NCBI GenBank assembly: GCA_003599055.1
Contig: QZIM01000023.1
Coordinates: 24,346-88,345 of the forward strand
Reading direction: 5' to 3'
Length of the DNA: 64,000 nt
DNA from: Candidatus Woesearchaeota archaeon
Lineage (GTDB): Archaea; Nanobdellota; Nanobdellia; Woesearchaeales; ARS49
Positions 1-64,000 of the stretch are shown here, one piece after another. The translations under genes and the position numbers were made by a program. Position 1 is the first letter of the stretch, and the number at the start of each line of letters is the position of its first letter. Below the pieces are notes generated by a model. It saw nothing but the letters and a program-made list of their open reading frames with translations, did not search any database and was not told the origin of the DNA.

Positions 1-1
1 T

Positions 2-181
2 TTGCTAAAAGGATTCAAAATCGACTCTGTGCTTCGTGGACCATACAATTACAAAGGAGCAACGTCTTTCCATTTGGCACTGTATAGGCAATCACTCAAG
101 AAATTTGAAGAAGAAATTGGTTTTATGCACCCTGAAAAAAAGTTTAAACTAGCAAAAATAAATGGGGGCACTGCGATTTGA
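2..181 (+). CDS. 3' fragment of a LAGLIDADG-type homing-endonuclease-like ORF (5' end outside the window)
   Basis: Frame 2 is open from the window edge to TGA at 179-181: ...SFHLALYRQSLKKFEEEIGFMHPEKKFKLAKINGGTAI*. The 'F..EIGF...K..KL' tail resembles LAGLIDADG C-termini. It is AT-rich relative to its neighbours. The last 19 nt overlap tRNA-Trp on the other strand. No catalytic motif is visible in the fragment. Confidence 0.35.
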   Translation: MLKGFKIDSVLRGPYNYKGATSFHLALYRQSLKKFEEEIGFMHPEKKFKLAKINGGTAI

Positions 182-236
182 ACGCAGATCCGGCGGGTTG
201 GAGCCGCCTATTCTAGCCAGGTTAAACTATGCCCCC
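163..236 (-). tRNA. tRNA-Trp (anticodon CCA), 74 nt, no intron
   Basis: The reverse complement folds as a cloverleaf. Acceptor GGGGGCA/TGCCCCC; D stem GUUU/GAAU (two G-U pairs); anticodon stem GGCGG/CCGCC with loop CU-CCA-AC (anticodon at 199-201); T arm CTGCG-TTCAAAT-CGCAG; discriminator A. CCA is not encoded. Confidence 0.85.
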
Positions 237-258
237 GCAATATGGTGCAGAAGTGAAG

Positions 259-270
259 GGTTTAAAAACA
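259..270 (-). promoter_or_regulatory. TATA-like box upstream of tRNA-Trp
   Basis: The minus strand reads GTTTTTAAACCC about 24 nt upstream of the tRNA 5' end. The same TTTTTAAAC-type box precedes tRNA-Phe and glyS. Confidence 0.5.
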
Positions 271-301
271 TAATGGTGCTAATTGGGTGAAAAGAGGCTC
301 A

Positions 302-862
302 ATGAAACGTGTCTTTATCATCCATTGCTGGGGCGGGACGCCAAAGGATAATTGGTATTCGTGGCTGAAGGCGCAGCTGGAGAAAGAGGGCTTTGCGGTG
401 GAGGTTCCGGCAATGCCGGATACGGAACATCCGAGAAGGGAGACGTGGGTGCCGCTGCTCAAAAAGCGTATCGGAAAGCCGGATAAGGATACCTATCTCG
501 TCGGGCACAGCATCGGCTGTTCTGCGATTTTGCGCTATTTGGAGGAGAATGGTCCTGTTGGCGGGTGCCTTTTGGTTGCGGGCTTTTTTGAGGTGACGTG
601 GCCGCACGTGCCGACAAAGGAGGATAAGGCATTGATGGATGGGTGGACCGGCCCGCTTGATGAGGGTGCAGTGAGGAAGAACGCGGGCGACTTGCGCTGT
701 TTGTTTTCCGATAATGACCCGTGGGTTCCGCTAAGCAACGTAAAAAAGTTTGAGGAGCGTCTTGGAGCAAAGGCCGTGGTTGAACGCAAGCAGGGGCATT
801 ACAGTAATGGGATGGCGACGGTTCCAACTGCCCTGAAAATGCTCTTGGAGATGGCAAGATGA
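302..862 (+). CDS. alpha/beta serine hydrolase, RBBP9/YdeN-like
   Basis: GHSIG nucleophile elbow, N-terminal VFIIHCWGG, and a single ~185 aa domain. ATG at 302 is preceded by GGTGA..AGAGG; the ORF track starts at GTG 287. Confidence 0.7.
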   Translation: MKRVFIIHCWGGTPKDNWYSWLKAQLEKEGFAVEVPAMPDTEHPRRETWVPLLKKRIGKPDKDTYLVGHSIGCSAILRYLEENGPVGGCLLVAGFFEVTWPHVPTKEDKALMDGWTGPLDEGAVRKNAGDLRCLFSDNDPWVPLSNVKKFEERLGAKAVVERKQGHYSNGMATVPTALKMLLEMAR

Positions 863-1989
863 GGCCAAGGGCATATTATGAGGCGATTGCAACGCTGACC
901 GGCTGTATTATTGGTGCAGGGGTGCTTGGCATTCCGTATATGGTGGTCCGTTCGGGTTTTTGGACGGGAATGCTGATGATTGTGGTGCTTGGGCTTGCGA
1001 GCTTGCTTGTGCATTTGCTGGTGGGTGAGGTTGCGCTTCGGACCAAGGCGTGCCATCAGCTCGTGGGCCTTGCCGAGAAGTATTTGGGAAAGCACGGCAA
1101 GTTCGGGATGCTTGCATCAATGATTGTGGGCGTGTATGGTGCGCTGATTGCGTACACGATTGGGGTTGGGCGAAGTCTTGCAGTAATTGTGGGAGGGCCC
1201 GAGTGGGCGTGGAGTGTTGCGTTTTATGTGGTGATGTCTGCGCTGGTTTTCGGGAGTATTTTGGTTCTTGCCCGTTCTGAATTGTTTTTGGAGTCGGTGA
1301 AGTTTCTTGTGCTTTTTGCGGTTTTGCTCGTGCTGTTTTTGTCGCGTCATTTTGACGTGGCAAAGCTGTCGGGTTTTTCGTGGCAGAACTTTTTGGTACC
1401 GTATGGGGTGATTTTGTTTGCGTATTTGGGGACTGCGGCGATTCCTGAGGTGCGTGAGGAGATGCGGGTGTGCCCGCGTTTCACGCGGCGGGCGATTGTG
1501 ATTGGCTCTTTGTTGCCGGTTCTTGCATACGCGTTATTCACTGCGGCAGTTGTGGGTGTTTCGGGCGCGTATACTTCAGAAGTGGCGACGATTGTGCTGG
1601 GACAGATGGTTGGGCCGTTTGGCTTTCTGATGCTGCACGTGTTTGCAATTCTGGCGATGGCGACGTCGTTTATTGCGCTTGGGTACGCGCTTAAGCAGTC
1701 GTATCACGAGGATTTTCATTTGCCGGTTGTGGAGTCGTGGGCGCTTGTGGTCGTGGTTCCTGCCGTTTTGATGGTTTTGGGCGCGCAGTCGTTTGTGCGG
1801 ACGCTTGATGTTGCAGGGACGTTTGCGGGCGGGATTGCGGGTATTTTGATTGTGCTGATGCACGCGCGGGCAAAAAAGTTCGGTGAGCGTGAGCCTGAGT
1901 ACAGGTTAACGTTGCCAAAGGCAGCGTACGGCCTTCTTATTGTGCTGTTCGCAGTGGGGATGCTGTATCAGGTTGTGCTGCTGTTGTAG
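859..1989 (+). CDS. polytopic amino-acid permease-like transporter
   Basis: 376 aa with about 11 hydrophobic helices. The N-terminal GCIIGAGVLGIPY is typical of Aa_trans / Trp-Tyr permease-type carriers. ATGA start/stop overlap with the upstream gene. Confidence 0.65.
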   Translation: MRPRAYYEAIATLTGCIIGAGVLGIPYMVVRSGFWTGMLMIVVLGLASLLVHLLVGEVALRTKACHQLVGLAEKYLGKHGKFGMLASMIVGVYGALIAYTIGVGRSLAVIVGGPEWAWSVAFYVVMSALVFGSILVLARSELFLESVKFLVLFAVLLVLFLSRHFDVAKLSGFSWQNFLVPYGVILFAYLGTAAIPEVREEMRVCPRFTRRAIVIGSLLPVLAYALFTAAVVGVSGAYTSEVATIVLGQMVGPFGFLMLHVFAILAMATSFIALGYALKQSYHEDFHLPVVESWALVVVVPAVLMVLGAQSFVRTLDVAGTFAGGIAGILIVLMHARAKKFGEREPEYRLTLPKAAYGLLIVLFAVGMLYQVVLLL

Positions 1990-1992
1990 GGC

Positions 1993-2238
1993 TTACTGTT
2001 CGTCCTTATGATAGAGTTCGAGAAAGACTATCCTGTTCTCTTCTTTGAAGTATGCGTACGAGAGGCGAAATGGAGGGATATGGACTTCTCGCGTGCCTTT
2101 TCGCGCGTAGCGCATGGGCTTGCCGATTTCCGGGTTCTGAATGATTTTCCTGATATGTGAAACGAGTCTTTCTTTTGTGCTTGAATCGGTAATCTTTGAG
2201 AATGTCTTAAGAAATCGGTTTGTGCGCTCGGCAATCAT
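1993..2238 (-). CDS. RelE/ParE-family toxin
   Basis: 81 aa; ...REVHIPPFRLSYAYFKEENRIVFLELYHKDEQ matches the RelE/ParE fold pattern. 4-nt overlap with the upstream antitoxin gene. Confidence 0.65.
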   Translation of the reverse strand: MIAERTNRFLKTFSKITDSSTKERLVSHIRKIIQNPEIGKPMRYARKGTREVHIPPFRLSYAYFKEENRIVFLELYHKDEQ

Positions 2239-2507
2239 GCGCGGTTAAGCTCGGAGAGGAAGTCATCCGCGCTTTGGGTTTTAAAATTGCCTTTGTCGTA
2301 TTCTATCCACGCCTCTTCGGTTTTTTTGGCGAATTCGAGGTCGTCCGTGAGTTGCTTGCGCACCGTGCTTGCTTTTTTGAGGATGATGTGCTCTTTTGTT
2401 CTGAGGATGATGAGTTTTTCTCCTTCTTTCAGGTCTTTTCGCATATCAAGAGGGATAACGATTTGTCCTTTTGAGCTGACGCTTGTGATGGCAATGTCAT
2501 TCATCAT
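2235..2507 (-). CDS. AbrB/SpoVT (MazE-like) antitoxin
   Basis: 90 aa; the N-terminal SSKGQIVIPLDMRKDL is the SpoVT/AbrB swapped-hairpin motif. Forms a two-gene toxin-antitoxin unit with 1993..2238. Confidence 0.7.
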   Translation of the reverse strand: MMNDIAITSVSSKGQIVIPLDMRKDLKEGEKLIILRTKEHIILKKASTVRKQLTDDLEFAKKTEEAWIEYDKGNFKTQSADDFLSELNRA

Positions 2508-2627
2508 AGTGTGTAAGACAAATCTTACCGATATTTAAGCGTTTCGGAAAAGAATGCGAAGAAGAATAGGAATGCTGCTCTCTTTCGCGGTGCGGATGCA
2601 GTATCAGGTTGTGCTGCTAAGTTAGAA

Positions 2628-5069
2628 TTACTTCTTCTGCGCAATGCCTTTGAGCGTGAGGAGGAGCGCGAGTATTGCAAGCAAGCCAAGAACTATGCTG
2701 AACGCGGGTCGGAAGTGTAGGGGCAGCCACGTCTTGACGACAACAAGAGAGACCGTGTTGCTTTCAACGCGTGCGCCTTTTTCATCAGTTGCGATGAATT
2801 TGACGCGCTCTTCGCCGCTAAAGCCGTGCTCAGGGGTGAGGACTGCGGTTGTGCCGATAAAGTCTATCGTGATTTTTTGCGTGGGTGTTGCGCTGAAGGT
2901 GAGTTTTCCGCCGTCGGGGTCGGCAAAGTAGGGGCCAAGTTCAAGGCGTGCGACCGTGTCTTGTTTCCAAACCTGCGGGGGGATTGCGCCGCTTGCGTTT
3001 TCCGTGCGTGAGCCAAGGGCAATGAGCGTCACAAGTGCAAGGAGCGCAATGCCTGCATAGAGGAGTGTTCTGCGTGGTTTTTCCGCCTGTTTTTTGAGTT
3101 TCAAATAGGCAGTGTGGGTTCCGGTTGTTATGGGTGCGGTGATGTAAACAAAATGTTTGTCTTCGCCGGATTTTTCGAATCGGACGGGTTTCCACGTGCC
3201 GGTGTATTTTGCAAGGCGTACTTCATCGAGGGTCGCGTTGTGCTTTTTGAGGAGGCGCTTTGGGAGCGCGATGGTGGCTTCGTATGCGCAGTTCGCGTTT
3301 GATTGGAGCGTGAACGTGTGTAGGACGGTGGGGCTTGGCTTAACCGGCGGCGTGCGTCTTTTGATGAGGATTGTTAGGTTTTTGATTGGGTGTTCTGCGG
3401 TGATGCGAAGGAGGTGAAGTCCTGATTTCCACGCGCGAAGGAGGAACGGTGCGTCTTTGGGAACGAGGCGGTATGTGCGTTTGATGAGGTTTTTGCGCAG
3501 GATTTTGCGGGTGATGAGGATGAGTGCGACAAGGATGATGCCGATGGCTGCTGCGCCGAGGTTGGGAAGAATAAAGTCCCACGAAAGGGCGACAATGACT
3601 GCGATGCCAAGGAGTGCGAAGAGGAGTCCTCTGCGTGACGTGCGCGGCTGTTTTTTGCCGCTCTTTACTTCTTTGCGGGAAACGAGGTGATATTGTTTTG
3701 CAAGTGCCTTTTCTGCTTGTGCTTGGAGTTTTGCGCGGTAGTTTTCAAGGCGTTCTTCTTTGCGCTTGCGTTCGCGTTCCTGTTTTTCTTCTTCTGCCTT
3801 GCGTTCTGCGTCGCGTTTTGCGCGTTCTGCTTCTTTTTTGGCGCGTTTTTCCTCTTTGAGGAGGAGTTTTTCCGCGCGTTTTTGTGCGCGGATTGCCTGT
3901 CGTTCTTCTTTTGCGCGTGCGCGGATTGCTTTGCGCTCAGCGCGCCACTCGGAGAATGCGTGCCTGCGTTGTGCAAAGGCGGGCGAGCGGAGGTAGCGGG
4001 CGAGCCAGATAAGGAGCGCGATGCCAAGGAGGATTGCAAGGATGATGCTAAAGAAGACCACGGGATTTCTTTCAAGAAGGGTCGGGCTTTTGAGCTTGAT
4101 GAAGAGTTCTTTGGTGTATGCAATGCCGGTGTCGGTAACGGTTGCGGTGAGCGTTACGGGGTAGGTGTCTTCGGGGTTTTCTTCGGTTGGGGTGAGGCGG
4201 AGCTGAAGGGGGAGTGTTTGTCCGGGCTTGAGCGTGACAACGTTTGGGTTTATCTTGGCAAAGTCTGCGCCGGTAAGGCCGAGTTGGTAGCTGGTTGTTC
4301 TATCGCCAATGTTTTTGATGGTGAGTTCTGCGCTGGTGTCGCCAAAGTCTGAGCGAATGGTGCTGATGCCGGGTGCGAGTTCGGGGATGTCGGTTGGGGT
4401 GATGATGAGTTCGAGCGTGAGTTGTTTTGCCTGGCTGCTCTTTTCGCTTTCAATGGTGAGGGTGAGGGGGAAGCTTCCGCTTTGGGTGCAGTCAGAGGGG
4501 TTGGCGGTAACTTCAACGGTTTGTGCGCTTTTTCCGGTAAGGACGAGTGCGGGGTGCGAGATGTGCGCTTCGTCGTGCCCTTCTGCGAGGAGCGTGTAGA
4601 GTTCGGTGAAGTTTGCGTTGTTTTGGATGGTGATGGGGTATGTTGCGGTGCCGCAGGGCGGGATGACTTGGCTGTTTTTTTCAAGGGTGATGTTGATGGT
4701 GTCAGGGAGCGCAACGCGGATGGTTTGCGCAAGGAGTAATTCTGATGTTCCGTCGGAGAAGATGATGTCAACGGGCAGGTTTTGCGCGCGGGGTTCGCAA
4801 GGGGCGTTGTAGATTGCGGTGATGATGCCGGTTTGCCCTGCTGCAAGGGTGAACCGGGTGGTGGAGAAGAGGACGTTTTGTGCGCCTGCTTGTTCTGCAA
4901 AGATGTCAAATGTTGCGGGTTCACCGGCGGTGTTTTGGACGGTAAGGTTGCGCGTGGTGCTGGTGCACGAATCAAGGGTGATGTCGGAGGTTTCGCCGAA
5001 TGCGACGAATTGGGCACTGGCGCTAAGAAGACTTGCCAACAAGATAAAAAGAAGGGCGAGCCGCTTCAT
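2628..5069 (-). CDS. large multi-pass surface protein with Ig-like ectodomains and a cytoplasmic K/E/R-rich coiled segment
   Basis: Signal-like MKRLALLFILLASLLSASA starts at the internal ATG 5069, 8 nt after the upstream stop. T/S-rich beta-sandwich-like repeats, at least 4 TM segments, a ~90 aa KE/R-rich stretch, and a C-terminal TM anchor. The track ORF extends to 5138. Confidence 0.6.
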   Translation of the reverse strand: MKRLALLFILLASLLSASAQFVAFGETSDITLDSCTSTTRNLTVQNTAGEPATFDIFAEQAGAQNVLFSTTRFTLAAGQTGIITAIYNAPCEPRAQNLPVDIIFSDGTSELLLAQTIRVALPDTINITLEKNSQVIPPCGTATYPITIQNNANFTELYTLLAEGHDEAHISHPALVLTGKSAQTVEVTANPSDCTQSGSFPLTLTIESEKSSQAKQLTLELIITPTDIPELAPGISTIRSDFGDTSAELTIKNIGDRTTSYQLGLTGADFAKINPNVVTLKPGQTLPLQLRLTPTEENPEDTYPVTLTATVTDTGIAYTKELFIKLKSPTLLERNPVVFFSIILAILLGIALLIWLARYLRSPAFAQRRHAFSEWRAERKAIRARAKEERQAIRAQKRAEKLLLKEEKRAKKEAERAKRDAERKAEEEKQERERKRKEERLENYRAKLQAQAEKALAKQYHLVSRKEVKSGKKQPRTSRRGLLFALLGIAVIVALSWDFILPNLGAAAIGIILVALILITRKILRKNLIKRTYRLVPKDAPFLLRAWKSGLHLLRITAEHPIKNLTILIKRRTPPVKPSPTVLHTFTLQSNANCAYEATIALPKRLLKKHNATLDEVRLAKYTGTWKPVRFEKSGEDKHFVYITAPITTGTHTAYLKLKKQAEKPRRTLLYAGIALLALVTLIALGSRTENASGAIPPQVWKQDTVARLELGPYFADPDGGKLTFSATPTQKITIDFIGTTAVLTPEHGFSGEERVKFIATDEKGARVESNTVSLVVVKTWLPLHFRPAFSIVLGLLAILALLLTLKGIAQKK

Positions 5070-5076
5070 GGGCCGT

Positions 5077-6306
5077 TTAGTAATACGCCTCGGTTTTTTC
5101 CTTGTTCCTTGCGTGGGATACGCCAAGGATGATGCCAAGGAGGACGAGGAGCACGACTAAGATGATGAGGACGGCCTGAAGGACGTCTGCTATCTTTGTC
5201 GGTGCGGCGGTGACGTTTGCGGTCATGGTAAGCTGTGATACGCTGTCTTTGCCTGATGTTACGGTTGCAACAAGGGCGTGTGCGCCTGCCAAAGCTTCTT
5301 CATGGACTTGGACGTTGACAAAGACCGTGCTGGTCTGGCCCGCGGGAACAACGAGGGTGCTCGTGGGCGTGATGGTTATTGCTGCCCATTCCTGTGCGGG
5401 GACGGAGACGGTGAATGTTTTGCTGGTCTTTGCCGCATTGGTCACGGTTATCGGGAAGACGACGGTTTGGCCTGCAATCACGTTTTGGAGCTGGTTGCCC
5501 AAGGTAATGCTGGTGACTTTTTCGTCTTGGTTGCACGTGTCGTCTTCAAGGACGGTGATGTGGTTTTTGGATGTGACTTTGTTGTGGCGTTTTTGGAATT
5601 CTGCTTCAACAAAGACATCATAGGTTCCTGCTGCTGCGCATTTGGGGATGCGGATGAAGATTTCTTCGGTTTCTTCTTCATCGTCGCCGTTGTCGAGTTC
5701 TTCAATGTAGGCGGTGCCGGTAACGCCAAGGCCGGGGATGTTCACGGTGACGCGGACATCGTCCTGGTCGCGTTCGCCTACGTTTTCAATGCGCACTTTG
5801 GTTAAAAGTGAGCTGCCTGCGCGGACTGCGGAACTCGGGTTAAAGATGACATCGTCGATGCGGACCGCGTTGCGGGGCGCGTCGATTTTGAGGTTGTAGC
5901 TTTGCGAGAGGGAGTCGCTGTTGCGGTCTGAGACGATGACGCGGAGCTGGTAGTCGTCTCGGTCAAGGTCGTCGGGGATGCGGATGTTGAGCTTTTTGAC
6001 GTAGGTGACGTTTTCGTCTGCGTCAAACACTTGTGTTTTGTCTTCGATGTCGTCGGCGTCTGAGAATTCGTAGCCGCTGATAAAGACGCGAACTTCTGCG
6101 TCGCGAACGTCTGCAAAGGGGGTGAGGCGGACGCGAACCTCGTATTCTTCTCCGCGCTCAAGGGAGAGGCGGTTATCGCCAAGGACGTTAAGGACCGTGT
6201 CGTCAAGTTCAACTTCATCGATAAAGACAGGCACGGTCTGTGCAACTGCGGTGTTTGCGAATGCCGCGATGAGCAGCGTTAAGACGATGAGTTTGAATGC
6301 GTTCAT
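5077..6306 (-). CDS. S-layer-like / CARDB-type surface protein with C-terminal membrane anchor
   Basis: Signal peptide MNAFKLIVLTLLIAAFANTAVA, repeated beta-sandwich segments (..VRVTVNIPGLGV.., ..FPITVTNAAKTSKTFTV..), and a C-terminal TM plus basic tail. The upstream TATA lies about 95 nt from the ATG, with two small hairpins (6366-6380, 6386-6399) in the leader. Confidence 0.55.
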   Translation of the reverse strand: MNAFKLIVLTLLIAAFANTAVAQTVPVFIDEVELDDTVLNVLGDNRLSLERGEEYEVRVRLTPFADVRDAEVRVFISGYEFSDADDIEDKTQVFDADENVTYVKKLNIRIPDDLDRDDYQLRVIVSDRNSDSLSQSYNLKIDAPRNAVRIDDVIFNPSSAVRAGSSLLTKVRIENVGERDQDDVRVTVNIPGLGVTGTAYIEELDNGDDEEETEEIFIRIPKCAAAGTYDVFVEAEFQKRHNKVTSKNHITVLEDDTCNQDEKVTSITLGNQLQNVIAGQTVVFPITVTNAAKTSKTFTVSVPAQEWAAITITPTSTLVVPAGQTSTVFVNVQVHEEALAGAHALVATVTSGKDSVSQLTMTANVTAAPTKIADVLQAVLIILVVLLVLLGIILGVSHARNKEKTEAYY

Positions 6307-6424
6307 GATGTGTTCCCCCGTTTGTGTCGTTTTTTGACCGTTCGTTATTAATGTTTTTCTATTCTGGAGTAGTTTACTCCGAATGTCACTTATCAGTGAT
6401 TACTAATATATAAAGGTTTCGCTT

Positions 6425-7906
6425 CTACTCGAGGATTTCAATGTCCCGATGGACAATGCGGTGGACCGCTCCCGAGTCAATGGTGACGCGAACGGCATAG
6501 TTGCCGGGCGCTGCGTCTTCGGGTATTTCAAGGGCAAGTGTCCTGCCGACGTTCTTGCCGGTTCGCAAATCAAACGGTCCGACGCGCGGCGAGCGGATGC
6601 CGAGTTCAGGGATGCTGATTTGCGCCTTGACGTCCTCAAGTTTTATGTCGCCTGAGTTTTCAAAGTTAAGGGTGACAAGGACCATTTCACCGGCTGTGGC
6701 AAAGTCCTGGATTGCAATAGTGTTAACGTGGACATCAGCGCGCGGCTGTTTTTGCTCTTCAGGGCGGACAACAAAGACGCGCGGGTCAATCGTGACATTC
6801 AAGAGGAATGATTGCTGTGCGCTTGCCGCTCCGTCAGTAACGGTAATCGTTACTGGGTTTTGGCCAACCTGGCTCGGGCTTGGCGTAAAAGAGAGCCAGG
6901 CAAATGCGACGCGCGGGTCCCAAATGCTGACGTAGCAGTCGCCAAATGAAGGGTAGCTGGTTGCGCGAACCCACAGGTTGAACCCGTTGAGGTTCATCGT
7001 GGTCCAAACGTTGCTTTGCAGGTATGCGCTTTGGCCGTTGATGATGACGCCGCACGCATCCTCGTCTACGTCATCAACGGTTACGGTGAATGTCTGTCCG
7101 GTGATGGCGGTGCTTTGGACTGTTTCGTCCTCTTCGACGAATGCGCCGAAGACATACGTGCCGTGCTGGGCGCTTGAAATGGTCATTCCAAGGGGGCCGT
7201 TTACGCTAAAGGAAAGTGCGTTTCCGTCGGGGTCAAATGCGATGACCAGGCTTTGGTAATCTTCTCCGACGAATGCGTCCGTGTCAGGTGTTGAGAGGAT
7301 GACAGGCGGGTTGTTAACGGGTGTTGGAGGGACAAAGTCAAGGACTTGGATGGTGATTGTTTCAAAGTCGCTTGCGCCTTGTGGGTCTGTAACGGTGAAT
7401 GTAACAGTGTAGGTTCCTGCTTGGTTGAAATCAGGGGTCCAGCTGAATGTTTGTCCGCTGAAGAGCGCGCCGCTGGGGAGGTTGCTTGCGGTAAAGGCAA
7501 GGGTTTGTCCTTCGGGGTCTGTTGCGCTGACGGTAAAGAGGAGTTGGCTGCCTTCTACAACGATTTTGTTTCCGATAGCGGCAAGGGCCGGTGCTTGGTT
7601 GGGTGGGGGAACAGGGGGTTGAGTGGGCGGGTTCCAGTCGTTGATTGGCTGGATGGGGTCGGGATTCCAGTCTTGTCCGGGCGGGTTTGGGCCCCAGTCG
7701 GTGAAGTCGTCGGTCCACGTGTCTGTTCCGCCGCTCCAGTCTGAGCCCCAGTCTGAAAAGCCGTCGTCGAATGAGCCGCCGCTGTCAAAGGAGTCGTCAA
7801 ATGAGCCGCCGCTGTCCCAAGAGTCGCCGAACCATCCGCCGGAATCCCACGCGAGTGCGGGAACTAAGGCGATGAGCAGTGCAAGGGCAATGGCGGTTGT
7901 TTTCAT
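6425..7906 (-). CDS. secreted protein: acidic D/S/G/W repeats + cadherin/He_PIG-like Ig domains + CARDB-like C-terminus
   Basis: Signal peptide MKTTAIALALLIALVPALA; DSGGSFDD repeats; 'FTVSATDPEGQTLAFTASNLPSGALF..TFSWTPD' is a putative Ig-domain signature. Confidence 0.55.
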   Translation of the reverse strand: MKTTAIALALLIALVPALAWDSGGWFGDSWDSGGSFDDSFDSGGSFDDGFSDWGSDWSGGTDTWTDDFTDWGPNPPGQDWNPDPIQPINDWNPPTQPPVPPPNQAPALAAIGNKIVVEGSQLLFTVSATDPEGQTLAFTASNLPSGALFSGQTFSWTPDFNQAGTYTVTFTVTDPQGASDFETITIQVLDFVPPTPVNNPPVILSTPDTDAFVGEDYQSLVIAFDPDGNALSFSVNGPLGMTISSAQHGTYVFGAFVEEDETVQSTAITGQTFTVTVDDVDEDACGVIINGQSAYLQSNVWTTMNLNGFNLWVRATSYPSFGDCYVSIWDPRVAFAWLSFTPSPSQVGQNPVTITVTDGAASAQQSFLLNVTIDPRVFVVRPEEQKQPRADVHVNTIAIQDFATAGEMVLVTLNFENSGDIKLEDVKAQISIPELGIRSPRVGPFDLRTGKNVGRTLALEIPEDAAPGNYAVRVTIDSGAVHRIVHRDIEILE

Positions 7907-7907
7907 T

Positions 7908-10298
7908 TTATCGTACCCTCAAGTAGACCGCAAAGGGCCTGCTGATTTGCGGCAAGTCAGGGCGAATGTCTGCAAGCGTTCTGATAACGTTGTTTCCGTC
8001 TGTGCTGCGCAGGTATCCGCCAAGGACGAATTGTTCATTGTTGATTGCGTAGCCAAGGTTTGCAAAATTGCTTTCAAGTTCCCGCTCGTAACGCGCATTG
8101 TCACTCCTGCTGGTCGGTGCAGGCACGGTTGAGCCGCGCTCAGTTAATGCTTCTGCAATGCGTTCGGCGCTGATGTGGTCTGCCGTAAGTGCGCGAACAA
8201 GGTCGTCGCGGGTTGCATAGGCAGCGTCTGAGCTGATGCCAAGCGCTCTGCGCGCCCGTCTGTTTCCGCCGGGGAATGCTGAGTCAGGTTGGGACGCTCT
8301 GCGTGAGTCGTTTTGCGCGCCTTCTGCTTCTCTGAATCCGACGTATGCGCGCAAATCTTGGTTTGCGTCTGCGCGCAGTTCTGCAAGGACTGCGGTTTTA
8401 AGCGCGTCTCTGTTTGCCGCGGTGTTATTTCGGTTGAATGCGTTGTAGGCGTTCACTCGTGCATTGCTTGCGCGTGTGAGTGCTGCAATGTTGTCGTGTG
8501 CTTCTTGCAGGAGGTTTCTTGTGCCGAGGGCAACAACGGTTCCTTCGGAGGTTTGCGCATAGAAGTTGGTCGCGTCTCCTCTTGCACGGAATTGTGCAAT
8601 GGTGTTGCCTGATGTTTCAACGCGGTATTCGTTTTTGAGGATTCTTCGTGTTTCCTCTGCAAGGGTGTCGCTAAGGGTGAGCGCTTCGTAAGCGGTTGTG
8701 CTTCCGCGCCGGAGCATTCCTTGGCTTTCAATGCGTCTGCCGTTGTTTGCATAGCCGATTTCTCCGGGTTGGCTCATATCTGCGCGGAGGACTTCGCCGG
8801 CAAGCGGCGTGTCAGGGCGGACAAAGATGTTGCGGGGGACGGGCGGAGTGTTTCCAAAGAGGAACACGCCGATTTGTCCTTGTGCCGCGCCGGGATTGTC
8901 ATTTGCGCCGTGAAGGTCAACGGCAACAAGTGCGCCGTCTCTTTTGACGGTGTAGCCAAGGGTGCTGAGCGCGCGCAGTTCGCGAAGTGCGATTGCGTCG
9001 GGCTGTTGTGCAAGTGACTGGAGGTGTTGGAGGGCGATGTTGTCAAGTTCCAATCGGAGTCCGCGTCGTGCGGGCGATGCTGTTCCGAAGAGGAGCTCGT
9101 TCGCGTGCGGGACGGTTTGGTTGGTGCTTGCGATTGCGTATGCGGCAAGGGCGAGCCGGTCTTGTGCGGCAAGCGTGCGGTTTGATTCAATGCCTTGAAC
9201 AATCGCGGTAAGTTCTGTGTTGTTTCCGCGAGCGCTGGTGATTGCAGCGATTGCGGAGTCAATGCTTGCAAGGTATGCGGGTACCGGTGCGGGCGCAGGA
9301 GCTGTTCCTGAGCTGGTTGGCGCAATGCCTGCGGCGGCGTCGGGGAGTGTTGATGTGGTGACTGGTGCAGTGCCGTTTCCGTTTGCGCCGCGATTGCCTG
9401 TTTGATAGACTGCGGTTCCGCCGAGTGCGAGTGCAACGAGTGCTGCTGCAACCCCGCATCCGATTTTGCGGTAAGGTCTGCCTGAGAAGTACCCTGCTGC
9501 TGCAGGCGGTGCTCCTGCGGGTGGTACTGCTGCTCCTCCTGCTGCGGGCGGCGCTGATGGAGGCGTTCCTGCGCTTCCTGCTGCTGAAGATGTTCCTGAA
9601 GGCGGCACTCCTGCTCCGCTTGGTGCGGATTCAACGGTGATTGCGCCTTCTGCTGAGCGGGAAGCTTCTGAGTCAGTCATTGGCCGTGCACGTACGTGGA
9701 CGGGCACAGGCATAATGTCGTCAAGTGATTCTTCTGCAGGTGCGGGTTCTGGAACGGGTTCTGCTGCCGGCGCGGGAGTTCCTGCGGGTGAACTTCTTCC
9801 GGTTCCTTCTTCTAGACTGCGTAATCTGCGTTCAAGACCGGTAATTCGTGCATCAGCTGCTGCAGCTGATACGCTAAGGTCGCCGACTTCTCTTGCAAGC
9901 GAGTCATCAGGGGTAGGGCGCTCCGCGGGTGCTGCGGGGGGAGCCTCGATTGGGGGAATCAGGGGGAGAGGTGCGTTCTCGTCGCCAAAGTCAACGGGCG
10001 GCTGGTCTGATGCAGGTGTGCCTTCAGAAAGGGGAGGAGTTTGCCTTCTTTCAACAACTTCTGCCTGAGGAGACTCAACGGGTTCTGCTGCGGGCGTTGG
10101 TTCAGGGGTTGCTTCTGGAGCAGGAATTGATTCTGGCGCAGGTTCTGCGGTTGGTGCCGGTTCAGGAGCGGGTTCTGCTGTAGGTACTGGTTTTTTCTTT
10201 CTTTTTGGTTTTGCTGATTCAAGACGGTCAAGTTTTGCGTTCAGGTCTGCTTCTTCTGCTTTGAATTCGTTAAGATAGGGGTTGTCGGATTCGCTCAT
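7908..10298 (-). CDS. bitopic protein: Pro/Ala-rich N-terminal region, one TM, ~480 aa C-terminal domain of unknown function
   Basis: 796 aa with (PEPAPTAE)n-like tracts and TM CGVAAALVALALGGTAVY. The start ATG overlaps the upstream stop as caATGA. Confidence 0.55.
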   Translation of the reverse strand: MSESDNPYLNEFKAEEADLNAKLDRLESAKPKRKKKPVPTAEPAPEPAPTAEPAPESIPAPEATPEPTPAAEPVESPQAEVVERRQTPPLSEGTPASDQPPVDFGDENAPLPLIPPIEAPPAAPAERPTPDDSLAREVGDLSVSAAAADARITGLERRLRSLEEGTGRSSPAGTPAPAAEPVPEPAPAEESLDDIMPVPVHVRARPMTDSEASRSAEGAITVESAPSGAGVPPSGTSSAAGSAGTPPSAPPAAGGAAVPPAGAPPAAAGYFSGRPYRKIGCGVAAALVALALGGTAVYQTGNRGANGNGTAPVTTSTLPDAAAGIAPTSSGTAPAPAPVPAYLASIDSAIAAITSARGNNTELTAIVQGIESNRTLAAQDRLALAAYAIASTNQTVPHANELLFGTASPARRGLRLELDNIALQHLQSLAQQPDAIALRELRALSTLGYTVKRDGALVAVDLHGANDNPGAAQGQIGVFLFGNTPPVPRNIFVRPDTPLAGEVLRADMSQPGEIGYANNGRRIESQGMLRRGSTTAYEALTLSDTLAEETRRILKNEYRVETSGNTIAQFRARGDATNFYAQTSEGTVVALGTRNLLQEAHDNIAALTRASNARVNAYNAFNRNNTAANRDALKTAVLAELRADANQDLRAYVGFREAEGAQNDSRRASQPDSAFPGGNRRARRALGISSDAAYATRDDLVRALTADHISAERIAEALTERGSTVPAPTSRSDNARYERELESNFANLGYAINNEQFVLGGYLRSTDGNNVIRTLADIRPDLPQISRPFAVYLRVR

Positions 10299-11848
10299 TG
10301 TTGTTCTCCAAGGGCCTTGTCAACGCGCGCGGCAAGGTCGCGCAGGCTTTGTTTTGAATAGTCGAATGCTTCTTTGAGTTGTGTGCGTTCTGTTTTGATT
10401 GCGGCGTAGTCTGCTTTTTCCGCAAGTTCTGCAGTTTTTGCATCAAGGTCTGCTTTCACCGCATCATACGGTGGGTTTTGTGACCTGAGTGTTTCGCTCT
10501 CTGTTTTGCGGGTTTCGTAGTCTGATTGGCGTTCGAGTTCGCCTGCGAGCCGGTCTTTTTCAGCGACGGCAGCGTCATAGGCTTCTGCCCTGTCTGCAAG
10601 GGCTCCTCTCAGTGCGTCTCGTTCTCCTGCAAGTGTTGCATAGTCCTTGTTTTTGGTTTCAAGTTGTTCTGCAACGCGTGCCTTGTCGGCGACAACGTTG
10701 TCGTATGCGCGGGTTTTGTCTTCGAGCTGTTCGGCAAGTTCTGCTTTTTGTTCGCGCAGTGCGGTTTTGTCGCGCTCAAGTGTTTCGATTGCTGTCCCGC
10801 GTTCTGCGTACTGGCGAATCAGTTGTGCAAGCGGTTCTGCAAGGATGCCGAGTTTTGCTTTTTCGTCGTCAGTAAGTTGTCCTGCTTCGAAGTATGCTGC
10901 GAGGTTGTTTGCAACGTGTTGGTACAGTTCGCGTTGTGCGGCAAGTTCCGCGTTGAGTGTGTCTCCTCTGCGGTTTGCAGTGCCCAGTTGTTCGCCAAGT
11001 TCAGTAACTCTTTCCGTGAGTGTTTGGTTGTTTGCGCTTATTTCTGCTTGTGCGCGAAGGGTTGCTTGGTGTTCGGTTTCAAGGTCGGTGTGTTCTTGGC
11101 GAAGTTCCGAGAGTGCGGTAAAGACGTCCATATGGAGCGCGACTGCTTTTTTGGCGGCTTGTCCGAGTTTGCCGTATTTTTTGACGTCGTCCGCTGCGAT
11201 TTCTCCGTTTTCAATGTATGACGGGAGTTGTCCTGCAAATTCAGTCGCAAGTTGTGCGCGGCGTTGGTACTCTTTGGCTTTTTTGCTCGGCTCTTGTGCG
11301 CGCAGGTCTTTGATGAATTTCCAGTAGTGGTCTACGTCTGCTTGGGTCCAGGGGTGTGTGCCTTGTTTGAGGTCTTCTTTTGCCTGGTCGGGATGCCGAA
11401 CTGCATATTGTAAGAGTGCTGCGATGTCCGTTCTTCGTCTGGACGGGCCTTGGACTGCGGGGAACCGTTTGCCGTCGTTGAACGCGGCTTCAATGTAGGT
11501 GACCCAATCTTTGCTGATGGTTGCGATTTGTTCGGCAACTTCTTGGGTGATGAGTGGTTTGATTGTTTGATAGTCTGCGTCGTTTCCTTTGGGGTTTTGG
11601 CTGAGAAAGTCAACGACTGAGTTGACGTTGTCGTAGAGGTGTTCTTCTTGTTCTGAGGTAAGCGTTGCAAGGTCTTCCTGAGAGAATTCGGGGGTGATGC
11701 CTGCTGCCTGTGCGATTTTGTCGATGACTTCCTGCTGGTTCGCATCGGGGTTTTTTGCGCGCAGTTTGTTCACGATTTCAACGGTGGAGTTGCGGATGAG
11801 TTTGAGCCAGTGTTTTGGGTCTTGCTTGATTTTGTCTTCGAGTGCCAT
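10295..11848 (-). CDS. cytoplasmic coiled-coil protein (paralogous C-terminus to 49493..51229)
   Basis: Heptad-rich, E/A/K/L-rich, with no signal peptide or TM. ATG 11848 is preceded by GGGGGT; the track ORF starts at GTG 11884, immediately next to the TATA. Ends ..QLKEAFDYSKQSLRDLAARVDKALGEQQ*. Confidence 0.55.
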   Translation of the reverse strand: MALEDKIKQDPKHWLKLIRNSTVEIVNKLRAKNPDANQQEVIDKIAQAAGITPEFSQEDLATLTSEQEEHLYDNVNSVVDFLSQNPKGNDADYQTIKPLITQEVAEQIATISKDWVTYIEAAFNDGKRFPAVQGPSRRRTDIAALLQYAVRHPDQAKEDLKQGTHPWTQADVDHYWKFIKDLRAQEPSKKAKEYQRRAQLATEFAGQLPSYIENGEIAADDVKKYGKLGQAAKKAVALHMDVFTALSELRQEHTDLETEHQATLRAQAEISANNQTLTERVTELGEQLGTANRRGDTLNAELAAQRELYQHVANNLAAYFEAGQLTDDEKAKLGILAEPLAQLIRQYAERGTAIETLERDKTALREQKAELAEQLEDKTRAYDNVVADKARVAEQLETKNKDYATLAGERDALRGALADRAEAYDAAVAEKDRLAGELERQSDYETRKTESETLRSQNPPYDAVKADLDAKTAELAEKADYAAIKTERTQLKEAFDYSKQSLRDLAARVDKALGEQQ

Positions 11849-11939
11849 TGATATACCCCCTATATACTCCCGCTGTACCGCCACCCTTATTTAAAAGTTA
11901 CTATTGCTAAGTACTAACTAAATAAATCAAAAAAGAAAT

Positions 11940-13070
11940 TTAATCGTCCCTGCGTGCGGGAGAGTCGCGGTGAAGGAGCGAAAGTCCTGCATAGCCTTCA
12001 ACGCCGTCCTTGTTTTCTGCCGCGCTGTCGTGGAAGTACGCAACGCCGAGGTCAAGGCCAAGGGCGAAGTTATCGCCGCGGAAAAGGACGATTCTTCCGT
12101 CTGCGCCGATGCGGTAGAACAGCCGGTCGTCACTGCGTGACGGTTGGAAGCTAAAGTCGTTTGTTCTGTCGCCGGAGACGATTTGTGCGAATGGTGAAAT
12201 CAGGTGGCCGTCGCGGTGGTAGAAGACGATGCGTGCAAGTCCGCCGTATTGCTGCGTGGTTTCTTCTTCGGTTGCAGGAACGCCCAAGCGAAGTCCGGAA
12301 AGCTCGCGGACCGTGCGGTCGTAACTGCCGCCTGCCTGTATTGCAACGCCCCAATTCTCGCCGCGGTATGCGTCAAGTGAGAGAAGGATTCTTCCTTCGA
12401 TGCCGTTTCCTTCAACGTCAAGGCGCTCTCCTGCGGAGCGGACTTCTGTTTCGCCGCCAAGGTCGATGTGGTAGCCGCCTTCGAGGAGTGCCTGGAACGG
12501 TCCGTAAAAGACAACGACTCTTCCGCGCGGGACTAAGTTGTGGTCAAGGCTGAATTTGACGTCGCCGTCTCGTGATGTGCGTTCGTGCGCAAGGCTTGCG
12601 CCGATGAGTACTCCGTGGGACGGGAGGGTGCGGTCTTGTGCGTCGCCAAGGCGCAGGTTTGCGCCGAGCTGTACGCGGGTGTCAAGGAAAGAATGGTTGA
12701 GGTCTTCGCCGATGCCGTTTTTGCCGAATGTCGCGCGGCCGGAGCCGTCAAGGATGATGGGTGAGTCGCCAAGGCGTGCCATGAATCTTCCGCTGGCTTC
12801 GCCAAATGCGCTGTCGATGTCGCCGCCGCCGCGTACGCGAAGGTAGTCAACGCCGTCTTGGCTGAAGAGGCCGAAGTTGCTGAGGCGGATGCGGTCTTGT
12901 GCGGGTGAATCTTGTCGGGGAGCGGCTGAGCTGTCAACCGGTGCAATGGTCGTGTCAGGTTCGGGAGGGGGCTGGTATGCGTCTTGTGCTTTTGCAGGGC
13001 TGGTGAAAAGGAGAGGCGCTGCGGCGATGGTAGAGATGGCGAGGTTCTTTGCGGTTTTTAGGATGTTCAT
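11940..13070 (-). CDS. secreted beta-strand-rich protein (possible beta-barrel)
   Basis: Signal peptide MNILKTAKNLAISTIAAAPLLFTSPAKA. About 12 amphipathic alternating segments of ~10 aa (VLIGASLAH, VKFSLDH, RVVVFYGPF, GRILLSLDAY, WGVAIQAGGSY, GLARIVFYH, LFYRIGADGRIVLF, FALGLDLGVAYFH, GYAGLSLLH) are separated by G/D/N/R-rich turns. Confidence 0.55.
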   Translation of the reverse strand: MNILKTAKNLAISTIAAAPLLFTSPAKAQDAYQPPPEPDTTIAPVDSSAAPRQDSPAQDRIRLSNFGLFSQDGVDYLRVRGGGDIDSAFGEASGRFMARLGDSPIILDGSGRATFGKNGIGEDLNHSFLDTRVQLGANLRLGDAQDRTLPSHGVLIGASLAHERTSRDGDVKFSLDHNLVPRGRVVVFYGPFQALLEGGYHIDLGGETEVRSAGERLDVEGNGIEGRILLSLDAYRGENWGVAIQAGGSYDRTVRELSGLRLGVPATEEETTQQYGGLARIVFYHRDGHLISPFAQIVSGDRTNDFSFQPSRSDDRLFYRIGADGRIVLFRGDNFALGLDLGVAYFHDSAAENKDGVEGYAGLSLLHRDSPARRDD

Positions 13071-13141
13071 TTTGTTACCCCCAATAAGTGGTTGTTATTT
13101 GGAAAACAGGTCCGCGCCAATATATAAATCTTTGCATTTTG

Positions 13142-13157
13142 ACACCACTCTCAAGTG
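13142..13157 (-). promoter_or_regulatory. palindromic upstream motif (copy 1), ACCACT-N4-AGTG
   Basis: The + strand reads ACACCACTCTCAAGTG, 14 nt distal to the TATA box (13119-13128) of gene 11940..13070. Near-identical copies lie at 37968, 51272 and (degenerate) 14701. Confidence 0.5.
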
Positions 13158-13190
13158 CTAACCCAGAGCGAACAGTCAACCCGTATATTA

Positions 13191-13267
13191 CAACGAACAA
13201 CCGAACATCCGATAACTGACGTCTGATAACTGCTGTCTGATAACCGACAACTGATAACCAACTACCG
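13191..13267 (+). repeat. phased heptanucleotide array
   Basis: ataactg/acgtctg/ataactg/ctgtctg/ataaccg/acaactg/ataacca/actaccg in strict 7-nt phase (13212-13267), preceded by caacgaa/caaccga/acatccg. Contains the TAG stop (cta 13262-13264) of gene 13262..13738. Confidence 0.8.
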
Positions 13268-13738
13268 ATTCGCAGGCCGCAGGCCGCGCAGGTCTTCTTC
13301 TGCCGCTCGCCTGGCGTCGTAGAGTGAGCGAACGGATGTTTCAAGGCTGCGAAGGCGTAAGGAAAGGTCGGAGAGTGTGCGTTCGGCGGTTTCATCGCGG
13401 CCGGCGGATTGGGCGCGGTATTCGTCGATTGTTGCGCGGGTTGCGGCAAGGTCTTGGCGCAGTGCGTCAAGCGCTTGCGTTGTTTCTCTGCGTTCCCGTG
13501 CAAGGTCGATGCGGAGTTGGTAGAGTTCTGCGCGAAGTTCAAGGTCGCCGGTGAGGCGCTCGTAGGTTTCTTGGGCGAGTGCGCGGGTGCTGGGCGGGCG
13601 TTGTGTTTCGAGTGCGGAAATGCGCGAGGTGAGCGCGGCAACGTCTTCGCGTGGTTCTTGCGCGGGCTGCTCAGGAGTTGCAGTACAGCCGATACTGGCA
13701 ATAACAGAGATTATTCCAAGGGAGTACGCGCGTTTCAT
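13262..13738 (-). CDS. lipobox-bearing coiled-coil protein
   Basis: MKRAYSLGIISVIASIGC: signal plus [LVI][AS][GA]C lipobox-like motif. The remainder is R/E/L/A heptads. 4-nt overlap with the upstream gene. Confidence 0.55.
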   Translation of the reverse strand: MKRAYSLGIISVIASIGCTATPEQPAQEPREDVAALTSRISALETQRPPSTRALAQETYERLTGDLELRAELYQLRIDLARERRETTQALDALRQDLAATRATIDEYRAQSAGRDETAERTLSDLSLRLRSLETSVRSLYDARRAAEEDLRGLRPANR

Positions 13739-14658
13739 TTGCGTGCCTCGTCGTATGTTCTGCGCAGGGTTTCAAGTGCGCGCCGTGTTGCTTCAAGTCG
13801 TGATTCGTCTGTCGTGCTGTCGCGAAGGGTGTCTGCGAGGGTGCGGTCAAGGTTTTGTGCTGCGGACATAAATTCTGAATAGGCGCGCGTATCGGCTGAT
13901 TCGCCGGAAAGGATGCGTTCTGCGCGTTCGATGCGCTCGATTGCGGTTGTGAGTCGTGCGCGTTCTTCTGCGGCGATTCTGCGGTCGGCGTAGATTCCGG
14001 TTCCACTTCGCGCATCACCGATGATTGCGCGCATTTGCTCAATGCCGTCGTAAAGGTCGTGCCGTGCGGTCTGCAGGTCGCGTCGGGTGGTGTCGAGTTG
14101 TGAGGTGACTCGGGCGATTTCTGTGCGGTTTTGGTCTGCGCGCGTGTTCAGGTCGGTTTGGATGCGTCCAAGTCTGTCGTCGATGCGCAGGTTCAGGGCG
14201 TTGAGTGCGTCGCGTTGTGCGGTGACAAGCGAGTCGTAGTCGCGCCGAAATCCTGCAAGTGCTTCACGTTGTGTTTGGTCGAGTTGTGAGAATCGCGTTT
14301 CAAAGGTCGTGCGGGTTTGTTCAAGGGTTCGAAGGGCGCCTGCGATGTCTTGTTTTGCCGCGGTGAGTTCTGTTTCAAGGTAGGTGCGGTTGTCGCGTGC
14401 GAGCCGTTCGGTAAGTTCGCGCGTTTCCCGGTTGATTGCGCGGGCGTCTTCAAGGACGTTTTCGTGGAACGCCCGGTCGCGAAGCCAGGGGCCTTGGCGC
14501 ATGTTGCTGTTGATGTCTGCGATTGCCGCAAGGAGTTCTGCGCGGTCTGCTTGGCGCGCTTGCTGCATTTTTGCCTGGTATTCTTCAAAAGTTCCGGAGG
14601 TGACGCAGCCTGCGAGCCATAAAAGTCCTGCGCCTGTGGCAAAAGTCCGACGGTTCAT
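13735..14658 (-). CDS. lipobox-bearing coiled-coil protein (307 aa)
   Basis: MNRRTFATGAGLLWLAGCVTSG (LAGC lipobox-like), followed by about 280 aa of coiled-coil-type sequence rich in R/D/E/L/T. Confidence 0.55.
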   Translation of the reverse strand: MNRRTFATGAGLLWLAGCVTSGTFEEYQAKMQQARQADRAELLAAIADINSNMRQGPWLRDRAFHENVLEDARAINRETRELTERLARDNRTYLETELTAAKQDIAGALRTLEQTRTTFETRFSQLDQTQREALAGFRRDYDSLVTAQRDALNALNLRIDDRLGRIQTDLNTRADQNRTEIARVTSQLDTTRRDLQTARHDLYDGIEQMRAIIGDARSGTGIYADRRIAAEERARLTTAIERIERAERILSGESADTRAYSEFMSAAQNLDRTLADTLRDSTTDESRLEATRRALETLRRTYDEARK

Positions 14659-14700
14659 AAGGCGAACGGATGGTGCCCATTATAAAAATGTTGCGTTAAG

Positions 14701-14715
14701 TACCACTATCAAATG
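14701..14715 (-). promoter_or_regulatory. palindromic upstream motif (degenerate copy)
   Basis: TACCACTATCAAATG matches CACCACTCTCAAGTG at 12/15 positions. It lies 11 nt distal to the TATA (14679-14690) of the 13735..14658 operon. Confidence 0.35.
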
Positions 14716-14761
14716 ATAACTGAAGAAAAGTTTATAAGTGACAGGATAGCAGGGAGAGGAT

Positions 14762-17635
14762 ATGACTGATGAGAACCGCCCGATTGAGGAAGTGCTTGCA
14801 GAGTTAGGCGCGCTCAGTGAAGAGTTGGGTGTATCTGGTGCAAACGAGCCAAGAGGAGATGTCATCGTGCAGGATTCTGAAGAGGATGTGCACGCGCTAA
14901 CGCCTGCTGAAGGGTTTGGTTCTGAGATTGCAAATGCAGGTATGACTGCCGAGTCAGGTGCGCACGGTGCAATGGATGACAGTACACAGATATCTGACGG
15001 GCGGGAAGGTGTGCCGGGCTCCGCGAATGAAGACGGGGTGTCATTTGATGAGCTTGATGCGCATTTGGATGAGAGCGGCATCGTGCCTTTGCCTGGGCCA
15101 ATTGCAGGAGAGGCGCACGGAATTCCTGCACGCGCAGGCTTGGAAACAATTGTTGTCCCGCCGCCAAGCGCAGATGAGGACAAAAGTAGCCCTGAGTCAA
15201 CCCGTGCGGAAAGGTGGGGTGATGCGGTGCGGGTTTCGGGAACGCAAAATACGCACCGGCACGAGAGCAGGGCGTCTTCGCGCGGGTCGGGGACTGATGG
15301 GCAGCGTTCAGTTGAGAATGTGCTTTTTGAGGTTGGGCACGTGATTGATGAGCGGTACAGGATATTACCTCCGTTTGATGGTGCAGAGAGGTCCTATGTG
15401 AGTTCTGGCGCGATGGGTGTTGTGTATAAGACTGAGCGCTCGACGGTTCCGGGAAAAGAGCGCGCGCTCAAGGTGATGATGGGTGTGACGGAGGAGTCTC
15501 AGAAGGAATTGTTGGAAGAGGCGGAGCATTTGGGCCAAATGAACCATCCGAATGTGTGTGATGTGTATGATGCGGGTTTGCTGAAGGGAAAGGATGGACG
15601 GGATTATGTGTATATGGTTATCGAGTTGCTGACAGGAGGGACGCTCTCAAAAAAGTTGAAGGCGGAGCGCGCACCGTCGAGTAAGAAGGATTTGAGGGGG
15701 CGGATTTCGGGGTTGTTTTCAACAGGGCGGGTTTCGCAATCGGAAGTTCACGCGTCAGTGGAGAGGGATTTTGGGCTGTCGCTGATTGAGCAGCTCGCAG
15801 CGGGTCTTTCTGCGGCGCACGCAAAAGGAATTTTGCATCTTGACTTAAAGCCGGATAATGTGCTCTATGATGAGAATGGCGTGCCGAAGCTGATTGATTT
15901 TGGTCTTGCGGGCGTGAGCAATCGGATGCGCGAGTCAGGTGAGCAGAAGTTTGTGGGAACGCCTGCGTATGCGTCTCCTGAGCAGGCGTTGTTTGTTCCG
16001 GAACTTGATGTGCGAACGGACGTGTATGGTCTTGGCGCGGTGTGGTATCACGTGCTTGCGGGAAATTATCCGTTTGCGCATTTGGGAAAGCCGGGAAATT
16101 ATGTTGAGTTGCTTGAGTGGATAGTGCACAGGAATTTGCCTTCTCCGCGTCAATTGAACAGGAAAGTTCCAAAAGATGTTGATGCGGTTGTGATGAAGAT
16201 GATGGCGCGGCATCCTGACGAACGTTATCAATCAATGGACGAGCTTCTCAGTGACATAAAGAGGATTAAGCAGGGTCGTGTTCCGCGTGCGAGAAGGGCG
16301 CCGGTATTGCGCGTGTTTAAGGAAGGGGTGTATTTTGCTGGTTCGCATAAGAAAAAGGTTGGCGCTGCACTTTTGGCGGCTTCGCTTTTGACGGCAAATG
16401 AGGTTCAGAAGTATCAGTATGCGGGTTCTGCGCGCAAGAGTATTGCTGAGGCGCAGGTTCGTTTCAATTCTGTTCAGGATGCGAAAGTGTGGGAGTCGGG
16501 TATTGCGCCTGTTCACACTGATATTGTTGCCGCGCTCAACATCGTGCAGGAAAGGCAGCGGGTTGCGGATGCGTGGGTGAGCGAGCAGGGGACGCCCGAG
16601 GCGATTCGCGCGCAGTCTGAATTGCAGCGTCAGCAGGCACAGCTTGCCGCGTGGCAGCGCGAGGGGTATTCTGCGTTTGTGCGGGCGCAAATGCGTGATG
16701 TCTTGGCAGGGATTGCGGGCTTGCGTGTTTCTTCTGATGGTTTTGTTCCTGATGAAAGTTCTGTTGGGCCGGTGATTTCGCGCGTGAGTGATGTGCGTGA
16801 CCTCGCGGCAGAGTGGGTAAGTAAGCAGGGAACTGCTGAAGCAATTGAGGCACGGCAGAATCTTGAGCGCGAGCTTGCGCGTTTGCAGGGTTGGGTGGAT
16901 GCGGACAGGAAGAGAAGGGAGGCGGAGGCGCGAATTCCCGAATATGAGCGGGCGATGAGTGAATTCAGGTATGTTGAAGCGTATAATATACTGTCTGATG
17001 CAAGGCGGCTCAGTGTTCCTGTTGTTGCGCGGCTAAACGGCGCGCTGGAGGGTTCGCTTGAGGAGCGCGCCGAAGGGAAGTTAAGGGAGGTGCAGTCGCT
17101 TCGTGACCGCGCGGCATCCGAGCGTGGAGAGTACGCCGCGCAGGTGGTGCGCGAGTATGGTGAGCGTTTGCGCGCCCTTGAGGAGCAGCGCGTGCGCCGT
17201 CAGGTTTCAGCTGCGCGTTTTGATGAGGAGAGGCAGGCAGCATATCGTTCGTTGACTGCACGGCTGGATGCGCCAAATGATTCCGCCCGTCCGTATTTGA
17301 ACAGGGTTCCTGTTGCGGATGAGACGAGGGCGCGTTGGCTGCTTGATGCAATGCGCGAGGCAAGTGATGCGGAGGCGTTCGGGAATGCGCTTCGTTCGGT
17401 TCCGGGTTTGGAGAATCAGGCGGAGATTGCGGCAAGGTATTCGCGTCACGGAAGTTTTGTGGAGCGGCTCAATGAGGTGTATCGGCGCGAGGGCAGCACG
17501 ATTTCTGATGAGGAGTATGGGCGAAGGCGCGAGGCGCTTCGCAATCTTTTGCAGGACACGCGGCTCTCTGATGAGGAGTATGAGCAGAGGTGTGAGCAGG
17601 TTATTCGGACAAGAAGGACAAGGAAAATAGGGTAA
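14762..17635 (+). CDS. Hanks-type Ser/Thr protein kinase with acidic N-terminus and long repeat-containing C-terminal extension
   Basis: GAMGVVYK..ALKVM (ATP-binding lysine), HLDLKPDNVL catalytic loop (non-RD), DFGLA, GTPAYASPE. An ~80-aa-spaced internal repeat: WVSEQGTPEAIRAQSELQRQQAQLAAWQ (from 16574) and WVSKQGTAEAIEARQNLERELARLQGW (from 16814). Confidence 0.85.
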   Translation: MTDENRPIEEVLAELGALSEELGVSGANEPRGDVIVQDSEEDVHALTPAEGFGSEIANAGMTAESGAHGAMDDSTQISDGREGVPGSANEDGVSFDELDAHLDESGIVPLPGPIAGEAHGIPARAGLETIVVPPPSADEDKSSPESTRAERWGDAVRVSGTQNTHRHESRASSRGSGTDGQRSVENVLFEVGHVIDERYRILPPFDGAERSYVSSGAMGVVYKTERSTVPGKERALKVMMGVTEESQKELLEEAEHLGQMNHPNVCDVYDAGLLKGKDGRDYVYMVIELLTGGTLSKKLKAERAPSSKKDLRGRISGLFSTGRVSQSEVHASVERDFGLSLIEQLAAGLSAAHAKGILHLDLKPDNVLYDENGVPKLIDFGLAGVSNRMRESGEQKFVGTPAYASPEQALFVPELDVRTDVYGLGAVWYHVLAGNYPFAHLGKPGNYVELLEWIVHRNLPSPRQLNRKVPKDVDAVVMKMMARHPDERYQSMDELLSDIKRIKQGRVPRARRAPVLRVFKEGVYFAGSHKKKVGAALLAASLLTANEVQKYQYAGSARKSIAEAQVRFNSVQDAKVWESGIAPVHTDIVAALNIVQERQRVADAWVSEQGTPEAIRAQSELQRQQAQLAAWQREGYSAFVRAQMRDVLAGIAGLRVSSDGFVPDESSVGPVISRVSDVRDLAAEWVSKQGTAEAIEARQNLERELARLQGWVDADRKRREAEARIPEYERAMSEFRYVEAYNILSDARRLSVPVVARLNGALEGSLEERAEGKLREVQSLRDRAASERGEYAAQVVREYGERLRALEEQRVRRQVSAARFDEERQAAYRSLTARLDAPNDSARPYLNRVPVADETRARWLLDAMREASDAEAFGNALRSVPGLENQAEIAARYSRHGSFVERLNEVYRREGSTISDEEYGRRREALRNLLQDTRLSDEEYEQRCEQVIRTRRTRKIG

Positions 17636-17695
17636 TTGTCTGCACGTGAGTCGTGAAAGGCATTCTTGGCTTTCTTGTGCGGGAAAACCATCAGG

Positions 17696-17732
17696 CTGAG
17701 CACTGATAACCGATAACTGATAACCAACTGCC
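17696..17732 (+). repeat. phased heptanucleotide array
   Basis: ctgagca/ctgataa/ccgataa/ctgataa/ccaactg/cc. The first 25 nt are identical to 21752-21776. It lies between two + strand genes. Confidence 0.8.
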
Positions 17733-17780
17733 TCGTTTAGGCACAAGTTTTTTAAGGAGTTCCTGAAGTCTCGGGGGAGT

Positions 17781-20700
17781 ATGGAGCACCAAGAGTCAAA
17801 GGGCGTGATGCACAATGTCAAAGATGCTGCGAAAAAAGTGCAGCCGGTTGTTTCTTTTGTGAGAAAGCACGCGGTGCTCTTCACGCTGTTATTTGTTCTT
17901 GCGCTGCAGTTTATGCCAAACGGCGGGGGAACGTACCCGTGGGGCGGTATGTATATGCGGATGATGACCAAGGATTTGCCGTTTGCGGATTCCGCGGGCG
18001 CATCGAGTGTGGATAATTATTTGCAGCAGCAGGCAGCGGTTGTGGTCGCGCAGCAGTATCCGAGTTTGCCTGATGCGAGCAGGCAGAATGTGATTGCGGA
18101 TGTGGTGCGAAGGCTTAAGGAACAGCAGGGTGATGCGCTTGCGGGCCAGCAGGGACAAATCGCGCAGCAGGTGCGTGACCATTATCAGTATGAGGTTGAC
18201 GGAAGAAAGTTCAACTATATGCCCGATATTGACCCGTATTATTACTTACGATTTGCAAGGAATATTGTGGAGAAGGGGCACAATTATGATGTTTTGAAGG
18301 AGGGTATTCCGTGGGATACGCACATTTATGCACCGCTGGGGACGGTTGCCGACAGTTCTTGGCACCAGCACGTGTTTGCAGTTTTATATTGGGGCGGCAG
18401 GGTTTTTGATGAGAAGATTACGCTGATGGAGGCGGCGCAGTATTATCCGATTGTGTTTATGCTGCTCTCGATGGTGCTTGCGTTTGCGATTGCGTATCGT
18501 GTTTCGGGCCTCGTGGGCGGATTTTTTGCCGCGCTGATGTTGGGCTTGGTTCCGGCAATGACGGGAAGGACGCTTTTTGGGCACGCGGATACGGATGCGT
18601 ACCAGGTTTTCTTCCCGCTGCTTGTTGTTTGGCTGCTGACGGAAGCGCTCGGGAAAAAAGAGTGGAAGCAGCAGGCGCTGTTCGCATCGCTCACGGGTCT
18701 TGCGATTGCGTCGTACACGAAGTTTTGGTCGGGCTGGTGGTATTTGTTTGATTTTGTTTTGGGCGCGCTTGCGGTGGCGTTCGTTATCGAATTATACCTG
18801 CACGTGAGAAAGCAGAGTGTGCGTCAGGCGATGCACAATGCGCATTTGCGCAAGTTCACGGTTGTGGGCGGCGCGTTCCTTGTTGTTTCGCTGCTTGCGG
18901 GCGGGCTCTTTATTGGGTTTGGCCAGTTTTCGGAGGCTGCGTTTTCTGCGGCGTTCCGGTTTTCTGCGGACTTTAAGGATGCGAGTCACGCGAATTTGTG
19001 GCCGAATGTGTATACGACTGTGGCAGAATTAAACCCATCATCGCTCAGTGCGGTGGTGCAGTCGGTTGGCGGCCCGCTTTTGTTCGCGTTTGCCTGTCTT
19101 GGCATTGTGCTTTTGCTGCTGAAGTTTGATGAGCACGGCAAGGTGGATATCACGTATTCGGTTTTGCTCGCATTGTGGTTTGCGGGAACCGCGTACGCGT
19201 CGCTTAAGGGTATTCGTTTTATTTTGCTGATTGGTCCTGCGTTTGCGGTGGCGTTTGGAGCGGCAGCGGGGCTGCTCTATTATCGTTTGTCTGATTTCGC
19301 GCATAGGCAATTGCACATCGGTAAAAGTATCACCGCGGTGATTTTGGCGCTGATGCTTGGTTTTGCGATTATGGGTCCTGTTTCTGCAGGGCCGCATATT
19401 GTGAGAGACTCGTATGTTGAGGCGACGCGGGATGTGCCGATTGTGAATGATGCGTGGTGGAATGTTTTGACGCGCATTAAGGAGTCAAGTGAGCCGAATG
19501 CAATTATCAACTCGTGGTGGGATTTCGGGCATCATTTCAAGTTTATTGCGGACCGTCCGGTGACGTTTGACGGTGCGGTGCAGAATTCGCCGCAGGCGCA
19601 CTGGATTGGCAGGGTGCTGCAAACGCCAAATGAGGATGAGGCGGTTGCGATTTTGCGGATGCTTGATTGCGGCGCGAACAGCGCGTATGATGTTGCATTT
19701 AACGCGACCAAGGACCCGTATGTCTCAGTTTCGCTGGTAAAGGAAATTATTATGGTTGATGAGGGTGAGGCAAAGGCGCTTGCAAAAGCGGCAAATGTTC
19801 CTGCGGATATCACGCGGTACACGCATTGCAGTCCTCCGGAGAATTTTTTTATCACGTCTGCGGATATGGTGGGGAAGAGCGGTGTTTGGGCGCATTTTGG
19901 CACGTGGGATTTTGCGCGTGCGGAAGTGTGGCAGAAGTGGCGCTTGCTTGATGAGTCTGTGGCGGTTCCGCAGATGATGGACCGGTTTGGCTGGTCGAAA
20001 GAGACGGCTGAGCAAACGCATCGTGATGCGGTTTCTCTTGGCAGTGAGGACGCGGCGAACCAGTGGATTTCGGGTTGGCCGAGTTATTTGGGGAACCCTG
20101 CGGGCTGTGAGCGCGAGGGCGCAATGGCGCGGTGCGGCCAGGTGACGGTAAATCTCACAAGCGGTGACTCTGAAGTGCGGGTAAGCCAGGGTACGGCAAA
20201 GGCAGGCGAGTTGTACGTCTTTGACCGGTTTGGGAATTACACCGTGCGAACGATAAATGGCGGCAATGCCGCAATTGCGGTTGTTCTGTGGCCGTCTGAT
20301 GGCGGCCTTTCAGGTATGCCGGTTGTGCGCGAGCTTGCGGCAAGTATGTTTACGCGATTGTTCTTTATGGACGGGCTTGGAACGCGGCACTTTGACAAGT
20401 TTGCCGAGGACAATCAGCTCTTTGGGGGCAAGATTGTTGCGTGGAAGGTGAATTGGGAGGGCGGCGAGGCGCACGTTCCTGATGCGCTCAGGCCAAAGTC
20501 TGAAGTGGTTGCGGGCGCAAAGGTTCAGTTGGATTACATTGGCTGGACTGAGGATGGTGCGGTCTTTGATTCAAGTATTGTGAACTGGCAGGCGAATAAC
20601 GTGACGAAGGACACGACGTTTGCGGGTGCGGTGACAAAGCCAATCGAGATTACGTACGGGCGTGGCCAGCTGATTGCCGGGTTTGAGAAACAAATCGAGG

Positions 20701-20828
20701 GGATGAAGGCAAACCAGACAAAGACGATTAAGATTGCGCCCGAGGAGGCGTATGGAACCGACCCTGAGGCGCACCCGCTTGGGAATAAGACGCTGAACTT
20801 TAGGATTCGCGTGGTGAGTGTGCAGTGA
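17781..20828 (+). CDS. aglB: oligosaccharyltransferase AglB (STT3 family) fused to a C-terminal FKBP-type peptidyl-prolyl isomerase domain
   Basis: About 13 TM helices, an acidic loop HADTDAY, and the WWDFGH (WWDYG) catalytic motif. The last ~130 aa, KVQLDYIGWTEDGAVFDSS...GRGQLIAGFEKQIEGMKANQTKTIKIAPEEAYG...LNFRIRVVSV, match the FKBP signature. Confidence 0.85.
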   Translation: MEHQESKGVMHNVKDAAKKVQPVVSFVRKHAVLFTLLFVLALQFMPNGGGTYPWGGMYMRMMTKDLPFADSAGASSVDNYLQQQAAVVVAQQYPSLPDASRQNVIADVVRRLKEQQGDALAGQQGQIAQQVRDHYQYEVDGRKFNYMPDIDPYYYLRFARNIVEKGHNYDVLKEGIPWDTHIYAPLGTVADSSWHQHVFAVLYWGGRVFDEKITLMEAAQYYPIVFMLLSMVLAFAIAYRVSGLVGGFFAALMLGLVPAMTGRTLFGHADTDAYQVFFPLLVVWLLTEALGKKEWKQQALFASLTGLAIASYTKFWSGWWYLFDFVLGALAVAFVIELYLHVRKQSVRQAMHNAHLRKFTVVGGAFLVVSLLAGGLFIGFGQFSEAAFSAAFRFSADFKDASHANLWPNVYTTVAELNPSSLSAVVQSVGGPLLFAFACLGIVLLLLKFDEHGKVDITYSVLLALWFAGTAYASLKGIRFILLIGPAFAVAFGAAAGLLYYRLSDFAHRQLHIGKSITAVILALMLGFAIMGPVSAGPHIVRDSYVEATRDVPIVNDAWWNVLTRIKESSEPNAIINSWWDFGHHFKFIADRPVTFDGAVQNSPQAHWIGRVLQTPNEDEAVAILRMLDCGANSAYDVAFNATKDPYVSVSLVKEIIMVDEGEAKALAKAANVPADITRYTHCSPPENFFITSADMVGKSGVWAHFGTWDFARAEVWQKWRLLDESVAVPQMMDRFGWSKETAEQTHRDAVSLGSEDAANQWISGWPSYLGNPAGCEREGAMARCGQVTVNLTSGDSEVRVSQGTAKAGELYVFDRFGNYTVRTINGGNAAIAVVLWPSDGGLSGMPVVRELAASMFTRLFFMDGLGTRHFDKFAEDNQLFGGKIVAWKVNWEGGEAHVPDALRPKSEVVAGAKVQLDYIGWTEDGAVFDSSIVNWQANNVTKDTTFAGAVTKPIEITYGRGQLIAGFEKQIEGMKANQTKTIKIAPEEAYGTDPEAHPLGNKTLNFRIRVVSVQ

Positions 20829-21184
20829 GCGATAATCCGTCAGGGGGTGATTGCGCGCCGTGGGTGTACAATTACACCTCGGGCGGTTATGACTTGACTT
20901 CGGGAACCGGTTGGCTTCACGTGAATACGCGGTTCAGTTCTGTTTCGCTGGTATGGAGCGAAGAAAGGGACGGTTATCGTTGGACGTACCAAGTGGACGC
21001 GACGGGTGGCAGAAGGTGGCGCGCTACAAGAGAAAGTATGGAGTTTAAGGATGTCTCAAGGGAAGAAGCGCAGGCGCGTCTGGGTGCGTATCGCGAGGCA
21101 TTCCAAACCAAGGGGCTTCCGAAAAAGGGCAGGGATTTGGTTGGTACTTTGCTAAAAATTCTTGATGCTGCGCAGGTTAGGTGA
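20825..21184 (+). CDS. hypothetical protein
   Basis: 119 aa ORF whose GTG start overlaps the aglB stop (GTGA). No recognisable motif. Confidence 0.4.
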   Translation: MSDNPSGGDCAPWVYNYTSGGYDLTSGTGWLHVNTRFSSVSLVWSEERDGYRWTYQVDATGGRRWRATRESMEFKDVSREEAQARLGAYREAFQTKGLPKKGRDLVGTLLKILDAAQVR

Positions 21185-21202
21185 ACCGGGTATAAAGGCG
21201 CG

Positions 21203-21412
21203 TTACCTGTCCCGCGTGAAATATTGAATGAATTTGTCGTCAACTTTCTTGGGCCTTCCCGCTTTGCTTTTTGGTTGGGGCGGGGCAAAGACGCGCGAGC
21301 GTACCGTTTCAATGATGTATTCTTGGGGGCTCTGTGCGCGTTCATCTGATTTTTGGATGATTGCGTCAAGGAGTTTTGGGTTAATGGTGAGCTTGAGCTG
21401 TTTGTTTTTCAT
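21203..21412 (-). CDS. ribbon-helix-helix (CopG/Arc-like) DNA-binding protein
   Basis: 69 aa; KLTINPKLLDAIIQKSDERAQSPQEYIIETVRSRV fits a beta-strand / helix / helix RHH layout, followed by a basic tail. Confidence 0.5.
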   Translation of the reverse strand: MKNKQLKLTINPKLLDAIIQKSDERAQSPQEYIIETVRSRVFAPPQPKSKAGRPKKVDDKFIQYFTRDR

Positions 21413-21418
21413 TTGGAA

Positions 21419-21464
21419 ATAAAGTACTGTTTGGTACTCTTAAAGTACTGATAGGTACTTAAAC
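21419..21464 (-). promoter_or_regulatory. tandem 22-nt operator-like repeats in front of the RHH gene
   Basis: AAAGTACTGTTTGGTACTCTTA / AAAGTACTGATAGGTACTTAAA lie directly upstream (7-52 nt) of the start at 21412. Each unit contains AGTACT and GGTACT half-sites. Confidence 0.4.
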
Positions 21465-21543
21465 ATTTCGTTTATTGTCGATAAATCAACGATTGCAAAA
21501 TATTCAATTTTTTTGAATTTTTATTGTATTATGCCCATTCGCT

Positions 21544-21602
21544 CTGATAACTGATAACTGACAACTGATAACTGAACACCGACAACCGGCTGCCAATAAC
21601 CG
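21544..21602 (+). repeat. phased heptanucleotide array
   Basis: ctgataa/ctgataa/ctgacaa/ctgataa/ctgaaca/ccgacaa/ccggctg/ccaataa/ccg. Confidence 0.85.
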
Positions 21603-21603
21603 T

Positions 21604-21711
21604 TTACGAAAGAACAGCCATAACAACAACCCGTCCGCTGACGATGAGGACGAGGCCGAAGATGGCAAGGACTGCGACGATGCTGGCGACCGCGAGCTTG
21701 ATTTGTTCCAT
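21604..21711 (-). CDS. 35-aa hydrophobic micro-protein (candidate)
   Basis: AGGTGAacaATG start; MEQIKLAVASIVAVLAIFGLVLIVSGRVVVMAVLS*. A single TM. Too short for the ORF track. Flanked on both sides by heptad arrays. Confidence 0.35.
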   Translation of the reverse strand: MEQIKLAVASIVAVLAIFGLVLIVSGRVVVMAVLS

Positions 21712-21751
21712 TGTTCACCTTTTTTCTGGACGCGTTTTCTTTTTTTTCTTT

Positions 21752-21830
21752 CTGAGCACTGATAACCGATAACTGAAAACTGACAACCGACCACGAACTA
21801 CCAACTGCCACCCGCTAACCGCCAACCGCC
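21752..21830 (+). repeat. phased heptanucleotide array
   Basis: ctgagca/ctgataa/ccgataa/ctgaaaa/ctgacaa/ccgacca/cgaacta/ccaactg/ccacccg/ctaaccg/ccaaccg/cc. The last units encode the stop (cta 21815-21817) and the C-terminal ..AVGG of the DHH gene. Confidence 0.85.
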
Positions 21831-22933
21831 TTCTTGCTCAGTGTAATGAGCCGTTCTTTAAATTCTTTGAGGTGTTTTTTGGGAAATCCCGCTCCTGCTG
21901 CGGGTGCGTGGCCGCCTGCGTTGCTTTTTTCAAAGCCGTTCACTGCTTGGCTGAGGAGTTCGTTGACGGGATATTTTTTGTCGCTTCTGCGTGCAGATAC
22001 TGAGATGGGGTCTCGTGTTTTGTTGATGATGATAATCGTGCGGTTTGGGTATTTGAGTCCGAGGATGGTGCTGATGGGGGAGTGGACGTGGTATTTTGAG
22101 GTCATTTCGTAAATGTAGAGGGGCATTTTGCCGTGTTTTTCTGCCTTTTTGTCAAACGCGGCAATGTGTTTTTTGATTTCGCCGTCGATTATTTTTTTGT
22201 ATTTGCCGTATTTGCTTGAGGTAATGTCTTCATAAGTTTTTGCAGAGAGGAATGTGGTGAGCATTCCGGGGACGAGTTTGCGGTCAAAGACTTCGGTTGA
22301 GGAGACGGTTTTGGAGACGTCGCCGATTGGCGTGTTGAAGAGGTCAGTGCTGTTCAGGCTTTTGGGCGTGATGCCGTATTTGGAGAAGACGTGTTTGAGC
22401 CATCCTTCCCAAGGGGCGGTTGCAATGTCTGCGATGCACGCGGCTGCGGCCATCCAGTCGAGGTCTTCGATGTCAACAACGCGTGCTGCTGCATCGTACG
22501 CAAGTTTGCCTGTGCAGTAGCGTGCGGGGTCGATGTCGCAAAAGAGGTGCGGCTTGTACAGGATGGTTTGGTCTGAGGTAACGTCACCGCAAAGTTTGTG
22601 GTGGTCGATAATGAGGATTTTGCAGGTTTTTTCAAGGTCTTTGATGACGTCGGGCTGTTCTTCGAAGCTGAAATCGCACGTGATGAGGATGGTTGTTTTT
22701 GCAGCCTTGATTTTTTTGATGGTTTCAGGGGTAACTGAGTGGGTGGTTTTGTCTAAGGGAATTGCAAGGTCTATTTTTTTGGAGCGGATGCGTTCAATGC
22801 AGCGCGCAATAATTGCGGAAGAGCAGATACCGTCGGGGTCAGTGTCGTGCACGAGGGTAACGGTGTCGGCAACCGTGATGTCAAGGAGGAATTGGTCGAT
22901 TCGTTCAAGGAGTATTTCGTTGGTGATGGTCAT
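21815..22933 (-). CDS. DHH/DHHA1-family phosphoesterase (RecJ/NrnA-like)
   Basis: Motifs HDTDPDG, IIDHHK (DHH) and GGHAPAAG (DHHA1 GGGH). ATG 22933 is preferred over the track's TTG 22945; TATA TTTATATT lies about 27 nt upstream. Confidence 0.8.
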   Translation of the reverse strand: MTITNEILLERIDQFLLDITVADTVTLVHDTDPDGICSSAIIARCIERIRSKKIDLAIPLDKTTHSVTPETIKKIKAAKTTILITCDFSFEEQPDVIKDLEKTCKILIIDHHKLCGDVTSDQTILYKPHLFCDIDPARYCTGKLAYDAAARVVDIEDLDWMAAAACIADIATAPWEGWLKHVFSKYGITPKSLNSTDLFNTPIGDVSKTVSSTEVFDRKLVPGMLTTFLSAKTYEDITSSKYGKYKKIIDGEIKKHIAAFDKKAEKHGKMPLYIYEMTSKYHVHSPISTILGLKYPNRTIIIINKTRDPISVSARRSDKKYPVNELLSQAVNGFEKSNAGGHAPAAGAGFPKKHLKEFKERLITLSKKAVGG

Positions 22934-22962
22934 GGTGTTTCTCAAGTGGAGGTGAATATAAA

Positions 22963-23135
22963 TTGGCGCGAGAATGAGTGGGGGTTCGCGCCAATGGGTT
23001 GGGGGGATAAATCATTGTGAATGTAAAGTGGCAGGCCCCGAAGGACCTACCGTGTGAGTGTGGGCCTTTTGGGCCCTGTGTTGTGATACGCCAGTGTGAT
23101 TGAAGGCGTGGTGCGCTGCACCATTCTTCATAGAT
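22963..23135 (-). ncRNA. candidate structured non-coding RNA (class unknown)
   Basis: A 300-nt gene-free gap. On the minus strand, TATATAAATA (23151-23160) is followed by four hairpins: GGTGC-AGC-GCACC (23110-23122), GGGCC-CAAAA-GGCCC (23062-23076), GGTAGGTCC-TTCG-GGGCCTGCC (23030-23051; UUCG tetraloop, with G-U pairs that form only on the minus strand), and TTGGCGCGA-N14-TCGCGCCAA (22963-22994). Boundaries are guessed. Confidence 0.25.
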
Positions 23136-23209
23136 ACTCTTGTGGCGCAATATTTATATATACTTTTGGTACAGATGGTACGACAGTACGGCAGTTTTTG
23201 CGGTTCAGT

Positions 23210-23251
23210 TCATTAACTGATAACTGAACACCGATAACTGATGACTAAAAA
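23210..23251 (+). repeat. phased heptanucleotide array (short)
   Basis: tcattaa/ctgataa/ctgaaca/ccgataa/ctgatga/ctaaaaa, directly upstream of the SD/ATG of 23265. Confidence 0.7.
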
Positions 23252-23264
23252 AGAGGTGTGTTGA

Positions 23265-24185
23265 ATGATAATTAGGCGATTAGTAAAGGCAGGACAGGCT
23301 TCGCATACGATTTCTTTACCAAAGGAGTGGCTCGACAAGCACAAGCTCAAGAAAGGCGATTTGGTCTATTTGCACGAGCGAAGTGATAAGGAGCTCATTA
23401 TCACGCCGGAAAGTAAGCCCGAGGAAGCGGCGCCGCAAAAGGAAATCACGATTATGGTGGACAATAAGGAGATGTCCACTATCGGACGGGAAATCACGAG
23501 TGCGTACATCAACAATTACAACACGATTATCCTCACGGGCGATTCGATGACGGATAAGACAAAGGATATTCGTAAGATGCTGCACGATTTTGTCGCGCTT
23601 GAGGTTGCAGACCAGACGGCAAAGAGCATTATTGCAAAGGACCTTTTGAATCTTAAGGAAATCAGCGTGGACAAGACTTTGCGAAGGATGGATATGCTCG
23701 TGCGAAGTATGATTCAGGACAGTGTGGCGACGATTGATGATGCCAATCTTGCGCAGTCGGTTGTCGTGCGTGACTACGAGGTCAACCGCGCGTATTTCCT
23801 CTTGTTGCGCCTTCTTAAGAGTGCGTTTACGAACAAGCAGGTAGCTGAGCTTTTTGAGCTTTCGCCGGAAAAGGTGCTGAGCTATTACTACCTGACCATC
23901 AACCTTGAGAACTTTGCTGACTGTGCAAAGCAGTTGGTCGAGTATTTGGCAAAGGAGAAGAAGAAGGACAAGATGAAGTCTGTCTTTGGCCGTGTCGAGA
24001 AGTCGTATCTTGATGTGATGAAGGCGTATTTCACAAAGGACCGCAAGCTTGCCGATGGTGTTGCGCTTGACCGCGAAAACCTCATTAAGGAAGCAGGAGA
24101 GCTTCCCGCTGGCGTCGCCGAACTGTTCCGAACGATGATTACGCTGACGAACAATGTGGCGCGATTGGTGATGGATGAGCAGTAA
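23265..24185 (+). CDS. PhoU-family regulator with N-terminal AbrB/SpoVT domain
   Basis: N-terminus RRLVKAGQASHTISLPKEWLDKHKLKKGDLVYL (AbrB-type), followed by two helical PhoU-like repeats. This is a typical archaeal architecture. GAGGTG SD. Confidence 0.75.
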   Translation: MIIRRLVKAGQASHTISLPKEWLDKHKLKKGDLVYLHERSDKELIITPESKPEEAAPQKEITIMVDNKEMSTIGREITSAYINNYNTIILTGDSMTDKTKDIRKMLHDFVALEVADQTAKSIIAKDLLNLKEISVDKTLRRMDMLVRSMIQDSVATIDDANLAQSVVVRDYEVNRAYFLLLRLLKSAFTNKQVAELFELSPEKVLSYYYLTINLENFADCAKQLVEYLAKEKKKDKMKSVFGRVEKSYLDVMKAYFTKDRKLADGVALDRENLIKEAGELPAGVAELFRTMITLTNNVARLVMDEQ

Positions 24186-24700
24186 TGTCCGAAATCCTTG
24201 ACATCGTTGATGCGAACGACCGGGTGATTGGTTCAGCAAAATCAAAGGACGTCTATGCGCAAAAATTGCTCCACCGCATTGTGCACGTTTTTGTAATTAA
24301 TCCTAAGACGAATCAGGTCTATTTCCAGAAGCGCGCGGAGTCAAAGTCCTATTTGCCGGGATTCTATTGCACTTCGGCAGGCGGGCACGTGCGCTCGGGC
24401 GAGTCTTATGAACAGGCGGCAAGGCGCGAGCTCAAGGAAGAGCTCGGTCTTGACATCCCCGTAAGGAAGGTTCACCGTACAAACTTCCTGCTTGACGGTC
24501 ACGACCGTTTTATCGAGCTTTTTGTCGCGTTTGCTGAGGGCGGAATCAGTTTTGCTGACGGCGAGGTTGCGGGCGGCGGGTTTTTATCTATGGATGATGC
24601 TCGGCAAGTCATAGAGAGAGGAGAGAAGGTTCACCCGCAGCTTGATGTGTGTTTTCGGTGGCTCAGTGCCAATAGGGCCGTTCTGTTTCCTGAGAACTGA
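24185..24700 (+). CDS. Nudix hydrolase
   Basis: Nudix box GGHVRSGESYEQAARRELKEELGL (GX5EX7REUXEEXGU). Confidence 0.8.
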   Translation: MSEILDIVDANDRVIGSAKSKDVYAQKLLHRIVHVFVINPKTNQVYFQKRAESKSYLPGFYCTSAGGHVRSGESYEQAARRELKEELGLDIPVRKVHRTNFLLDGHDRFIELFVAFAEGGISFADGEVAGGGFLSMDDARQVIERGEKVHPQLDVCFRWLSANRAVLFPEN

Positions 24701-24755
24701 TAACTGAATACTGACCGCTTGCTACAAGCCGCAAACTATCGACCGCTGCCCGCTA
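24690..24755 (+). repeat. phased heptanucleotide array in a convergent spacer
   Basis: ctgagaa/ctgataa/ctgaata/ctgaccg/cttgcta/caagccg/caaacta/tcgaccg/ctgcccg/cta. Supplies TGA (24698-24700) to the + gene and TAG (cta 24753-24755) to the - gene. Confidence 0.75.
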
Positions 24756-25088
24756 AATCGAGCTTCCTTTTGTGATGACGCTGATACGTTCTCCCGCTTG
24801 GTATTTTTGCAGTTCTTCTTTTGTCATGCGTCGAAGGCAGAGGAATCGCGGCTGTCCTGATGATTCAAAGCTTTGGGGGACGCGTTCGTTTGCGACTGCA
24901 ACAAAGCCTGATTTGAGCCACATGCGTTCTACTTTTTCCCTCTCTTCAAGTGTTCGGTAGAACGCGTAGGTGTGACCGCCCGGGCAGTTTGGCGTGTTGG
25001 TAAGTTGTCCCGTTATTGTATTGGCTGCAAGAAGGGAGATTGTGCAAATCAGAAGAATAAGAAAGATGAAAAGAAAAAAAGTGCGCAT
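24753..25088 (-). CDS. small secreted/membrane-anchored hypothetical protein
   Basis: 111 aa with N-terminal hydrophobic MRTFFLFIFLILLICTISLLA. Confidence 0.4.
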   Translation of the reverse strand: MRTFFLFIFLILLICTISLLAANTITGQLTNTPNCPGGHTYAFYRTLEEREKVERMWLKSGFVAVANERVPQSFESSGQPRFLCLRRMTKEELQKYQAGERISVITKGSSI

Positions 25089-25097
25089 TCGTCGGAT

Positions 25098-25586
25098 TTA
25101 TGGTCCGAGTCGGGGCGGGTTGGTCTGTGCTGCGCCGTACGGGTACTCTACAGGGTAGGCTCCGCCGTATTCGCCGCTGCCGACCGGAACGCCAAAGCCG
25201 CGACGGGTGTCAAGGCTCGTGTCTCCGCGGTCAAGGACTTGCGGGTTGATGCCGGGTTCGCCGACAACGGGGCTTCTGCAGCACCAGGTTGCATAGCTGT
25301 ATTCGTCAACTTGGCGTGCGCCTGCTGCAGGGACGCATTCGTATCCTGCGGCGAGCCAGCGTTGCAGGAATGCCTCATTTTCGTAAGGTCCTGCAAGGAC
25401 GGGGAACCATTGGGGTTCGCCGATGCGAGTAGATGTTGGGCAGACGTATTCTCCGTTGGTTGCGCTGGTAAAGACTGCTCCTGCGCTCTTCTTTGCTCCG
25501 GAGAACATAAGCACAAGTCCGATTACTGCGACAATCGCGATGATGCCGAGAATGACGAGTGCTATTCCACGGTGTTCTTCTTCCAT
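25098..25586 (-). CDS. membrane-anchored protein with class-III (type IV pilin-like) signal candidate
   Basis: Strong SD GAGGTGA 7 nt upstream. MEEEHRG|IALVILGIIAIVAVIGLVLMF has a short charged leader, R-G at -2/-1 and a 21-aa hydrophobic helix, as in archaeal prepilins. The C-terminal part is Cys/Gly/Pro-rich. Confidence 0.45.
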   Translation of the reverse strand: MEEEHRGIALVILGIIAIVAVIGLVLMFSGAKKSAGAVFTSATNGEYVCPTSTRIGEPQWFPVLAGPYENEAFLQRWLAAGYECVPAAGARQVDEYSYATWCCRSPVVGEPGINPQVLDRGDTSLDTRRGFGVPVGSGEYGGAYPVEYPYGAAQTNPPRLGP

Positions 25587-25684
25587 AACGTAATCACCTC
25601 ATTTATGAATCTGATGAAAGAGTTATGGGAGTGGTTATATTTAAAGGTTGCGACGGGAAATAGCAAAAGCAGTGAAGAGCAACT

Positions 25685-25740
25685 CTGATAACTGGCGTCT
25701 GATAACCGAAAACCAATTACCAACCACCAACTACCAACTA
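25685..25740 (+). repeat. phased heptanucleotide array
   Basis: ctgataa/ctggcgt/ctgataa/ccgaaaa/ccaatta/ccaacca/ccaacta/ccaacta. The last unit is the TAG stop of 25738..26121. Confidence 0.85.
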
Positions 25741-26121
25741 CTTCTTCTTGCGGAGTTTGGCAAAGCTTGCGCCGATGTCAATGACGTATTTGCCGTCTTC
25801 GAGCTTGAAGAGGACGGGCTGGTCTTGTTGGAAGAGTTTGACAATGTCAAGTTCGTATTGGCCGGGCTTGGTGACGCGAATGGTTTCAAAGTCAAGGACT
25901 ACGGGTGCGTCGTTCAGTTGGCTGCCGGCAAGTTCGCGGACGTCTTCTTCGATTTGTTTTTTTTGTTCGGGCTTGAGGTTGACAAGCGGGCTTTCTTTGG
26001 CTGCGGCGAGTTTTTCTTTTTTGATGAAGAAGAAGAGGCGTGCGCCGCACGTGCAGCCGGTGAGTATTTCTCGTGAGCCGTCTTCGTAAAAGGTGTTGCA
26101 GCGGACGCACTGGTGTGGCAT
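25738..26121 (-). CDS. Zn-ribbon protein of the conserved archaeal GTPase/small-protein/Zn-ribbon triad (OapC-like)
   Basis: CVRC..(14)..CTC Cys4-type N-terminal ribbon, then an acidic/basic linker and a beta-rich C-terminus. Gene order with 26262..26672 and 26676..27308 matches the triad I recall as oapABC in haloarchaea. Confidence 0.5.
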   Translation of the reverse strand: MPHQCVRCNTFYEDGSREILTGCTCGARLFFFIKKEKLAAAKESPLVNLKPEQKKQIEEDVRELAGSQLNDAPVVLDFETIRVTKPGQYELDIVKLFQQDQPVLFKLEDGKYVIDIGASFAKLRKKK

Positions 26122-26175
26122 AACGGGAGTGGGCGGGCTGAATGTTTTAAGTGTTTCTGTTATGCAGTATTATTT

Positions 26176-26266
26176 CTGATAACTGATAACTGACGTCTGA
26201 TAACTGATCTGAGAACCAATAATCAACCACTAACTACAAACCACCAACAACCAACTGCCGACTATC
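26176..26266 (+). repeat. phased heptanucleotide array (13 units)
   Basis: ctgataa/ctgataa/ctgacgt/ctgataa/ctgatct/gagaacc/aataatc/aaccact/aactaca/aaccacc/aacaacc/aactgcc/gactatc. Contains the TAG stop (cta 26262-26264) of the downstream minus-strand gene. Confidence 0.85.
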
Positions 26267-26672
26267 TTCTTTTTTTCTTGCCGGAGCTGCTTGCTGCTTT
26301 GCGTTGGGCTTCCTGTGTCAGGAGCTCAATTTTGGTGGGGTCTTGTCTGATGCCTTTGACGATGTTTGACGGTCCGATGATGGTGAGGCCTTGCGTGTCG
26401 CCAAGGAACACGCTCATAAGGTCGTATTTGAATTTGGTGAGGCCGTCGGTTGCGTGTTGTGCGGGGTTAATGACGCACAGTTCGATGCCGCGGAATTCTT
26501 TGTTGATTTCTTCCATTGTTGTCTTAATCAGTTCTGCTTCTTCTTCTTTGCGAAGACGTCCTTGAAGGAGAACAATTTTGTTCTGTTTGGCAATGTTGAG
26601 CAGCTTGCGGATGCGCCCGACTGAACTGAGCGGCTGGATTTCTGTATAAGGCATAAAGTGGAGGGTGACCAT
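26262..26672 (-). CDS. small conserved archaeal protein adjacent to the GTPase (OapB-like)
   Basis: 136 aa, 4 nt downstream of the GTPase gene, with a basic C-terminal tail. The call rests on the position in the triad, not on a motif. Confidence 0.45.
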   Translation of the reverse strand: MVTLHFMPYTEIQPLSSVGRIRKLLNIAKQNKIVLLQGRLRKEEEAELIKTTMEEINKEFRGIELCVINPAQHATDGLTKFKYDLMSVFLGDTQGLTIIGPSNIVKGIRQDPTKIELLTQEAQRKAASSSGKKKRR

Positions 26673-26675
26673 TGT

Positions 26676-27308
26676 TTACGCACCTGCGAGTTCAAACAGT
26701 TTGTTGTAGAACTCCTCCATATTTTTGCCGTATTTGGCGCTGATGCCGATGACCGGGTATTGGGGGAATGCTGCCTGGACGCGTTTGATGCTTGATTTTT
26801 TGAGGTCGGTTTTGTTCGCGACAACCATGACGGGAATGTTGCGCGCGGCAAGGTTGCCGATTATCGTGACGTTTACCTGTGAATACGGGTCTTCGGTGGC
26901 GTCAAGGACGACAAGGACCGTGTGTACTTCGTCGAGCCATTTGATGGAGTCGATGACTCCTTTGGTGGCTTCTTTTGCGCGTTTTTTTGCCTTGGTTGCG
27001 CCCATGCCTGATTTCATAAAGTCTTCGTAGTCGATTTTGGTGGCAATGCCGGGCGTGTCAACGAGGTTGAAGAGAAGTTCGCGTCCGTCTTTGTTTTTGA
27101 TGGTGATTTTTTCTTTGACTTGGATTTCGCGGGTTTCGTGTGCGACAGGGGACACGCTGCCCATTTCCTGGCCGAGCCAGTCAAGGCAGATTTTGTTTGC
27201 GAGCGTGGTTTTGCCGGAGTTGGGCGGCCCGTAGAGTCCGAGCTTGAAGTTTTGGCGCGGTGCGCGCTTGAACATTGAAGTGAAGAATCCTTTGATTTTT
27301 TTAATCAT
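26676..27308 (-). CDS. small P-loop GTPase (OapA-like)
   Basis: G1 GPPNSGKTT, G3 DTPG, G4 NKTD. The internal ATG 27308 (MIKKIKGFF...) is used, because the longer track ORF (to 27584) runs through the neighbouring gene and its promoter. Confidence 0.8.
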   Translation of the reverse strand: MIKKIKGFFTSMFKRAPRQNFKLGLYGPPNSGKTTLANKICLDWLGQEMGSVSPVAHETREIQVKEKITIKNKDGRELLFNLVDTPGIATKIDYEDFMKSGMGATKAKKRAKEATKGVIDSIKWLDEVHTVLVVLDATEDPYSQVNVTIIGNLAARNIPVMVVANKTDLKKSSIKRVQAAFPQYPVIGISAKYGKNMEEFYNKLFELAGA

Positions 27309-27411
27309 GTCCCAAAACCCTTTTTGGTTTTTGCGGAAGTGTGGGTATTTATAGTTTTCGAAGTTGGAAAAGCGAGAAGAAAAATGAAGAAAGAAAAAAT
27401 AAAGGAATTTT

Positions 27412-27642
27412 TTATCGGCCGCCGCGTGCCATTTTTGCACGGGAGATGTCGCCGTTCTTGTCAACGAAGTAAAGGTATCCGCTTTGCTTCTTGACGCCGA
27501 CCTTTGCGACTTTTTCTGCCTTTCCGGGCTTTCCCTTGCGGCCGCGTGCCATTTTTGCACGGGAGACGTCTCCTGCCTTGTCAACGAAGTAAAGATATCC
27601 GTCTGCTTTTTTGACTCCGACTTTTGCTACTTTTTCTGCCAT
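27412..27642 (-). CDS. 76-aa highly basic protein made of two tandem ~37-aa repeats
   Basis: AEKVAKVGVKKADGYLYFVDKAGDVSRAKMARG / AEKVAKVGVKKQSGYLYFVDKNGDISRAKMARG. A 25-nt exact DNA repeat lies at 27422-27446 and 27542-27566. GGAGGAAC SD. Confidence 0.6.
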   Translation of the reverse strand: MAEKVAKVGVKKADGYLYFVDKAGDVSRAKMARGRKGKPGKAEKVAKVGVKKQSGYLYFVDKNGDISRAKMARGGR

Positions 27643-27724
27643 TGTGGTTCCTCCATCTTTTTTGAGGTCCGGTCCCCCGTTCCCCGTCGATGATTACGAC
27701 GATAAGATGAGAATTCACGGCGAT

Positions 27725-27982
27725 TTATAAAGTTTTCTTTCTTCTCGTCGGGCGCGTGTTTTTTCCCGTCAATTTTTTGATGCGGGCGCGTTTGGCGCGC
27801 GGTGTTTTCTCGTCGGAAACAAACCAGGCGGGCTTAAGGAGCTTGCCGAGTTGTTGCGCGTTTTTGATGCCCTCTTGGTAGATGGTGAGTACTTCTTTTT
27901 TGGTGGGGAGGGGTTTGCGCTCAAGTTCTTTTGCGCGGGCGAGTGCTTCCGAAACGAGTTTGCTTTGTTTCCTCTTTTTCAT
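27725..27982 (-). CDS. small basic hypothetical protein
   Basis: MKKRKQSKLVSEALARAKEL...; K/R-rich termini. Internal ATG chosen, because the track start (28072) would sit 4 nt from the divergent herA-like start. Confidence 0.3.
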   Translation of the reverse strand: MKKRKQSKLVSEALARAKELERKPLPTKKEVLTIYQEGIKNAQQLGKLLKPAWFVSDEKTPRAKRARIKKLTGKNTRPTRRKKTL

Positions 27983-28076
27983 ACGGGCAGTAATGCCGTG
28001 CGCGATTATAAATCTTCTGGGATGGTTGTGCTGGAGTTGCGTAATCCATAAAAGCGCGGCATTCTGAATCAAATAA

Positions 28077-29585
28077 GTGGAAAAGGGATTGGTTATCGGC
28101 GGGGAGTTCGGGAGCGTTTTGGTGCGCCAGCGGAGCGGTCGTTCGCTTGAGCTTGGAGAGCTTCTCGTTGCGGAGTCAGAGCGGGGCAGGATGCTCGTGC
28201 AGGTGTTTGATTTGCTGTACGGCTCGCAGCTCTCTCAGCAAAATTTGGAGTTGGTGTCGGGGCTCAAGCTTGAGGAGGATGAGACGCTTGGGATTATGGA
28301 TGAGAAGCTTCGCGCGTATTTTCTTGCACGAATCAAGAGCCTTGCCTTGATGCAGGAAAACAAGGCGTATCCTGCGAAAGTTTTGCCTGCGTTTTTCTCC
28401 GGTGTTCGCGAGATTGAGGAGGCTGATGTGCGCGCGATTACGCAGCCGGAGCTTCCGCTTTTTTTGGGAAAGCTGCGCAGCGGGTCAAGGGTTTTGGATG
28501 TTCCGGTATCGATTCACGGAAAGGCCGCGCTCAGTCATCACGTGCTGATTGCCGGGACGACCGGGCGGGGCAAGAGCGTGTTTATGACGGGTTTGCTTTG
28601 GGACCAGATGGGGAAGGATTTTGCGGGGATGCTGGTGCTCGACCCGCACGATGAGTACGGGAAGCGGCTTGCAGCCCATCCGCTTGCGCAAAAGAACTTG
28701 GTGTACTACACGCCGAAGAATGCAAAGTCCGGCCAGCGGACGCTGAAGGTGAATGTCGGGCTGTTGCAGCCGCGCCATTTTGACGGCGTGTTTGACTGGA
28801 GTGATGCGCAAAGGCAGGCGCTTAATGCGTATTTTGCGGCGTTTCGGGAGCGTTGGGTTGAGGCAGTGCTGAAAGGTGAGCCGGTGCGGCAGGACCGGAA
28901 TGACTTTCACGAGGCGACGATTGCCGTGGTTCGGCGTTCGCTCGCGCAGGTCTTGCGTCTGGACGTGAGTGCGGAAGGGGAGATTTCGTCGCGGGGCGTG
29001 TTTGACCTGCACGCGGGCCAATCGACCGTGAGTGATATGGTGCGGGACCTTGAGGAGGGCAGGACGATTATTGTGGATACGAGCAGCTTTCAGGGGAATC
29101 TTGAGATTCTTGTCGGCAGCATTATTGCAACGACGATTCTTGACCGTCGGAAGTTCCGGGATTTGGAGCAAATCAAGAGCGGCCCGGTCATCAGTATTGT
29201 GGTTGAGGAGGCCCCGCGTGTGCTCGGAAAGGATGTGCTTGAGCGCGGCCCGAACATTTTTTCGACGATTGCGCGGGAGGGGCGAAAGTTTGGCGTGGGG
29301 CTTGTTGCAATCACGCAGCTGCCGAGTCTTATTCCGCGGGAGATTTTGGCAAACCTGAACACGAAAGTCATTTTGGGAATTGAGCTTCGTCCCGAGCGGA
29401 GTGCGGTGATTGAGAGTGCGAGCCAGGACTTGTCAAGTGATGACCGCCTGATTGCGAGTTTGGATAAGGGGGAGGCGGTTATTTCAAGTAATTTTCTGCC
29501 GTTCGCAATGCCGATTAAGGTGATAATGCCCAGCGCAAGGAAGGAGGAGGCAAGGACGGGCTTTTCGGGAGTGAAGTTGGGGTAA
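28077..29585 (+). CDS. herA: HerA-like (FtsK/HerA superfamily, DUF87-type) ATPase
   Basis: Walker [11 protein letters not shown], Walker [10 protein letters not shown], ~500 aa, N-terminal beta-barrel-like segment. Followed 1 nt later by mre11. Confidence 0.7.
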
Positions 29586-29586
29586 G

Positions 29587-30789
29587 ATGGTGAAGTTCGC
29601 GCATTTGTCTGATTGTCACATCGGCGGCTGGCGTGACCTGAAGTTGCGGGACCTCAATACGAAATCGTTTATTGCGGCGATGGACAAATGCATTGCAGAG
29701 AAGGTTGATTTTGTGCTGGTGAGCGGTGATTTGTTTAATACGGCGATTCCGGCGATTGACAGTTTGCGTATGGCGGTCGAGCAGTTGCGGCGGCTTAAGG
29801 ACGCGCATATTCCCGTCTACATCATCGCAGGCAGTCACGATTTTTCACCGAGCGGGAAGACGATGATTGATGTGCTTGAGCACGCGGGTCTTGTGACCGG
29901 TGTCGCGCGGGGAACGGAGATTCCCGACGGCCGGTTGCGTCTTGAGTTCACGCGCGACCAAAAGACAGGGATGAAAATCACCGGGATGATTGGGAAGAAG
30001 GGAGGTCTTGAGTCAGGGTATTATCACGTTCTTGCAAAGGAAAACCTTGAGGCAGAGCCGGGGCCGAAAGTGTTCCTTTTCCATAGCGCAATAGAAGAGC
30101 TCAAGCCAAAAGAGTTCGCGCAGGTGGAGGGGATGGCATTGAGTCTTTTGCCAAGGGGGTTCGACTATTATGCGGGAGGTCACGTGCACGTGGTGGACAG
30201 GCGCTCGATGGACGGCTATGAGAATATTGTGTATCCCGGCCCGATTTTTCCGAACAATTTTGCCGAGATTGAAAAGTTGAGGCACGGCTCGTTTGTATTG
30301 TGGACAGATGGAAAAATTGAGCACGTGCCGCTTGAGGTGTGCCCGGTGGTTTGTCTCTCTGTTGACGCGGAAGGTCTTGTGCCGAGCGCGGTTGAGGCAA
30401 AAATAAAGGAGGGGATAAGTGCGATTGTCCCAAATGCGCTTGTGACGCTTCGCGTGTCCGGCTGTCTTGCGCAAGGAAGACCAAGTGATATTGCGTGGAA
30501 TGACCTCTTGCACGACGCGTATCAGAAGGGGGCGTATGCGGTGCTGCGAAACACGATTGCGCTCACAAGTAAGGAGCTCGAGGTCGTTTCGGTAAAAGCG
30601 CAAAGTGTTGAGGAAGTGGAAGCTGCCCTGCTCGATGAGCACGATGGGCAGTTAAGGAAGGCGGGCGGGGATGCGAGGATTGCAAGAAAATTGATGCAGG
30701 TGTTGTCCGCGGAGAAAGAGGAGGGGGAGCGCGTAACTGATTTTGAGGCGCGGCTGTGCGGCGAGCTTGACGTTCTTCTGCAAAAGTGA
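29587..30789 (+). CDS. mre11: Mre11/SbcD-family DNA repair nuclease
   Basis: Calcineurin-like phosphoesterase motifs LSDCHIG, SGDLFN, AGSHD, GGHVH. 400 aa. Confidence 0.8.
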   Translation: MVKFAHLSDCHIGGWRDLKLRDLNTKSFIAAMDKCIAEKVDFVLVSGDLFNTAIPAIDSLRMAVEQLRRLKDAHIPVYIIAGSHDFSPSGKTMIDVLEHAGLVTGVARGTEIPDGRLRLEFTRDQKTGMKITGMIGKKGGLESGYYHVLAKENLEAEPGPKVFLFHSAIEELKPKEFAQVEGMALSLLPRGFDYYAGGHVHVVDRRSMDGYENIVYPGPIFPNNFAEIEKLRHGSFVLWTDGKIEHVPLEVCPVVCLSVDAEGLVPSAVEAKIKEGISAIVPNALVTLRVSGCLAQGRPSDIAWNDLLHDAYQKGAYAVLRNTIALTSKELEVVSVKAQSVEEVEAALLDEHDGQLRKAGGDARIARKLMQVLSAEKEEGERVTDFEARLCGELDVLLQK

Positions 30790-32214
30790 TTATTTCAGCA
30801 GGCTCGCAAGCAGTTCTTTCACGACATTCGGTGCTGCTTTGCCGCCGGTTGCTTTCATAACTTGTCCGACGAGGAACATAAGGGTTTTCTCGTTTCCTTT
30901 TTTGTAGTCGTCAACGGCTTTCGCGTTGTTCGCAATGGCCTCTTCGCACGCTTTTTTGAGCGCGCTTTCGTCTGCGACGACGCCGAGGTTTTGTTCGTCG
31001 ACGTATGCCGCGGGGCTGAATTTTTTCTCTGCGAGCAGGGCGATAATGTTTTGCCCGATGCGGTCCGTGATTTTTTTGGTTGAGAGGAGTTTGAAGAGTT
31101 CGGCAAGGTGGTGGGAGTCAAATTCGGTTTGCGTAAGCCCTATTTTTTTGTCGTTGAGGATGCGAAGGACTTCGCGGCGAATCCAGCGTGCGGAAAGGAT
31201 GGGGTCGCAGCCGTGTTTGGCGATGTCATCAAAGAGTGTGGCGACGTCAAGGTTTTGCGCAATAATCTTGGCATCTCCTGAATCGACGTTCCATTCTGTG
31301 CTCCAGCGTTTTGCGCGGTTTTCGGCAAGTTCGGGAAGGGTTGCCTGGACGGATTTGACCCAAGTCTCGCTGATGGTAAATGAGGGAAGGTCCGGTTCGG
31401 TGATGTAGCCGTAGTCTTCTTCGGATTCTTTGAGGCGCATATGGTAGGTGACGCCGCGTTCCGCGCTCCACCCGCGGGTTTCTTTGCGGACCTCCTCTTG
31501 TTTCTGCCGCTCAATTTCAAAGAGGAGCGCGCGGTAGATTTCCTTAAAGCCGGTGATGTTTTTGATTTCGACGCGCTGGTAGTTTTTCTCGGCAATGGAG
31601 ACGTTGACGTCTGCTTTAACGACGCAGGTGTTGAGGTCAAAGATGCCGAGGTAAGAGAGAATGCTTGCAAGTTTTTCCATAAATTCTTCTGCTTCTGCAG
31701 GTGAGCGCATATCGGGTTCGGTGACGATTTCGCAAAGGGGGATTCCGCTTCGGTTGTAGTCGATGAGGCAGTTGTTCTGTTCGTGGATGAGCGAGCCGGG
31801 GTCTTCTTCCATATGAACGCGCGTGATGCGGACAAGGCGCTCCTCGGGAAGGGCGGTTTTGTGCGCGGCATCGGCGGTTGCGCGTGCTTCCGTGAGGACG
31901 AGTTGTCCGTTTGTTCCAAGCGGTGTTTCGTGTTGGGTGATTTGGTAGTTTTTGGCGAGGTCAGGGTAGAAGTATGTTTTGCGTGAGAAGGTCACGTGCG
32001 GGGTTATCGTGCAGCCAAGGGCAAGGGCGAGTTTTGTTGCGAATTCAAGTGCGCGCGTGTTAAGGACTGGTTTGCTGCCGGGGTGTCCAAGGCAGGTTGG
32101 GCAGACTGCCGTGTTTGGTTCGGCGGCGTTTGTCGGGCAGCCGCAGAAGAGTTTTGTTTCTGTTTTGAGCTGCACGTGTACTTCGAGTCCGATTTTGACG
32201 TTATTTTTTGTCAT
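30790..32214 (-). CDS. gatB: Asp-tRNA(Asn)/Glu-tRNA(Gln) amidotransferase subunit B
   Basis: N-terminus IGLEVHVQLKTETKLFCGCPT and a C-terminal YqeY-like tail. 474 aa. Confidence 0.95.
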   Translation of the reverse strand: MTKNNVKIGLEVHVQLKTETKLFCGCPTNAAEPNTAVCPTCLGHPGSKPVLNTRALEFATKLALALGCTITPHVTFSRKTYFYPDLAKNYQITQHETPLGTNGQLVLTEARATADAAHKTALPEERLVRITRVHMEEDPGSLIHEQNNCLIDYNRSGIPLCEIVTEPDMRSPAEAEEFMEKLASILSYLGIFDLNTCVVKADVNVSIAEKNYQRVEIKNITGFKEIYRALLFEIERQKQEEVRKETRGWSAERGVTYHMRLKESEEDYGYITEPDLPSFTISETWVKSVQATLPELAENRAKRWSTEWNVDSGDAKIIAQNLDVATLFDDIAKHGCDPILSARWIRREVLRILNDKKIGLTQTEFDSHHLAELFKLLSTKKITDRIGQNIIALLAEKKFSPAAYVDEQNLGVVADESALKKACEEAIANNAKAVDDYKKGNEKTLMFLVGQVMKATGGKAAPNVVKELLASLLK

Positions 32215-33616
32215 AGCTTTTTGCGACTTGTATCATTTTGTGTTCGTGGAAGTGTGGCGCGGTTATCATGAGGCCGACCGGCATTCCGTGTGCTTCTCCG
32301 ATTGGTATGGTGATGTGGGGGAGTCCTGCAAGGTTGGGCGGGACGGTAAGAACGTCCATTTGGTAGTGTTGCAGGGGTGTTAGGTTTTTGAGTTCGTCGA
32401 ACGTGGGCGCGACAAGGGGCATTGTGGGCGTGACAATAACGTCAACGTCCTTGAACACTGCTTGGTATTCCTGAATAATTTTGGTGCGCGCCTGCGCTGC
32501 TTTGGTGTAGAATGCGTCGCGATAGCCTGCCATGCGTGCAAAGGTGCCAAGGAGTACGCGCCGTTTTGCTTCTTCGCCGAGGTGGTTGTCGCGTACACGC
32601 GAGAAGTAGTCGTTGTAATTTCCCGAGAGTGCTTCGCTTGCGCCGTAGCGGATGCCGCAGTATTTGGCGAGGTTGGTTGAGGCTTCGCTCATGGCAAGGG
32701 TGTAGTATGCGGCAAGCCCGTATTTGGTGCTGATGGGGAGTTTTATGTCGAGCCTTCGTGCTCCGTTTTGTTCAAGTTGTTGCAGGGCGAGCATAAGGAC
32801 GCGCCGTGTTGTGTTGTCCATGGTTTCGGGGAATGAGTCTTGGGGGATGCCGATGCGAAGTCCGTGTATTGCGCGCGGGATGTCGGTGAGCGGGTCTGTT
32901 GGCGCATTTGCGCTGGTGGAATCGTGCGGGTCTGGCCCGCTGATGGCGTCAAGAAGCAGGGCGGCGTCTTCAACCGTGAGTGCCATACTGCCGATTTTGT
33001 CAAGGGAGTTTGCGTAGTCGATGAGGCCGTATCGCGAGACGCGCCCAAAGGTGGGCGTGAGTCCGACGGCTCCGCAAAAGCTTGCGGGGTTTGCGATTGA
33101 CCCGCCGGTGCTTTCTGCGAGGGCAAGGTGGGGGAAGGGTGCTTTTTTGGTGAGTCCTGCGGCTCCGCCTGATGACCCTCCGCAGGTTCTTTTTTTGTCA
33201 AGCGGGTTAAGTGGTTTTTCAATGCCTGTTCCGGTGTTGATGCTAAAGCCGCCGAATCCGAATTCGTCTTGGACGGTTTTGCCTAAAATGATGGCGCCTT
33301 CATCAAGGCAGCGCTGAACTGCCGTGGCGTTGTAGAGGGGCTTGTATCCTTTGAGTATTGCTGAACTGGCGGTGCTTTCAACGCCCTGAACGCACAAGTT
33401 GTCCTTAACGGAGATAATGACGCCGAAGAGTTTGCCGCGTGCATTTCCTGTTTTGGCGAGTTGCTGGAGTTGTTCTGCGCGCGCAACCGGGTCTGCCCAG
33501 GCGGCAATGTAGCGGTATTCTTTGTTGATTGCGTGGGCGGATTCAAGTGCTTTGCTTGCGTGTTCGACAAGGTCGATGTTTCCTCGTTTTGCGTCCGTGA
33601 TGAATTGTTGTATCAT
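32201..33616 (-). CDS. gatA: amidotransferase subunit A (amidase signature family)
   Basis: Amidase signature with CGGSSGGAAG. ATG 33616 overlaps the gatC stop (ATGA); the track ORF extends to 33691. Confidence 0.95.
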   Translation of the reverse strand: MIQQFITDAKRGNIDLVEHASKALESAHAINKEYRYIAAWADPVARAEQLQQLAKTGNARGKLFGVIISVKDNLCVQGVESTASSAILKGYKPLYNATAVQRCLDEGAIILGKTVQDEFGFGGFSINTGTGIEKPLNPLDKKRTCGGSSGGAAGLTKKAPFPHLALAESTGGSIANPASFCGAVGLTPTFGRVSRYGLIDYANSLDKIGSMALTVEDAALLLDAISGPDPHDSTSANAPTDPLTDIPRAIHGLRIGIPQDSFPETMDNTTRRVLMLALQQLEQNGARRLDIKLPISTKYGLAAYYTLAMSEASTNLAKYCGIRYGASEALSGNYNDYFSRVRDNHLGEEAKRRVLLGTFARMAGYRDAFYTKAAQARTKIIQEYQAVFKDVDVIVTPTMPLVAPTFDELKNLTPLQHYQMDVLTVPPNLAGLPHITIPIGEAHGMPVGLMITAPHFHEHKMIQVAKSYDKK

Positions 33617-33897
33617 AGTGTTTTTGGTCCTTTGAAGTACTTGTCTTTTTTGTGGGGGGTGAGGGCAAGCGCATCTTCGCGGTTCACGCACGGTTGAGGC
33701 GTGTCTTCGCGGGTGATGTTTTGGATGGGGGTGGGGTGAAACGACGGCGGCACGTTTGCAGTGTCAAGTTCGTTCAATATTTCAAAGTTGGTGAGGATGT
33801 CCTGCAGGTCTTTGGCGAACGTTTTGATTTCTTCGTCTTTGAGCCGAAGCCGTGCGTTTTGCGCGACTTTTTTGACAAGGTCAGGAGTGATTTCCAT
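33613..33897 (-). CDS. gatC: amidotransferase subunit C
   Basis: 94 aa; ITPDLVKKVAQNARLRLKDEEIKTFAKDLQDILTNFEILNELDT is the typical GatC pattern. First gene of the gatCAB operon. Confidence 0.85.
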   Translation of the reverse strand: MEITPDLVKKVAQNARLRLKDEEIKTFAKDLQDILTNFEILNELDTANVPPSFHPTPIQNITREDTPQPCVNREDALALTPHKKDKYFKGPKTL

Positions 33898-34018
33898 AAG
33901 GGAAAGGAGTTCTGATGATGTTTAAAAAGAGTGTGGTTGCCGATTTTCGGAAAAGCAGCGTAGTTTCAGAAAATGTTCAGACCTGTTCGGAATAGTTCCC
34001 GCTTTTTCGTCGATGACT

Positions 34019-34029
34019 TCTTTAAAAGA
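34019..34029 (+). promoter_or_regulatory. TATA-like box upstream of the class-II-like tRNA
   Basis: CTTTAAAAGAA lies about 22 nt upstream of 34051. A T6 run follows the RNA at 34170-34175. Confidence 0.45.
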
Positions 34030-34050
34030 AGAATGAAAAAGAAAAACCGC

Positions 34051-34166
34051 GGCGGGGTATGGCTAACCCGGTAAGCCGCAGAGCTGAAACCTCTGTGCCG
34101 AAAGGACTTCCGGGTTCAAAAACCTTGCGGTCTCAAGCTGTTGGGTTGAATTTCCCGGCCCCGCCG
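34051..34166 (+). tRNA. long-variable-arm (class II-like) tRNA with anticodon GAA and a 32-nt BHB intron in the T-loop (59/60)
   Basis: Acceptor GGCGGGG/CCCCGCC (flanking GC/GC could extend it to 9 bp); U8 A9; D arm with a GGC/GCC core; anticodon stem CAGAG/CTCTG with loop CU-GAA-AC (34086-34088); 14-nt variable region TGCCGAAAGGACTT. T stem CCGGG/CCCGG is interrupted by a perfect hBHBh' motif: TTCA|AAA|ACC...GGT|TGAA|TTT. Removing 34121-34152 gives the canonical T-loop TTCAAAT. Discriminator G. Confidence 0.6.
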
Positions 34167-34242
34167 CTCTTTTTTCAGAATAGGAAGGGATTCACCTAAC
34201 AAAAAAAGAGAGTACTTATAAGAGGATTAGTGAAGTCATCCT

Positions 34243-34851
34243 ATGAGGATAAAAATGGTAGTGTTACTCTTCTTGCTGATGAGTGCAGGAGTATGGGCAT
34301 GCAGTCTGACTAAAATTCCACCCCACATATCATTTGTCAGTAAAGACGAAGCAGTCTGCCATTCAATGATATCCACGTTCGATTCTCAAGGATTCAAACC
34401 ACCAAGCAGCGTGGCAATTCCTTGCACAATTCAAATCTCAAGCGTGTCAAGCGAAAGACCTTCCGCAAACGAACGAATAGACTCAATCGCATTGAGTGCA
34501 CCTGATTCTGAAACCATACTAAACTTTTTGACAAAATATCAAGACCAATACGTATCAATAGAAAAGCAAAGTGACAGTGAGTTCAATGAGTTTGAACAGA
34601 TGAGAAAGACTGTCAATGCTAATATTTGTAATTGTTCAAGAATAGATTTAATTGAGCGCTCTGATGGCTGGACTGCGTACACGATGGATGTAAAAGACAC
34701 TTGTTCTTTTGGAGCAAGCTGTTGGACGCCTCCTGCGCCGTGTCCTGGCGCGGATTACGTTGGCTTGCGAGCAAAGTTAACCTTCTGGGATATTGTTAAG
34801 CTGCCGTGGGCGTTTTTGAAGTTTATCAAATTCACCATATTTAATCTCTGA
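34243..34851 (+). CDS. AT-rich hypothetical secreted protein (lipobox-like VWAC)
   Basis: MRIKMVVLLFLLMSAGVWAC signal; Cys-rich C-terminus. Visibly lower GC (about 40-42% in sampled 60-mers) than the surrounding genes (about 53%). Confidence 0.45.
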   Translation: MRIKMVVLLFLLMSAGVWACSLTKIPPHISFVSKDEAVCHSMISTFDSQGFKPPSSVAIPCTIQISSVSSERPSANERIDSIALSAPDSETILNFLTKYQDQYVSIEKQSDSEFNEFEQMRKTVNANICNCSRIDLIERSDGWTAYTMDVKDTCSFGASCWTPPAPCPGADYVGLRAKLTFWDIVKLPWAFLKFIKFTIFNL

Positions 34852-34941
34852 GAACTGAAGACTGACTTCTGAGAACTGATAACTGAAAACCGAGAACTGA
34901 GTCATACCAACCACCAACTACAAACAACCAACTACTGACTA
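34848..34941 (+). repeat. phased heptanucleotide array (13 units) in a convergent spacer
   Basis: ctgagaa/ctgaaga/ctgactt/ctgagaa/ctgataa/ctgaaaa/ccgagaa/ctgagtc/ataccaa/ccaccaa/ctacaaa/caaccaa/ctactga/cta. Supplies TGA 34849-34851 to the + gene and TAG (cta 34939-34941) to aspS. Confidence 0.85.
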
Positions 34942-36711
34942 TTTCGGTCCTTTCGCAACATCAACTTTCAGGTTCAGCTCTTTCAGGAACTCAGGCGTCC
35001 ACTCCTGCGGGCTTCCGTCAAGCGGATTTTCAGTCGATTTGTTGCGTGGGAATGCGATGAATTCGCGGATGTCGTTTTGCCCGCCCATAAGGGCGACGAG
35101 GCGGTCAAAGCCAATGGCCATTCCGCCGTGGGGTGGTGCTCCGTATTTGAATGCTTCGAGCAAGAAGTCAAATCGTTTTGCTGCTTCTTCGTATGTTAAG
35201 CCTATTACTTTGAGGACGCGTTCCTGCATGTCTTTGCGGTGGATACGGATGCTGCCCGAGGAAAGTTCTACGCCGTTAAGGACAATGTCGTAGAGTTTGC
35301 CGCGGACCTGCCCGGGGTCGCTTTCGAGCTTGTCCCAGTCGTCGTCGTGCGGGCGGGTGAAGATGTGGTGGCGTGCGGCCCATTGGTTCGCATCGTCGTT
35401 CCATTCGTACATGGGAAAGTCAATGACCCAGAGGAATTTCCATTCGCCGTCTTTGATGAGGTTGAGTTTGCGGCCGAGGTGGAGGCGTACTTGTCCAAGG
35501 CCGTTTGCTGCCTTTTCGTATTGGTCTGCGGCAAAGAGGAGGAGGTCTCCGTCTTTTGCGGCTGTCGCAGTAAGCAGTTGTTGTTGTATTGCGGGCGAGA
35601 AGTATTTGGCGATGTTGCTTTCAAGTTTTCCCGCTTCTGCTTTCATCCAGGCAAGGCCGGGGAGTTTGTGTGTCTTTGCAATCTCGATAAGTTCTTCGAT
35701 ATCTCCGCGGGAGAAGTTTGCGCATCCGGGTGCTTTGAGGCAAAACACGCGGCCTGATTTGTCAACGACTGATTTGAAGACGCCAAAGTCTGAGTGTTTG
35801 ACGATGTCGGTAACTTCGGTGAATTCAAGACCGAAGCGAAGGTCAGGTTTGTCTGAGCCGTATGTGGTCATTGCTTCGTGGAAAGTCATGCGGGGGAATG
35901 GGAGGGGTAATTCAACGCCGAGTGTTTTTTTGAAGATGTGCGCAACGAGTTTTTCGCCGATGGACAGGACATCATCCATGTCGACAAAGCTCATTTCAAG
36001 GTCGATTTGGGTGAATTCGGGCTGGCGGTCTGCGCGCAAATCTTCGTCGCGCAGGCATCGTGCGAGTTGGAAGTAGCGGTCAAACCCGGAGACCATAAGG
36101 AGTTGTTTGTAAATTTGGGGTGATTCGGGAAGGGAGAAGAATTTGCCGGGGTGGACGCGCGATGGTGATTTGAACACGCGGGCGCCGCCGGGCGTTGTTT
36201 TGACGAGCAGGGGTGTTTCGATTTCGAGAAATGATTCTGAGCTTAAGAATTCGCGGGCGGCCTGTGCTGCTTTGTGGCGGAGCAAAAGGTGTGACTGCAT
36301 GGTTGGCCGGCGCAGGTCTAAGTAGCGGTATTTGAGCCGTGTTTCTTCGCTGGCAAGGTTGCGGTCGTCGATTTCGATGGGCGGTGTTTCTGCGTGGCTC
36401 AGGATTTCAAGCGTGTCCGCGATGACTTCGATTTCGCCGGTGGGGAGTTTGGGGTTGAGCATTCCTTCGGGGCGGTTTCGGACGTGTCCGTGAATGCGGA
36501 TAACAAATTCGCGGCCCAGGTGTTCTGATTGTGCGTGCGCGTCTTTGTTGTGCGATGGGTCGAAAACGATTTGCGTGATGCCAAAGCGGTCGCGAAGGTC
36601 GATGAAGATGAGCCCGCCGTGGTCGCGTCTTGTATGTACCCAGCCGCAAAGAGTGACTTCTTTTTTGAGGTCCGACGTGTTCAGTTGGCCGCAGGTGTGT
36701 GAGCGGAGCAT
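34939..36711 (-). CDS. aspS: aspartyl-tRNA synthetase, bacterial-type (with GAD insertion domain)
   Basis: 590 aa; LCGWVHTRRDHGGLIFIDLRDRFGITQ; motif 2 RDEDLRADRQPEFTQIDLEMSF; motif 3 GGMAIGFDRLVALM. Confidence 0.95.
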   Translation of the reverse strand: MLRSHTCGQLNTSDLKKEVTLCGWVHTRRDHGGLIFIDLRDRFGITQIVFDPSHNKDAHAQSEHLGREFVIRIHGHVRNRPEGMLNPKLPTGEIEVIADTLEILSHAETPPIEIDDRNLASEETRLKYRYLDLRRPTMQSHLLLRHKAAQAAREFLSSESFLEIETPLLVKTTPGGARVFKSPSRVHPGKFFSLPESPQIYKQLLMVSGFDRYFQLARCLRDEDLRADRQPEFTQIDLEMSFVDMDDVLSIGEKLVAHIFKKTLGVELPLPFPRMTFHEAMTTYGSDKPDLRFGLEFTEVTDIVKHSDFGVFKSVVDKSGRVFCLKAPGCANFSRGDIEELIEIAKTHKLPGLAWMKAEAGKLESNIAKYFSPAIQQQLLTATAAKDGDLLLFAADQYEKAANGLGQVRLHLGRKLNLIKDGEWKFLWVIDFPMYEWNDDANQWAARHHIFTRPHDDDWDKLESDPGQVRGKLYDIVLNGVELSSGSIRIHRKDMQERVLKVIGLTYEEAAKRFDFLLEAFKYGAPPHGGMAIGFDRLVALMGGQNDIREFIAFPRNKSTENPLDGSPQEWTPEFLKELNLKVDVAKGPK

Positions 36712-36749
36712 AGAACGGGCAATCAGAGGGTCGATTTATAAAGTTTTGG

Positions 36750-37190
36750 CTACCACGGTTTGCCTGCGTTGCCCGGCTTTTTTGTTGCGGCTTCGTGTGA
36801 CTTAACAAAATCTGATAGCCAGTTATGCCAATACGTGTGAATGGTTTCAGGATAATCTCTGCCTCGCGCGATGTAAATTTCCAATTTTTCGGCGTCAGGT
36901 ATGACCATATATTTGCCGGAGTCAGGATGCACCCAGTTCATTTCCCAATAAGTTTTGTTAAAAATTCGCGTAAGTATCTCTCTCACTGTTTGTGAACCTG
37001 ATTGACGATTTCCTGTTACACTTATTGCTGCTCGTGATGCGTGTCTGATTAAGGTGTCAAGATGATATGACTGAGAATACCCTGAACCTCCTGCAAGGGA
37101 ATTATATTGAGGAAAAAGTTCAGGAGGTATTTTTTTATTCGCATCGCCGTTTTTGGAAAGGTCATTGGGAATCCATTGCACTATTTCCAC
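36750..37190 (-). CDS. hypothetical protein; possibly the 3' part of a frameshifted gene
   Basis: The 146-aa ORF starts at GTG, but its frame stays open 60 codons further upstream (to 37370) without a start codon. A 37-codon ATG ORF (37261..37374) lies in the adjacent frame. AT-rich. Confidence 0.35.
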   Translation of the reverse strand: MEIVQWIPNDLSKNGDANKKIPPELFPQYNSLAGGSGYSQSYHLDTLIRHASRAAISVTGNRQSGSQTVREILTRIFNKTYWEMNWVHPDSGKYMVIPDAEKLEIYIARGRDYPETIHTYWHNWLSDFVKSHEAATKKPGNAGKPW

Positions 37191-37391
37191 TGAACGAGGA
37201 TCGTTGTTTGTGCAATCAGGAAATTTTTGGTAGTATTGATGCCAACGATAGAATTGAGTTTTAACTGCCTGTATCCGTTCTGCTGCTTTTGTGCAGGACT
37301 GACCCGTCGTATTTTGCTTCTTCTGATTCAGTGAGTCGGGGAACGGTCCAAACGATGGGAGGCAGGTGGCTCATAATCAATCACCGAGAAT

Positions 37392-37925
37392 TCAGCATTT
37401 TCGTTGGTCTGGCCGTTGTTGTGCCGCGTTTGCTTTTGCGCGTGCTTCAAGTTTTTCGAGTGCGGCGTCGCGCTGTTTTGCCCATTCTGCAATGCGGGTT
37501 TCGTGTTCGTTGTAGTTCCAGATAAGGTATTGCTGGTTTGACGGGTCCGGATATGCGAGTCCTTCAGCAGTGTCTTTCATCGCAGAGAAATTAAGGACGT
37601 GCGTCTGTATGCAGAGCGCACCTTGAATGGTGCCGTCAATGCTTGTTGCCGCATCATCTCGGGCGCAAAATTCGTCAAAGAGCCCTTTTTGAAACAGGGC
37701 ATAAACGAATTGTCCGACGATTGGGTCTCGTTCAAGGATTGGTCGCTGTTCTATGAATTTGTCAACGCTCCAGGGGTTGTGAGATGCGTCTGGTTGAAGT
37801 GGCTGGTTATATGAGGCATAGAACCCAAATTGGTTGCCTGCGTCAGCAAGGTATTTTTTGACTGCGAGCTCAAGCTGGTCGACAACGTTGCGGAAGGTAA
37901 TTGGTCCTGATATTGTTTTTCCCAT
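37392..37925 (-). CDS. hypothetical protein
   Basis: 177 aa with no recognisable motif. Promoter with TATTTAAAATTT and the palindromic motif upstream. Confidence 0.45.
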   Translation of the reverse strand: MGKTISGPITFRNVVDQLELAVKKYLADAGNQFGFYASYNQPLQPDASHNPWSVDKFIEQRPILERDPIVGQFVYALFQKGLFDEFCARDDAATSIDGTIQGALCIQTHVLNFSAMKDTAEGLAYPDPSNQQYLIWNYNEHETRIAEWAKQRDAALEKLEARAKANAAQQRPDQRKC

Positions 37926-37967
37926 AGTGAATGAGATGCGATTGGACTATTTAAAATTTACCAAAAA

Positions 37968-37984
37968 ACACCACTCTCAAGTAC
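37968..37984 (-). promoter_or_regulatory. palindromic upstream motif (copy 2)
   Basis: ACACCACTCTCAAGTAC, 8 nt distal to the TATA (37949-37960) of gene 37392..37925. 15/16 identical to 13142-13157. Confidence 0.5.
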
Positions 37985-38563
37985 TCATTTTTTGAATGAT
38001 ATTTTGAGGGCAAGGTCTTCGAGCTTTTCAAGCCCATACTTGATTGCATCAAACTTGCGGCGGACCGGTGTGTTGCGCCAGTCAAAGAGGAGGAGTTCGG
38101 CGTATAAGTCGGAAACGAACTGTTTGATTTCGAGCGGTGTTTTGTAATCGCCCGCTGCAGCCGAGTTGACTGCCTTGCGGACGAGTTCTCCGACCGTGTC
38201 CGAGAGAGCGCCCAAATACGTTTCGGTATCAACGCCGATTTCATCGGGCGCGGGCACGTTTCCTTCTTCAAGATAGCTGATGTAGCAGCACGCTTCTGCG
38301 TATTCTTCGCAGGCATCGCCAAGGGCACCGGTGCTTTGCGGGAGGAGGGGTTCTTTTTTAATAAGCGCGTTCATCGCGGCAATTTCTTTTTTGGCGGCAT
38401 CAAGAAGCGTGTGCGCTTCTTTGAGGTTGCCTCGGTGCGCGGCGTAAATGGCGTGTTTACTGGATTTGGTGGCTACGCGGCTGTGGGCGATGAGTTGTTC
38501 GCGGAGCTTGTCGAATTGTTCGAGTTCTGAGCGCAGTTGTGCGAATATTTTTTTGGTAATCAT
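37985..38563 (-). CDS. translin-family protein
   Basis: About 190 aa, all-helical. The pattern ..EEYAEACCYISYLEEG..P..DEIGVD.ETYLGALSDTVGELVRKAV.. resembles translin (Y..G..D..GEL.R). ATG 38563 is preferred over the track start 38611. Confidence 0.55.
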   Translation of the reverse strand: MITKKIFAQLRSELEQFDKLREQLIAHSRVATKSSKHAIYAAHRGNLKEAHTLLDAAKKEIAAMNALIKKEPLLPQSTGALGDACEEYAEACCYISYLEEGNVPAPDEIGVDTETYLGALSDTVGELVRKAVNSAAAGDYKTPLEIKQFVSDLYAELLLFDWRNTPVRRKFDAIKYGLEKLEDLALKISFKK

Positions 38564-38655
38564 AAGGAAAAGGCAAGTCTCTGCCTTTTTAAGCATTGTG
38601 GGAGGAAACATTTAAATACGTCGGTTCCGACTTTTAAGTCAAAAGAGCGTGGCGA

Positions 38656-39213
38656 ATGGCTGAAACAATACTGGGTAATGCAGTTGAGTTTTTCAAGGAA
38701 ATTGGAGTATATGATGTTTTGCTGCCGTTTTTGCTTGTGTTCACGATTATGTTCGCGATTTTGGAGCGGACAAGGGTTTTAGGGGTTGAAGCGGACGGTA
38801 AGTCAACGCGCAAGAACCTCAACAGTATGGTGAGTTTTGTCATCGCGTTTTTCGTGATTGCGTCAAGCAAGATTGTTGAGGCGATTACGCAGGTTTCAAG
38901 CCAGTTGATTGTGCTCCTGCTGCTCTTGGTCTTTTTTATGATGCTGATTGGCACATTCATCAGTGCAAAAGAGCTTGAGGAAAAGAAGGGCCCCTGGCTT
39001 GATTCTCCGTGGAAAACGGGCTTTATGGTGTTTGTCGCGATTTGCATTGTGTTCATTTTCCTCAATGCGTTAACGACTGAGGACGGCGACACGTGGCTGG
39101 AAGTGTTTTGGGACTGGCTGGGCAGGTTCTATACGGATACTGCCGTTGCCGCGTTAATCTTAATCATTTTCCTGATTGCAGTGTTGTATTTCATCGCAGG
39201 GAGGGGCGAGTAA
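38656..39213 (+). CDS. 4-TM membrane protein, paralog 1 of 4
   Basis: The N-terminal soluble ~20 aa is followed by the shared motif G.YDVLLPFLLVFTIMFAILERT. Four hydrophobic helices. Confidence 0.55.
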   Translation: MAETILGNAVEFFKEIGVYDVLLPFLLVFTIMFAILERTRVLGVEADGKSTRKNLNSMVSFVIAFFVIASSKIVEAITQVSSQLIVLLLLLVFFMMLIGTFISAKELEEKKGPWLDSPWKTGFMVFVAICIVFIFLNALTTEDGDTWLEVFWDWLGRFYTDTAVAALILIIFLIAVLYFIAGRGE

Positions 39214-39214
39214 T

Positions 39215-39832
39215 ATGTTATTCCAATTCCCCCTAACCCAGCCGGGCGGCCAGATTCAGCAGGTGATGTTTACGCTCCACCAGTGGGGATTAATAGATGC
39301 ATTCTTGCCGTTCCTGCTGATTTTTGCAGTGATTTTTGGTGTTTTGCAAAAAGTCGCGCTTTTCAAGGATGAGAAAGGCAAGGCAGACCGGCGGATGAAC
39401 GGAACGCTGGCATTTGTCATTGCTGCAATGGTCGTGATTCCGCACGTGACACGTACGTACCCTCCTCAATTTGACCCTGTTCTGATTATGCTGAACTTTT
39501 TGCCGCAGACGGGAATTTTGCTCATCGTACTTTTTGTGGTGGCAATGTTACTTGGGCTCGTCGCAACGCCGGCAGCGCCAAGTCAGGGGTTAAAGGCAGT
39601 TGGTTTTTTTGCATTGATTATTTTTGGCCTCGTGGTTCTGCAGGCAATTTATCCATCCGTTGCGCCGTCTTGGTTGCAAATAGACTCAAATACACAAGTT
39701 CTTATTATGACCTTACTCGTGTTTGGCTTAATTGTTTACTTTATCATTAGGGAGCCCGAACCCCCTGCTGCTCAGGGCGCTTCTAGTAAAACAGGTTTCT
39801 GGAAATTCTTGGAGGAGATTACCAAGCAATGA
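39215..39832 (+). CDS. 4-TM membrane protein, paralog 2 of 4
   Basis: MLFQFPLTQPGGQIQQVMFTLHQWGLIDAFLPFLLIFAVIFGVLQKV. ATG 39215 lies 1 nt after the upstream stop, with GGGAGGGG upstream. Clearly similar to paralog 3 along its whole length (..DRR.NG...A...AMVV.PHV.R.YPP..DPV.M.L..LP..). Confidence 0.6.
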   Translation: MLFQFPLTQPGGQIQQVMFTLHQWGLIDAFLPFLLIFAVIFGVLQKVALFKDEKGKADRRMNGTLAFVIAAMVVIPHVTRTYPPQFDPVLIMLNFLPQTGILLIVLFVVAMLLGLVATPAAPSQGLKAVGFFALIIFGLVVLQAIYPSVAPSWLQIDSNTQVLIMTLLVFGLIVYFIIREPEPPAAQGASSKTGFWKFLEEITKQ

Positions 39833-40455
39833 TGTTTCAGCTGCAGTATACGACTGGCGGGGAGCGCCTCACGCAGGTGTTCAGCACGTTAAACAATTAT
39901 GGCTTCCAGGATTTTTTTCTGCCGTTTCTCCTTATTTTTGCGCTCGTATTCGCGATTTTGCAAAAGGTACAACTTTTCACGACCACGATCCCTGCCGGAA
40001 CGGGAACGACGGGAGGCGTTAAGCCGGACAGGCGGATTAACGGGTTTATTGCTGCAGCAGTTGCGGCAATGGTCGTGGTTCCGCACGTGTTGAGGTTGTA
40101 CCCGCCGAATATGGACCCGGTGGAAATGATGTTGTGGGTGCTTCCAACCTCTGCAGTGGGGCTTATTGCAGTAATGCTTGGCCTTCTGTTCGTTGGGTTT
40201 ATGGTGCAGGACCCATCAAAAGTTACAGGGGTCAGTGCTTCCGTTGGTCTTATCGGTGCCGCACTAGTCTTGATAGCTGCGCTCAAGAGTATTTTGCCTG
40301 CGTTCTTGCCGCAGTGGTTGGTAATTGATACGCAAACGCAAACTATTTTAATTGTGATTGGCGCCCTTTTGGTTACCGTGTATTTCATCATTTCAGAACC
40401 TGAAGAGCCAAAGAAGTCAACGTCACAAAAATTGAAGGAGCTTTTCGGACCGTAA
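39829..40455 (+). CDS. 4-TM membrane protein, paralog 3 of 4
   Basis: MMFQLQYTTGGERLTQVFSTLNNYGFQDFFLPFLLIFALVFAILQKV. ATGA overlap with paralog 2. Confidence 0.6.
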   Translation: MMFQLQYTTGGERLTQVFSTLNNYGFQDFFLPFLLIFALVFAILQKVQLFTTTIPAGTGTTGGVKPDRRINGFIAAAVAAMVVVPHVLRLYPPNMDPVEMMLWVLPTSAVGLIAVMLGLLFVGFMVQDPSKVTGVSASVGLIGAALVLIAALKSILPAFLPQWLVIDTQTQTILIVIGALLVTVYFIISEPEEPKKSTSQKLKELFGP

Positions 40456-40458
40456 ACA

Positions 40459-41007
40459 ATGGCAACCCCTCTCGACATCGTCGCGTTTCAGGAGTTTCAG
40501 GGTGTATTTGCATTCGTTTTCGTGTTAGTGTCTGTGTACGCGATGCTGTCAATGCTTCCGTTCTTTCGGGAGAAGAAGTTTGCCGCGGCGATTATTTCGT
40601 TCTTGCTTGGGTTTATGGCGCTGTACAGCACTATTGCGGTAAAGACGATTAACTTGATGGCGCCGTGGCTTGTTCTTTTCATTATTTTTGTGATGATTTT
40701 GATTTTGGGCTTTATGATGATTGGCGCGAAGGAAAAGGATATTTCCGATGCGCTGATGAGCGATAAGTTCGCGATTGGAACCTTGATGTTTGCAATTCTT
40801 GCCACGATTTTTGTAGGTTCGCTCCTTCACGTGTGGACCGAGGAGACGGGCGGAATTGAGGAGCTCAAGGGCTATAATGAGTCAAGGTACTCAGGCGGCG
40901 AATACCCGACGGAAACGTTCTTTCAAACGCTTTTCCATCCGAACTTTTTGGGTTTTGTGCTTGTGTTAATTATCGCGGCGTTCACGTTGAAGTATATGAC
41001 TGAGTAG
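40459..41007 (+). CDS. 4-TM membrane protein, divergent paralog 4
   Basis: Same size and topology, with an N-terminal ..FQEFQGVFAFVFVLVSVYAMLS.. segment. Similarity to paralogs 1-3 is weak. Confidence 0.5.
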   Translation: MATPLDIVAFQEFQGVFAFVFVLVSVYAMLSMLPFFREKKFAAAIISFLLGFMALYSTIAVKTINLMAPWLVLFIIFVMILILGFMMIGAKEKDISDALMSDKFAIGTLMFAILATIFVGSLLHVWTEETGGIEELKGYNESRYSGGEYPTETFFQTLFHPNFLGFVLVLIIAAFTLKYMTE

Positions 41008-41039
41008 AAAGGAACGCTGATTTGGTTTTGTAAGTGAAA

Positions 41040-41116
41040 CCGACTTCTGAGAACTGCCCTCTGATAACCGAAAACTGAGTACTGATAACTAATAACAAAT
41101 TACCAAAAACCGCCAA
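41040..41116 (+). repeat. phased heptanucleotide array (11 units)
   Basis: ccgactt/ctgagaa/ctgccct/ctgataa/ccgaaaa/ctgagta/ctgataa/ctaataa/caaatta/ccaaaaa/ccgccaa, in a convergent spacer. Confidence 0.85.
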
Positions 41117-41118
41117 GC

Positions 41119-41736
41119 TTACTTTCCTTTCATTTTGTTCGTGACGCGGCTCAGCTCCTGTACCGAACTTGTGAGGTCGGGAAGGACTTTGGTGAAGACT
41201 TTTTCCATTGCCTTGATTTCCGTTCCGACGTCAAGGAGGGTTTTGTCGTATTCGCCGATGCGTGAGACGATTGCTTTGTGAAGCCCGTCAAGGTCTGTTT
41301 TGAGGTCGGTCACGCTCTGTTCGAGTTTGTCTACGCGTGAGGTGAGTAATTCCTTAAACTCGTTCATTTTGCCAAGGTCTTTTTGGAGTTCGTGCCATTT
41401 TTCTTCAATGATTTGTTCGACGAGGACTTCGCTTTCGGGGTGTTTTTGTGCGGGTGCGTCCATACGGGTTTCTTGTGCGGGCGCGGTTTCGCCGGGGATG
41501 TTCATGGGCTCGATGCTTTTTTTGGCTTCGGCTTGGGCAAGGGCGTCGTAGATGCTTTGCGGGGGGTATCCTTGGCGTTGGAGTGTTTGGATGATTTGGT
41601 TGCTGGAAAGGCCCTGTGCCTGCATGCTGGTGACTTGGGTGAGGGGGATGTCTGCGGGACCGGAGGTCATGGGTGCAATGTCTGGTTGCGGGGGGATGAT
41701 TTGTTGTTTTTTCTTGAATAAGTCGCCAAGTGCCAT
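41119..41736 (-). CDS. coiled-coil protein next to the filament locus
   Basis: 205 aa: a P/Q-rich N-terminus, a small helical module GLSSNQIIQTLQRQGYPPQSIYDALAQAE, and a ~100-aa C-terminal coiled coil. Confidence 0.5.
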   Translation of the reverse strand: MALGDLFKKKQQIIPPQPDIAPMTSGPADIPLTQVTSMQAQGLSSNQIIQTLQRQGYPPQSIYDALAQAEAKKSIEPMNIPGETAPAQETRMDAPAQKHPESEVLVEQIIEEKWHELQKDLGKMNEFKELLTSRVDKLEQSVTDLKTDLDGLHKAIVSRIGEYDKTLLDVGTEIKAMEKVFTKVLPDLTSSVQELSRVTNKMKGK

Positions 41737-41810
41737 AGTTCACGCCTTTTTTTGGGAGTTTAAGCGTTGAGTTCTTTTTAAACTTGTCGTCTCTGAAAAT
41801 GTCCGCGGCT

Positions 41811-41908
41811 CTGAACACTGGCCTTTGAGAACTGAAAACTGAGCACCGATAACCAAAAACCAACAACCAATAGCTACTAACTACTAACGACCAACCACCA
41901 ACTAACTC
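41811..41908 (+). repeat. phased heptanucleotide array (14 units)
   Basis: ctgaaca/ctggcct/ttgagaa/ctgaaaa/ctgagca/ccgataa/ccaaaaa/ccaacaa/ccaatag/ctactaa/ctactaa/cgaccaa/ccaccaa/ctaactc. Includes the TAG stop (cta 41902-41904) of 41902..42372. Confidence 0.85.
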
Positions 41909-42372
41909 GGGCTGTCGTAGGTGTGCCGCGCGGCAAGTTCGTCGTGCTCCTCGTGTTCTTCATCGGTGTGCTTGCCGAGTTTTTCATCGATGATTTTCTC
42001 GACGGTGTCAATGCGGGCAAATGTTGCGGGGTTCCAGAGTTCGAGGTATTTGCGCATGACGTCAATGTCTTCTTTGCGCGCAGTGAGGCGCAGTTCCTTA
42101 ATGACGGTGATGATGCGGTCTTCGACCGCCGAGACGGTTCGTTTGAGTTCGGAGAATTCATCTTGGAGGCCTTTGATTTCCTGTAGGGCGCGTTTGTGGT
42201 TGGTGAGCATGTTTTGTTCAAGGAGGAGGAGTTTTTTGCGTGTTTCACTGTATCTTTCTTCGCTGATGCGAAGCCGCGCGGCGAGAATATTGACCTGTTC
42301 AGTGGGTGGAGTGATGTCTGGAAGGGGCTGTTCGCTTCTTTTGGGTTCTGGTGGTCCTGCTTTTTCTGCCAT
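41902..42372 (-). CDS. coiled-coil protein next to the filament locus
   Basis: 156 aa; central heptad region ..LAARLRISEERYSETRKKLLLLEQNMLTNHKRALQEIKGLQDEFSELKRTV..; acidic tail. Confidence 0.5.
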   Translation of the reverse strand: MAEKAGPPEPKRSEQPLPDITPPTEQVNILAARLRISEERYSETRKKLLLLEQNMLTNHKRALQEIKGLQDEFSELKRTVSAVEDRIITVIKELRLTARKEDIDVMRKYLELWNPATFARIDTVEKIIDEKLGKHTDEEHEEHDELAARHTYDSPS

Positions 42373-42385
42373 TTGCTCGTGATTT

Positions 42386-42427
42386 CTGATAACTGATTAC
42401 TGACAACTGAAAACCAATTATCAACCT
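42386..42427 (+). repeat. phased heptanucleotide array in a divergent spacer
   Basis: ctgataa/ctgatta/ctgacaa/ctgaaaa/ccaatta/tcaacct. Confidence 0.8.
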
Positions 42428-42519
42428 GCTCGTTACGTTTATATAGTCTTGGGGGTTTTTAGGACTCAGACGCCATATTAATCTTATGTGACTCTGGCGA
42501 AGTGGTTAAAGAGGTGGGG

Positions 42520-44775
42520 ATGTTGCCGTGCGGCACGTATGATGTAATTCGGGAAGGGGAAGAGATTATTCTGAGGGTTAACTGTACTGAGTGCCCGTTC
42601 TTTGCAAGTATTGAGGATGAGCCGCGCCTGATGGCGATGGTGATTGATATGCTCTCGGAAGTGGGTGAGGTAACGCAGCTTGTGCTTGTGCAAAAGCGGG
42701 ATTTTGAGTATGATGAGGGCCAGGTTGCGCTGATTACGGAAGTCGCGCAGGTGTATAAGCAGCTTGTGCGGGGGAAGTTTTCGTACGCAATGCTGACAAC
42801 GCCCGTGTGTGCAAGGTGGGTGAACCCGCGGTACGTAATGATTCAAAAGATTATCTACCGCCTGCTGAAGTCTGACCCGGTGTCTGCGTATGTTGAGCTG
42901 CGCAGGTTGTGGCGTGAGGAACAGCGGCAGGTGCAGGAAGGGATTACGCCAAAGGAGGGCGCGCAGTGCTTGCAGGGTTATTTCAGGTTGATTCAGGATG
43001 CGATTGGGATGCTTGAGGGAACGCGGCTTATTCGTCTTGTGGAGCCGTTTTTGGCGGGCTATCAGTCAGGGGACCGCTCGGTGTACCGCCGCCTGTTCAG
43101 CCCCTCGATTCGTCCGGATTTTATGAATACGAAGCTGATGGCGACGGTTCCGACGGACGGGGAGGAGCTCGCGAGTTATCAGATTGGGGATACGGAGATT
43201 ACGATTTTCAAGTTGCCGGAGAGCGTGCAGTATTTGTATCATATGGTTCCTGCGGAGTTTAAGCTCTCGTATGAGAAGTATGAGTTGCTTGATGCGGCGA
43301 AGAATATTTTGGCAGAGCACAAGCCGACGCGGACCGAGTTTATTGACCCGGAGCGGATGCGGATGGTGTTTACGAGCATCAGCCACGATTTGCTGGAAGA
43401 TTTGGCTTCGCAGCGGAATATGCATTTGCGCGGAAAAGAGCGTGATGAGCTTGCGGAGATTTTGGTGCGGTACACCGTGGGCTTTGGCCTTCTTGAGGTG
43501 TTGTTAAAGGATGAGAAGGTGCAGGATATTACGGTGAATTCGCCGATGGGGCGCATTCCGATTTTTTTGGTGCATAATGAGTTTGGTGATTGTACAACGA
43601 ATATTGTTCCGACTGCTCCTGAAGGGGAGAGTTGGGCGTCGAAGTTGCGTATGATTTCCGGGCGCCCGCTGGATGAGGCAAACCCCATTCTTGATACTGA
43701 GCTTATTCTTCCGGGTGCGCGGGCAAGAGTTTCGGCGATTACAAACCCGCTTAATCCGACCGGTCTTGCGTATTCGTTCAGGAGGCACAGGGATAAGCCC
43801 TGGACACTGCCGCTGTTTGTGAAGGGCGGGATGATAACGCCGCTTGCCGCGGGTGTTTTGAGTTTTCTTATTGACGGCAGTAGGACAATGCTGGTTGCGG
43901 GGACGCGGGGGAGCGGCAAGACGTCGCTTTTGGGCGGTGTGATGGTTGAGCTTATGCGCAGGGCAAGGATTATCACGATTGAGGATACGCTGGAGCTTCC
44001 GGTGGAGTCGCTGCGCAAGCTCAATTACAATGTGCAGTCAATGAAGGTGGCAAGTGCGCTCACGCGCGGGACGACTGAGGTGAGTGCGGATGAGGGTATT
44101 CGAACCACGCTTCGTTTGGGTGATAGCGCGCTGTTTGTGGGAGAGGTTCGTAGTGTTGAGGCAAAGGCATTGTATGAGGCAATGCGGGTGGGCGCACTGG
44201 CAAACGTGGTTGCAGGGACGATTCACGGGGACAGCCCGTACGGTGTTTTTGACCGTGTCGTGAATGATTTGGGGGTTCCAAGGACGAGTTTTAAGGCAAC
44301 GGATGTGATTGTGGTGGCGAATCCTGTGCGGAGTCCTGATGGGATTCATCGGTATCGCAGGGTGACGCAGATTACCGAGGTGCGCAAGCTCTGGGAAGAG
44401 GACCCGCTGGCCGAGGGCGGTTTTGTTGATTTGTTCAAGTATGATGCGCAAACGGACAGCTTGCAGCCGACAAATGATTTGCTGCGCGGTGACAGCGACG
44501 TGCTCAAGGCAATTGCGGGAAGTGTAAAGGAGTGGGCGGGGAATTGGGATGCGGTGTGGGATAATATTAATTTGCGGGCGAAGATGAAAGAGACATTGGT
44601 AAAGACTGCACAACAGGCGAAGAATCCGGACTTGCTTGAGGCGCCGTTTTACATCCGCTCAAACGATGAGTTTCACCTGATTGCGGAACAGGTTCGTGAG
44701 GAGACGGGTTCTCTTGACCCGGAGCGTATTTTCTTTCAGTGGAACGAGTGGCTCAAGCGGGCGGTGCGCAAATGA
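42520..44775 (+). CDS. type IV filament / secretion ATPase (FlaI/PilB/VirB11 superfamily) with long N-terminal extension
   Basis: Walker A VAGTRGSGKTSLL, IITIEDTLELP, Walker B-like ALFVGEVR, and His-box region GTIHGDSP. ATG 42520 is preceded by GAGGTGG; the track start is GTG 42502. Confidence 0.85.
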   Translation: MLPCGTYDVIREGEEIILRVNCTECPFFASIEDEPRLMAMVIDMLSEVGEVTQLVLVQKRDFEYDEGQVALITEVAQVYKQLVRGKFSYAMLTTPVCARWVNPRYVMIQKIIYRLLKSDPVSAYVELRRLWREEQRQVQEGITPKEGAQCLQGYFRLIQDAIGMLEGTRLIRLVEPFLAGYQSGDRSVYRRLFSPSIRPDFMNTKLMATVPTDGEELASYQIGDTEITIFKLPESVQYLYHMVPAEFKLSYEKYELLDAAKNILAEHKPTRTEFIDPERMRMVFTSISHDLLEDLASQRNMHLRGKERDELAEILVRYTVGFGLLEVLLKDEKVQDITVNSPMGRIPIFLVHNEFGDCTTNIVPTAPEGESWASKLRMISGRPLDEANPILDTELILPGARARVSAITNPLNPTGLAYSFRRHRDKPWTLPLFVKGGMITPLAAGVLSFLIDGSRTMLVAGTRGSGKTSLLGGVMVELMRRARIITIEDTLELPVESLRKLNYNVQSMKVASALTRGTTEVSADEGIRTTLRLGDSALFVGEVRSVEAKALYEAMRVGALANVVAGTIHGDSPYGVFDRVVNDLGVPRTSFKATDVIVVANPVRSPDGIHRYRRVTQITEVRKLWEEDPLAEGGFVDLFKYDAQTDSLQPTNDLLRGDSDVLKAIAGSVKEWAGNWDAVWDNINLRAKMKETLVKTAQQAKNPDLLEAPFYIRSNDEFHLIAEQVREETGSLDPERIFFQWNEWLKRAVRK

Positions 44776-46907
44776 ATGAGGACATCGCGGCAAAGTATAA
44801 GCAATTGCTTGAGAAAGAGCTGCAGGTGAAGGCAACGAAGGGGTCAGGCCAGGTGTATAGTCGGGAATATCAGGTTTTCCGTACGGAGATTTTGCCTCCG
44901 CGGGTGAATTTTTATGAGAAGATGTGCAGGATTTCTGAAAAGATTCTCAGGCTGAAGGTGAAACCGCAGACTGCTGAACAGTTGCAAACGGCAATCGATA
45001 CTTGTCATTTGCAGGTGACGCCGGGAGGGGTTTTGGCGGCGAGTTTGGTGTGGCCGATTTTGTTTTTGATGATTGTTCTTGGGGTGACGCTCGGAGTTTT
45101 TGATTCGATGTTTTTTGCGTTGTTCGGGATGGTGTTTGCCGTGGGTGCGATTGCCGCACTGCAAAAGGTTCCGATTTTGCTTGCGAATTCCTGGCGCCTC
45201 AAGTCAAGCAACCAGATGGTCCTGTGCATTTTCTATGTCGTGACGTATATGCGTCATACGAGTAATTTGGAGCTTGCAATTGAGTTTGCAAGTGAGCATT
45301 TGGCGCCGCCGCTCAGTCTTGACTTGCGGAAAGTAATTTGGGATGTGGAGAATGGGAAGTATGAGAGCGTAAAGCAGTCGCTGGAGATGTATTTGCAGGG
45401 CTGGCGGCAGTATAATTTGGAATTCGTGGAGTCGTTCCACCTCATTCAAAGTTCGCTGTATGAGACGTCAGAAGACCGCCGGCTTTCGCTTCTTGACAAG
45501 TCGCTGGATGTGATGCTCGATGAGACGTATGAGAAGATGCTGCACTACGCGCAGAACTTGAAGGGCCCGATTACGATGATTTACATGCTCGGGGTTATTC
45601 TTCCGATTTTGGGGCTTGTGATTTTGCCGCTGGTCGTGAGTTTTATGGAGGGGATTGCGTGGTATCATATTGCGGCCGGGTTTAATGTTGCGCTTCCGCT
45701 GATTGTGTACTTTATGGGAAAGAGCGTGCTCTCGCAGCGTCCGACCGGGTATGGAGATACAGACCTCTCGGAGACAAATCCTGAACTAAGGAAGTACCGC
45801 AATATCGTGTTTAAGGTTGCGGGGTTTGAGGTGGTGATGAGTCCTGCGATTGTTGCAGTGGCGGTTGGGCTTGGCTGTGTGGGGGTTGCCCTCTCGCCGT
45901 TGATTCTGCACGAGTTGAATCCTGATTTTGAGCTTGCGATTGACAAGTTTAAGCTGTTGGATTACAAGGAGAGCAAGTCGCAGGCAGGGGTGATTATCGG
46001 GCCGTTTGGACTTGGCGCGAGTATGCTTTCGCTCTTTTTCCCGGCCGCGCTCGCGCTCGGGCTTGGCCTGTACTTCCGTCTGAAAAGTGCAAACGTGATT
46101 AAGATTCGGGATGAGGCAAAGAAGCTTGAGGATGAGTTTTCGTCTGCCTTGTTCCAGTTGGGCAATCGCTTAGGTGACGGTATTCCTGCGGAGATTGCAT
46201 TCCAGAAGGTGTCGCAGGTGATGGAGGATACGGTTTCGGGTAAGTTTTTCAAGCTGGTTTCGACAAACATCAGCCGTTTGGGAATGAGCGTGCGTGATGC
46301 GTTATTTGATTTGAAAGTGGGTGCCGTGACGTTGTTTCCGAGCGCGATTATTCAGAGTTCGATGAAGGTTTTAATTGAAAGCGTAAAGAAGGGCCCGCTT
46401 ATTGCGGCGCAGGCATTGCTCAATGTTGCGCGGTACATTAAGGAGATTCATAAGGTGAATGAGCGCTTAAAGGATTTGATGGCGGACATCATTTCGGATA
46501 TGAAGTCGCAGATTGCGTTTTTGACGCCGGCGATTGCAGGGATTGTGATTGGGATTACGTCTATGATTACGTATATTTTGGGGAATTTGTCGGGGCAGAT
46601 TTCGAATTTGGGCTCTGAGCAGGCAGGGTCGCAGATTGGCGCTTTGGCAAATTTTTTCGGGGACAGCATTCCGACGTATTATTTTCAGGCGGTTGTTGGC
46701 ATTTACGTGTTCCAAATCGTGTACATTTTGACCGTGCTTTCAAATGGGGTGGAGAACGGTGCGGATACCTTGCAGGAGCGCTATTTGCTTGGGAAAAATT
46801 TGGTGCGGGGGACTTTGCTCTACTGTTTTATCGCGGGCTCGGTGATGCTGCTCTTTAACATTATTGCATCACGCATCGTTGATGTTGCGAGTATCGCGGT
46901 CAGCTGA
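44772..46907 (+). CDS. FlaJ/TadC-like polytopic platform protein
   Basis: About 710 aa with two blocks of TM helices separated by cytoplasmic helical domains. ATGA overlap with the ATPase stop. This is the standard ATPase-platform gene order of archaeal type IV filament loci. Confidence 0.7.
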   Translation: MNEDIAAKYKQLLEKELQVKATKGSGQVYSREYQVFRTEILPPRVNFYEKMCRISEKILRLKVKPQTAEQLQTAIDTCHLQVTPGGVLAASLVWPILFLMIVLGVTLGVFDSMFFALFGMVFAVGAIAALQKVPILLANSWRLKSSNQMVLCIFYVVTYMRHTSNLELAIEFASEHLAPPLSLDLRKVIWDVENGKYESVKQSLEMYLQGWRQYNLEFVESFHLIQSSLYETSEDRRLSLLDKSLDVMLDETYEKMLHYAQNLKGPITMIYMLGVILPILGLVILPLVVSFMEGIAWYHIAAGFNVALPLIVYFMGKSVLSQRPTGYGDTDLSETNPELRKYRNIVFKVAGFEVVMSPAIVAVAVGLGCVGVALSPLILHELNPDFELAIDKFKLLDYKESKSQAGVIIGPFGLGASMLSLFFPAALALGLGLYFRLKSANVIKIRDEAKKLEDEFSSALFQLGNRLGDGIPAEIAFQKVSQVMEDTVSGKFFKLVSTNISRLGMSVRDALFDLKVGAVTLFPSAIIQSSMKVLIESVKKGPLIAAQALLNVARYIKEIHKVNERLKDLMADIISDMKSQIAFLTPAIAGIVIGITSMITYILGNLSGQISNLGSEQAGSQIGALANFFGDSIPTYYFQAVVGIYVFQIVYILTVLSNGVENGADTLQERYLLGKNLVRGTLLYCFIAGSVMLLFNIIASRIVDVASIAVS

Positions 46908-49496
46908 TTCGGCGATTTCTTTTGAAATGCGGATGTGGTAGTCTGCGCGTTCGTTGTTTCCTGCGCTGCGATATGCGCGCCCGGCAAGGGCGTGTCCGTG
47001 TTGCCGGACAATGGGGTTAAGGCCGGGCGTGCTTGCAAGGAGTGTTGAGATGAGGTCTGCATAGACTGCTGCCCGTGCGGGTTCTTCGATGACGGTTGAG
47101 ACGCTTGCAAGCTGGGACAGCGTGTCGATGGTCAGGTGGGGCTCGCACGTGTTCGTAATGAGTGCAAGCTCAAGTTCTGTGCGCGCAGTGGGAAAGTTCC
47201 TTTTCATCGCCGCGCTAAGGCCTGCATCAAAGTGTGTGTGCGCTTCGCGTGCGGGCGCTTGTTGTGAGGCCGTTTCACTGTCAAAGTATGCTTCGAAGAA
47301 TTGCGCGTCAGTCATTCCGGTCATGCGCAGTACTGCCTGGTAGAGGTTATCTCCGCGGTTGCGCAGTTCAATTCCCCAATAGCTGATAATGGTTGTTGCA
47401 CGCGCAAGGTTCTCTGATGCCTCTTGTGCTTCTCCTTGTGCGCGCGCAAGGTCCCGTTCAAGTGCTTTGATATTGTCTTCAGATCCTGCGTCTGCCCGTG
47501 TTTGCGCAAGCTGTTGCTCAAGTGTTTGAACGCGTTGTCCGAGTGTTTGCGCAAGGGCAATCGCGCGCCGTGCGGGTTCGATTTTTTCCTGAAGTTCTGT
47601 TGCCTGTTCAAGATAGTGTGTGGCTTCTTCGCGTGCAGTGCGTAAGAGTTGTTCATACTGCTCACGTTCATCATCAGTCATTGGCTGTATTTTCAGTCTT
47701 TGAACGGATTCAACATAGGAGGCAAGTGTTGCCCGGTCTTTTTCCGGGATTGCGGCAAGGTGTTCTTCTGCAAGCTGCGGCGCCTCAAGGTCTTGTGCGG
47801 AGGTGAGTGCTGCAAGGATTGCAGAGTATGCGTTTGCGCGTTTGGAATGCTCTTTTGCGCGGTCGTTTGCACGTTCAACGCGCGCATCCGAGTCTGCAAG
47901 AGAGGTTTCTTGTTCGGAAAGTCGCGCTTCAAGTTCTGCAACGATTCTTTCAAGCGCGTGTCTTGCCTGATATTGTCGCTCGAGGCGTTGGGCTGCATCT
48001 TGTGCTTCTTTGGGAAGCTCGTTGTCAACGGTTCCGTCTTCAAGGATGTCTGCAAGGGCATTGAAATAGCGTTCGAGGTTGAACTGGCGAAGCGCAAGGG
48101 GTGTTGGGTTGTCCGGCGTGGTTTGCGGGCGGGCATCTTTTGTTCTTGTGTGAAGCGCGTCGGTAATCACCGTGTAAAGTTGTTGCATAAATGGCGCGCG
48201 CAGGTCTGCGCGATCGATGGTTTCTCCTGTACGGACTGCGTTTTCAATGGTGTAGGCATCGCGTTCTACAGAGGAGAGCGCTTTTTGGTAGCGCTCTGTT
48301 CTTGCGCTGGGGAGCGGTTTTGTTGTATCGCTTGGGTTTCGAAGGGCAACCAATTCTTCGGCAAGCGCATCCCTCTGTTCTGCAACCTTGCGCGCGCTGG
48401 CTTCAAGTTCCCAGTGGTCGTTTGCGCGGGTTGTGATGCGTTGGACTGCTTTGGCAAGTCCGGGGATGTGTCCTTCGGCGTTTTGCGGTCCCCACTTGAC
48501 TCCTGCCTGTTTGAGTGCATCAAGAACTTCAGGGGTGATGACGTAGCGGTGGACCGTGTCTATTCCTCTGCGCAGTTCGTCTTTGGAGTCCCAGCAGCGT
48601 CGGAGGGCGTCAAGCCACTTCTTTTCGTTTTGGTCTACGATAGTGCCGCGTTCGTGTTCGTCGTAAAGGTGCATGACTTGGGCAAAGAGCTTGCGGAGCA
48701 TATCGTTATGTTCTTCGTAAAGAGCGGGGACTTCGAGTGCGACAAGGTCGCTCACGTTTGCAGGAGGCCGCCCTTGAGCAAGCTGCGCCTTAAGTTCGTC
48801 GCGTTCTGCTGCTACCTGCTCATAGAGGTGTGCTGTTTGGAGTGCTTCTTCAAGGCGTCCTTCAAGTTCGTTTTTTTCTCGTTTGAGTTCTCTTGCTTTT
48901 GCTTCTGCTTCTGCAAGTCGTTGTGCAAGTGCTTCGGGGGTTTCTCCTTTTGCAACTCCTGCGCCGAGGATTCTTTGCTTTTTCTCAAGTTCGTATGCAT
49001 TGATTTTTTCCTGGAGAGTACGGTTATCTCCTTTGAGGCTTTCAATGAATTTGCCTTGCCTACTGATTTCTTCTTCCTGTCCTGCAATGCGTTCTTCGTA
49101 CTCGCGGGTTGTTTCGCCGAGTGATTTTGCGCGGGATTCGGCATTTGCTGCTCTTTCTTGTTGTCGTTCAAGTTCTCGGCGGAGTGAATCAAGTGAGGAA
49201 GTGTCAATTGCGGGCCGGTCGGATAGTTTTCCGACCAAATCGTCAAGTTGGCTTTTTTCGCGTTCAAGTTCGCGGGCGCGTGCGGCAAGGCTTGCTTTTT
49301 CTTGTTCGAGTTCCGCAACATAGGCAGGGTCCGGTCGTGAAGCGAGTTGTTCTTTGAGTGATTTGTTTTCTGTTTCGAGTTTGCGTACGTATTCTGCTCC
49401 TGCTGCTCTGCGTGCGGATACATCCTGTGCGCGCTGTGAAATGGCGTCTGCTTTGGCGTCAACTTGTCGTTTGAATGGGTTTTCTGCTTCGGTCAT
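46869..49496 (-). CDS. 875-aa coiled-coil protein with helical-repeat (TPR-like) C-terminus
   Basis: No signal peptide or TM. Almost continuous E/R/A/L/Q heptads. The start overlaps the upstream stop as caATGA. The 3' end overlaps the FlaJ-like gene convergently by 39 nt. Confidence 0.55.
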   Translation of the reverse strand: MTEAENPFKRQVDAKADAISQRAQDVSARRAAGAEYVRKLETENKSLKEQLASRPDPAYVAELEQEKASLAARARELEREKSQLDDLVGKLSDRPAIDTSSLDSLRRELERQQERAANAESRAKSLGETTREYEERIAGQEEEISRQGKFIESLKGDNRTLQEKINAYELEKKQRILGAGVAKGETPEALAQRLAEAEAKARELKREKNELEGRLEEALQTAHLYEQVAAERDELKAQLAQGRPPANVSDLVALEVPALYEEHNDMLRKLFAQVMHLYDEHERGTIVDQNEKKWLDALRRCWDSKDELRRGIDTVHRYVITPEVLDALKQAGVKWGPQNAEGHIPGLAKAVQRITTRANDHWELEASARKVAEQRDALAEELVALRNPSDTTKPLPSARTERYQKALSSVERDAYTIENAVRTGETIDRADLRAPFMQQLYTVITDALHTRTKDARPQTTPDNPTPLALRQFNLERYFNALADILEDGTVDNELPKEAQDAAQRLERQYQARHALERIVAELEARLSEQETSLADSDARVERANDRAKEHSKRANAYSAILAALTSAQDLEAPQLAEEHLAAIPEKDRATLASYVESVQRLKIQPMTDDEREQYEQLLRTAREEATHYLEQATELQEKIEPARRAIALAQTLGQRVQTLEQQLAQTRADAGSEDNIKALERDLARAQGEAQEASENLARATTIISYWGIELRNRGDNLYQAVLRMTGMTDAQFFEAYFDSETASQQAPAREAHTHFDAGLSAAMKRNFPTARTELELALITNTCEPHLTIDTLSQLASVSTVIEEPARAAVYADLISTLLASTPGLNPIVRQHGHALAGRAYRSAGNNERADYHIRISKEIAESADRDTRNINDA

Positions 49497-51229
49497 TGTT
49501 CTTCCCCCAGTGCTTCGCGAACTTGGAGGTCAAGTTCGTCGTATCGTGAAAGTGCGTGGTCAAATGCTTCTTTGAGTTGTCCGTGTGTTCTTTCGAGCGC
49601 GGTGTATTCTTTGTTTTTCTTTTCAAGTGCCGCGCGTTTTTGCTCGGCGTCTTTGCGTGCAGAGTTCAGGTCTTCTGTCAGGCGTGCAAGTCTTTGTTCA
49701 AGGCTTGCAGTAGTGCGTTTGCGCTCGTCTTTTTCGCCGGCAAGGGCTTCTTCGCGTCTTTTCAGTGCTGCTTTGGCGCGCTCAGAGTCCTCACGTGCGG
49801 CTCGTGCCTCGGCATCCGCTTTCTTTTTGTCTTGGAAGAGGTGCCGTATTGCAGCGTGGAGTGGCTCAAGTGTTTTATCGAGCTCTGCAGGTTCGGTTCC
49901 TGTCGCGGCATAATGAACAAGTGGTGCAAGGTTAAGTGCGGGCTTGCGTGAATGTATTGCTTTTTTTGCTGCAGTGTATGCGGGCTGAAGTGCGGGCGGT
50001 ATGTCGGCGGGCGCTCCTTTTCCGCCCAGATACTGTGCAAGGGCGGCAAGGTATCCTTGTGCGGCCTTAACCGCTTCTTGGATTTCCGGAGGGGCTTTGT
50101 CACAGGGCAGTTCTCCGCTCAAGTATTTCGGGAGGAGTTTTGCGTGTTCGGCAATGCCGAGTTTGACTTGGATTGTTCCGTAGAATTCGCGTTCTGCCTG
50201 CGTCGTGCTTGCGTGTTCTTTTTCAGCGAGTTTGCGGCGAAGTTCTGCAAGTTCGCGGGTTTGTTCTTCTAAAGTCTTAACGTGCCGTTGTCGGTCGCGG
50301 AGTTTGGTGAATGTTTTTTCAAGTTCTTGGACTGCAAGGGGGAGTTCGGTGAGCGCCTCAAGGTGCCCGTATTCTTGTGCCGCGCGTTTGAGAAGGGAAA
50401 GGTCGTCATTTCCGCTCTGGTCCTGGCTTATTTCGTGGGTTGTTTTGTAGCGGTCCCAGAAGGGGATGAGTTGTGCGAACAGCGGGTGTTGTTCAAGCAT
50501 TGCCGGTTTTCTGCGGGCTTCATCAATGAGTGCGCCGAGTGTTGAGATTGCGTGTGCGTGGGGCAGTTCTTGTGTGATTCCTTCGCCGGTGGTTTCGCTG
50601 TACGCGAATGCGAGCCTGCCGCTTGCGGTGCGTGATGGTTCTGCCTTGCTGCGGGTTACCTGTCCGGGTAAGATGAGGAGGGGTTGGGCGCGGGCATCTA
50701 TTGTGAGTTTTCCCGGCTCTGGCGCGCTTGCAGGGGTGTTTTCGTCGTGCGGGAATTTCATTGCGTAGAGCCGAATCAGGCGTTGGGGCATTTCCTGAAA
50801 GAGCGGAATGTCCGGGTTTTCTGCAAGCGGCTTCTTGCCAAGGGGTATTGAGCAAAGGTATGCGAGGGTTCCGACGCGCCTGTCCGCATACGGGTGGTCA
50901 GGGCGTTGGCTGAAGTCCGCAAAATAGGCAAGGGTGAAGTGGAGCCGGTCAGGCGTGGGTTCGCAGGCGGCTCTTGCGCGAAGGAAGAGGGTGTTTTGGT
51001 GTTCTCCGATTTTTGCGCGTTCGGCGGGAGTATACAATTGGCGGATGTGTCGTTCCGCGATTGCAACAAGCGAGGGGTCTTCTGCACGGTCGCTGTTGCT
51101 GCGAAGGGCGATGCGCGGGGTTCCGTTTGGCGCGGCTTCGTAGACTGCGTGCAAAACATCTTTGCTTCGTGCAAGTTCGCGAAGGCGTATTTCTGCGTAC
51201 TGTCCTGCAGTGTCAGGTCCCGTGGGCAT
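49493..51229 (-). CDS. 578-aa protein: globular N-terminal half plus C-terminal coiled coil (paralogous tail to 10295..11848)
   Basis: Ends ..KEYTALERTHGQLKEAFDHALSRYDELDLQVREALGEEQ*. Promoter with TATTTAAAT and the palindromic motif. Confidence 0.55.
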   Translation of the reverse strand: MPTGPDTAGQYAEIRLRELARSKDVLHAVYEAAPNGTPRIALRSNSDRAEDPSLVAIAERHIRQLYTPAERAKIGEHQNTLFLRARAACEPTPDRLHFTLAYFADFSQRPDHPYADRRVGTLAYLCSIPLGKKPLAENPDIPLFQEMPQRLIRLYAMKFPHDENTPASAPEPGKLTIDARAQPLLILPGQVTRSKAEPSRTASGRLAFAYSETTGEGITQELPHAHAISTLGALIDEARRKPAMLEQHPLFAQLIPFWDRYKTTHEISQDQSGNDDLSLLKRAAQEYGHLEALTELPLAVQELEKTFTKLRDRQRHVKTLEEQTRELAELRRKLAEKEHASTTQAEREFYGTIQVKLGIAEHAKLLPKYLSGELPCDKAPPEIQEAVKAAQGYLAALAQYLGGKGAPADIPPALQPAYTAAKKAIHSRKPALNLAPLVHYAATGTEPAELDKTLEPLHAAIRHLFQDKKKADAEARAAREDSERAKAALKRREEALAGEKDERKRTTASLEQRLARLTEDLNSARKDAEQKRAALEKKNKEYTALERTHGQLKEAFDHALSRYDELDLQVREALGEEQ

Positions 51230-51271
51230 AGTGCGGGTGGCTGAAGAGCCCTATTTAAATCTTTCTTAAAA

Positions 51272-51287
51272 TAACCACTCTTCAGTG
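51272..51287 (-). promoter_or_regulatory. palindromic upstream motif (copy 3)
   Basis: TAACCACTCTTCAGTG (CACT-N4-AGTG), just distal to the TATA region (51251-51275) of gene 49493..51229. Confidence 0.45.
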
Positions 51288-51338
51288 AGAATAACTAAGG
51301 GTCTCCTTTTTAAAGGGGCGCAGTATGAAGAAAGGAGG

Positions 51339-51860
51339 ATGTGGCATTTCATCAGTCAATTTTTCAAGTCTCCCCTGCAAACAGGCGCGGTTCTTCCGAG
51401 TAGTCCGCTGCTTGCAAAGGCAATGGCAAAGAGCATTAATTTCAAAAAGGCAAAAGTCATTGTTGAACTTGGTCCCGGAACGGGCGTTATAACAAAAGAA
51501 TTGCTCGCCCGGATGCAAAAGGACGCACGGCTTATCGCAGTTGAGATTAACAGGAAGTTCTGCAAAGGGTTAAAGGCAATCAAAGACCCGCGCCTTAAAG
51601 TCGTTAAGGGTGACGCGCGAAGCCTCTCCCGCATCGTAAGGCAGGCGGACGTGGTTGTTTCAGGCCTTCCGCTTGTTTCTTTCGGTGAGAAGGACCATCA
51701 TAAAGTCTTGGGCGAAATTAAGAAAATCGCAAAGCACTACGTCCAGTTCCACTATTCTCCGCTTGGCGAAGCGCAGTTAAAGCAGCACTTCCCGAAATTC
51801 AAGCGCGCATTTGTTGTAGCGAATGTTCCGCCTGCGATTGTGTATAGTGCGAAAAGATAG
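51339..51860 (+). CDS. class I SAM-dependent methyltransferase
   Basis: Motif I VVELGPGTGVITKELL. The N-terminus MWHFISQFFKSPLQTGAVLPSSPLLAKAM resembles small COG3963-type methyltransferases. GGAGG lies directly upstream; the track start is GTG 51285. Confidence 0.65.
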   Translation: MWHFISQFFKSPLQTGAVLPSSPLLAKAMAKSINFKKAKVIVELGPGTGVITKELLARMQKDARLIAVEINRKFCKGLKAIKDPRLKVVKGDARSLSRIVRQADVVVSGLPLVSFGEKDHHKVLGEIKKIAKHYVQFHYSPLGEAQLKQHFPKFKRAFVVANVPPAIVYSAKR

Positions 51861-51945
51861 GCAGGAACCTACTCTGATTTTTCCGGAAGGAATCACAAGA
51901 CACTGGACGCGTTGATGCATAAGCAATTTTAGGAAGAGGAGAGCA

Positions 51946-52659
51946 GTGCTGATAATGAAGTTCAAGATTCCTGATGACCTCAAAAGCTACAGGGACAAAA
52001 GTTCAAATATTATTCTTCCCTGCGCTCCGTCCGAGAATCTTGCAGAGATTATTGGGATTATTTCAGGAGATGGACACGTAGGAAGCAAAGATAATCGTAT
52101 AGAAATTTCAGGGAATTCTATTGATGAGTTAAAGTATTTTGAACACGTAAGCGCTCTTCTGAAAGAAGTATTCAATGTCAAATTCAAGCTGCGCAAGCTA
52201 AAGAATACAAATGCAATGACGCTCTATAAACGCTCACAAGGCATAGTCTGTTTCTTAAGGCACATAGGGTTTGAGAAGAGTAAGTGTATTTTAAAAATTC
52301 CTCACTGGATTTGGACGAAGGAAAACTTGGCAAGTGCGTTTGTTCGTGGTGTTTTTGACACAGATGGAGCGTTGTGTCTAAAGAAAAATCACGGTCGTTA
52401 TGCAATTTATCCTGTTGTAAATATTACGCTTAAAGATGAAATGCTTCTAAGAAAAATTGCAACATGGACAAAAGAAAGGGGAATACCAAACTATGTCGGA
52501 AAATGCAACTCAGTCGATTCGCGAACAAACAAAAGATATCTTCGGTTCTACCTGCAAGTAAGCGGGTACGCAAACACAATAAAATGGTGGTCGCAGGTCG
52601 GAAGTAGAAATTCAAAACAACAAGGACGATTTGAAAAAGCAATGAGTTGTTTTGAATAA
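51946..52659 (+). CDS. free-standing double-motif LAGLIDADG homing endonuclease
   Basis: Motifs IIGIISGDGHV and FVRGVFDTDGAL. 237 aa, about 38% GC. The stop lies 1 nt from the 3' end of the convergent tRNA-Phe. Confidence 0.8.
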   Translation: MLIMKFKIPDDLKSYRDKSSNIILPCAPSENLAEIIGIISGDGHVGSKDNRIEISGNSIDELKYFEHVSALLKEVFNVKFKLRKLKNTNAMTLYKRSQGIVCFLRHIGFEKSKCILKIPHWIWTKENLASAFVRGVFDTDGALCLKKNHGRYAIYPVVNITLKDEMLLRKIATWTKERGIPNYVGKCNSVDSRTNKRYLRFYLQVSGYANTIKWWSQVGSRNSKQQGRFEKAMSCFE

Positions 52660-52660
52660 A

Positions 52661-52749
52661 TGGGGGTAGTCGGATTTGAACCAACGACGTCACCGTGGCT
52701 GAGTAGTTACACTTCAGCGGTGTGTTCTCCCGGGCTGAACTATACCCCC
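52661..52749 (-). tRNA. tRNA-Phe (GAA) with a 15-nt canonical 37/38 BHB intron
   Basis: Acceptor GGGGGTA/TACCCCC; D arm GTTC-AGCCCGGGA-GAAC; anticodon stem CACCG/CGGTG; loop CU-GAA-G|intron TGTAACTACTCAGCC|A (intron 52697-52711). The hBHBh' motif is CTGA:TCAG with bulges AGT and CCA. G37; T arm GTTGG-TTCAAAT-CCGAC; discriminator A. Confidence 0.85.
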
Positions 52750-52775
52750 GTGTGCTGTTCTTATTTCAATAACTT

Positions 52776-52786
52776 GTTTAAAAAAG
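52776..52786 (-). promoter_or_regulatory. TATA-like box upstream of tRNA-Phe
   Basis: The minus strand reads CTTTTTTAAAC, 26 nt upstream of the tRNA 5' end. Confidence 0.5.
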
Positions 52787-52794
52787 TATAGGTT

Positions 52795-53082
52795 TTAGGT
52801 GACAATCTCAAGCTGTCCGAACTTTCCCGTGCCAAGTTGTCTCTCTCCGCGGAATTCTGAGACGTAGCCGTTGGTTATTTTGACTCTCATTCCTGCTTTG
52901 ACTTGGTCAACTTGTTCGTTCCAGAGGGTCAGGGTTATTTCGCCTGATGCGTCTTTTGCTTTGGCGTTGGCGACTTTGCCGGTCTTGCCGAACTTGTCAA
53001 ACGTGCGTGGCTCTTGGACCGATACGATTTCAACCGTGATGTCTACTTTTCCTTGTCCTGCCTGCAGGTCTTTTATTTCCAT
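52795..53082 (-). CDS. single OB-fold nucleic-acid-binding protein (SSB/RPA-like)
   Basis: 95 aa; ..GKVDITVEIVSVQEPRTFDKFGKTGKVANAKAKDASGEITLTLWNEQVDQVKAGMRVKITNGYVSEFRGERQL.. is the classic short OB-fold layout. TAGGAGGT SD. Confidence 0.6.
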   Translation of the reverse strand: MEIKDLQAGQGKVDITVEIVSVQEPRTFDKFGKTGKVANAKAKDASGEITLTLWNEQVDQVKAGMRVKITNGYVSEFRGERQLGTGKFGQLEIVT

Positions 53083-53094
53083 TCTTGATACCTC

Positions 53095-54573
53095 CTAAAG
53101 GGTGATTTTTCCGGTGACGAGTTGGTACAATTCATCTTTAAGCGCGTCAATTTTGACGCGTTTTTGCGCGCTGGAATCGCGTGCGCGAATCGTAACGTCG
53201 TTGTTGTTCAAAGAGTCGAAGTCTATGGTTATGCACCACGGCACGCCGATTTCGTCCATACGCGCGTAGCGCTTGCCGATTGAGCCGGTTTCATCGAGCT
53301 GAACCTCGTAGCAGTCGCGAAGGGTTTCAAAGAGTTCGCGTGCTTTTGAGGTCAGTTCGGGTTTGTTGGAGAGGAGCGGGAATATTCCTGCGGTTAAGGG
53401 AGCAATCGCAGGCGGCAAGGAGAGCCAGGTTCGTTCGCCCTCACTGCGGTAGCAAAGTTCAAGGACTGTATAAAATGTGCGGTCGAGCCCGATTGAGATT
53501 TCCCAGATGTGGGGGATGAACTTTTTGCCTTCGGGGGTGCAGAACTGTAAGTCTTTTTGGCTGCCTTTTTGGTGGCCGAGTAAATCATAGTCCGTTCGGT
53601 AGTTATTCGCGGCAAGTTCGAGCCAGCCAAGGGATGTTTCAACTTCAAGGTCAAATGCTTCTTTGGCGTAGAATGCGCGTTCGGTGTCGTCAAGCTGGCG
53701 GAAGCGCATTTTTGAGGCAGGGATGCCGAGTCGTTCCATCAGTTGTTGTGTGCGGGCAATATAGTATGCGATGAGTTTTCCGGTCGTTATTCCTTTTGCG
53801 AGCAGGTCGGCGCAGGTGATGTCTTCAACGCTGTTTGAGCCTGCTTTCATAATACGCAGCGGATAGTTCTTAACTTCGTCCCAGCGTTCGACATCGTCAA
53901 TCTTGTCCGCTTCGAAGAAGATTTCTGCTTCCATTTGGGAGAATTCTACTTGGCGAAGGAGGGTTTGGCGTGGCGAGATTTCGTTGCGAAATACTTTGCC
54001 GTGCTGTGCGATTCCTTTGGGGAGTTTGATGCGCATTGTTTTTGCCATGCGTTGCCAGTTGGTGAAGATGGTCTGGCAGGTTTCGGGGCGCAGATAGCAG
54101 CTTGCTTTGGCGGAGACGCCAACGTCTGCCTTGACCATCATGTTGAACTGGCGAACGTCGAGAAGGTCGCCTTTGCAGTTGGGGCAGGCAAGCTTGTGTT
54201 TGCGAAGGGCAGCGGTTAATTCTTCAACCGGCATTGCTTCGCGGTATTGTTCTTTTGTTTTTTCTTCGAGTAATTTGTCTGCACGGTGTATCGTGTTGCA
54301 TTTCTTGCACTGCGTGACCGGGTCATTGAAATTTGTCAAATGCCCGCTTGCCTTAAACACATCCTCAGGCATAATTAATGCGCCGTCTATTTCGAGCATC
54401 TCTTCGCGCTGGACGAGGTGTTTGCGCCAGGTTTCAACGATTTTACGGCGAATGGTTGCGCCAACCGGCCCAAAATCATAGAGTCCTGCGGGCGCGTTTG
54501 CGTAGATTTCGCTGCCCGGGTAAAAGAGTGACCTGCGGAGCGCCAAATTGACGACGTCTTCGTATTTCGCCAT
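53095..54573 (-). CDS. glyS: glycyl-tRNA synthetase (alpha2 archaeal/eukaryal type)
   Basis: RRSLFYPGSEIYANAPAGLYDFGPVG, LRPETCQTIF, and a C-terminal anticodon-binding domain. 492 aa. Confidence 0.95.
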   Translation of the reverse strand: MAKYEDVVNLALRRSLFYPGSEIYANAPAGLYDFGPVGATIRRKIVETWRKHLVQREEMLEIDGALIMPEDVFKASGHLTNFNDPVTQCKKCNTIHRADKLLEEKTKEQYREAMPVEELTAALRKHKLACPNCKGDLLDVRQFNMMVKADVGVSAKASCYLRPETCQTIFTNWQRMAKTMRIKLPKGIAQHGKVFRNEISPRQTLLRQVEFSQMEAEIFFEADKIDDVERWDEVKNYPLRIMKAGSNSVEDITCADLLAKGITTGKLIAYYIARTQQLMERLGIPASKMRFRQLDDTERAFYAKEAFDLEVETSLGWLELAANNYRTDYDLLGHQKGSQKDLQFCTPEGKKFIPHIWEISIGLDRTFYTVLELCYRSEGERTWLSLPPAIAPLTAGIFPLLSNKPELTSKARELFETLRDCYEVQLDETGSIGKRYARMDEIGVPWCITIDFDSLNNNDVTIRARDSSAQKRVKIDALKDELYQLVTGKITL

Positions 54574-54595
54574 ACGGTTCTTCGCGCAGAGTTTT

Positions 54596-54606
54596 GTTTA
54601 AAAAGG
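54596..54606 (-). promoter_or_regulatory. TATA-like box of glyS
   Basis: The minus strand reads CCTTTTTAAAC, 23 nt upstream of the ATG, which implies a leaderless or very short-leader mRNA. Confidence 0.45.
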
Positions 54607-54610
54607 TTGC

Positions 54611-54656
54611 GGGAAAAGAAAAGGGGGTGCCCCGAGGCGAGGTTTGACCTCGGGGC
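54611..54656 (-). terminator. hairpin plus T-tract downstream of gene 54684..54893
   Basis: Perfect 9-bp stem GCCCCGAGG/CCTCGGGGC (54629-54637 / 54648-54656). On the minus strand it is followed by CCCCCTTTTCTTTTCCC. Confidence 0.5.
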
Positions 54657-54683
54657 CCAAGAAGGAGTTGTGGCTTGTAAGTG

Positions 54684-54893
54684 TCAGGCGGTGAATCCTT
54701 TGGTGAGGAACCACGCGCAGTGTTCGGTTTGTCCTAAGGGGACGGGCTTGCTTGTTCTTGGGCGTGAAATGATTTTTTCGCGCAGGTGGACCGTGCTTGG
54801 TTTTGGCAGGGCGAGGTCTGTTCCGGGCATTCCGAATTCTTCTTCGTCTTCGACAAAGTCAACCGGGTTTGCATAGTCAAGGAGGTCTTTCAT
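54684..54893 (-). CDS. 69-aa hypothetical protein
   Basis: The internal ATG (54893, per the ORF-track frame) is preceded by GGAGG. MKDLLDYANPVDFVEDEEEFGMPG... has an acidic N-terminus. The longer track ORF lacks an RBS. Confidence 0.4.
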   Translation of the reverse strand: MKDLLDYANPVDFVEDEEEFGMPGTDLALPKPSTVHLREKIISRPRTSKPVPLGQTEHCAWFLTKGFTA

Positions 54894-55166
54894 TTTTAGT
54901 GCCTCCGAAGGTTGAGCGGGCTGCGTTTGGGCGCGAGTGTTTGGCGCGTGAGCGCGGTTATTTGTTCGATGAACAATTGTTGGATGTGTTGGGTTTCCAT
55001 AAGGTATCACCTCGTTTTCAGCAGGTTTGTCTGCCGTCAACAAACAACAAGCTGCCAACAATCGTTTATATAGCCCGCGAGGGAGAATGTCCAGTGTCCA
55101 GTGAGCTTTGTCGTCGGGAGTTCAAAAGCTGGCGCAAGTCAGAATGAAACCGAAAAGAAAGGCGAG

Positions 55167-56141
55167 TTACCTTGCGGCAAAGTAGTGCGCGATTGTTGCA
55201 AGTGCTGATTGTTGTGCGGGTTCGCCGACGGAGTGCAGTGCAAGTACTTCTTTGGTTTGGCGGGGCCGCTCAAAAGTGACGTTTTGCGCAATGGACAGGA
55301 CTGTTCGTAATGCAGTGTCTCCGGTAAGTGAGCGTTCGGGCAGGCGGAGTTCTCCGTCAAAATAGTGTCCGTTGAGGAATCGCAGAAGGCCAAATGCCCG
55401 TCCCTTGTGCCGGACGGCAATTGCGTAGTCCGGTCCGCTAAGGCGGGTGAAGGTGTCCGCGCGCACGTTAAAGATGTTGCTGCCAAGTCCGTTTATTTCA
55501 AGTTGTTGGCGAATGGAATATGCGTATGCGGGAAGGGCTGCAGCAGGGAGTGCCTGGACTCCCGCGCCGACGTAGTCAGGGCTGTTGTGGTCAAGAGGTT
55601 TTGTGTCAAACGTAAGGGGTTGGTACGATAAAAGGGCAAGGAATGCGGCGAGTGCGGGTTCTCTGCGGAGTTGTTCGCATCCGGTGTTGGTTACTGCGGC
55701 AAAGAGGTTCCCGTCAACAAAGGAAAGAGTCCCTGACTGGTTTTTGCCGCGGAAGGTGAGCGCGCAGGTGTCTTGGGAGAGGTATTGAAAGAGGCGTGTT
55801 GCGTTTTCTCTTTGTGTGGGGAGCGCTTTTGGTTCGAGTTCGTAGAGTGCCTGTTCGATGGTGTCGTAAACGGGGATTGGCTCTGTTGCGCGTGCTGCCC
55901 GTTTAAAGCCGCGGGTGATAGGCGTTGTGGGAAGGCAAACAGTTCCGACGCGGAATGGCTCAGGGTCGTTGACAAGGGTGCTTTCTCCGTGAAGGCGTGT
56001 GCCGCTGATGAGGAACGGGTGCTGGTCCGGTTCAAGGAGGAATTCGTAGGGTCTTTTGAGGGATTGAAGAGGGATTGGAATGAATTCATACCCATCGCCG
56101 CTTGTGTGGTACAGTTGTTCAACGCTCTTTTCAAGTGCCAT
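55167..56141 (-). CDS. hypothetical protein (324 aa)
   Basis: Long ORF with ordinary composition, co-directional with the folB cluster. No motif recognised. Confidence 0.45.
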   Translation of the reverse strand: MALEKSVEQLYHTSGDGYEFIPIPLQSLKRPYEFLLEPDQHPFLISGTRLHGESTLVNDPEPFRVGTVCLPTTPITRGFKRAARATEPIPVYDTIEQALYELEPKALPTQRENATRLFQYLSQDTCALTFRGKNQSGTLSFVDGNLFAAVTNTGCEQLRREPALAAFLALLSYQPLTFDTKPLDHNSPDYVGAGVQALPAAALPAYAYSIRQQLEINGLGSNIFNVRADTFTRLSGPDYAIAVRHKGRAFGLLRFLNGHYFDGELRLPERSLTGDTALRTVLSIAQNVTFERPRQTKEVLALHSVGEPAQQSALATIAHYFAAR

Positions 56142-56158
56142 TTTTGTATACTGGTTTC

Positions 56159-56761
56159 CTATTGTTCTCTTGTTTTTAAGCTTAACGTCTTAGTAACGGA
56201 GTGGTAACTCGGCTCGCTTCCGGGTTTAATTGGGCAAACAATAAACCCGCGGTGGACTGCTGCGCGAACAGGGATGTGGTCAAGTGAGCGCCGGGCCATT
56301 CTTGAAGTGAGGGCGAGTTCATCAGCGTGTTGTTGGGCGGTAAAATAGGACGCGGGCTCATTTGTCCGGACATAGATTGCTTCAACGTGGGCAAATGCAG
56401 TAGGGTCTTGCTGGGAGTAGGTGGTGAGTGTTTCTGCAATTTCGTGTTGCGTGAGGGGACGTGCGGAATAGAGGCGCGCGATTTTTGTGCGGGTGTTGAT
56501 TTCAAGGTTGCCAATGATGATTTCTTCTTCTTTTGGCCGGAATTCAGGCGTGACGGTTGTGTTAAAGGCAGTGCGTACCCGTTCTGCAAGGGTTGTTGCT
56601 GCGTGCTCGTCTTGAACGGGCGCGACAACGCGTGCGCGGTTTCCGTCAGAATAAACGCGGTCTTCTTTGCGAAGGAAGGAGCGGAGCGCATCAGGGCTGA
56701 TAGGGACGGTAAAGCAGGCGTATCCGGAAGTGGTGTTTCGCCGGTCAGGATGGTCGCCCAT
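56159..56761 (-). CDS. hypothetical protein (200 aa)
   Basis: The internal ATG 56761 avoids overlap with folB. No motif recognised. Confidence 0.4.
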   Translation of the reverse strand: MGDHPDRRNTTSGYACFTVPISPDALRSFLRKEDRVYSDGNRARVVAPVQDEHAATTLAERVRTAFNTTVTPEFRPKEEEIIIGNLEINTRTKIARLYSARPLTQHEIAETLTTYSQQDPTAFAHVEAIYVRTNEPASYFTAQQHADELALTSRMARRSLDHIPVRAAVHRGFIVCPIKPGSEPSYHSVTKTLSLKTREQ

Positions 56762-56820
56762 GCAAAAAAGCAGGGCAGACGGGCATCTAAACGCTTGGTG
56801 CGTATTGTACGAAAGTACGG

Positions 56821-57168
56821 CTATCGGGTGATGGTGATTGCGGCGTGGTCGGCGAAGCAAACGAGTGCGCCGGGCTTTTCGATGCGGACCGTTGCAGAAG
56901 TGACGGGATAGTTTTCCTTAATGAGTGCGGCAATGCGGTGTGCAAGGTGTTCCACTGTTGAGAACGTATGGTTTCCAAGGGCACGAATGTCACGGGCAAC
57001 GTCTCGATAGTCAATGGTGTCTGAAATAAGGTCGGTTCTGCCCGCAAGGGAGAGGTCGCAGGCAAGGGTTATGTCGGCAAAGAGCGCTTGGGGTTCTTTG
57101 CGTTCGTCATCGGTAATGCCGATGCGCGTCCAGAGTGCGAGTTTGCGGATGTGGATGGTGTCAGTCAT
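56821..57168 (-). CDS. folB: dihydroneopterin aldolase
   Basis: 115 aa; IHIRKLALWTRIGITDDERKEPQALFADITL...DTIDYRDVARDI is the FolB/tunnelling-fold pattern. Confidence 0.75.
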   Translation of the reverse strand: MTDTIHIRKLALWTRIGITDDERKEPQALFADITLACDLSLAGRTDLISDTIDYRDVARDIRALGNHTFSTVEHLAHRIAALIKENYPVTSATVRIEKPGALVCFADHAAITITR

Positions 57169-57776
57169 AGGGTGTGCCGAAAGCTCAGGGTGTATCGTTC
57201 GGTGGCAGGGGTCGTGACGCAGTGGTATGGCCTGAGTTTTCCTTCGCCTTTTTTTCGTGGTGCGCGAAGGAGAATGACGCTGCCGGGCGGGTTTTCAAGA
57301 GGTGCAATTTCTTCGCGTGTTTTTCCTGCGTGAAATTGCCGGTTGCCTGAAATAACGTAAATGGCAATGAGGTTGCGATAGCGAAGTTCATCGCGGTGCG
57401 TTGAGATGCCAAAGCTGCCGAGGGGAAAATGGTGCGCGCTGTAGGTGATTTTGGCAGTTGGCTCAAATAAGGCAAGATGTCCGAGGCAGTCATAAAATTG
57501 GGCGTGTGCCGCCGCTAATTCTTTGATAAGGCCTGCTGATTCAGGCAGCGATTCAAGCGCGTGCGTGTCTTCTCCGAATCGGGAAAAGTCCTGGACGGAG
57601 TTGTGGTAGATTGGGGGAACTTGGGTGAACGGTCCTTGGCGCAGCTGTTCAAGAAGCGCAAGCCGAAAATCAAGGGGCAGGACGTCAGTGATAATACGGG
57701 TGCCGGCGTGCGCGGGAGAATAAAGCTCATTTGCGATGAGTTCGAGTTTTCCTGGCGGGATTGTGAGGGCGACCAT
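57165..57776 (-). CDS. hypothetical protein, possible Fe(II)/2-oxoglutarate dioxygenase fold
   Basis: H-x-D (STHRDE) ... distal His (PYHCV) ... RYTLSFR spacing resembles the 2OG-oxygenase facial triad plus the 2OG-binding Arg. 4-nt overlap with folB. Confidence 0.3.
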   Translation of the reverse strand: MVALTIPPGKLELIANELYSPAHAGTRIITDVLPLDFRLALLEQLRQGPFTQVPPIYHNSVQDFSRFGEDTHALESLPESAGLIKELAAAHAQFYDCLGHLALFEPTAKITYSAHHFPLGSFGISTHRDELRYRNLIAIYVISGNRQFHAGKTREEIAPLENPPGSVILLRAPRKKGEGKLRPYHCVTTPATERYTLSFRHTL

Positions 57777-57882
57777 TCGGGCATCATCACCGGGCGTGTT
57801 TTTATGTTCTCGTGAACGGTTTATTCCGAAAAGAATAATTCTGGGAGGAATATTTTTATATGAATCAGAGTATCATCTGCAT

Positions 57883-58416
57883 ATGTTCGAGATAACAACG
57901 GTGAAGGCACAAAGATTAAAACTTGGCTTAACGCAGCACAAGCTTGCCAAGCTTGCGGGTGTTTCGCAGAGTCTGCTTGCAAAACTCGAGGCCGGCCGAA
58001 TTGACCCCGCATACAGTTCGGTAAGGAAAATCGAGCAGGCGTTGCAGGCGGCAACGGGCGCTCAGGAGCCGATAGCGCGTGATTTGATGGTGAGAAAAGT
58101 GTGCGTGGCATCGCCGGGTGATGATGCGCGCAGCGTTGCGTTGCTTTTGAGAAAGCACGCAATCAGCCAGGTTCCGGTGATAAAGGATGGTTGTGTTCTT
58201 GGGATGGTCACGGAGTCGGGCTTGCTTGATGAGGACCGTTTGGACAACAAGGCCGCAAAAGACGTGATGTCTCCCGCTCCTCCGCAATTGCCCGAGGATG
58301 CGCGAAGGTCACTCATAATCAGCTTGCTGCACCAATACCCGTGTGTGCTCGTGCAAAAGGACGGGAAGTTGGCCGGGCTCATAACAAAGGCGGATGTGGT
58401 AAAGGCATTGATTTAG
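57883..58416 (+). CDS. XRE-type HTH + CBS-pair transcriptional regulator
   Basis: RLKLGLTQHKLAKLAGVSQSLLAKLEAG (HTH_3), followed by two CBS motifs. TATA TATTTTTATA lies 21-32 nt upstream of ATG 57883. Confidence 0.75.
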   Translation: MFEITTVKAQRLKLGLTQHKLAKLAGVSQSLLAKLEAGRIDPAYSSVRKIEQALQAATGAQEPIARDLMVRKVCVASPGDDARSVALLLRKHAISQVPVIKDGCVLGMVTESGLLDEDRLDNKAAKDVMSPAPPQLPEDARRSLIISLLHQYPCVLVQKDGKLAGLITKADVVKALI

Positions 58417-59459
58417 AACTCATCGAGGCTCTTGTGCTTGAGCATAGTGGTGGTTCCGTCTTTTCCGCCGATGATTTTTTTGGTTTCAATAAATCCGCCT
58501 GCATTGAGTTCTTCAACTCTGCGTTGGAACGTCTTGTACGTGCCTGAGCCGCCGATGTCTTGGTATTGTTTGAAGAGGTCGCCCATTTTGCCGCTTTGTG
58601 TTTTGACAAGTTCGAGGATGAGTTTTGCTTCGGGGGAGAGGGCTTCTTCGGGCTTGATGCTGAAGTCGGTGAGTTTTGCGAGTGCGCGGTTTGCGTGTTC
58701 GGTGGTGATTTTGCGTGCGTCCTGTTCTTCTGCGGCAAGTCCTGCTTCGCGAAGGAGGTAAAGGCCTAATCGCAGGTCTCCTTTTTGCGCGGTTTTTTGG
58801 GCGATGATGTCAAAAGTTGCGTCTTCAAGGGCGCCCGAGTGGAATGCGTATTCTGCGCGTGAGCGAAGGATTCCCGCGATTTCCTGGGTGGTATATGCGG
58901 TAAAGTCGATGCGTTCGGGAAGGAGGCGTGATTTGATGCGCGCATCGACCGTGGCGTACCATTGGGGATGGTTGGTGATGAGGAGGATGGTTTTTTTGTA
59001 AATTTCGGTGAAGATGTGGTAGAGGAAGTCGCAGTCTTCGACCTTGTCAATTTCGTCGAAGGCGAATACTGCTGCTTTTTTGTTGACGATGTTTGCGATG
59101 ATTTTGAACAGGTCTTCGGTGTTTTTGTTTTGGACGAACTTGTATCCGAGTTGTTCGCAAAGTTCGATGAAGATTTTGTACGTGGTGTTTTTTTGCCAGC
59201 AGTTCACATACAATATGGCAGTGTCGGGCGCGCTTGCGTCTGGGTGTTCTTCAAGTTCTTTTAATACCAGCTTTACTGCGGCGGTTTTGCCGATTCCGGG
59301 GGCGCCGGAGATGATGCAGTTGCGCCCGTTTCGCCCTTGGAGGAGTGGCTTGATGCACGCGGCGATTTGGTGGTGCTGGGTTTCCCGATAGGGGAGGTTC
59401 TTGGGCAGCCATTCCGTGTCGAGCGCGTCCTCGTTTTTGAATATGCGGCTTTCAGCCAT
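58413..59459 (-). CDS. cdc6: Orc1/Cdc6 replication initiator
   Basis: LPYRETQHHQIA.., Walker A GAPGIGKTA, Walker B VFAFDEID, and a C-terminal winged helix (..TFQRRVEELNAGGFIETKK..). Confidence 0.9.
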   Translation of the reverse strand: MAESRIFKNEDALDTEWLPKNLPYRETQHHQIAACIKPLLQGRNGRNCIISGAPGIGKTAAVKLVLKELEEHPDASAPDTAILYVNCWQKNTTYKIFIELCEQLGYKFVQNKNTEDLFKIIANIVNKKAAVFAFDEIDKVEDCDFLYHIFTEIYKKTILLITNHPQWYATVDARIKSRLLPERIDFTAYTTQEIAGILRSRAEYAFHSGALEDATFDIIAQKTAQKGDLRLGLYLLREAGLAAEEQDARKITTEHANRALAKLTDFSIKPEEALSPEAKLILELVKTQSGKMGDLFKQYQDIGGSGTYKTFQRRVEELNAGGFIETKKIIGGKDGTTTMLKHKSLDEF

Positions 59460-59524
59460 ACGGTTTTCTCGCCCAAAGCGGTTTAATAAGATTGTGGTGG
59501 TGAATCAGAAGAGTTTACGAAAAG

Positions 59525-60103
59525 TTACCGCACGTTTACTGTCTCGCCTATTTGTTTTGTCTGTCCGTTCCAGTTGACGATGCCGACGAATCGTTGCGGG
59601 CCGATTTTGCCTTGCGCAAGGCCCTTGTCGTTGACCCAGCGTTCTTTGGCAGGGTCGTACGTGAATTGGTTTGAGGGCAGTATGCCGGGAACGTTTGCCG
59701 TGCCGAAGAGGTCGAATGTTCCGTCTGAGTGGATGACGGTAAGGAAGATGGTGACGTCAAATGCTGATGTGAGCGGGGGCGAGCCTGCGCGCGCTTGTGC
59801 GGCAAGGATGCGGTATTCTAAGGGAGTATTGAGCCGTGCTGAGCCGCCGACATCGTTTGCGCCGTATGCGTAAATGTCAAGGTCGACTGCGCCGAGTTCG
59901 GGAATTGCGGGCTTATCGGCAATTTGCGGCGTTTGGGCTGGTTGCGCAATGCGTTCTGCAAGGACTGCAGGGATGGGTGGTGAGGGGGAAGGGTCCGGAT
60001 GGGGAGGGATGATGAGCGGTTCAGGAGTTTGAAGTCGTGGCGCCTGCGGTTGAGCGCACCCGGCAAGGAAGAGAACTGCAAGGATGATGAGCGCGTTTTT
60101 CAT
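59525..60103 (-). CDS. lipobox-bearing secreted hypothetical protein
   Basis: MKNALIILAVLFLAGCAQPQ, a P-rich linker, and a beta-rich C-terminal domain. Confidence 0.5.
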   Translation of the reverse strand: MKNALIILAVLFLAGCAQPQAPRLQTPEPLIIPPHPDPSPSPPIPAVLAERIAQPAQTPQIADKPAIPELGAVDLDIYAYGANDVGGSARLNTPLEYRILAAQARAGSPPLTSAFDVTIFLTVIHSDGTFDLFGTANVPGILPSNQFTYDPAKERWVNDKGLAQGKIGPQRFVGIVNWNGQTKQIGETVNVR

Positions 60104-60145
60104 ACGGAACGTGTTGGCGTATTGGCTTAAAAAAGTAGTGTACGG

Positions 60146-60445
60146 TTATCTGTTCAGGTGGCGAAGCGGCGTTCCGCACAACCTGCAATAGTTGTCTGTC
60201 GCGTGCGCTGTGCTCATACAGCGCGGGCAGCGAAGGATTCGTTGTTGCGCGTGTGTGGGTCTTGCTGTTTTTGTCTCTTCTTTTGGTGCTCGTTCGGTGA
60301 AGACAAACCGGTGAATGAGTTTAATTACGCCAATCAGGATGAACGCAAGACCTATCCAGATGAACAGGGTGAGTTCAGCGCGGGAGCTGACAAGAGTCAC
60401 TATCAGTCCTATTCCTATCCAGATGCTCCAATGGATTTTTGTCAT
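60146..60445 (-). CDS. small membrane protein with C-terminal zinc ribbon
   Basis: ATG 60445 is preceded by AAGAGGAAAG. Two TM helices, then CPRC..(12)..CRLC. Confidence 0.5.
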   Translation of the reverse strand: MTKIHWSIWIGIGLIVTLVSSRAELTLFIWIGLAFILIGVIKLIHRFVFTERAPKEETKTARPTHAQQRILRCPRCMSTAHATDNYCRLCGTPLRHLNR

Positions 60446-60461
60446 TTCTTTCCTCTTTTTA

Positions 60462-60498
60462 CCGACTGCCAACGACTAACCACCAACTACAAACTGCC
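60462..60498 (+). repeat. phased heptanucleotide array (CCAAC-type half only)
   Basis: ccgactg/ccaacga/ctaacca/ccaacta/caaactg/cc. Contains the TAG stop (cta 60487-60489) and the last codons of serS. Confidence 0.7.
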
Positions 60499-61770
60499 TG
60501 CTTTCGTGAGCCTATCAAATCCCGTGTACTTCTGCAACACCTTGGGAATGAACACTGTTCCGTCTGCTTGTTGGAAGTTTTCAATGATGGCAACAAGTGC
60601 GCGCGTGGTGGCAACGCAGGTGCTGTTCAGCGTGTGTATCCACAGTCGTTCGGTTCCTTTTTGATAGCGGATGTTTGAGCGGACCGCTTGGTAGCTTGTG
60701 CAGTTTGAGCACGAGACGACCTCTCGGTACGCGTTTTGGACAGGATACCATACTTCGATGTCGTATTTTTTGGCGGCGACGATGCCTAAGTCGCCCGTGC
60801 AGATGTTGACGACACGAAAGGGAAGCCCTAAGCTTTCAAAAAAGTCCGTGCTGTTTTTGAGGAGTTCTTCGTGGAATTTCCAGCTCTCGTCAGGTGTGCA
60901 GAAGACAATCTGCTCAACTTTGTTGAACTGGTGGACGCGGAAGATGCCTTTTTGGTCTTTGCCGTGCGCGCCTGCTTCTTTGCGGTAGCAGGGTGAGTAG
61001 CCAACCATTTTGATGGGGAGTTTTTTCTCATCAAGGACTTCATCGCGGTGTATTGCGGTAAGCGGGTGTTCGGACGTGGCGATGGGGTAGAGGTCTTCGC
61101 CGTCTATTTTGTACAGGCTTTCTGCAAAGTCGCCAAGGGAGGTGACTCCTTCGTATGCGTTGCGGGATATCATATGGGGAGGAATCACTGGGACAAATCC
61201 GCGTTTGCGCATAAAATCCATTGCGTGCTGAACAAGTGCCATTTCCAAAACCGCAAGGTCTCCTTTTAAGAAGTACCAGCGTGCGCCGGAGATTTTGGCT
61301 GCGCGTTCAAGGTCTGCCCAGCCGTTTTCCGTGATTAAGTCAACGTGGCTTTTTGGTGTAAATGAGAAAGTGGGCTTTTTGCCGACTTCCGCAATGGTAA
61401 CATTTTCAGTATCGTCTTTGCCGTACGGGACTGAGTCGTGCATAAGGTTGGGTAGCTGAAGGAGGCACGTCCTGATGTTGGTTTCAAGCTCGGTAAGCTG
61501 TCCCTCTGCTTCTGCGATGATTTTGGGAAGTTCAGCGGCTTCGGAGATGAGCGAGCTTGCGTCTTTGCCTCCTTTTTTGGCCGTGTTGATTTCCGCACTG
61601 ACTTTGTTGCGGCGCGCGCGGGCGTTGTCGATTTTGCCTTTGAGCGAACGCCATTTTTCGTCAAGTTGCAGGACGGTATCAAGAAAGACAAGGTATTCGG
61701 GTACTTTGCGCCGCGCGATGTTTTGGCGGACAACTTCAGGGTGTGAGCGGATGTACGTGATGTCAAGCAT
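60487..61770 (-). CDS. serS: seryl-tRNA synthetase
   Basis: N-terminal coiled-coil arm MLDITYIRSHPEVV..; motif 2 FRVHQFNKVEQ; 427 aa. Confidence 0.95.
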   Translation of the reverse strand: MLDITYIRSHPEVVRQNIARRKVPEYLVFLDTVLQLDEKWRSLKGKIDNARARRNKVSAEINTAKKGGKDASSLISEAAELPKIIAEAEGQLTELETNIRTCLLQLPNLMHDSVPYGKDDTENVTIAEVGKKPTFSFTPKSHVDLITENGWADLERAAKISGARWYFLKGDLAVLEMALVQHAMDFMRKRGFVPVIPPHMISRNAYEGVTSLGDFAESLYKIDGEDLYPIATSEHPLTAIHRDEVLDEKKLPIKMVGYSPCYRKEAGAHGKDQKGIFRVHQFNKVEQIVFCTPDESWKFHEELLKNSTDFFESLGLPFRVVNICTGDLGIVAAKKYDIEVWYPVQNAYREVVSCSNCTSYQAVRSNIRYQKGTERLWIHTLNSTCVATTRALVAIIENFQQADGTVFIPKVLQKYTGFDRLTKAGSL

Positions 61771-61802
61771 ACAAACGGCAGCGTTGTTTTCGGATTATAA
61801 AT

Positions 61803-63755
61803 TTACCGTATGAAAAGTGCAAGTATCGCGCCTGCTGCGCGTTTGTACCAGGGGACGCCAAGGACGCGTGCGGGAATTTCTGTTTCCCGTTCAAATTTCT
61901 CGCCAAAGGTGTCGTGATAGGTAAGGGTAATGGTGATGGTCGGCTCTTCCTGCCAAAGCTGGCTGGTGGGGACGGTGATGGTGACTTCCTGTTGCGCGTC
62001 AAGGTTTCCGAGAGGGACTGTTGCTTGTGCGCCGACTGCGGAAAGGGTTGCGGTGAGGTTTTGCGGGATGCTGAGGCTTTCGCGGGTGAGGAGGAAGGTG
62101 ACGGGAAGTGTTTCACCGTAGGCCGCAGTTGAAAGTGATGCGGGGGCAATGCTGATTTCAGGGTTGTCAAGGCGGACAAGGGTGAGTGTTGCGCGGGCGG
62201 TTTCTTCGCGGAAGGTTGCGTTAAAGCTGACGGGGTAGGTTCCGCTGCGCGGGGCGGTAAGGGCGTAGGGGACTGTTTTGCGTTCAAGCGGCCCTAAGAG
62301 GATGTCCTGGCAGGCAGTGTGGCAGGCGGTTACGGCAATGGTTTGGTTTTGGGTGTTGGTGATGACGCAGTGTGCTTTTCCTTGGCTGGTGGTGATGCGG
62401 TCGTTTTCAAGGGTGCAGGAGATGCGAATGGTTCGGTTGTCGGAAAGTGCAAGTTCTTCTTTGCTCGTCTCAATGTCTGCCGCGCTGTAAGCCACGTCAT
62501 AGCGTGCGGTGTGGAAGATTGTTTCTGCGGTTTGGTTGTCAATGGTGTAAAGGTGGATGGGGAGTTCATATTGGAATTTGGGGTCGAGGTTGTCGTTTAC
62601 TTTGACGTGCCAAAAGGCGCGCGCAGTGCTTTTGGGTGCAATGAGCAGGTGTTGGGTGTCGCTGCCGATGATGGTCATGTCGCGGACGCGTGCAAGGGTG
62701 AATTCGGTGCTGTAGTATTGGTTGGTTGGGTTTTCTGCGGTGAGTACGATAAGGTTGTGGCTGCCGAATCCGACGCGCGGGCGGTGTGCGTTTGCGCGAA
62801 GGCGCAAGGGGAACTGAATTTTGCCGTTGGTGTTTTTGAGTGCTGCGCTGATGGTAAGGTCGTGTGCGGTAATTCGGGCGTCGCGTGCGTTCCATTCGTA
62901 TATGCTGGTGGGTTCTTGGGGGTCTTTGCTTTCTTTGAGTGCGATGTGTGAGGGGTCAACCCAGCCGTATTCGCCGAATGTGGGGTCAAAGGGGAGCCAG
63001 CCGATTCCGGGGAAGTAGACTTCTGCCCAGCCGTGTGCGCCCCATCCTTGGGGGAATTGGGGGCTTGCCGTGTAGGCAACGCCGCTGACGAACCGGGCAG
63101 GGATTCCAAGGCTGCGTAGGAGGGCGATGAAAAGGGAGGTGATTTCGTCGCAAACGCCGTATTTGTTTTCAAGGACCCAGCTTGCAGGCTGGCTGACTTC
63201 TGCGGTGAGTGTGCTAAGGTTATAGTGTACGTTTGTTTTCACCCAGTATGCGGTTGCGCTGACAAGGGAGAAGAGGTCGTCGTGCCCGCGGGCAAGGTAT
63301 TGTGCTTGTCCGATGATTGCGGGATGTGTGCTGTCAATGTGGGGTGTCGGGAGCGTGTATGCGTGGAGTTCTTTGGGAAAGGTTGTGGGCCAGGGGATTG
63401 CGGCAAGGACGGGCTTGCGTGAGCCGGTGGTTTCAACGGTGGCTTGGTAGCTGAAGGGGACCGTGCCAAGGGCGGGCTTGTTCCAAGTGTAAGAAATACG
63501 GTCGTGGGTTGTTGTGGCGGGCGGGGTCGATTGGAGTTCCCGAATGGCGCTGCGTTCGCTGTTGCGGGGGATGAAGAGGATGTCTGCGCGGAGGTTTTCA
63601 ACGTACGGGTTTGGTCCGTTTTGTTCAATGGTAATAGCTGAGCTGATGTTGAGTTCAGTGGTTGCGCGTTCTGCGCTGAACCAGTCTATGGGCTGTGCCG
63701 CAGCACCAAGGGCAGCCAAACCAAAGACCAGGAGCCAAAGACCAAAGACTCTCAT
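61803..63755 (-). CDS. secreted transglutaminase-like (cysteine protease fold) protein with Ig/CARDB-like C-terminal repeats
   Basis: Signal peptide. Catalytic Cys context YGVCDEITSLFIALLRSLGIPAR; His/Asp context GWGAHGWAEVYFPGIGWLPFDPT. Confidence 0.75.
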   Translation of the reverse strand: MRVFGLWLLVFGLAALGAAAQPIDWFSAERATTELNISSAITIEQNGPNPYVENLRADILFIPRNSERSAIRELQSTPPATTTHDRISYTWNKPALGTVPFSYQATVETTGSRKPVLAAIPWPTTFPKELHAYTLPTPHIDSTHPAIIGQAQYLARGHDDLFSLVSATAYWVKTNVHYNLSTLTAEVSQPASWVLENKYGVCDEITSLFIALLRSLGIPARFVSGVAYTASPQFPQGWGAHGWAEVYFPGIGWLPFDPTFGEYGWVDPSHIALKESKDPQEPTSIYEWNARDARITAHDLTISAALKNTNGKIQFPLRLRANAHRPRVGFGSHNLIVLTAENPTNQYYSTEFTLARVRDMTIIGSDTQHLLIAPKSTARAFWHVKVNDNLDPKFQYELPIHLYTIDNQTAETIFHTARYDVAYSAADIETSKEELALSDNRTIRISCTLENDRITTSQGKAHCVITNTQNQTIAVTACHTACQDILLGPLERKTVPYALTAPRSGTYPVSFNATFREETARATLTLVRLDNPEISIAPASLSTAAYGETLPVTFLLTRESLSIPQNLTATLSAVGAQATVPLGNLDAQQEVTITVPTSQLWQEEPTITITLTYHDTFGEKFERETEIPARVLGVPWYKRAAGAILALFIR

Positions 63756-64000
63756 AGAATCACCGTTCCCTGGAAGTTTTTGCCGGTGAGGAGTTTTTTG
63801 AGGTTGGGAGTGTCTTTGCCGTTTGTGATGATGACGGAAAGTTTGAGTTGTTCTGCTGCTTTGCTTGCAACAGGGTCAAAGGGTGCGTGAACGCCTGATT
63901 CCCATCGGTTGCCGATAATGCGCCGATAATGTGCCCACGTAAGTTCAGGAAGGGGTTTTGCGCCGGGAAGGCGCGGGTCTTTTGTGTAAACGTATGAAAT
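63752..64000 (-). CDS. pyrH: 3' end of an amino-acid-kinase-family gene, most likely UMP kinase
   Basis: Hand translation of the open minus frame: ...YVYTKDPRLPGAKPLPELTWAHYRRIIGNRWESGVHAPFDPVASKAAEQLKLSVIITNGKDTPNLKKLLTGKNFQGTVIL*. The C-terminal pattern V..NG..P.NL.K.L.G...GT.I is typical of archaeal PyrH. The stop overlaps the next start (ATGA). Confidence 0.5.
   Translation of the reverse strand: MSYVYTKDPRLPGAKPLPELTWAHYRRIIGNRWESGVHAPFDPVASKAAEQLKLSVIITNGKDTPNLKKLLTGKNFQGTVIL

What the first reader, a model, noticed from the sequence alone, without database searches (positions are those of the whole stretch)
13191..60498. Strand-invariant phased heptanucleotide arrays (CTGAnAA drifting to CCAAcnA) occupy at least 13 intergenic spacers
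The arrays lie at 13191-13267, 17696-17732, 21544-21602, 21752-21830, 23210-23251, 24690-24755, 25685-25740, 26176-26266, 34848-34941, 41040-41116, 41811-41908, 42386-42427 and 60462-60498. Weaker traces are at 14713-14727 and 55031-55065. Each has 5-14 units in strict 7-nt phase.

- Internal polarity: every array begins with CTGAnAA-type units (CTGATAA is most common) and drifts into CCAAcnA/CTAAcnA units, always in that 5'->3' order on the + strand.
- Orientation never flips. The flanking genes are -/- tandem in most cases, +/+ tandem (17696), convergent (24690, 34848, 41040) or divergent (42386). I found no array of the reverse complement (TTATCAG) on the + strand.
- Stop codons: the CTGA half puts stops in all three + frames. 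CTA units supply the TAG stop of eight minus-strand genes (13262, 21815, 24753, 25738, 26262, 34939, 41902, 60487). CTGA supplies the TGA of two plus-strand genes (24698, 34849).
- Relatedness: 17696-17720 and 21752-21776 are identical 25-mers, so the arrays are related copies rather than independent slippage.
- What they lack: no repeat-spacer structure, no terminal inverted repeats, no T-tract.

I know of no described archaeal element with this combination of properties. A chromosome-polar rather than gene-polar intergenic motif points to a replication/segregation-oriented or protein-binding role, or to strand-biased repeat expansion. That interpretation is inference.
Basis: partly seen in the sequence, partly recalled or inferred. 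Interest (0 to 1): 0.8.

Follow-up and report, generated by a model that had tools for sequence, protein, structure and literature searches.

The report
Stop-codon-anchored heptanucleotide repeat arrays in Woesearchaeon
Thirteen intergenic arrays of a 7-base repeat are real and all point the same way, but they are an archaeal case of the TAACTGA-type repeats already known in bacteria (and, as found here, in phage contigs), they sit at gene ends and change fast, and their shared orientation is explained largely, though not fully, by most nearby genes lying on one strand.

Summary
Thirteen arrays of phased heptads (consensus C-Y-R-A-n-n-A) lie on the + strand and none on the - strand. Each runs from CTGAnAA-type "head" units to CCAAcnA-type "tail" units.

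The window is chromosomal DNA of a DPANN Woesearchaeon with very strong GC skew.

- **Known family:** CTGATAA is a rotation of TAACTGA, the intergenic direct repeat described in Beggiatoaceae, cyanobacteria and Bacteroidetes (MacGregor 2015).
- **Recent and unstable:** five relatives at about 60% protein identity lack the arrays. They differ by whole units between 99.5%-identical strains.
- **Anchored to gene ends:** ten of 13 tails abut a minus-gene stop codon. Viral contigs show the same layout (35 against 9 independent contexts).

The uniform orientation therefore follows mostly from gene-end anchoring plus the excess of minus-strand genes. A residual strand excess remains (roughly p 0.004-0.016, post hoc). 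The window has a single skew sign, so polarity relative to the replichore cannot be tested here.

The "identical 25-mer means related copies" argument fails a shuffle test. Best reading: slippage-driven, stop-rich, structure-poor spacers. This is a new (first archaeal) member of a known kind.

The parts
13191..13267 (+). Array in a -/- spacer. Good register runs from 13209 to 13264. The tail CTA (13262-13264) is the TAG stop of the 158-aa minus gene. The head lies 120 nt upstream, in minus sense, of the ATG of the 376-aa gene, with a TTTATATA box in between.
17696..17732 (+). Array in the +/+ spacer between the Ser/Thr kinase and AglB/STT3. It has four head units and one tail unit. It lies 60 nt after the kinase stop and 48 nt before the AglB ATG, and abuts no stop codon. 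It is one of the two 'sense' (minority-type) arrays.
21544..21602 (+). Array whose tail abuts the TAA stop (21604-21606) of a 35-aa membrane-protein gene on the minus strand. It has at least two more units in the 99.5% identical strain, whose contig ends inside this array.
21752..21830 (+). Array after the DHH phosphoesterase gene. The tail overlaps the last codons and the TAG stop (21815-21817). The head lies 39 nt upstream of the ATG of the 35-aa gene. In relatives these two genes overlap.
23210..23251 (+). Array in the divergent spacer between DHH and PhoU. It ends 13 nt before the PhoU ATG, with GAGGTG in between. It is a 'forward, upstream of start codon' array of the kind reported for the Beggiatoaceae genome BOGUAY. 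Its units are rearranged in the other strain.
24690..24755 (+). Array filling the convergent spacer. The first CTGA gives the TGA of the NUDIX gene (+). The last CTA gives the TAG of the 111-aa gene (-).
25685..25740 (+). Array after OapC (-), whose TAG is at 25738-25740. It is followed, in minus sense, by a TTTAAATATA box and the 162-aa gene. It is the only array whose minus-sense RNA folds into a significant hairpin (z = -7).
26176..26266 (+). Array between OapB (TAG at 26262-26264) and OapC. The spacer is 140 nt here, against 1-4 nt in the four relatives that keep the two genes adjacent. A 2-nt deletion relative to the other strain breaks the phase.
34848..34941 (+). Array filling the convergent spacer. 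The first CTGA gives the TGA of the 202-aa gene (+). The last CTA gives the TAG of AspRS (-). The phase shifts near 34904.
41040..41116 (+). Array in a convergent spacer. Its tail ends 2 nt before the TAA stop of the 205-aa minus gene. Its head starts 32 nt after the TAG of the 182-aa plus gene.
41811..41908 (+). Longest array (14 units) in a -/- spacer. The tail supplies the TAG of the 156-aa gene (41902-41904). The head lies 74 nt upstream of the ATG of the 205-aa gene, with a TTTAAAAA box in between.
42386..42427 (+). Array in the divergent spacer. Its head lies 13 nt upstream, in minus sense, of the ATG of the 156-aa gene. Its tail lies 74-92 nt upstream of the secretion-ATPase (T2SSE) gene on the + strand.
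60462..60498 (+). Short array made mostly of tail units after SerRS (TAG at 60487-60489). Its head lies 16 nt upstream of the ATG of the 99-aa gene. It is identical in the JGI and Logan assemblies.
11907..11920 (+). Two-unit tail-like mini-array (CTAAGTA CTAACTA) about 20 nt from the stop of the 376-aa minus gene. It was not in the finding and may be a proto-array.

Best explanation
The arrays are lineage-specific, fast-evolving tandem repeats of one heptanucleotide family. Their consensus is C-Y-R-A-n-n-A on the + strand, which reads T-n-n-T-Y-R-G on the other strand.

**What they are.** The commonest unit, CTGATAA, is a rotation of TAACTGA. They are therefore an archaeal case of the intergenic TAACTGA-type simple-sequence repeats known from bacteria.

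**How they are placed.** They are anchored to gene ends. Read in the sense of the neighbouring gene, the order is:
1. the stop codon;
2. a few TAGTTGG-like 'tail' units;
3. TTATCAG-like 'head' units;
4. the promoter or ribosome-binding site of the next gene.

**How they change.** They grow and shrink by whole units. I attribute this to slipped-strand mispairing during replication; that step is inferred.

**Why they are tolerated.** This step is also inferred. They carry stops in all frames in both directions: TGA and TAA on +, TAG on -. They have almost no self-complementarity. They lie between the upstream stop and the downstream promoter. In effect they are stop-rich, structure-poor spacers that separate genes which are contiguous or overlapping in relatives.

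**Why they share one orientation.** Mainly because of gene-end anchoring combined with the excess of minus-strand genes among genes that have a 3' spacer. It is not shown to be a replication-oriented signal.
For: **Shown**
- *Family identity and spread.*
  - MacGregor 2015 describes the TAACTGA repeats.
  - The same head-to-tail order occurs in 10 of 12 mixed arrays elsewhere.
- *Recent origin.*
  - Five Woesearchaeal relatives at about 60% DHH identity share the local synteny but have no arrays (L122, L124, L125, L250, L251).
  - The OapB-OapC spacer is 1-4 nt in the four relatives that keep the two genes adjacent, against 140 nt here.
  - DHH and the small downstream gene overlap in the relatives, against a 100-nt spacer here.
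- *Instability.*
  - The 99.5% identical strain differs by about 47 changes in 8 kb.
  - About 20 of those changes fall in three arrays. They include a gain of at least two units and a 2-nt indel.
  - One contig ends inside an array.
- *Anchoring.*
  - Ten of 13 tails lie 0-3 nt from a minus-gene stop.
  - The C-termini of OapB, OapC and DHH keep the lengths of their orthologs.
  - TAG is the stop of 8 of 12 array-adjacent genes, against 9 of 49 other genes.
  - All four convergent spacers carry arrays.
  - TATA-like boxes lie between the array heads and the next start codons.
- *Same layout in phage contigs.*
  - A stop of the opposite-strand gene lies within 12 nt of the tail in 82(+8) of 179 arrays.
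  - A same-strand stop at the head occurs in 9(+8).
  - After de-replication this is 35 against 9 contexts.
  - The median distance from the head to the next ATG is 27 nt, with AGGAG in between.
- *Orientation follows genes rather than composition.*
  - In other genomes with strong local skew, the CTGA strand lies on the C-rich strand in 33 arrays against 14.
  - Here it lies on the G-rich strand.
- *Lack of structure.* Both strands are unstructured as ssDNA. The + sense RNA has a minimum folding energy of about 0 to -7 kcal/mol.
Against: - Gene anchoring does not explain everything.
  - In all four convergent spacers the tail is at the minus gene (1/16).
  - The two or three unanchored arrays are also on +.
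  - No plus-gene end carries a reversed array, even at the two-unit level.
  - Jointly this is roughly p 0.004-0.016.
- The gene polarity is strong only in viral contigs. In cellular genome and metagenome loci it is weak (32 against 22, and 17 against 12). The strong prior is therefore borrowed from phages.
- Conservation along the unit is uneven: C1 97%, R3 99%, Y2 92%, A4 88%, A7 78%, with positions 5 and 6 free. Neutral decay of a microsatellite would not give this, so some constraint or templating is hinted at.
- The arrays are clustered. Twelve of 21 spacers between 13 and 42.5 kb carry one, against 1 of 21 elsewhere. Neither slippage nor anchoring explains that.
- Slippage itself is inferred from differences between strains, not observed.
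Confidence: 0.5

Rival explanations
1. Replichore-polar element. The orientation is fixed relative to the direction of replication. Two causes are possible. Expansion or survival of the repeat could depend on which strand is the lagging-strand template. Alternatively, the array could be a cis signal read on one strand, for example for priming, for fork-associated proteins or for chromosome organisation.
For: - All 13 arrays are on the + strand (2 x 0.5^13 = 2.4e-4 if orientation were random), with no reversed mini-arrays.
- The residual excess after allowing for gene anchoring is roughly p 0.004-0.016 (counts).
- GC skew is extreme (+0.10 to +0.34) and independent of gene strand. Its sign is reversed in a syntenic relative (L251), so it is linked to replication in this clade.
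- A DPANN genome with a bacterial-type skew pattern has been published (PMC5905446).
- The arrays are islands of opposite skew: GC skew -0.38 and AT skew +0.37, against +0.21 and +0.03 in the other spacers.
- MacGregor noted that eight between-stop sets in Microcystis all share one chromosomal orientation.
- Orientation-dependent instability of repeats is established for other repeats. This last point is from my own knowledge and was not tested here.
Against: - The window and 7.7 kb beyond it have a single skew sign, so polarity is untested.
- In other genomes the family occurs on both strands within a few kb (21 same and 21 opposite for neighbouring unpaired arrays), and as inverted pairs.
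- Relative to local skew, the window is the minority arrangement (14 against 33).
- Neither strand forms ssDNA structure that could drive orientation-dependent slippage.
- Single CTGATAA units outside arrays are not skewed (4 against 3).
- The arrays are clustered regionally rather than spread along the replichore.
Confidence: 0.25
2. Functional binding array. The phased CYRAnnA (UnnUYRG in RNA) units would be sites for a protein that binds RNA or single-stranded DNA, or for an antisense RNA. The array would act after transcription, on termination, on mRNA 3'-end stability, or on access of ribosomes to the next cistron.
For: - Conservation is position-specific, with free positions 5 and 6.
- The same unit family and the same internal polarity recur in distant bacteria, phages and this archaeon.
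- In phage contigs the arrays sit directly between a stop codon and the next ribosome-binding site.
- In BOGUAY they replace Shine-Dalgarno sequences. S1, Csp and CsrA were proposed as binders.
- All four CYRA variants can pair with UUGG through wobble pairs. This is read from the sequence and is an inference.
Against: - No binder is known in any organism.
- The arrays are absent from close relatives whose genes are otherwise the same, so they are dispensable.
- They vary between near-identical strains.
- In this archaeon a promoter usually lies between the array and the next gene. The array is then not in that gene's leader.
- No Rfam family matches.
- Only one array folds significantly.
Confidence: 0.17
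3. Dispersed copies of one element. The arrays would be spread by transposition, by insertion of single-stranded DNA or by gene conversion, and their orientation would be inherited from the source copy.
For: - The arrays at 17696 and 21752 share an identical 25-mer.
- Recurrent odd units appear next to CTGATAA, such as CTGACGT and CTGAACA.
- The arrays are clustered regionally.
Against: - Shared two- and three-unit words are at the level of the shuffle null: 8 observed against 7.4 expected, and 1 against 0.67.
- There are no terminal inverted repeats, target-site duplications or conserved flanks.
- No transposase turned up in the roughly 20 window ORFs scanned against Pfam or in the precomputed Pfam calls for L121, L127 and L249. 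Several small ORFs were not scanned.
Confidence: 0.06
4. Chance or assembly artefact.
For: Repeats break assemblies, and one Logan contig ends inside an array.
Against: - Zero matches are expected by shuffling, against 34 observed.
- The arrays are recovered at the same places in independent assemblies from different samples.
Confidence: 0.01

Closest known systems
Intergenic TAACTGA direct repeats of marine Beggiatoaceae, cyanobacteria and Bacteroidetes (MacGregor 2015, Front Microbiol, PMC4679880)
   Same: - Same heptamer: CTGATAA is TAACTGA rotated.
- Tandem, mostly intergenic, and mixed with related heptamers ('split sets').
- Copy number differs between close strains in steps of 7 nt.
- No known binder.
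- Sets lying between stop codons were noted in Microcystis, all in one chromosomal orientation.
   Different: - In BOGUAY most sets point 'forward' and end about 1 nt before a start codon. Here only two of 13 arrays are in that sense.
- Here the arrays have a head-to-tail gradient (CTGAnAA to CCAAcnA), and the tail abuts the stop of the opposite-strand gene.
- The host is an archaeon. The paper reports none.
Long simple-sequence repeats of prokaryotes, in which heptanucleotide units are the commonest class (Mrazek et al. 2007, as summarised in PMC4679880). STRR heptamers of heterocystous cyanobacteria belong here too (Mazel et al. 1990, from my own knowledge).
   Same: - Tandem units of 5-11 nt.
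- Mainly intergenic.
- Sporadic across lineages.
- Attributed to polymerase slippage.
   Different: Those surveys describe near-perfect arrays of many different units. Here a single degenerate unit family recurs at 13 loci with a fixed internal polarity.
GGGAATC heptamer repeats of Xanthomonas and GGGGAYT repeats of Nostoc (Rehm et al. 2015, PMC4692102)
   Same: - Intergenic heptamer arrays.
- They lie much closer to the upstream ORF (about 28 nt) than to the downstream ORF (about 160 nt).
- They often occur as inverted pairs.
   Different: - Those units are G-rich and form quadruplexes.
- They show no strand or replichore preference.
- The window's arrays have almost no G on one strand and no predicted structure.
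Tandem repeats of Borg elements of Methanoperedens (Schoelmerich et al. 2023, PMC9879509)
   Same: - Archaeal context.
- Fast-evolving and recently formed.
- Absent from relatives.
- Compositionally biased (A-rich) on one strand.
- Slippage of archaeal polymerases B and D is invoked.
   Different: - Borg repeats are perfect.
- Each region has its own unit of variable length, and about half lie inside genes.
- Here the arrays are imperfect, use one 7-nt family and are intergenic only.
Replication-oriented skewed oligomers (Chi, KOPS and similar architecture-imparting sequences); from my own knowledge
   Different: Those are single dispersed octamers that are skewed genome-wide, including inside genes. 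Here single units are not skewed (4 against 3 outside arrays); only tandem arrays at gene ends are.

Membership tests
TAACTGA-type intergenic heptamer direct repeats | Tandem direct copies of TAACTGA (any rotation), two or more per set, with related heptamers interspersed | tested here: met
   CTGATAA is the commonest unit (20 of 116). Runs of 2-4 copies are interrupted by CCGATAA, CTGACAA and CTGAAAA.
TAACTGA-type intergenic heptamer direct repeats | Intergenic location | tested here: met
   All 13 arrays lie in spacers. Only the last tail units overlap the stop codon or the last few codons.
TAACTGA-type intergenic heptamer direct repeats | [quoted passage not shown] This is the BOGUAY pattern and is not universal in the family. 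| tested here: not met
   Only 23210 (13 nt before the PhoU ATG) and, loosely, 17696 fit. Ten arrays are in the opposite sense, after a stop codon. The paper itself reports other arrangements in Microcystis and Bacteroidetes.
Long simple-sequence repeats formed by slippage | Unit of 1-11 nt repeated in tandem more often than expected for the genome | tested here: met
   34 three-unit matches against 0 expected.
Long simple-sequence repeats formed by slippage | Copy-number polymorphism in whole units between close strains | tested here: met
   The array at 21544 has at least two more units in L121. The array at 23210 is rearranged. Three of the six arrays fully compared differ, at 99.5% flank identity.
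Replication-oriented polar motifs (Chi, KOPS and similar) | Orientation switches with the replichore | not testable with these tools
   The window plus 7.7 kb has one skew sign. Attempts to reach more of the genome failed.
Replication-oriented polar motifs (Chi, KOPS and similar) | Single dispersed copies, also inside genes, are strand-skewed | tested here: not met
   CTGATAA outside arrays occurs 4 times against 3. The single-unit regex gives 241 against 296.
CRISPR-like repeat-spacer arrays | Repeats of 24-48 nt separated by unique spacers of similar length | tested here: not met
   The 7-nt units are contiguous, with no spacers.
Hairpin elements (intrinsic terminators, REP-like elements) | Inverted repeat or stable stem-loop | tested here: not met
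   There are no inverted pairs in the window. Only one of five arrays folded as RNA gives a significant fold (25685, minus sense, z = -7). The ssDNA folds are near 0 kcal/mol. Bacterial members of the family often do form head-to-head hairpins.
Described RNA families (Rfam 15) | Match to a covariance model | tested here: not met
   The only match at gathering score in the window is a tRNA. There are no matches at E <= 1 in 21400-26400.

The most novel reading that the evidence does not exclude
The arrays are locked to the replichore in this Woesearchaeon. The C/A-rich strand would always lie on the G-rich strand, which is presumably the lagging-strand template. This could arise because expansion depends on that strand, or because the phased CYRA units are read on single-stranded DNA at the fork. 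If so, this would be a strand-oriented repeat class in archaea. It would sit on top of a cross-domain family of heptad elements anchored to stop codons with an intrinsic head-to-tail polarity.
Probability: 0.2. Interest if true: 0.8.

Novelty: new member of a known kind. Interest (0 to 1): 0.45.

Why it matters
- If the ordinary reading is right, this is the first archaeal (DPANN) example I could find of the TAACTGA-type heptamer repeats. It is a clean natural case of their birth. Gene pairs that are contiguous or overlapping in relatives have been pushed 100-140 nt apart by arrays that still change between 99.5%-identical strains.
- The comparison also showed regularities of the family that the one paper on it does not report:
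  - anchoring of the tail at a stop codon;
  - a fixed head-to-tail unit gradient;
  - inverted pairs that are always head-to-head;
  - abundance in phage contigs.
  These make its unknown function or mechanism more open to test.
- If orientation turns out to follow the replichore, the arrays would be a new handle on replication-strand asymmetry in archaea that cannot be cultured.

Tried and rejected
1. **Terminator or hairpin idea.** RNA and DNA folds of five arrays on both strands gave one significant hairpin only (25685, minus-sense RNA). As ssDNA, both strands are unstructured. I therefore also dropped hairpin-driven, orientation-dependent slippage as an argument.
2. **'Related copies' from the 25-mer.** A shuffle test of shared unit words gave p about 0.5.
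3. **Skew rule across other genomes.** Orientation against raw local skew in bacterial loci showed nothing (54 against 58). With the arrays masked and strong skew required, the result is 33 against 14 in the direction opposite to the window.
4. **Reaching more of this genome.**
   - The AglB look-up found nothing.
   - The left-end protein gave only a 7-kb contig.
   - A homolog search with the SMC fragment returned only partial relatives at 82% identity or less.
   - Both the genome and the metagenome pattern scans were saturated by other organisms and returned no further contig of this one.
5. **Other checks.**
   - CRISPR-type and mobile-element signatures, and Rfam matches: none.
   - The two weak traces and the repeat at 63721 are not members of the family.
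   - Mutational decay as the cause of the unit gradient is rejected. The head-to-tail changes on the + strand (T>C, G>A) run against the + strand bias of the genome.

Full report
**What the window is.** The long ORFs encode archaeal and housekeeping proteins. Among them are AglB/STT3, HerA, an Mre11-like phosphoesterase, GatA/GatB, AspRS, SerRS, Orc1/Cdc6 and a type IV secretion-like ATPase. Homologs of the DHH phosphoesterase, where named, are called Candidatus Woesearchaeota. The best hit outside the same species is about 60% identical. GC content is about 52%. GC skew is positive in every 2-kb window (+0.10 to +0.34). It is equally positive over plus-strand and minus-strand genes (+0.25 and +0.21). 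A relative with the same gene order has the opposite sign (L251). The skew is therefore linked to replication, not to genes, as published for another DPANN archaeon (PMC5905446).

**Check of the observation.**
- The pattern CYRANNA x3 occurs 34 times, always on the + strand, against 0 expected from shuffles.
- With at least 3 phased units there are 17 runs on + and 0 on -. Single units are not skewed that way (241 against 296).
- Two-unit hits number 54 forward, 52 of them inside arrays. There are 2 reverse hits, both in coding DNA.
- Over 116 phased units, C1 is 97% conserved, Y2 92%, R3 99%, A4 88% and A7 78%. Positions 5 and 6 are free.
- In every array the CYGA units precede the CYAA units.
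- Stop codons next to arrays are TAG 8, TAA 2 and TGA 2. Elsewhere they are TAA 23, TGA 17 and TAG 9.

Some corrections are needed. The phase is broken in three arrays. The two weak traces are not convincing. A two-unit mini-array at 11907 can be added.

**The arrays are real, recent and unstable.** A Logan assembly of a 99.5-99.8% identical strain carries the arrays at the same places (L121, L128). A JGI contig is identical to window 50487-64000 and continues 7.7 kb further without arrays.
- L121 and the window differ by about 47 changes in 8 kb. About 20 of them fall in the arrays at 21544, 23210 and 26176.
- These include a gain of at least two units, swaps of units and a 2-nt indel. The L121 contig ends inside an array.
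- Five relatives at about 60% identity keep the local synteny and the strong skew but have no arrays (L122, L124, L125, L250, L251).
- The OapB-OapC spacer is 1-4 nt in the four relatives that keep the two genes adjacent, against 140 nt here. DHH and the small downstream gene overlap in the relatives, against 100 nt here.
- Protein C-termini keep their length, so the arrays begin at the stop codon.

**It is a known repeat family.** CTGATAA is TAACTGA rotated. MacGregor (2015, PMC4679880) described 169 intergenic sets of TAACTGA direct repeats in a Beggiatoaceae genome, and further sets in cyanobacteria and Bacteroidetes. The sets include interspersed related heptamers and 7-nt indels between strains. 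Their function is unknown.

My scans show the family is much wider. Five phased CTGA units occur in more than 120 loci of the species-representative genomes. All 120 returned are bacterial and span many phyla. In many of them CTGA is kept while the other three bases vary. A similar pattern does so in IMG/VR viral contigs. The head-to-tail order (CYGA, then CYAA) recurs in 10 of 12 mixed arrays elsewhere.

**Regularities of the family found on the way.**
- In cellular loci the arrays often form inverted pairs. These are always head-to-head: 39 to 0, and 8 to 0 in viral loci. The two arms are complementary unit by unit, so they form long imperfect hairpins.
- In viral contigs unpaired arrays are polar relative to genes. 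The stop codon of the gene on the strand opposite to CTGA lies within 12 nt of the tail in 82(+8) of 179 arrays.
- A same-strand stop at the head occurs in 9(+8). After de-replication by the 3' end of the upstream gene, this is 35 against 9 contexts.
- In the sense of the gene the layout is: stop, then TTAG/TTGG-type units, then (TTRTCAG)n, then about 27 nt containing AGGAG, then ATG.
- In cellular loci the bias is weak (32 against 22, and 17 against 12).

**Re-reading the window with this rule.**
- Ten of 13 arrays have the tail 0-3 nt from a minus-gene stop.
- Three heads lie 13-39 nt upstream of a minus-gene ATG (42386, 60462, 21752).
- In most other cases a TATA-like box lies between the head and the next start codon.
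- Two arrays (17696, 23210) are in the minority 'sense' class. The one at 23210 is of the BOGUAY type, 13 nt before the PhoU ATG.
- Minus-strand genes provide 25 of the 31 gene ends that have a 3' spacer. Gene-end anchoring alone therefore puts most arrays on the + strand.

A few things stay unexplained. All four convergent spacers have the tail at the minus gene (1/16). The two or three unanchored arrays are also on + (1/4 to 1/8). No plus-gene end carries even a two-unit reversed array, but only three such ends are free. By my arithmetic this leaves roughly p 0.004-0.016. That figure is post hoc, on a finding that was picked for its uniformity.

**Gene rule against composition rule.** Pooled, the arrays have GC skew -0.38 and AT skew +0.37. 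The other spacers have +0.21 and +0.03. In other genomes with strong local skew the CTGA strand usually lies on the C-rich strand (33 against 14). There, gene strand and skew are confounded. In this window they are separated, and the arrays keep their relation to the gene rather than to the skew. This favours gene anchoring as the primary rule.

**Rejected or unsupported.**
- The identical 25-mer does not show common descent. Shared unit words match the shuffle null.
- The arrays are not hairpins or terminators, not CRISPR-like, and not in Rfam.
- Single units are not skewed, so they are not Chi- or KOPS-type motifs.
- The unit gradient is not decay under the genome's own bias, because it runs the opposite way on the + strand.
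- On the sense strand of the anchored gene the head-to-tail change is A>G, C>T and A>G plus one T>A, strongest next to the stop. This may hint at damage to the non-template strand after ribosome release. That idea is untested.

**What remains open.** The arrays cluster between 13 and 42.5 kb (12 of 21 spacers, against 1 of 21 elsewhere). Conservation within the unit is uneven. Neither fact is explained by plain slippage. Whether orientation flips with the replichore could not be tested, because all reachable sequence has one skew sign and the attempts to walk further failed.

**Verdict.**
- These are slippage-driven, stop-rich, structure-poor heptanucleotide spacers of the TAACTGA family, anchored at gene ends. 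They are probably the first archaeal example.
- Chromosome polarity is possible (about 0.2-0.25) but not shown.

Noticed in passing
window 1-64000; L122-L126, L250, L251: GC skew is very strong (+0.10 to +0.34) and equal over plus-strand and minus-strand genes. Woesearchaeal relatives share it. In L251 the sign is reversed for the same gene order. About 64% of the coding DNA here lies on the C-rich strand.
   Followed up: partly
window 58413-59459 (-): An Orc1/Cdc6 gene is present, but the GC skew does not change sign there or within 12 kb on either side. The upstream spacer is only 65 nt. This copy is therefore not at a skew-defined origin.
   Followed up: partly
L016 3066-3143; L020 2190-2395; L156 5034-5238; L181 534-637; L209 3128-3294 and others: In bacterial and metagenome loci the same heptad family often forms back-to-back inverted pairs. 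These are always head-to-head (39 to 0; 8 to 0 in viral loci). The two arms are complementary unit by unit, giving long imperfect hairpins. I did not find this described in the papers I read.
   Followed up: partly
viral loci L252-L371, e.g. L255, L263, L275, L279: In phage contigs the arrays fill the gap between a stop codon and the next ribosome-binding site. The layout is: stop, TAGTTAG, (TTRTCAG)n, about 27 nt containing AGGAG, then ATG. They recur at orthologous positions in related phages.
   Followed up: partly
window 52661-52749 (-): Rfam finds an 89-nt tRNA here (51.6 bits) that ARAGORN did not report, so it probably contains an intron. The adjacent 234-aa gene (51955-52659, +) has a faint LAGLIDADG hit.
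   Followed up: no
window 27421-27640: A 120-nt tandem duplication (1.8 copies, 87% identical) lies inside the conserved 76-aa gene at 27412-27642 (-).
   Followed up: no
window 1993-2507 (-): A ParE toxin gene and a MazE-like antitoxin gene lie next to a block of large secreted or surface proteins with Ig-like and PKD domains (2628-11848). That block contains no arrays.
   Followed up: no
window 63721-63748: The repeat CCAAAGA CCAGGAG CCAAAGA CCAAAGA matches the loose regex. It lies in the 5' end of the transglutaminase-core gene and is a coding repeat, not a member of the family.
   Followed up: yes
window 13071-42501 compared with the rest: The arrays are clustered. Twelve of 21 spacers in this 30-kb stretch carry one, against 1 of 21 in the rest of the window plus 7.7 kb beyond it. 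The boundaries were chosen after seeing the data.
   Followed up: partly

Follow-up and report, generated by a model that had tools for sequence, protein, structure and literature searches.

A strain-variable, intron-containing tRNA gene with a class II-like body and a phenylalanine anticodon in a Woesearchaeota genome

The locus and the architecture of the gene

The stretch of DNA analysed here (64,000 nucleotides, referred to as the window) is a piece of a Woesearchaeota (DPANN) chromosome carrying AglB, HerA/Mre11, Cdc6 and archaeal pilus genes. Its AglB/STT3 oligosaccharyltransferase (17781-20828, plus strand) carries an FKBP domain fused at the C terminus and adjoins a 957-aa eukaryote-like Ser/Thr protein kinase (14762-17635, plus strand). 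Between the genes for AspRS and gatCAB lie a tRNA gene of unusual composition (34051-34166, plus strand; 116 nt, with a spliced product of 84 nt) and, as context outside the RNA, an orphan ORF (34243-34851, plus strand) with a signal-peptide-like N-terminus and 8 cysteines. The ORF has no Pfam match, and a search for homologues among 5.8 billion proteins returned only the ORF itself, so it was dropped as a handle for finding further copies; its N-terminus is conserved between strains, and the remainder is hypervariable and unalignable past about 34340-34358. A weak match to the Rfam DnaX frameshift element (34183-34235, plus strand; 20.2 bits, E 0.025, threshold 35) covers the A-rich run 5' of the ORF and is probably due to chance.

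The arrangement of this junction differs among relatives. In the syntenic loci L005 and L007 (AspRS 74% identical) gatCAB follows directly after AspRS, and in L003 (AspRS 83% identical) a different insert of 2.9 kb occupies the AspRS-gatCAB junction; BLAST, ARAGORN and a scan aware of bulge-helix-bulge (BHB) motifs detected no related tRNA in any of the three. Because the syntenic junctions of the relatives are without the tRNA gene, the gene and the orphan ORF together appear to be a recent species-specific insert. A mobile-element context was considered and rejected, since no integrase, transposase, other mobile-element or viral genes were found near the locus. The AspRS itself is of bacterial type with a GAD domain, and its adjacency to gatCAB (30790-36711), which is kept in L005 and L007, fits a tRNA-dependent transamidation route to Asn and Gln in these archaea.

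The search for relatives was extended to large sequence collections. A D-arm pattern gave one chance cyanobacterial match in 185,579 GTDB species genomes, a loop-anchored pattern allowing stem changes and any anticodon gave one chance match in the JGI metagenomes, and two patterns gave chance matches only in IMG/VR, so that no orthologue of the gene is known. With blastn against plasmid and phage records we obtained only generic T-arm and acceptor matches.

The gene is flanked by plausible transcription signals. A TATA-box-like TTTAAAA (34021-34027) lies 22-24 nt 5' of G34049/G34051, and a TTTAAA core is likewise found 25-29 nt upstream of the tRNA-Trp and tRNA-Phe genes of the window; downstream, a T6 run (34170-34175) is the likely archaeal terminator, and T-rich tracts also stand 3' of the other two tRNA genes. 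Both signals had been named in an initial sequence-only reading of this DNA, which placed the TATA box about 22 nt upstream. A GC dinucleotide (34049-34050), read directly from the sequence, is taken as a short leader; the pairs G34049-C34167 and C34050-G34166 could lengthen the acceptor helix to 9 bp.

The 5' exon (34051-34120) was delimited by the ARAGORN drawing, the partial Rfam alignment and the minimum-energy fold. It begins with the 5' strand of a 7-bp acceptor stem (34051-34057; GGCGGGG/CCCCGCC) and a 3-nt connector, UAU (34058-34060), followed by a D arm (34061-34077) with the stem GGCU/AGCC and the 9-nt loop AACCCGGUA, by G26 (34078) at the junction with the next arm, and by the anticodon arm (34079-34095) with the stem CAGAG/CUCUG. 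The loop CUGAAAC (34084-34090) presents the anticodon GAA (34086-34088), on which ARAGORN and Rfam agree. Next come a variable region of 14 nt, U-GCC-GAAA-GGA-CUU (34096-34109), which forms a 3-bp stem including a G·A pair under a GAAA loop, the 5' strand of the T stem (34110-34114) and T-loop nucleotides 54-59 (34115-34120). The 3' exon (34153-34166) supplies U60, the 3' strands of the T stem (34154-34158) and acceptor stem (34159-34165), and the discriminator G73 (G34166); CCA is not encoded.

Joined in this way the T arm reads CCGGG-UUCAAAU-CCCGG, and the product has the features of an elongator cloverleaf: a 7-bp acceptor stem, a 5-bp T stem, a 5-bp anticodon stem with a 7-nt loop and U33, G18G19, A14, A21 and a T-loop of the form UUCRANY. 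With more than 10 nt forming a stem-loop in the variable region, the body falls into class II. The connector departs from this form, having three nucleotides instead of the usual two (positions 8 and 9), and for this ARAGORN rejects the gene under the -ss option, which imposes canonical spacers. The 14-nt variable region, the G discriminator, the loop CU-GAA-AC and an irregular acceptor/D junction had all been pointed out from the sequence at the outset and are indeed present, the UAU linker being placed alike by ARAGORN and Rfam; the 11-nt D-loop proposed at the same time is replaced by the 9-nt loop, GGCU/AGCC stem and G26 given by both programs. The predicted mature RNA is thus class II-shaped, with G1-C72, G73, an extra arm of 3 bp capped by GAAA and a GAA anticodon.

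Neither ARAGORN on the raw locus nor Rfam at its gathering threshold calls the gene. After deletion of 34121-34152, ARAGORN reports a tRNA(gaa) of 85 nt whose variable arm is long and whose T-loop is TTCAAAT. The Rfam tRNA model under permissive settings aligns 34061-34095 as the D and anticodon arms and likewise places GAA as the anticodon; this alignment (14.9 bits, E 2.4) is partial because the intron interrupts the gene. Standard tRNA finders miss the gene because of its T-loop intron and irregular connector, and published tRNA sets for DPANN lineages may therefore be incomplete and may conceal similar oddities. The tRNA-Trp(CCA) gene of the window (163-236, minus strand) is called by ARAGORN and reaches 55.4 bits when Rfam is run with permissive settings; its absence from the list at the gathering threshold looks like a filter quirk.

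To control for chance we used a BHB-aware scan in which every 3-4-3 candidate was spliced in silico and ARAGORN was run on each product. Across about 4,400 candidates on both strands of the window, tRNAs emerged at two loci only, the gene described here and a tRNA-Phe gene at 52661-52749 (minus strand), whereas the reversed window and four shuffled windows (about 3500-4300 candidates each) yielded none. BHB-like candidates are ∼8 times commoner on the plus strand (3866) than on the minus strand (501), for which G·U-permitting pairing and a strand composition bias are the likely cause. The minimum-energy structure of the unspliced precursor is a five-armed cloverleaf (-50.3 kcal/mol, z -3.07) in which the intron forms a hairpin on the T stem.

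The T-loop intron and a second allele

The splicing motif (34110-34158) has the complete hBHBh' form, CCGGG-UUCA-AAA-ACC ... GGU-UGAA-UUU-CCCGG, in which two 3-nt bulges on opposite strands (34119-34121 and 34151-34153) enclose a central 4-bp helix (34115-34118/34147-34150), flanked by an outer helix (34110-34114/34154-34158) and an inner helix (34122-34124/34144-34146). Cleavage after the second nucleotide of each bulge would release a 32-nt intron (34121-34152) from tRNA position 59/60, and removal of these nucleotides leaves a canonical T arm and a tRNA that ARAGORN recognizes. The motif, the cut and the resulting T-loop TTCAAAT are those proposed in the sequence-only reading, which our analysis confirms. 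The same rule accounts for the 15-nt intron (52697-52711) at position 37/38 of the canonical tRNA-Phe(GAA) gene (52661-52749, minus strand), the normal, G37-bearing tRNA-Phe that had been noted 18 kb away. An ORF with LAGLIDADG homing-endonuclease domains (51946-52659, plus strand) ends one base short of that gene.

We ruled out a further intron, whether in the variable arm or in the anticodon loop, as neither offers a 4-bp central helix. No splicing endonuclease gene was identified among the scanned ORFs of the window. Position 59/60 is already known as a non-canonical intron site in archaeal tRNAs (PMC4090602), and broad-specificity endonucleases and many still-unfound disrupted tRNA genes have been reported for DPANN archaea (PMC5829648), so that the intron as such is ordinary for the group. 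A 5' segment of the intron (34123-34130, CCUUGCGG; CUUUGCGG in the second allele described below) is complementary to CCGCAGAG in the exon (34076-34083), which spans the 3' side of the D stem and the 5' side of the anticodon stem; in the minimum-energy fold of the precursor of the second allele this pairing replaces the cloverleaf, possibly by chance.

Further independent assemblies were retrieved through the exact protein sequences of the neighboring GatC and the orphan ORF. One of them (L018, Logan ERR6226080) carries an identical allele, matching the window over 34055-34260; another (L009, SRR24236061) agrees with the window in the 5' half and stops at 34105; the third (L008, SRR24236065) represents a second allele, and both known alleles belong to one species. 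The position of 34087, the central base of the anticodon, is A in the window and in all three of these assemblies. Had it been a G misread as A, the gene would be an ordinary tRNA-Ser(GGA), an explanation that the recurrence of A across assemblies from three runs and in both alleles refutes at the assembly level and leaves with a negligible probability; GAA is not a sequencing error.

Comparison of the window with the second allele reveals an abrupt change in divergence within the gene. Across 32993-34358 the two differ by about 0.1% up to 34105 and by >10% from 34106 on: there is 1 difference in 905 nt of gatA/gatC and none in 33917-34105, which includes the upstream region 33917-34050, followed by 16 differences in 34106-34157, none in 34158-34212 and 18 in 34213-34358. 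Six strain differences are clustered at 33898-33916, just 5' of the start of gatC, in an otherwise identical stretch. The strain-variable segment thus has its edge within the tRNA gene, in the variable arm, because it is at 34106 that the divergence jumps. Among the sequences compared we found no paralogue from which the divergent 3' patch might have come. The conservation of the 5' half is uninformative, since hardly anything varies on that side of the locus.

The changes on the variable side do carry information. All five exon substitutions are structure-neutral or structure-improving. The replacement of C34111 by A is matched by that of G34157 by T, converting T-stem pair 50-64 from C-G to A-U; the replacement of A34106 by C turns the G·A of the variable stem into G-C, so that this stem becomes fully Watson-Crick; and the two remaining changes affect unpaired nucleotides of the variable region. 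The substitution of G34157 by T is the sole change within 34144-34212, and we estimate the chance that a single change there would restore pairing at roughly 1/69 x 1/3, or ∼0.5%. The intron of the second allele is 30 nt long instead of 32, sits in the same place and has about 12 positions changed, yet the UUCA/UGAA helix and the two 3-nt bulges are intact and the inner helix has become one of 8 bp. Judged by comparison of the two sequences, the allele differences are those of an RNA that depends on folding and splicing, and we consider it highly probable that 34051-34166 is a genuine tRNA gene under structural constraint.

These data also bear on the possibility that the locus gives rise to an RNA which has the shape of a tRNA and is produced and spliced, with little or no part in translation. 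It might be a remnant or a site of recombination bordering a strain-variable island, or an RNA with a role other than decoding. Its poor charging would follow from the 3-nt connector, the R11-Y24 pair and the short extra arm. The jump in divergence at 34106 is the pattern that recombination of islands at tRNA genes would be expected to leave, attachment sites of archaeal viruses match 3' parts of tRNAs, the gene is absent from the AspRS-gatCAB junction of the relatives, one of which has another insert there, and several of the features of the RNA are non-canonical. Against this stand the compensated T-stem pair and the retained BHB motif, which show selection on a folded, spliceable RNA, the intact and conserved promoter and terminator, and the lack of integrase and mobile-element genes nearby. 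On balance we rate such a non-translational role as rather unlikely.

Identity elements and predicted charging

The question of what the RNA carries turns on its identity elements, which point in more than one direction. G73 and a long variable arm are determinants for SerRS, which ignores the anticodon (PMC9976931), and the RNA has G73 (G34166), G1-C72 (G34051-C34165) and an extra arm. The rest of the body fits tRNA-Ser less well. The anticodon is GAA in all assemblies rather than NGA or GCU, and among the pairs C11-G24, G30-C40 and G4-C69, which are reported to be conserved in ancestral and archaeal tRNA-Ser (PMC13433404), only G4-C69 is present, the other two being replaced by G11-C24 and A30-U40; moreover, the Levitt pair A15-U48 is of the Leu type and the extra arm has only 3 bp. 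The sequence-only reading had pointed out that the single step G35A would produce this anticodon loop from that of a tRNA-Ser(GGA). We found no GGA relative, and with the 3-nt connector, G11-C24, A30-U40, the short arm and A15-U48 such a one-mutation origin is without support. UCY codons are in use (176 of 14,706). Set against other boxes, they do not make up an unusually small part of the UCN box, and codon usage therefore says nothing on whether a tRNA-Ser(GGA) is missing.

The Leu-like details raise the possibility of a leucine-accepting tRNA that reads Phe codons, derived from a tRNA-Leu with the anticodon GAG, UAA or CAA through one anticodon change. The 14-nt variable region with its 3-bp stem and tetraloop and the A15-U48 pair are compatible with this, and LeuRS, like SerRS, ignores the anticodon (PMC9976931). 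However, Leu identity depends above all on A73, G73 acts as an antideterminant towards the LeuRS of Haloferax volcanii, and A73G alone turns human tRNA-Leu into a Ser acceptor (PMC9976931); with G instead of A as discriminator, charging with leucine is very improbable.

Phenylalanine identity is defined by G34, A35 and A36 together with A73, and additionally by G20 in the archaeon A. pernix (PMC9976931). The RNA has the three anticodon bases (34086-34088) and differs in the other features compared, with G73, U20, a 14-nt arm and A37, whereas the tRNA-Phe of the window has A73, G20 as expected of archaeal and yeast tRNA-Phe, a short variable loop and G37. The combination A37/C38 is not in itself aberrant here, since the anticodon loop of the tRNA-Trp of the organism is CUCCAAC. 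The RNA might be a redundant phenylalanine tRNA with an unusual body, charged by PheRS through G34-A35-A36 and able to persist because it is harmless, the long arm being a legacy of a class II ancestor remoulded by an anticodon shift. The strongest universal Phe determinants, all three anticodon bases, are there, and a GAA anticodon alone makes yeast tRNA-Tyr a substrate for PheRS that is charged with Phe (PMC9976931). A harmless product would also explain how the gene persists in two alleles while UUY codons mean Phe. What makes this account rather unlikely is the absence of A73, G20 and G37, all of them present in the organism's own tRNA-Phe, and the expectation that G73 and the extra arm should still attract SerRS.

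We therefore favor, tentatively and at somewhat less than even confidence, the prediction that the gene encodes a serine-accepting tRNA reading Phe codons. The RNA would be transcribed from its own TATA promoter to the T-run; the archaeal splicing endonuclease would cut each bulge behind its second nucleotide, 34120 and 34153 would be joined by a ligase, and CCA would be added to the spliced RNA. Serylation would then be the most likely outcome, because SerRS ignores the anticodon, PheRS wants A73 and G20, and G73 repels archaeal LeuRS. The candidate charging enzyme is the seryl-tRNA synthetase encoded in the window (60487-61770, minus strand; Pfam PF02403 and PF00587), which is of the common (bacterial-like) type and has the N-terminal tRNA-binding arm. 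The Ser-charged tRNA would compete for UUU and UUC with the normal tRNA-Phe (52661-52749), leading to Phe-to-Ser substitution, presumably at a low level given the unusual 3-nt connector, the shortness of the arm and the lack of G37.

The cost of such substitution can be gauged from the AspRS gene next door. We compared all 34 of its UUY codons with 119 homologues and found most of them at positions dominated by Phe; if other aromatic residues are counted along with Phe, this holds for nearly all of them. UUY codons still mean Phe and the genetic code is standard, and a codon reassignment was rejected on the match of the AspRS codons with conserved Phe or aromatic residues. For the same reason efficient serylation would be harmful, and this speaks for a weakly active tRNA or for a different outcome of charging. 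With an atypical Ser body and a harmful consequence of efficient decoding, charging by PheRS and a minor translational role remain serious rivals to the serine-accepting tRNA.

A bolder version of the serine prediction, which we hold to be fairly improbable on the sequence evidence, is that this is a dedicated missense tRNA under selection, Ser-charged and reading Phe codons in a cell whose tRNA genes are single-copy; if so, no natural case would precede it in Archaea. It would then imply a deliberate or tolerated statistical Phe-to-Ser mistranslation, or a first step toward codon reassignment, with the variable 3' half of the gene swapped between strains together with a surface-protein cassette.

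Comparison with known systems

A mismatch between tRNA body and anticodon is known from bacteria, yeasts and human populations, and in the literature searched we found no archaeal example. Archaea usually have a single gene for each tRNA, and mistranslation by one of them should come at a cost. The present locus offers a concrete, clonable test case in which one gene of 116 nt, the likely SerRS and the competing tRNA-Phe lie on the same contig, and it opens the question of whether small-genome symbionts tolerate or exploit ambiguous decoding.

The closest parallel in decoding is the human variant tRNA-Ser-AGA-2-3 G35A (anticodon AAA), which has been measured to insert Ser at Phe codons (PMC12993449, PMC8599886). 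The archaeal RNA resembles it in being class II, in having G73 and a Phe-codon anticodon, and in existing beside a normal tRNA-Phe. The human variant, however, differs by one nucleotide from a known tRNA-Ser gene, whereas here no Ser parent is known, the body is atypical and the organism is an archaeon with single-copy tRNA genes, in which the insertion of Ser is a prediction.

In Candida the codon CUG has been largely reassigned, whereas the UUY codons examined here stay at conserved Phe positions. The tRNA-Ser(CAG) of Candida, which reads this Leu codon as Ser (PMC13433404), is nevertheless comparable as a Ser-type tRNA that bears the anticodon of another amino acid and is maintained in nature.

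Bacterial allo-tRNAs, which occur sporadically in genomes and metagenomes, combine a long variable arm with anticodons other than those for Ser and Leu and are predicted or shown to be serylated (PMC5389517, PMC7609411). They share with the present RNA the mismatch between a class II body and the anticodon. Their acceptor/T-stem geometry is 8/4 or 9/3 (PMC5389517) and they are bacterial, whereas the RNA described here is 7/5 (possibly 9/5), archaeal and interrupted by an intron; reading its possible 9-bp acceptor stem as that of an allo-tRNA was rejected on the T-stem length, the D arm and the anticodon. A tRNA-Sec was rejected as well, as the anticodon is GAA and not UCA, the T stem has 5 bp against a 13-bp acceptor/T domain (9/4 in archaea), and the D stem, which is long in tRNA-Sec, has 4 bp; Rfam gave no tRNA-Sec match.

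In its intron, finally, the gene is like other archaeal tRNA genes with non-canonical BHB introns (PMC4090602, PMC5829648), sharing with them the hBHBh' motif, the cut rule and an intron position that is already known. In those genes the body and the anticodon agree; it is the mismatch between the two that constitutes the novelty of this tRNA.
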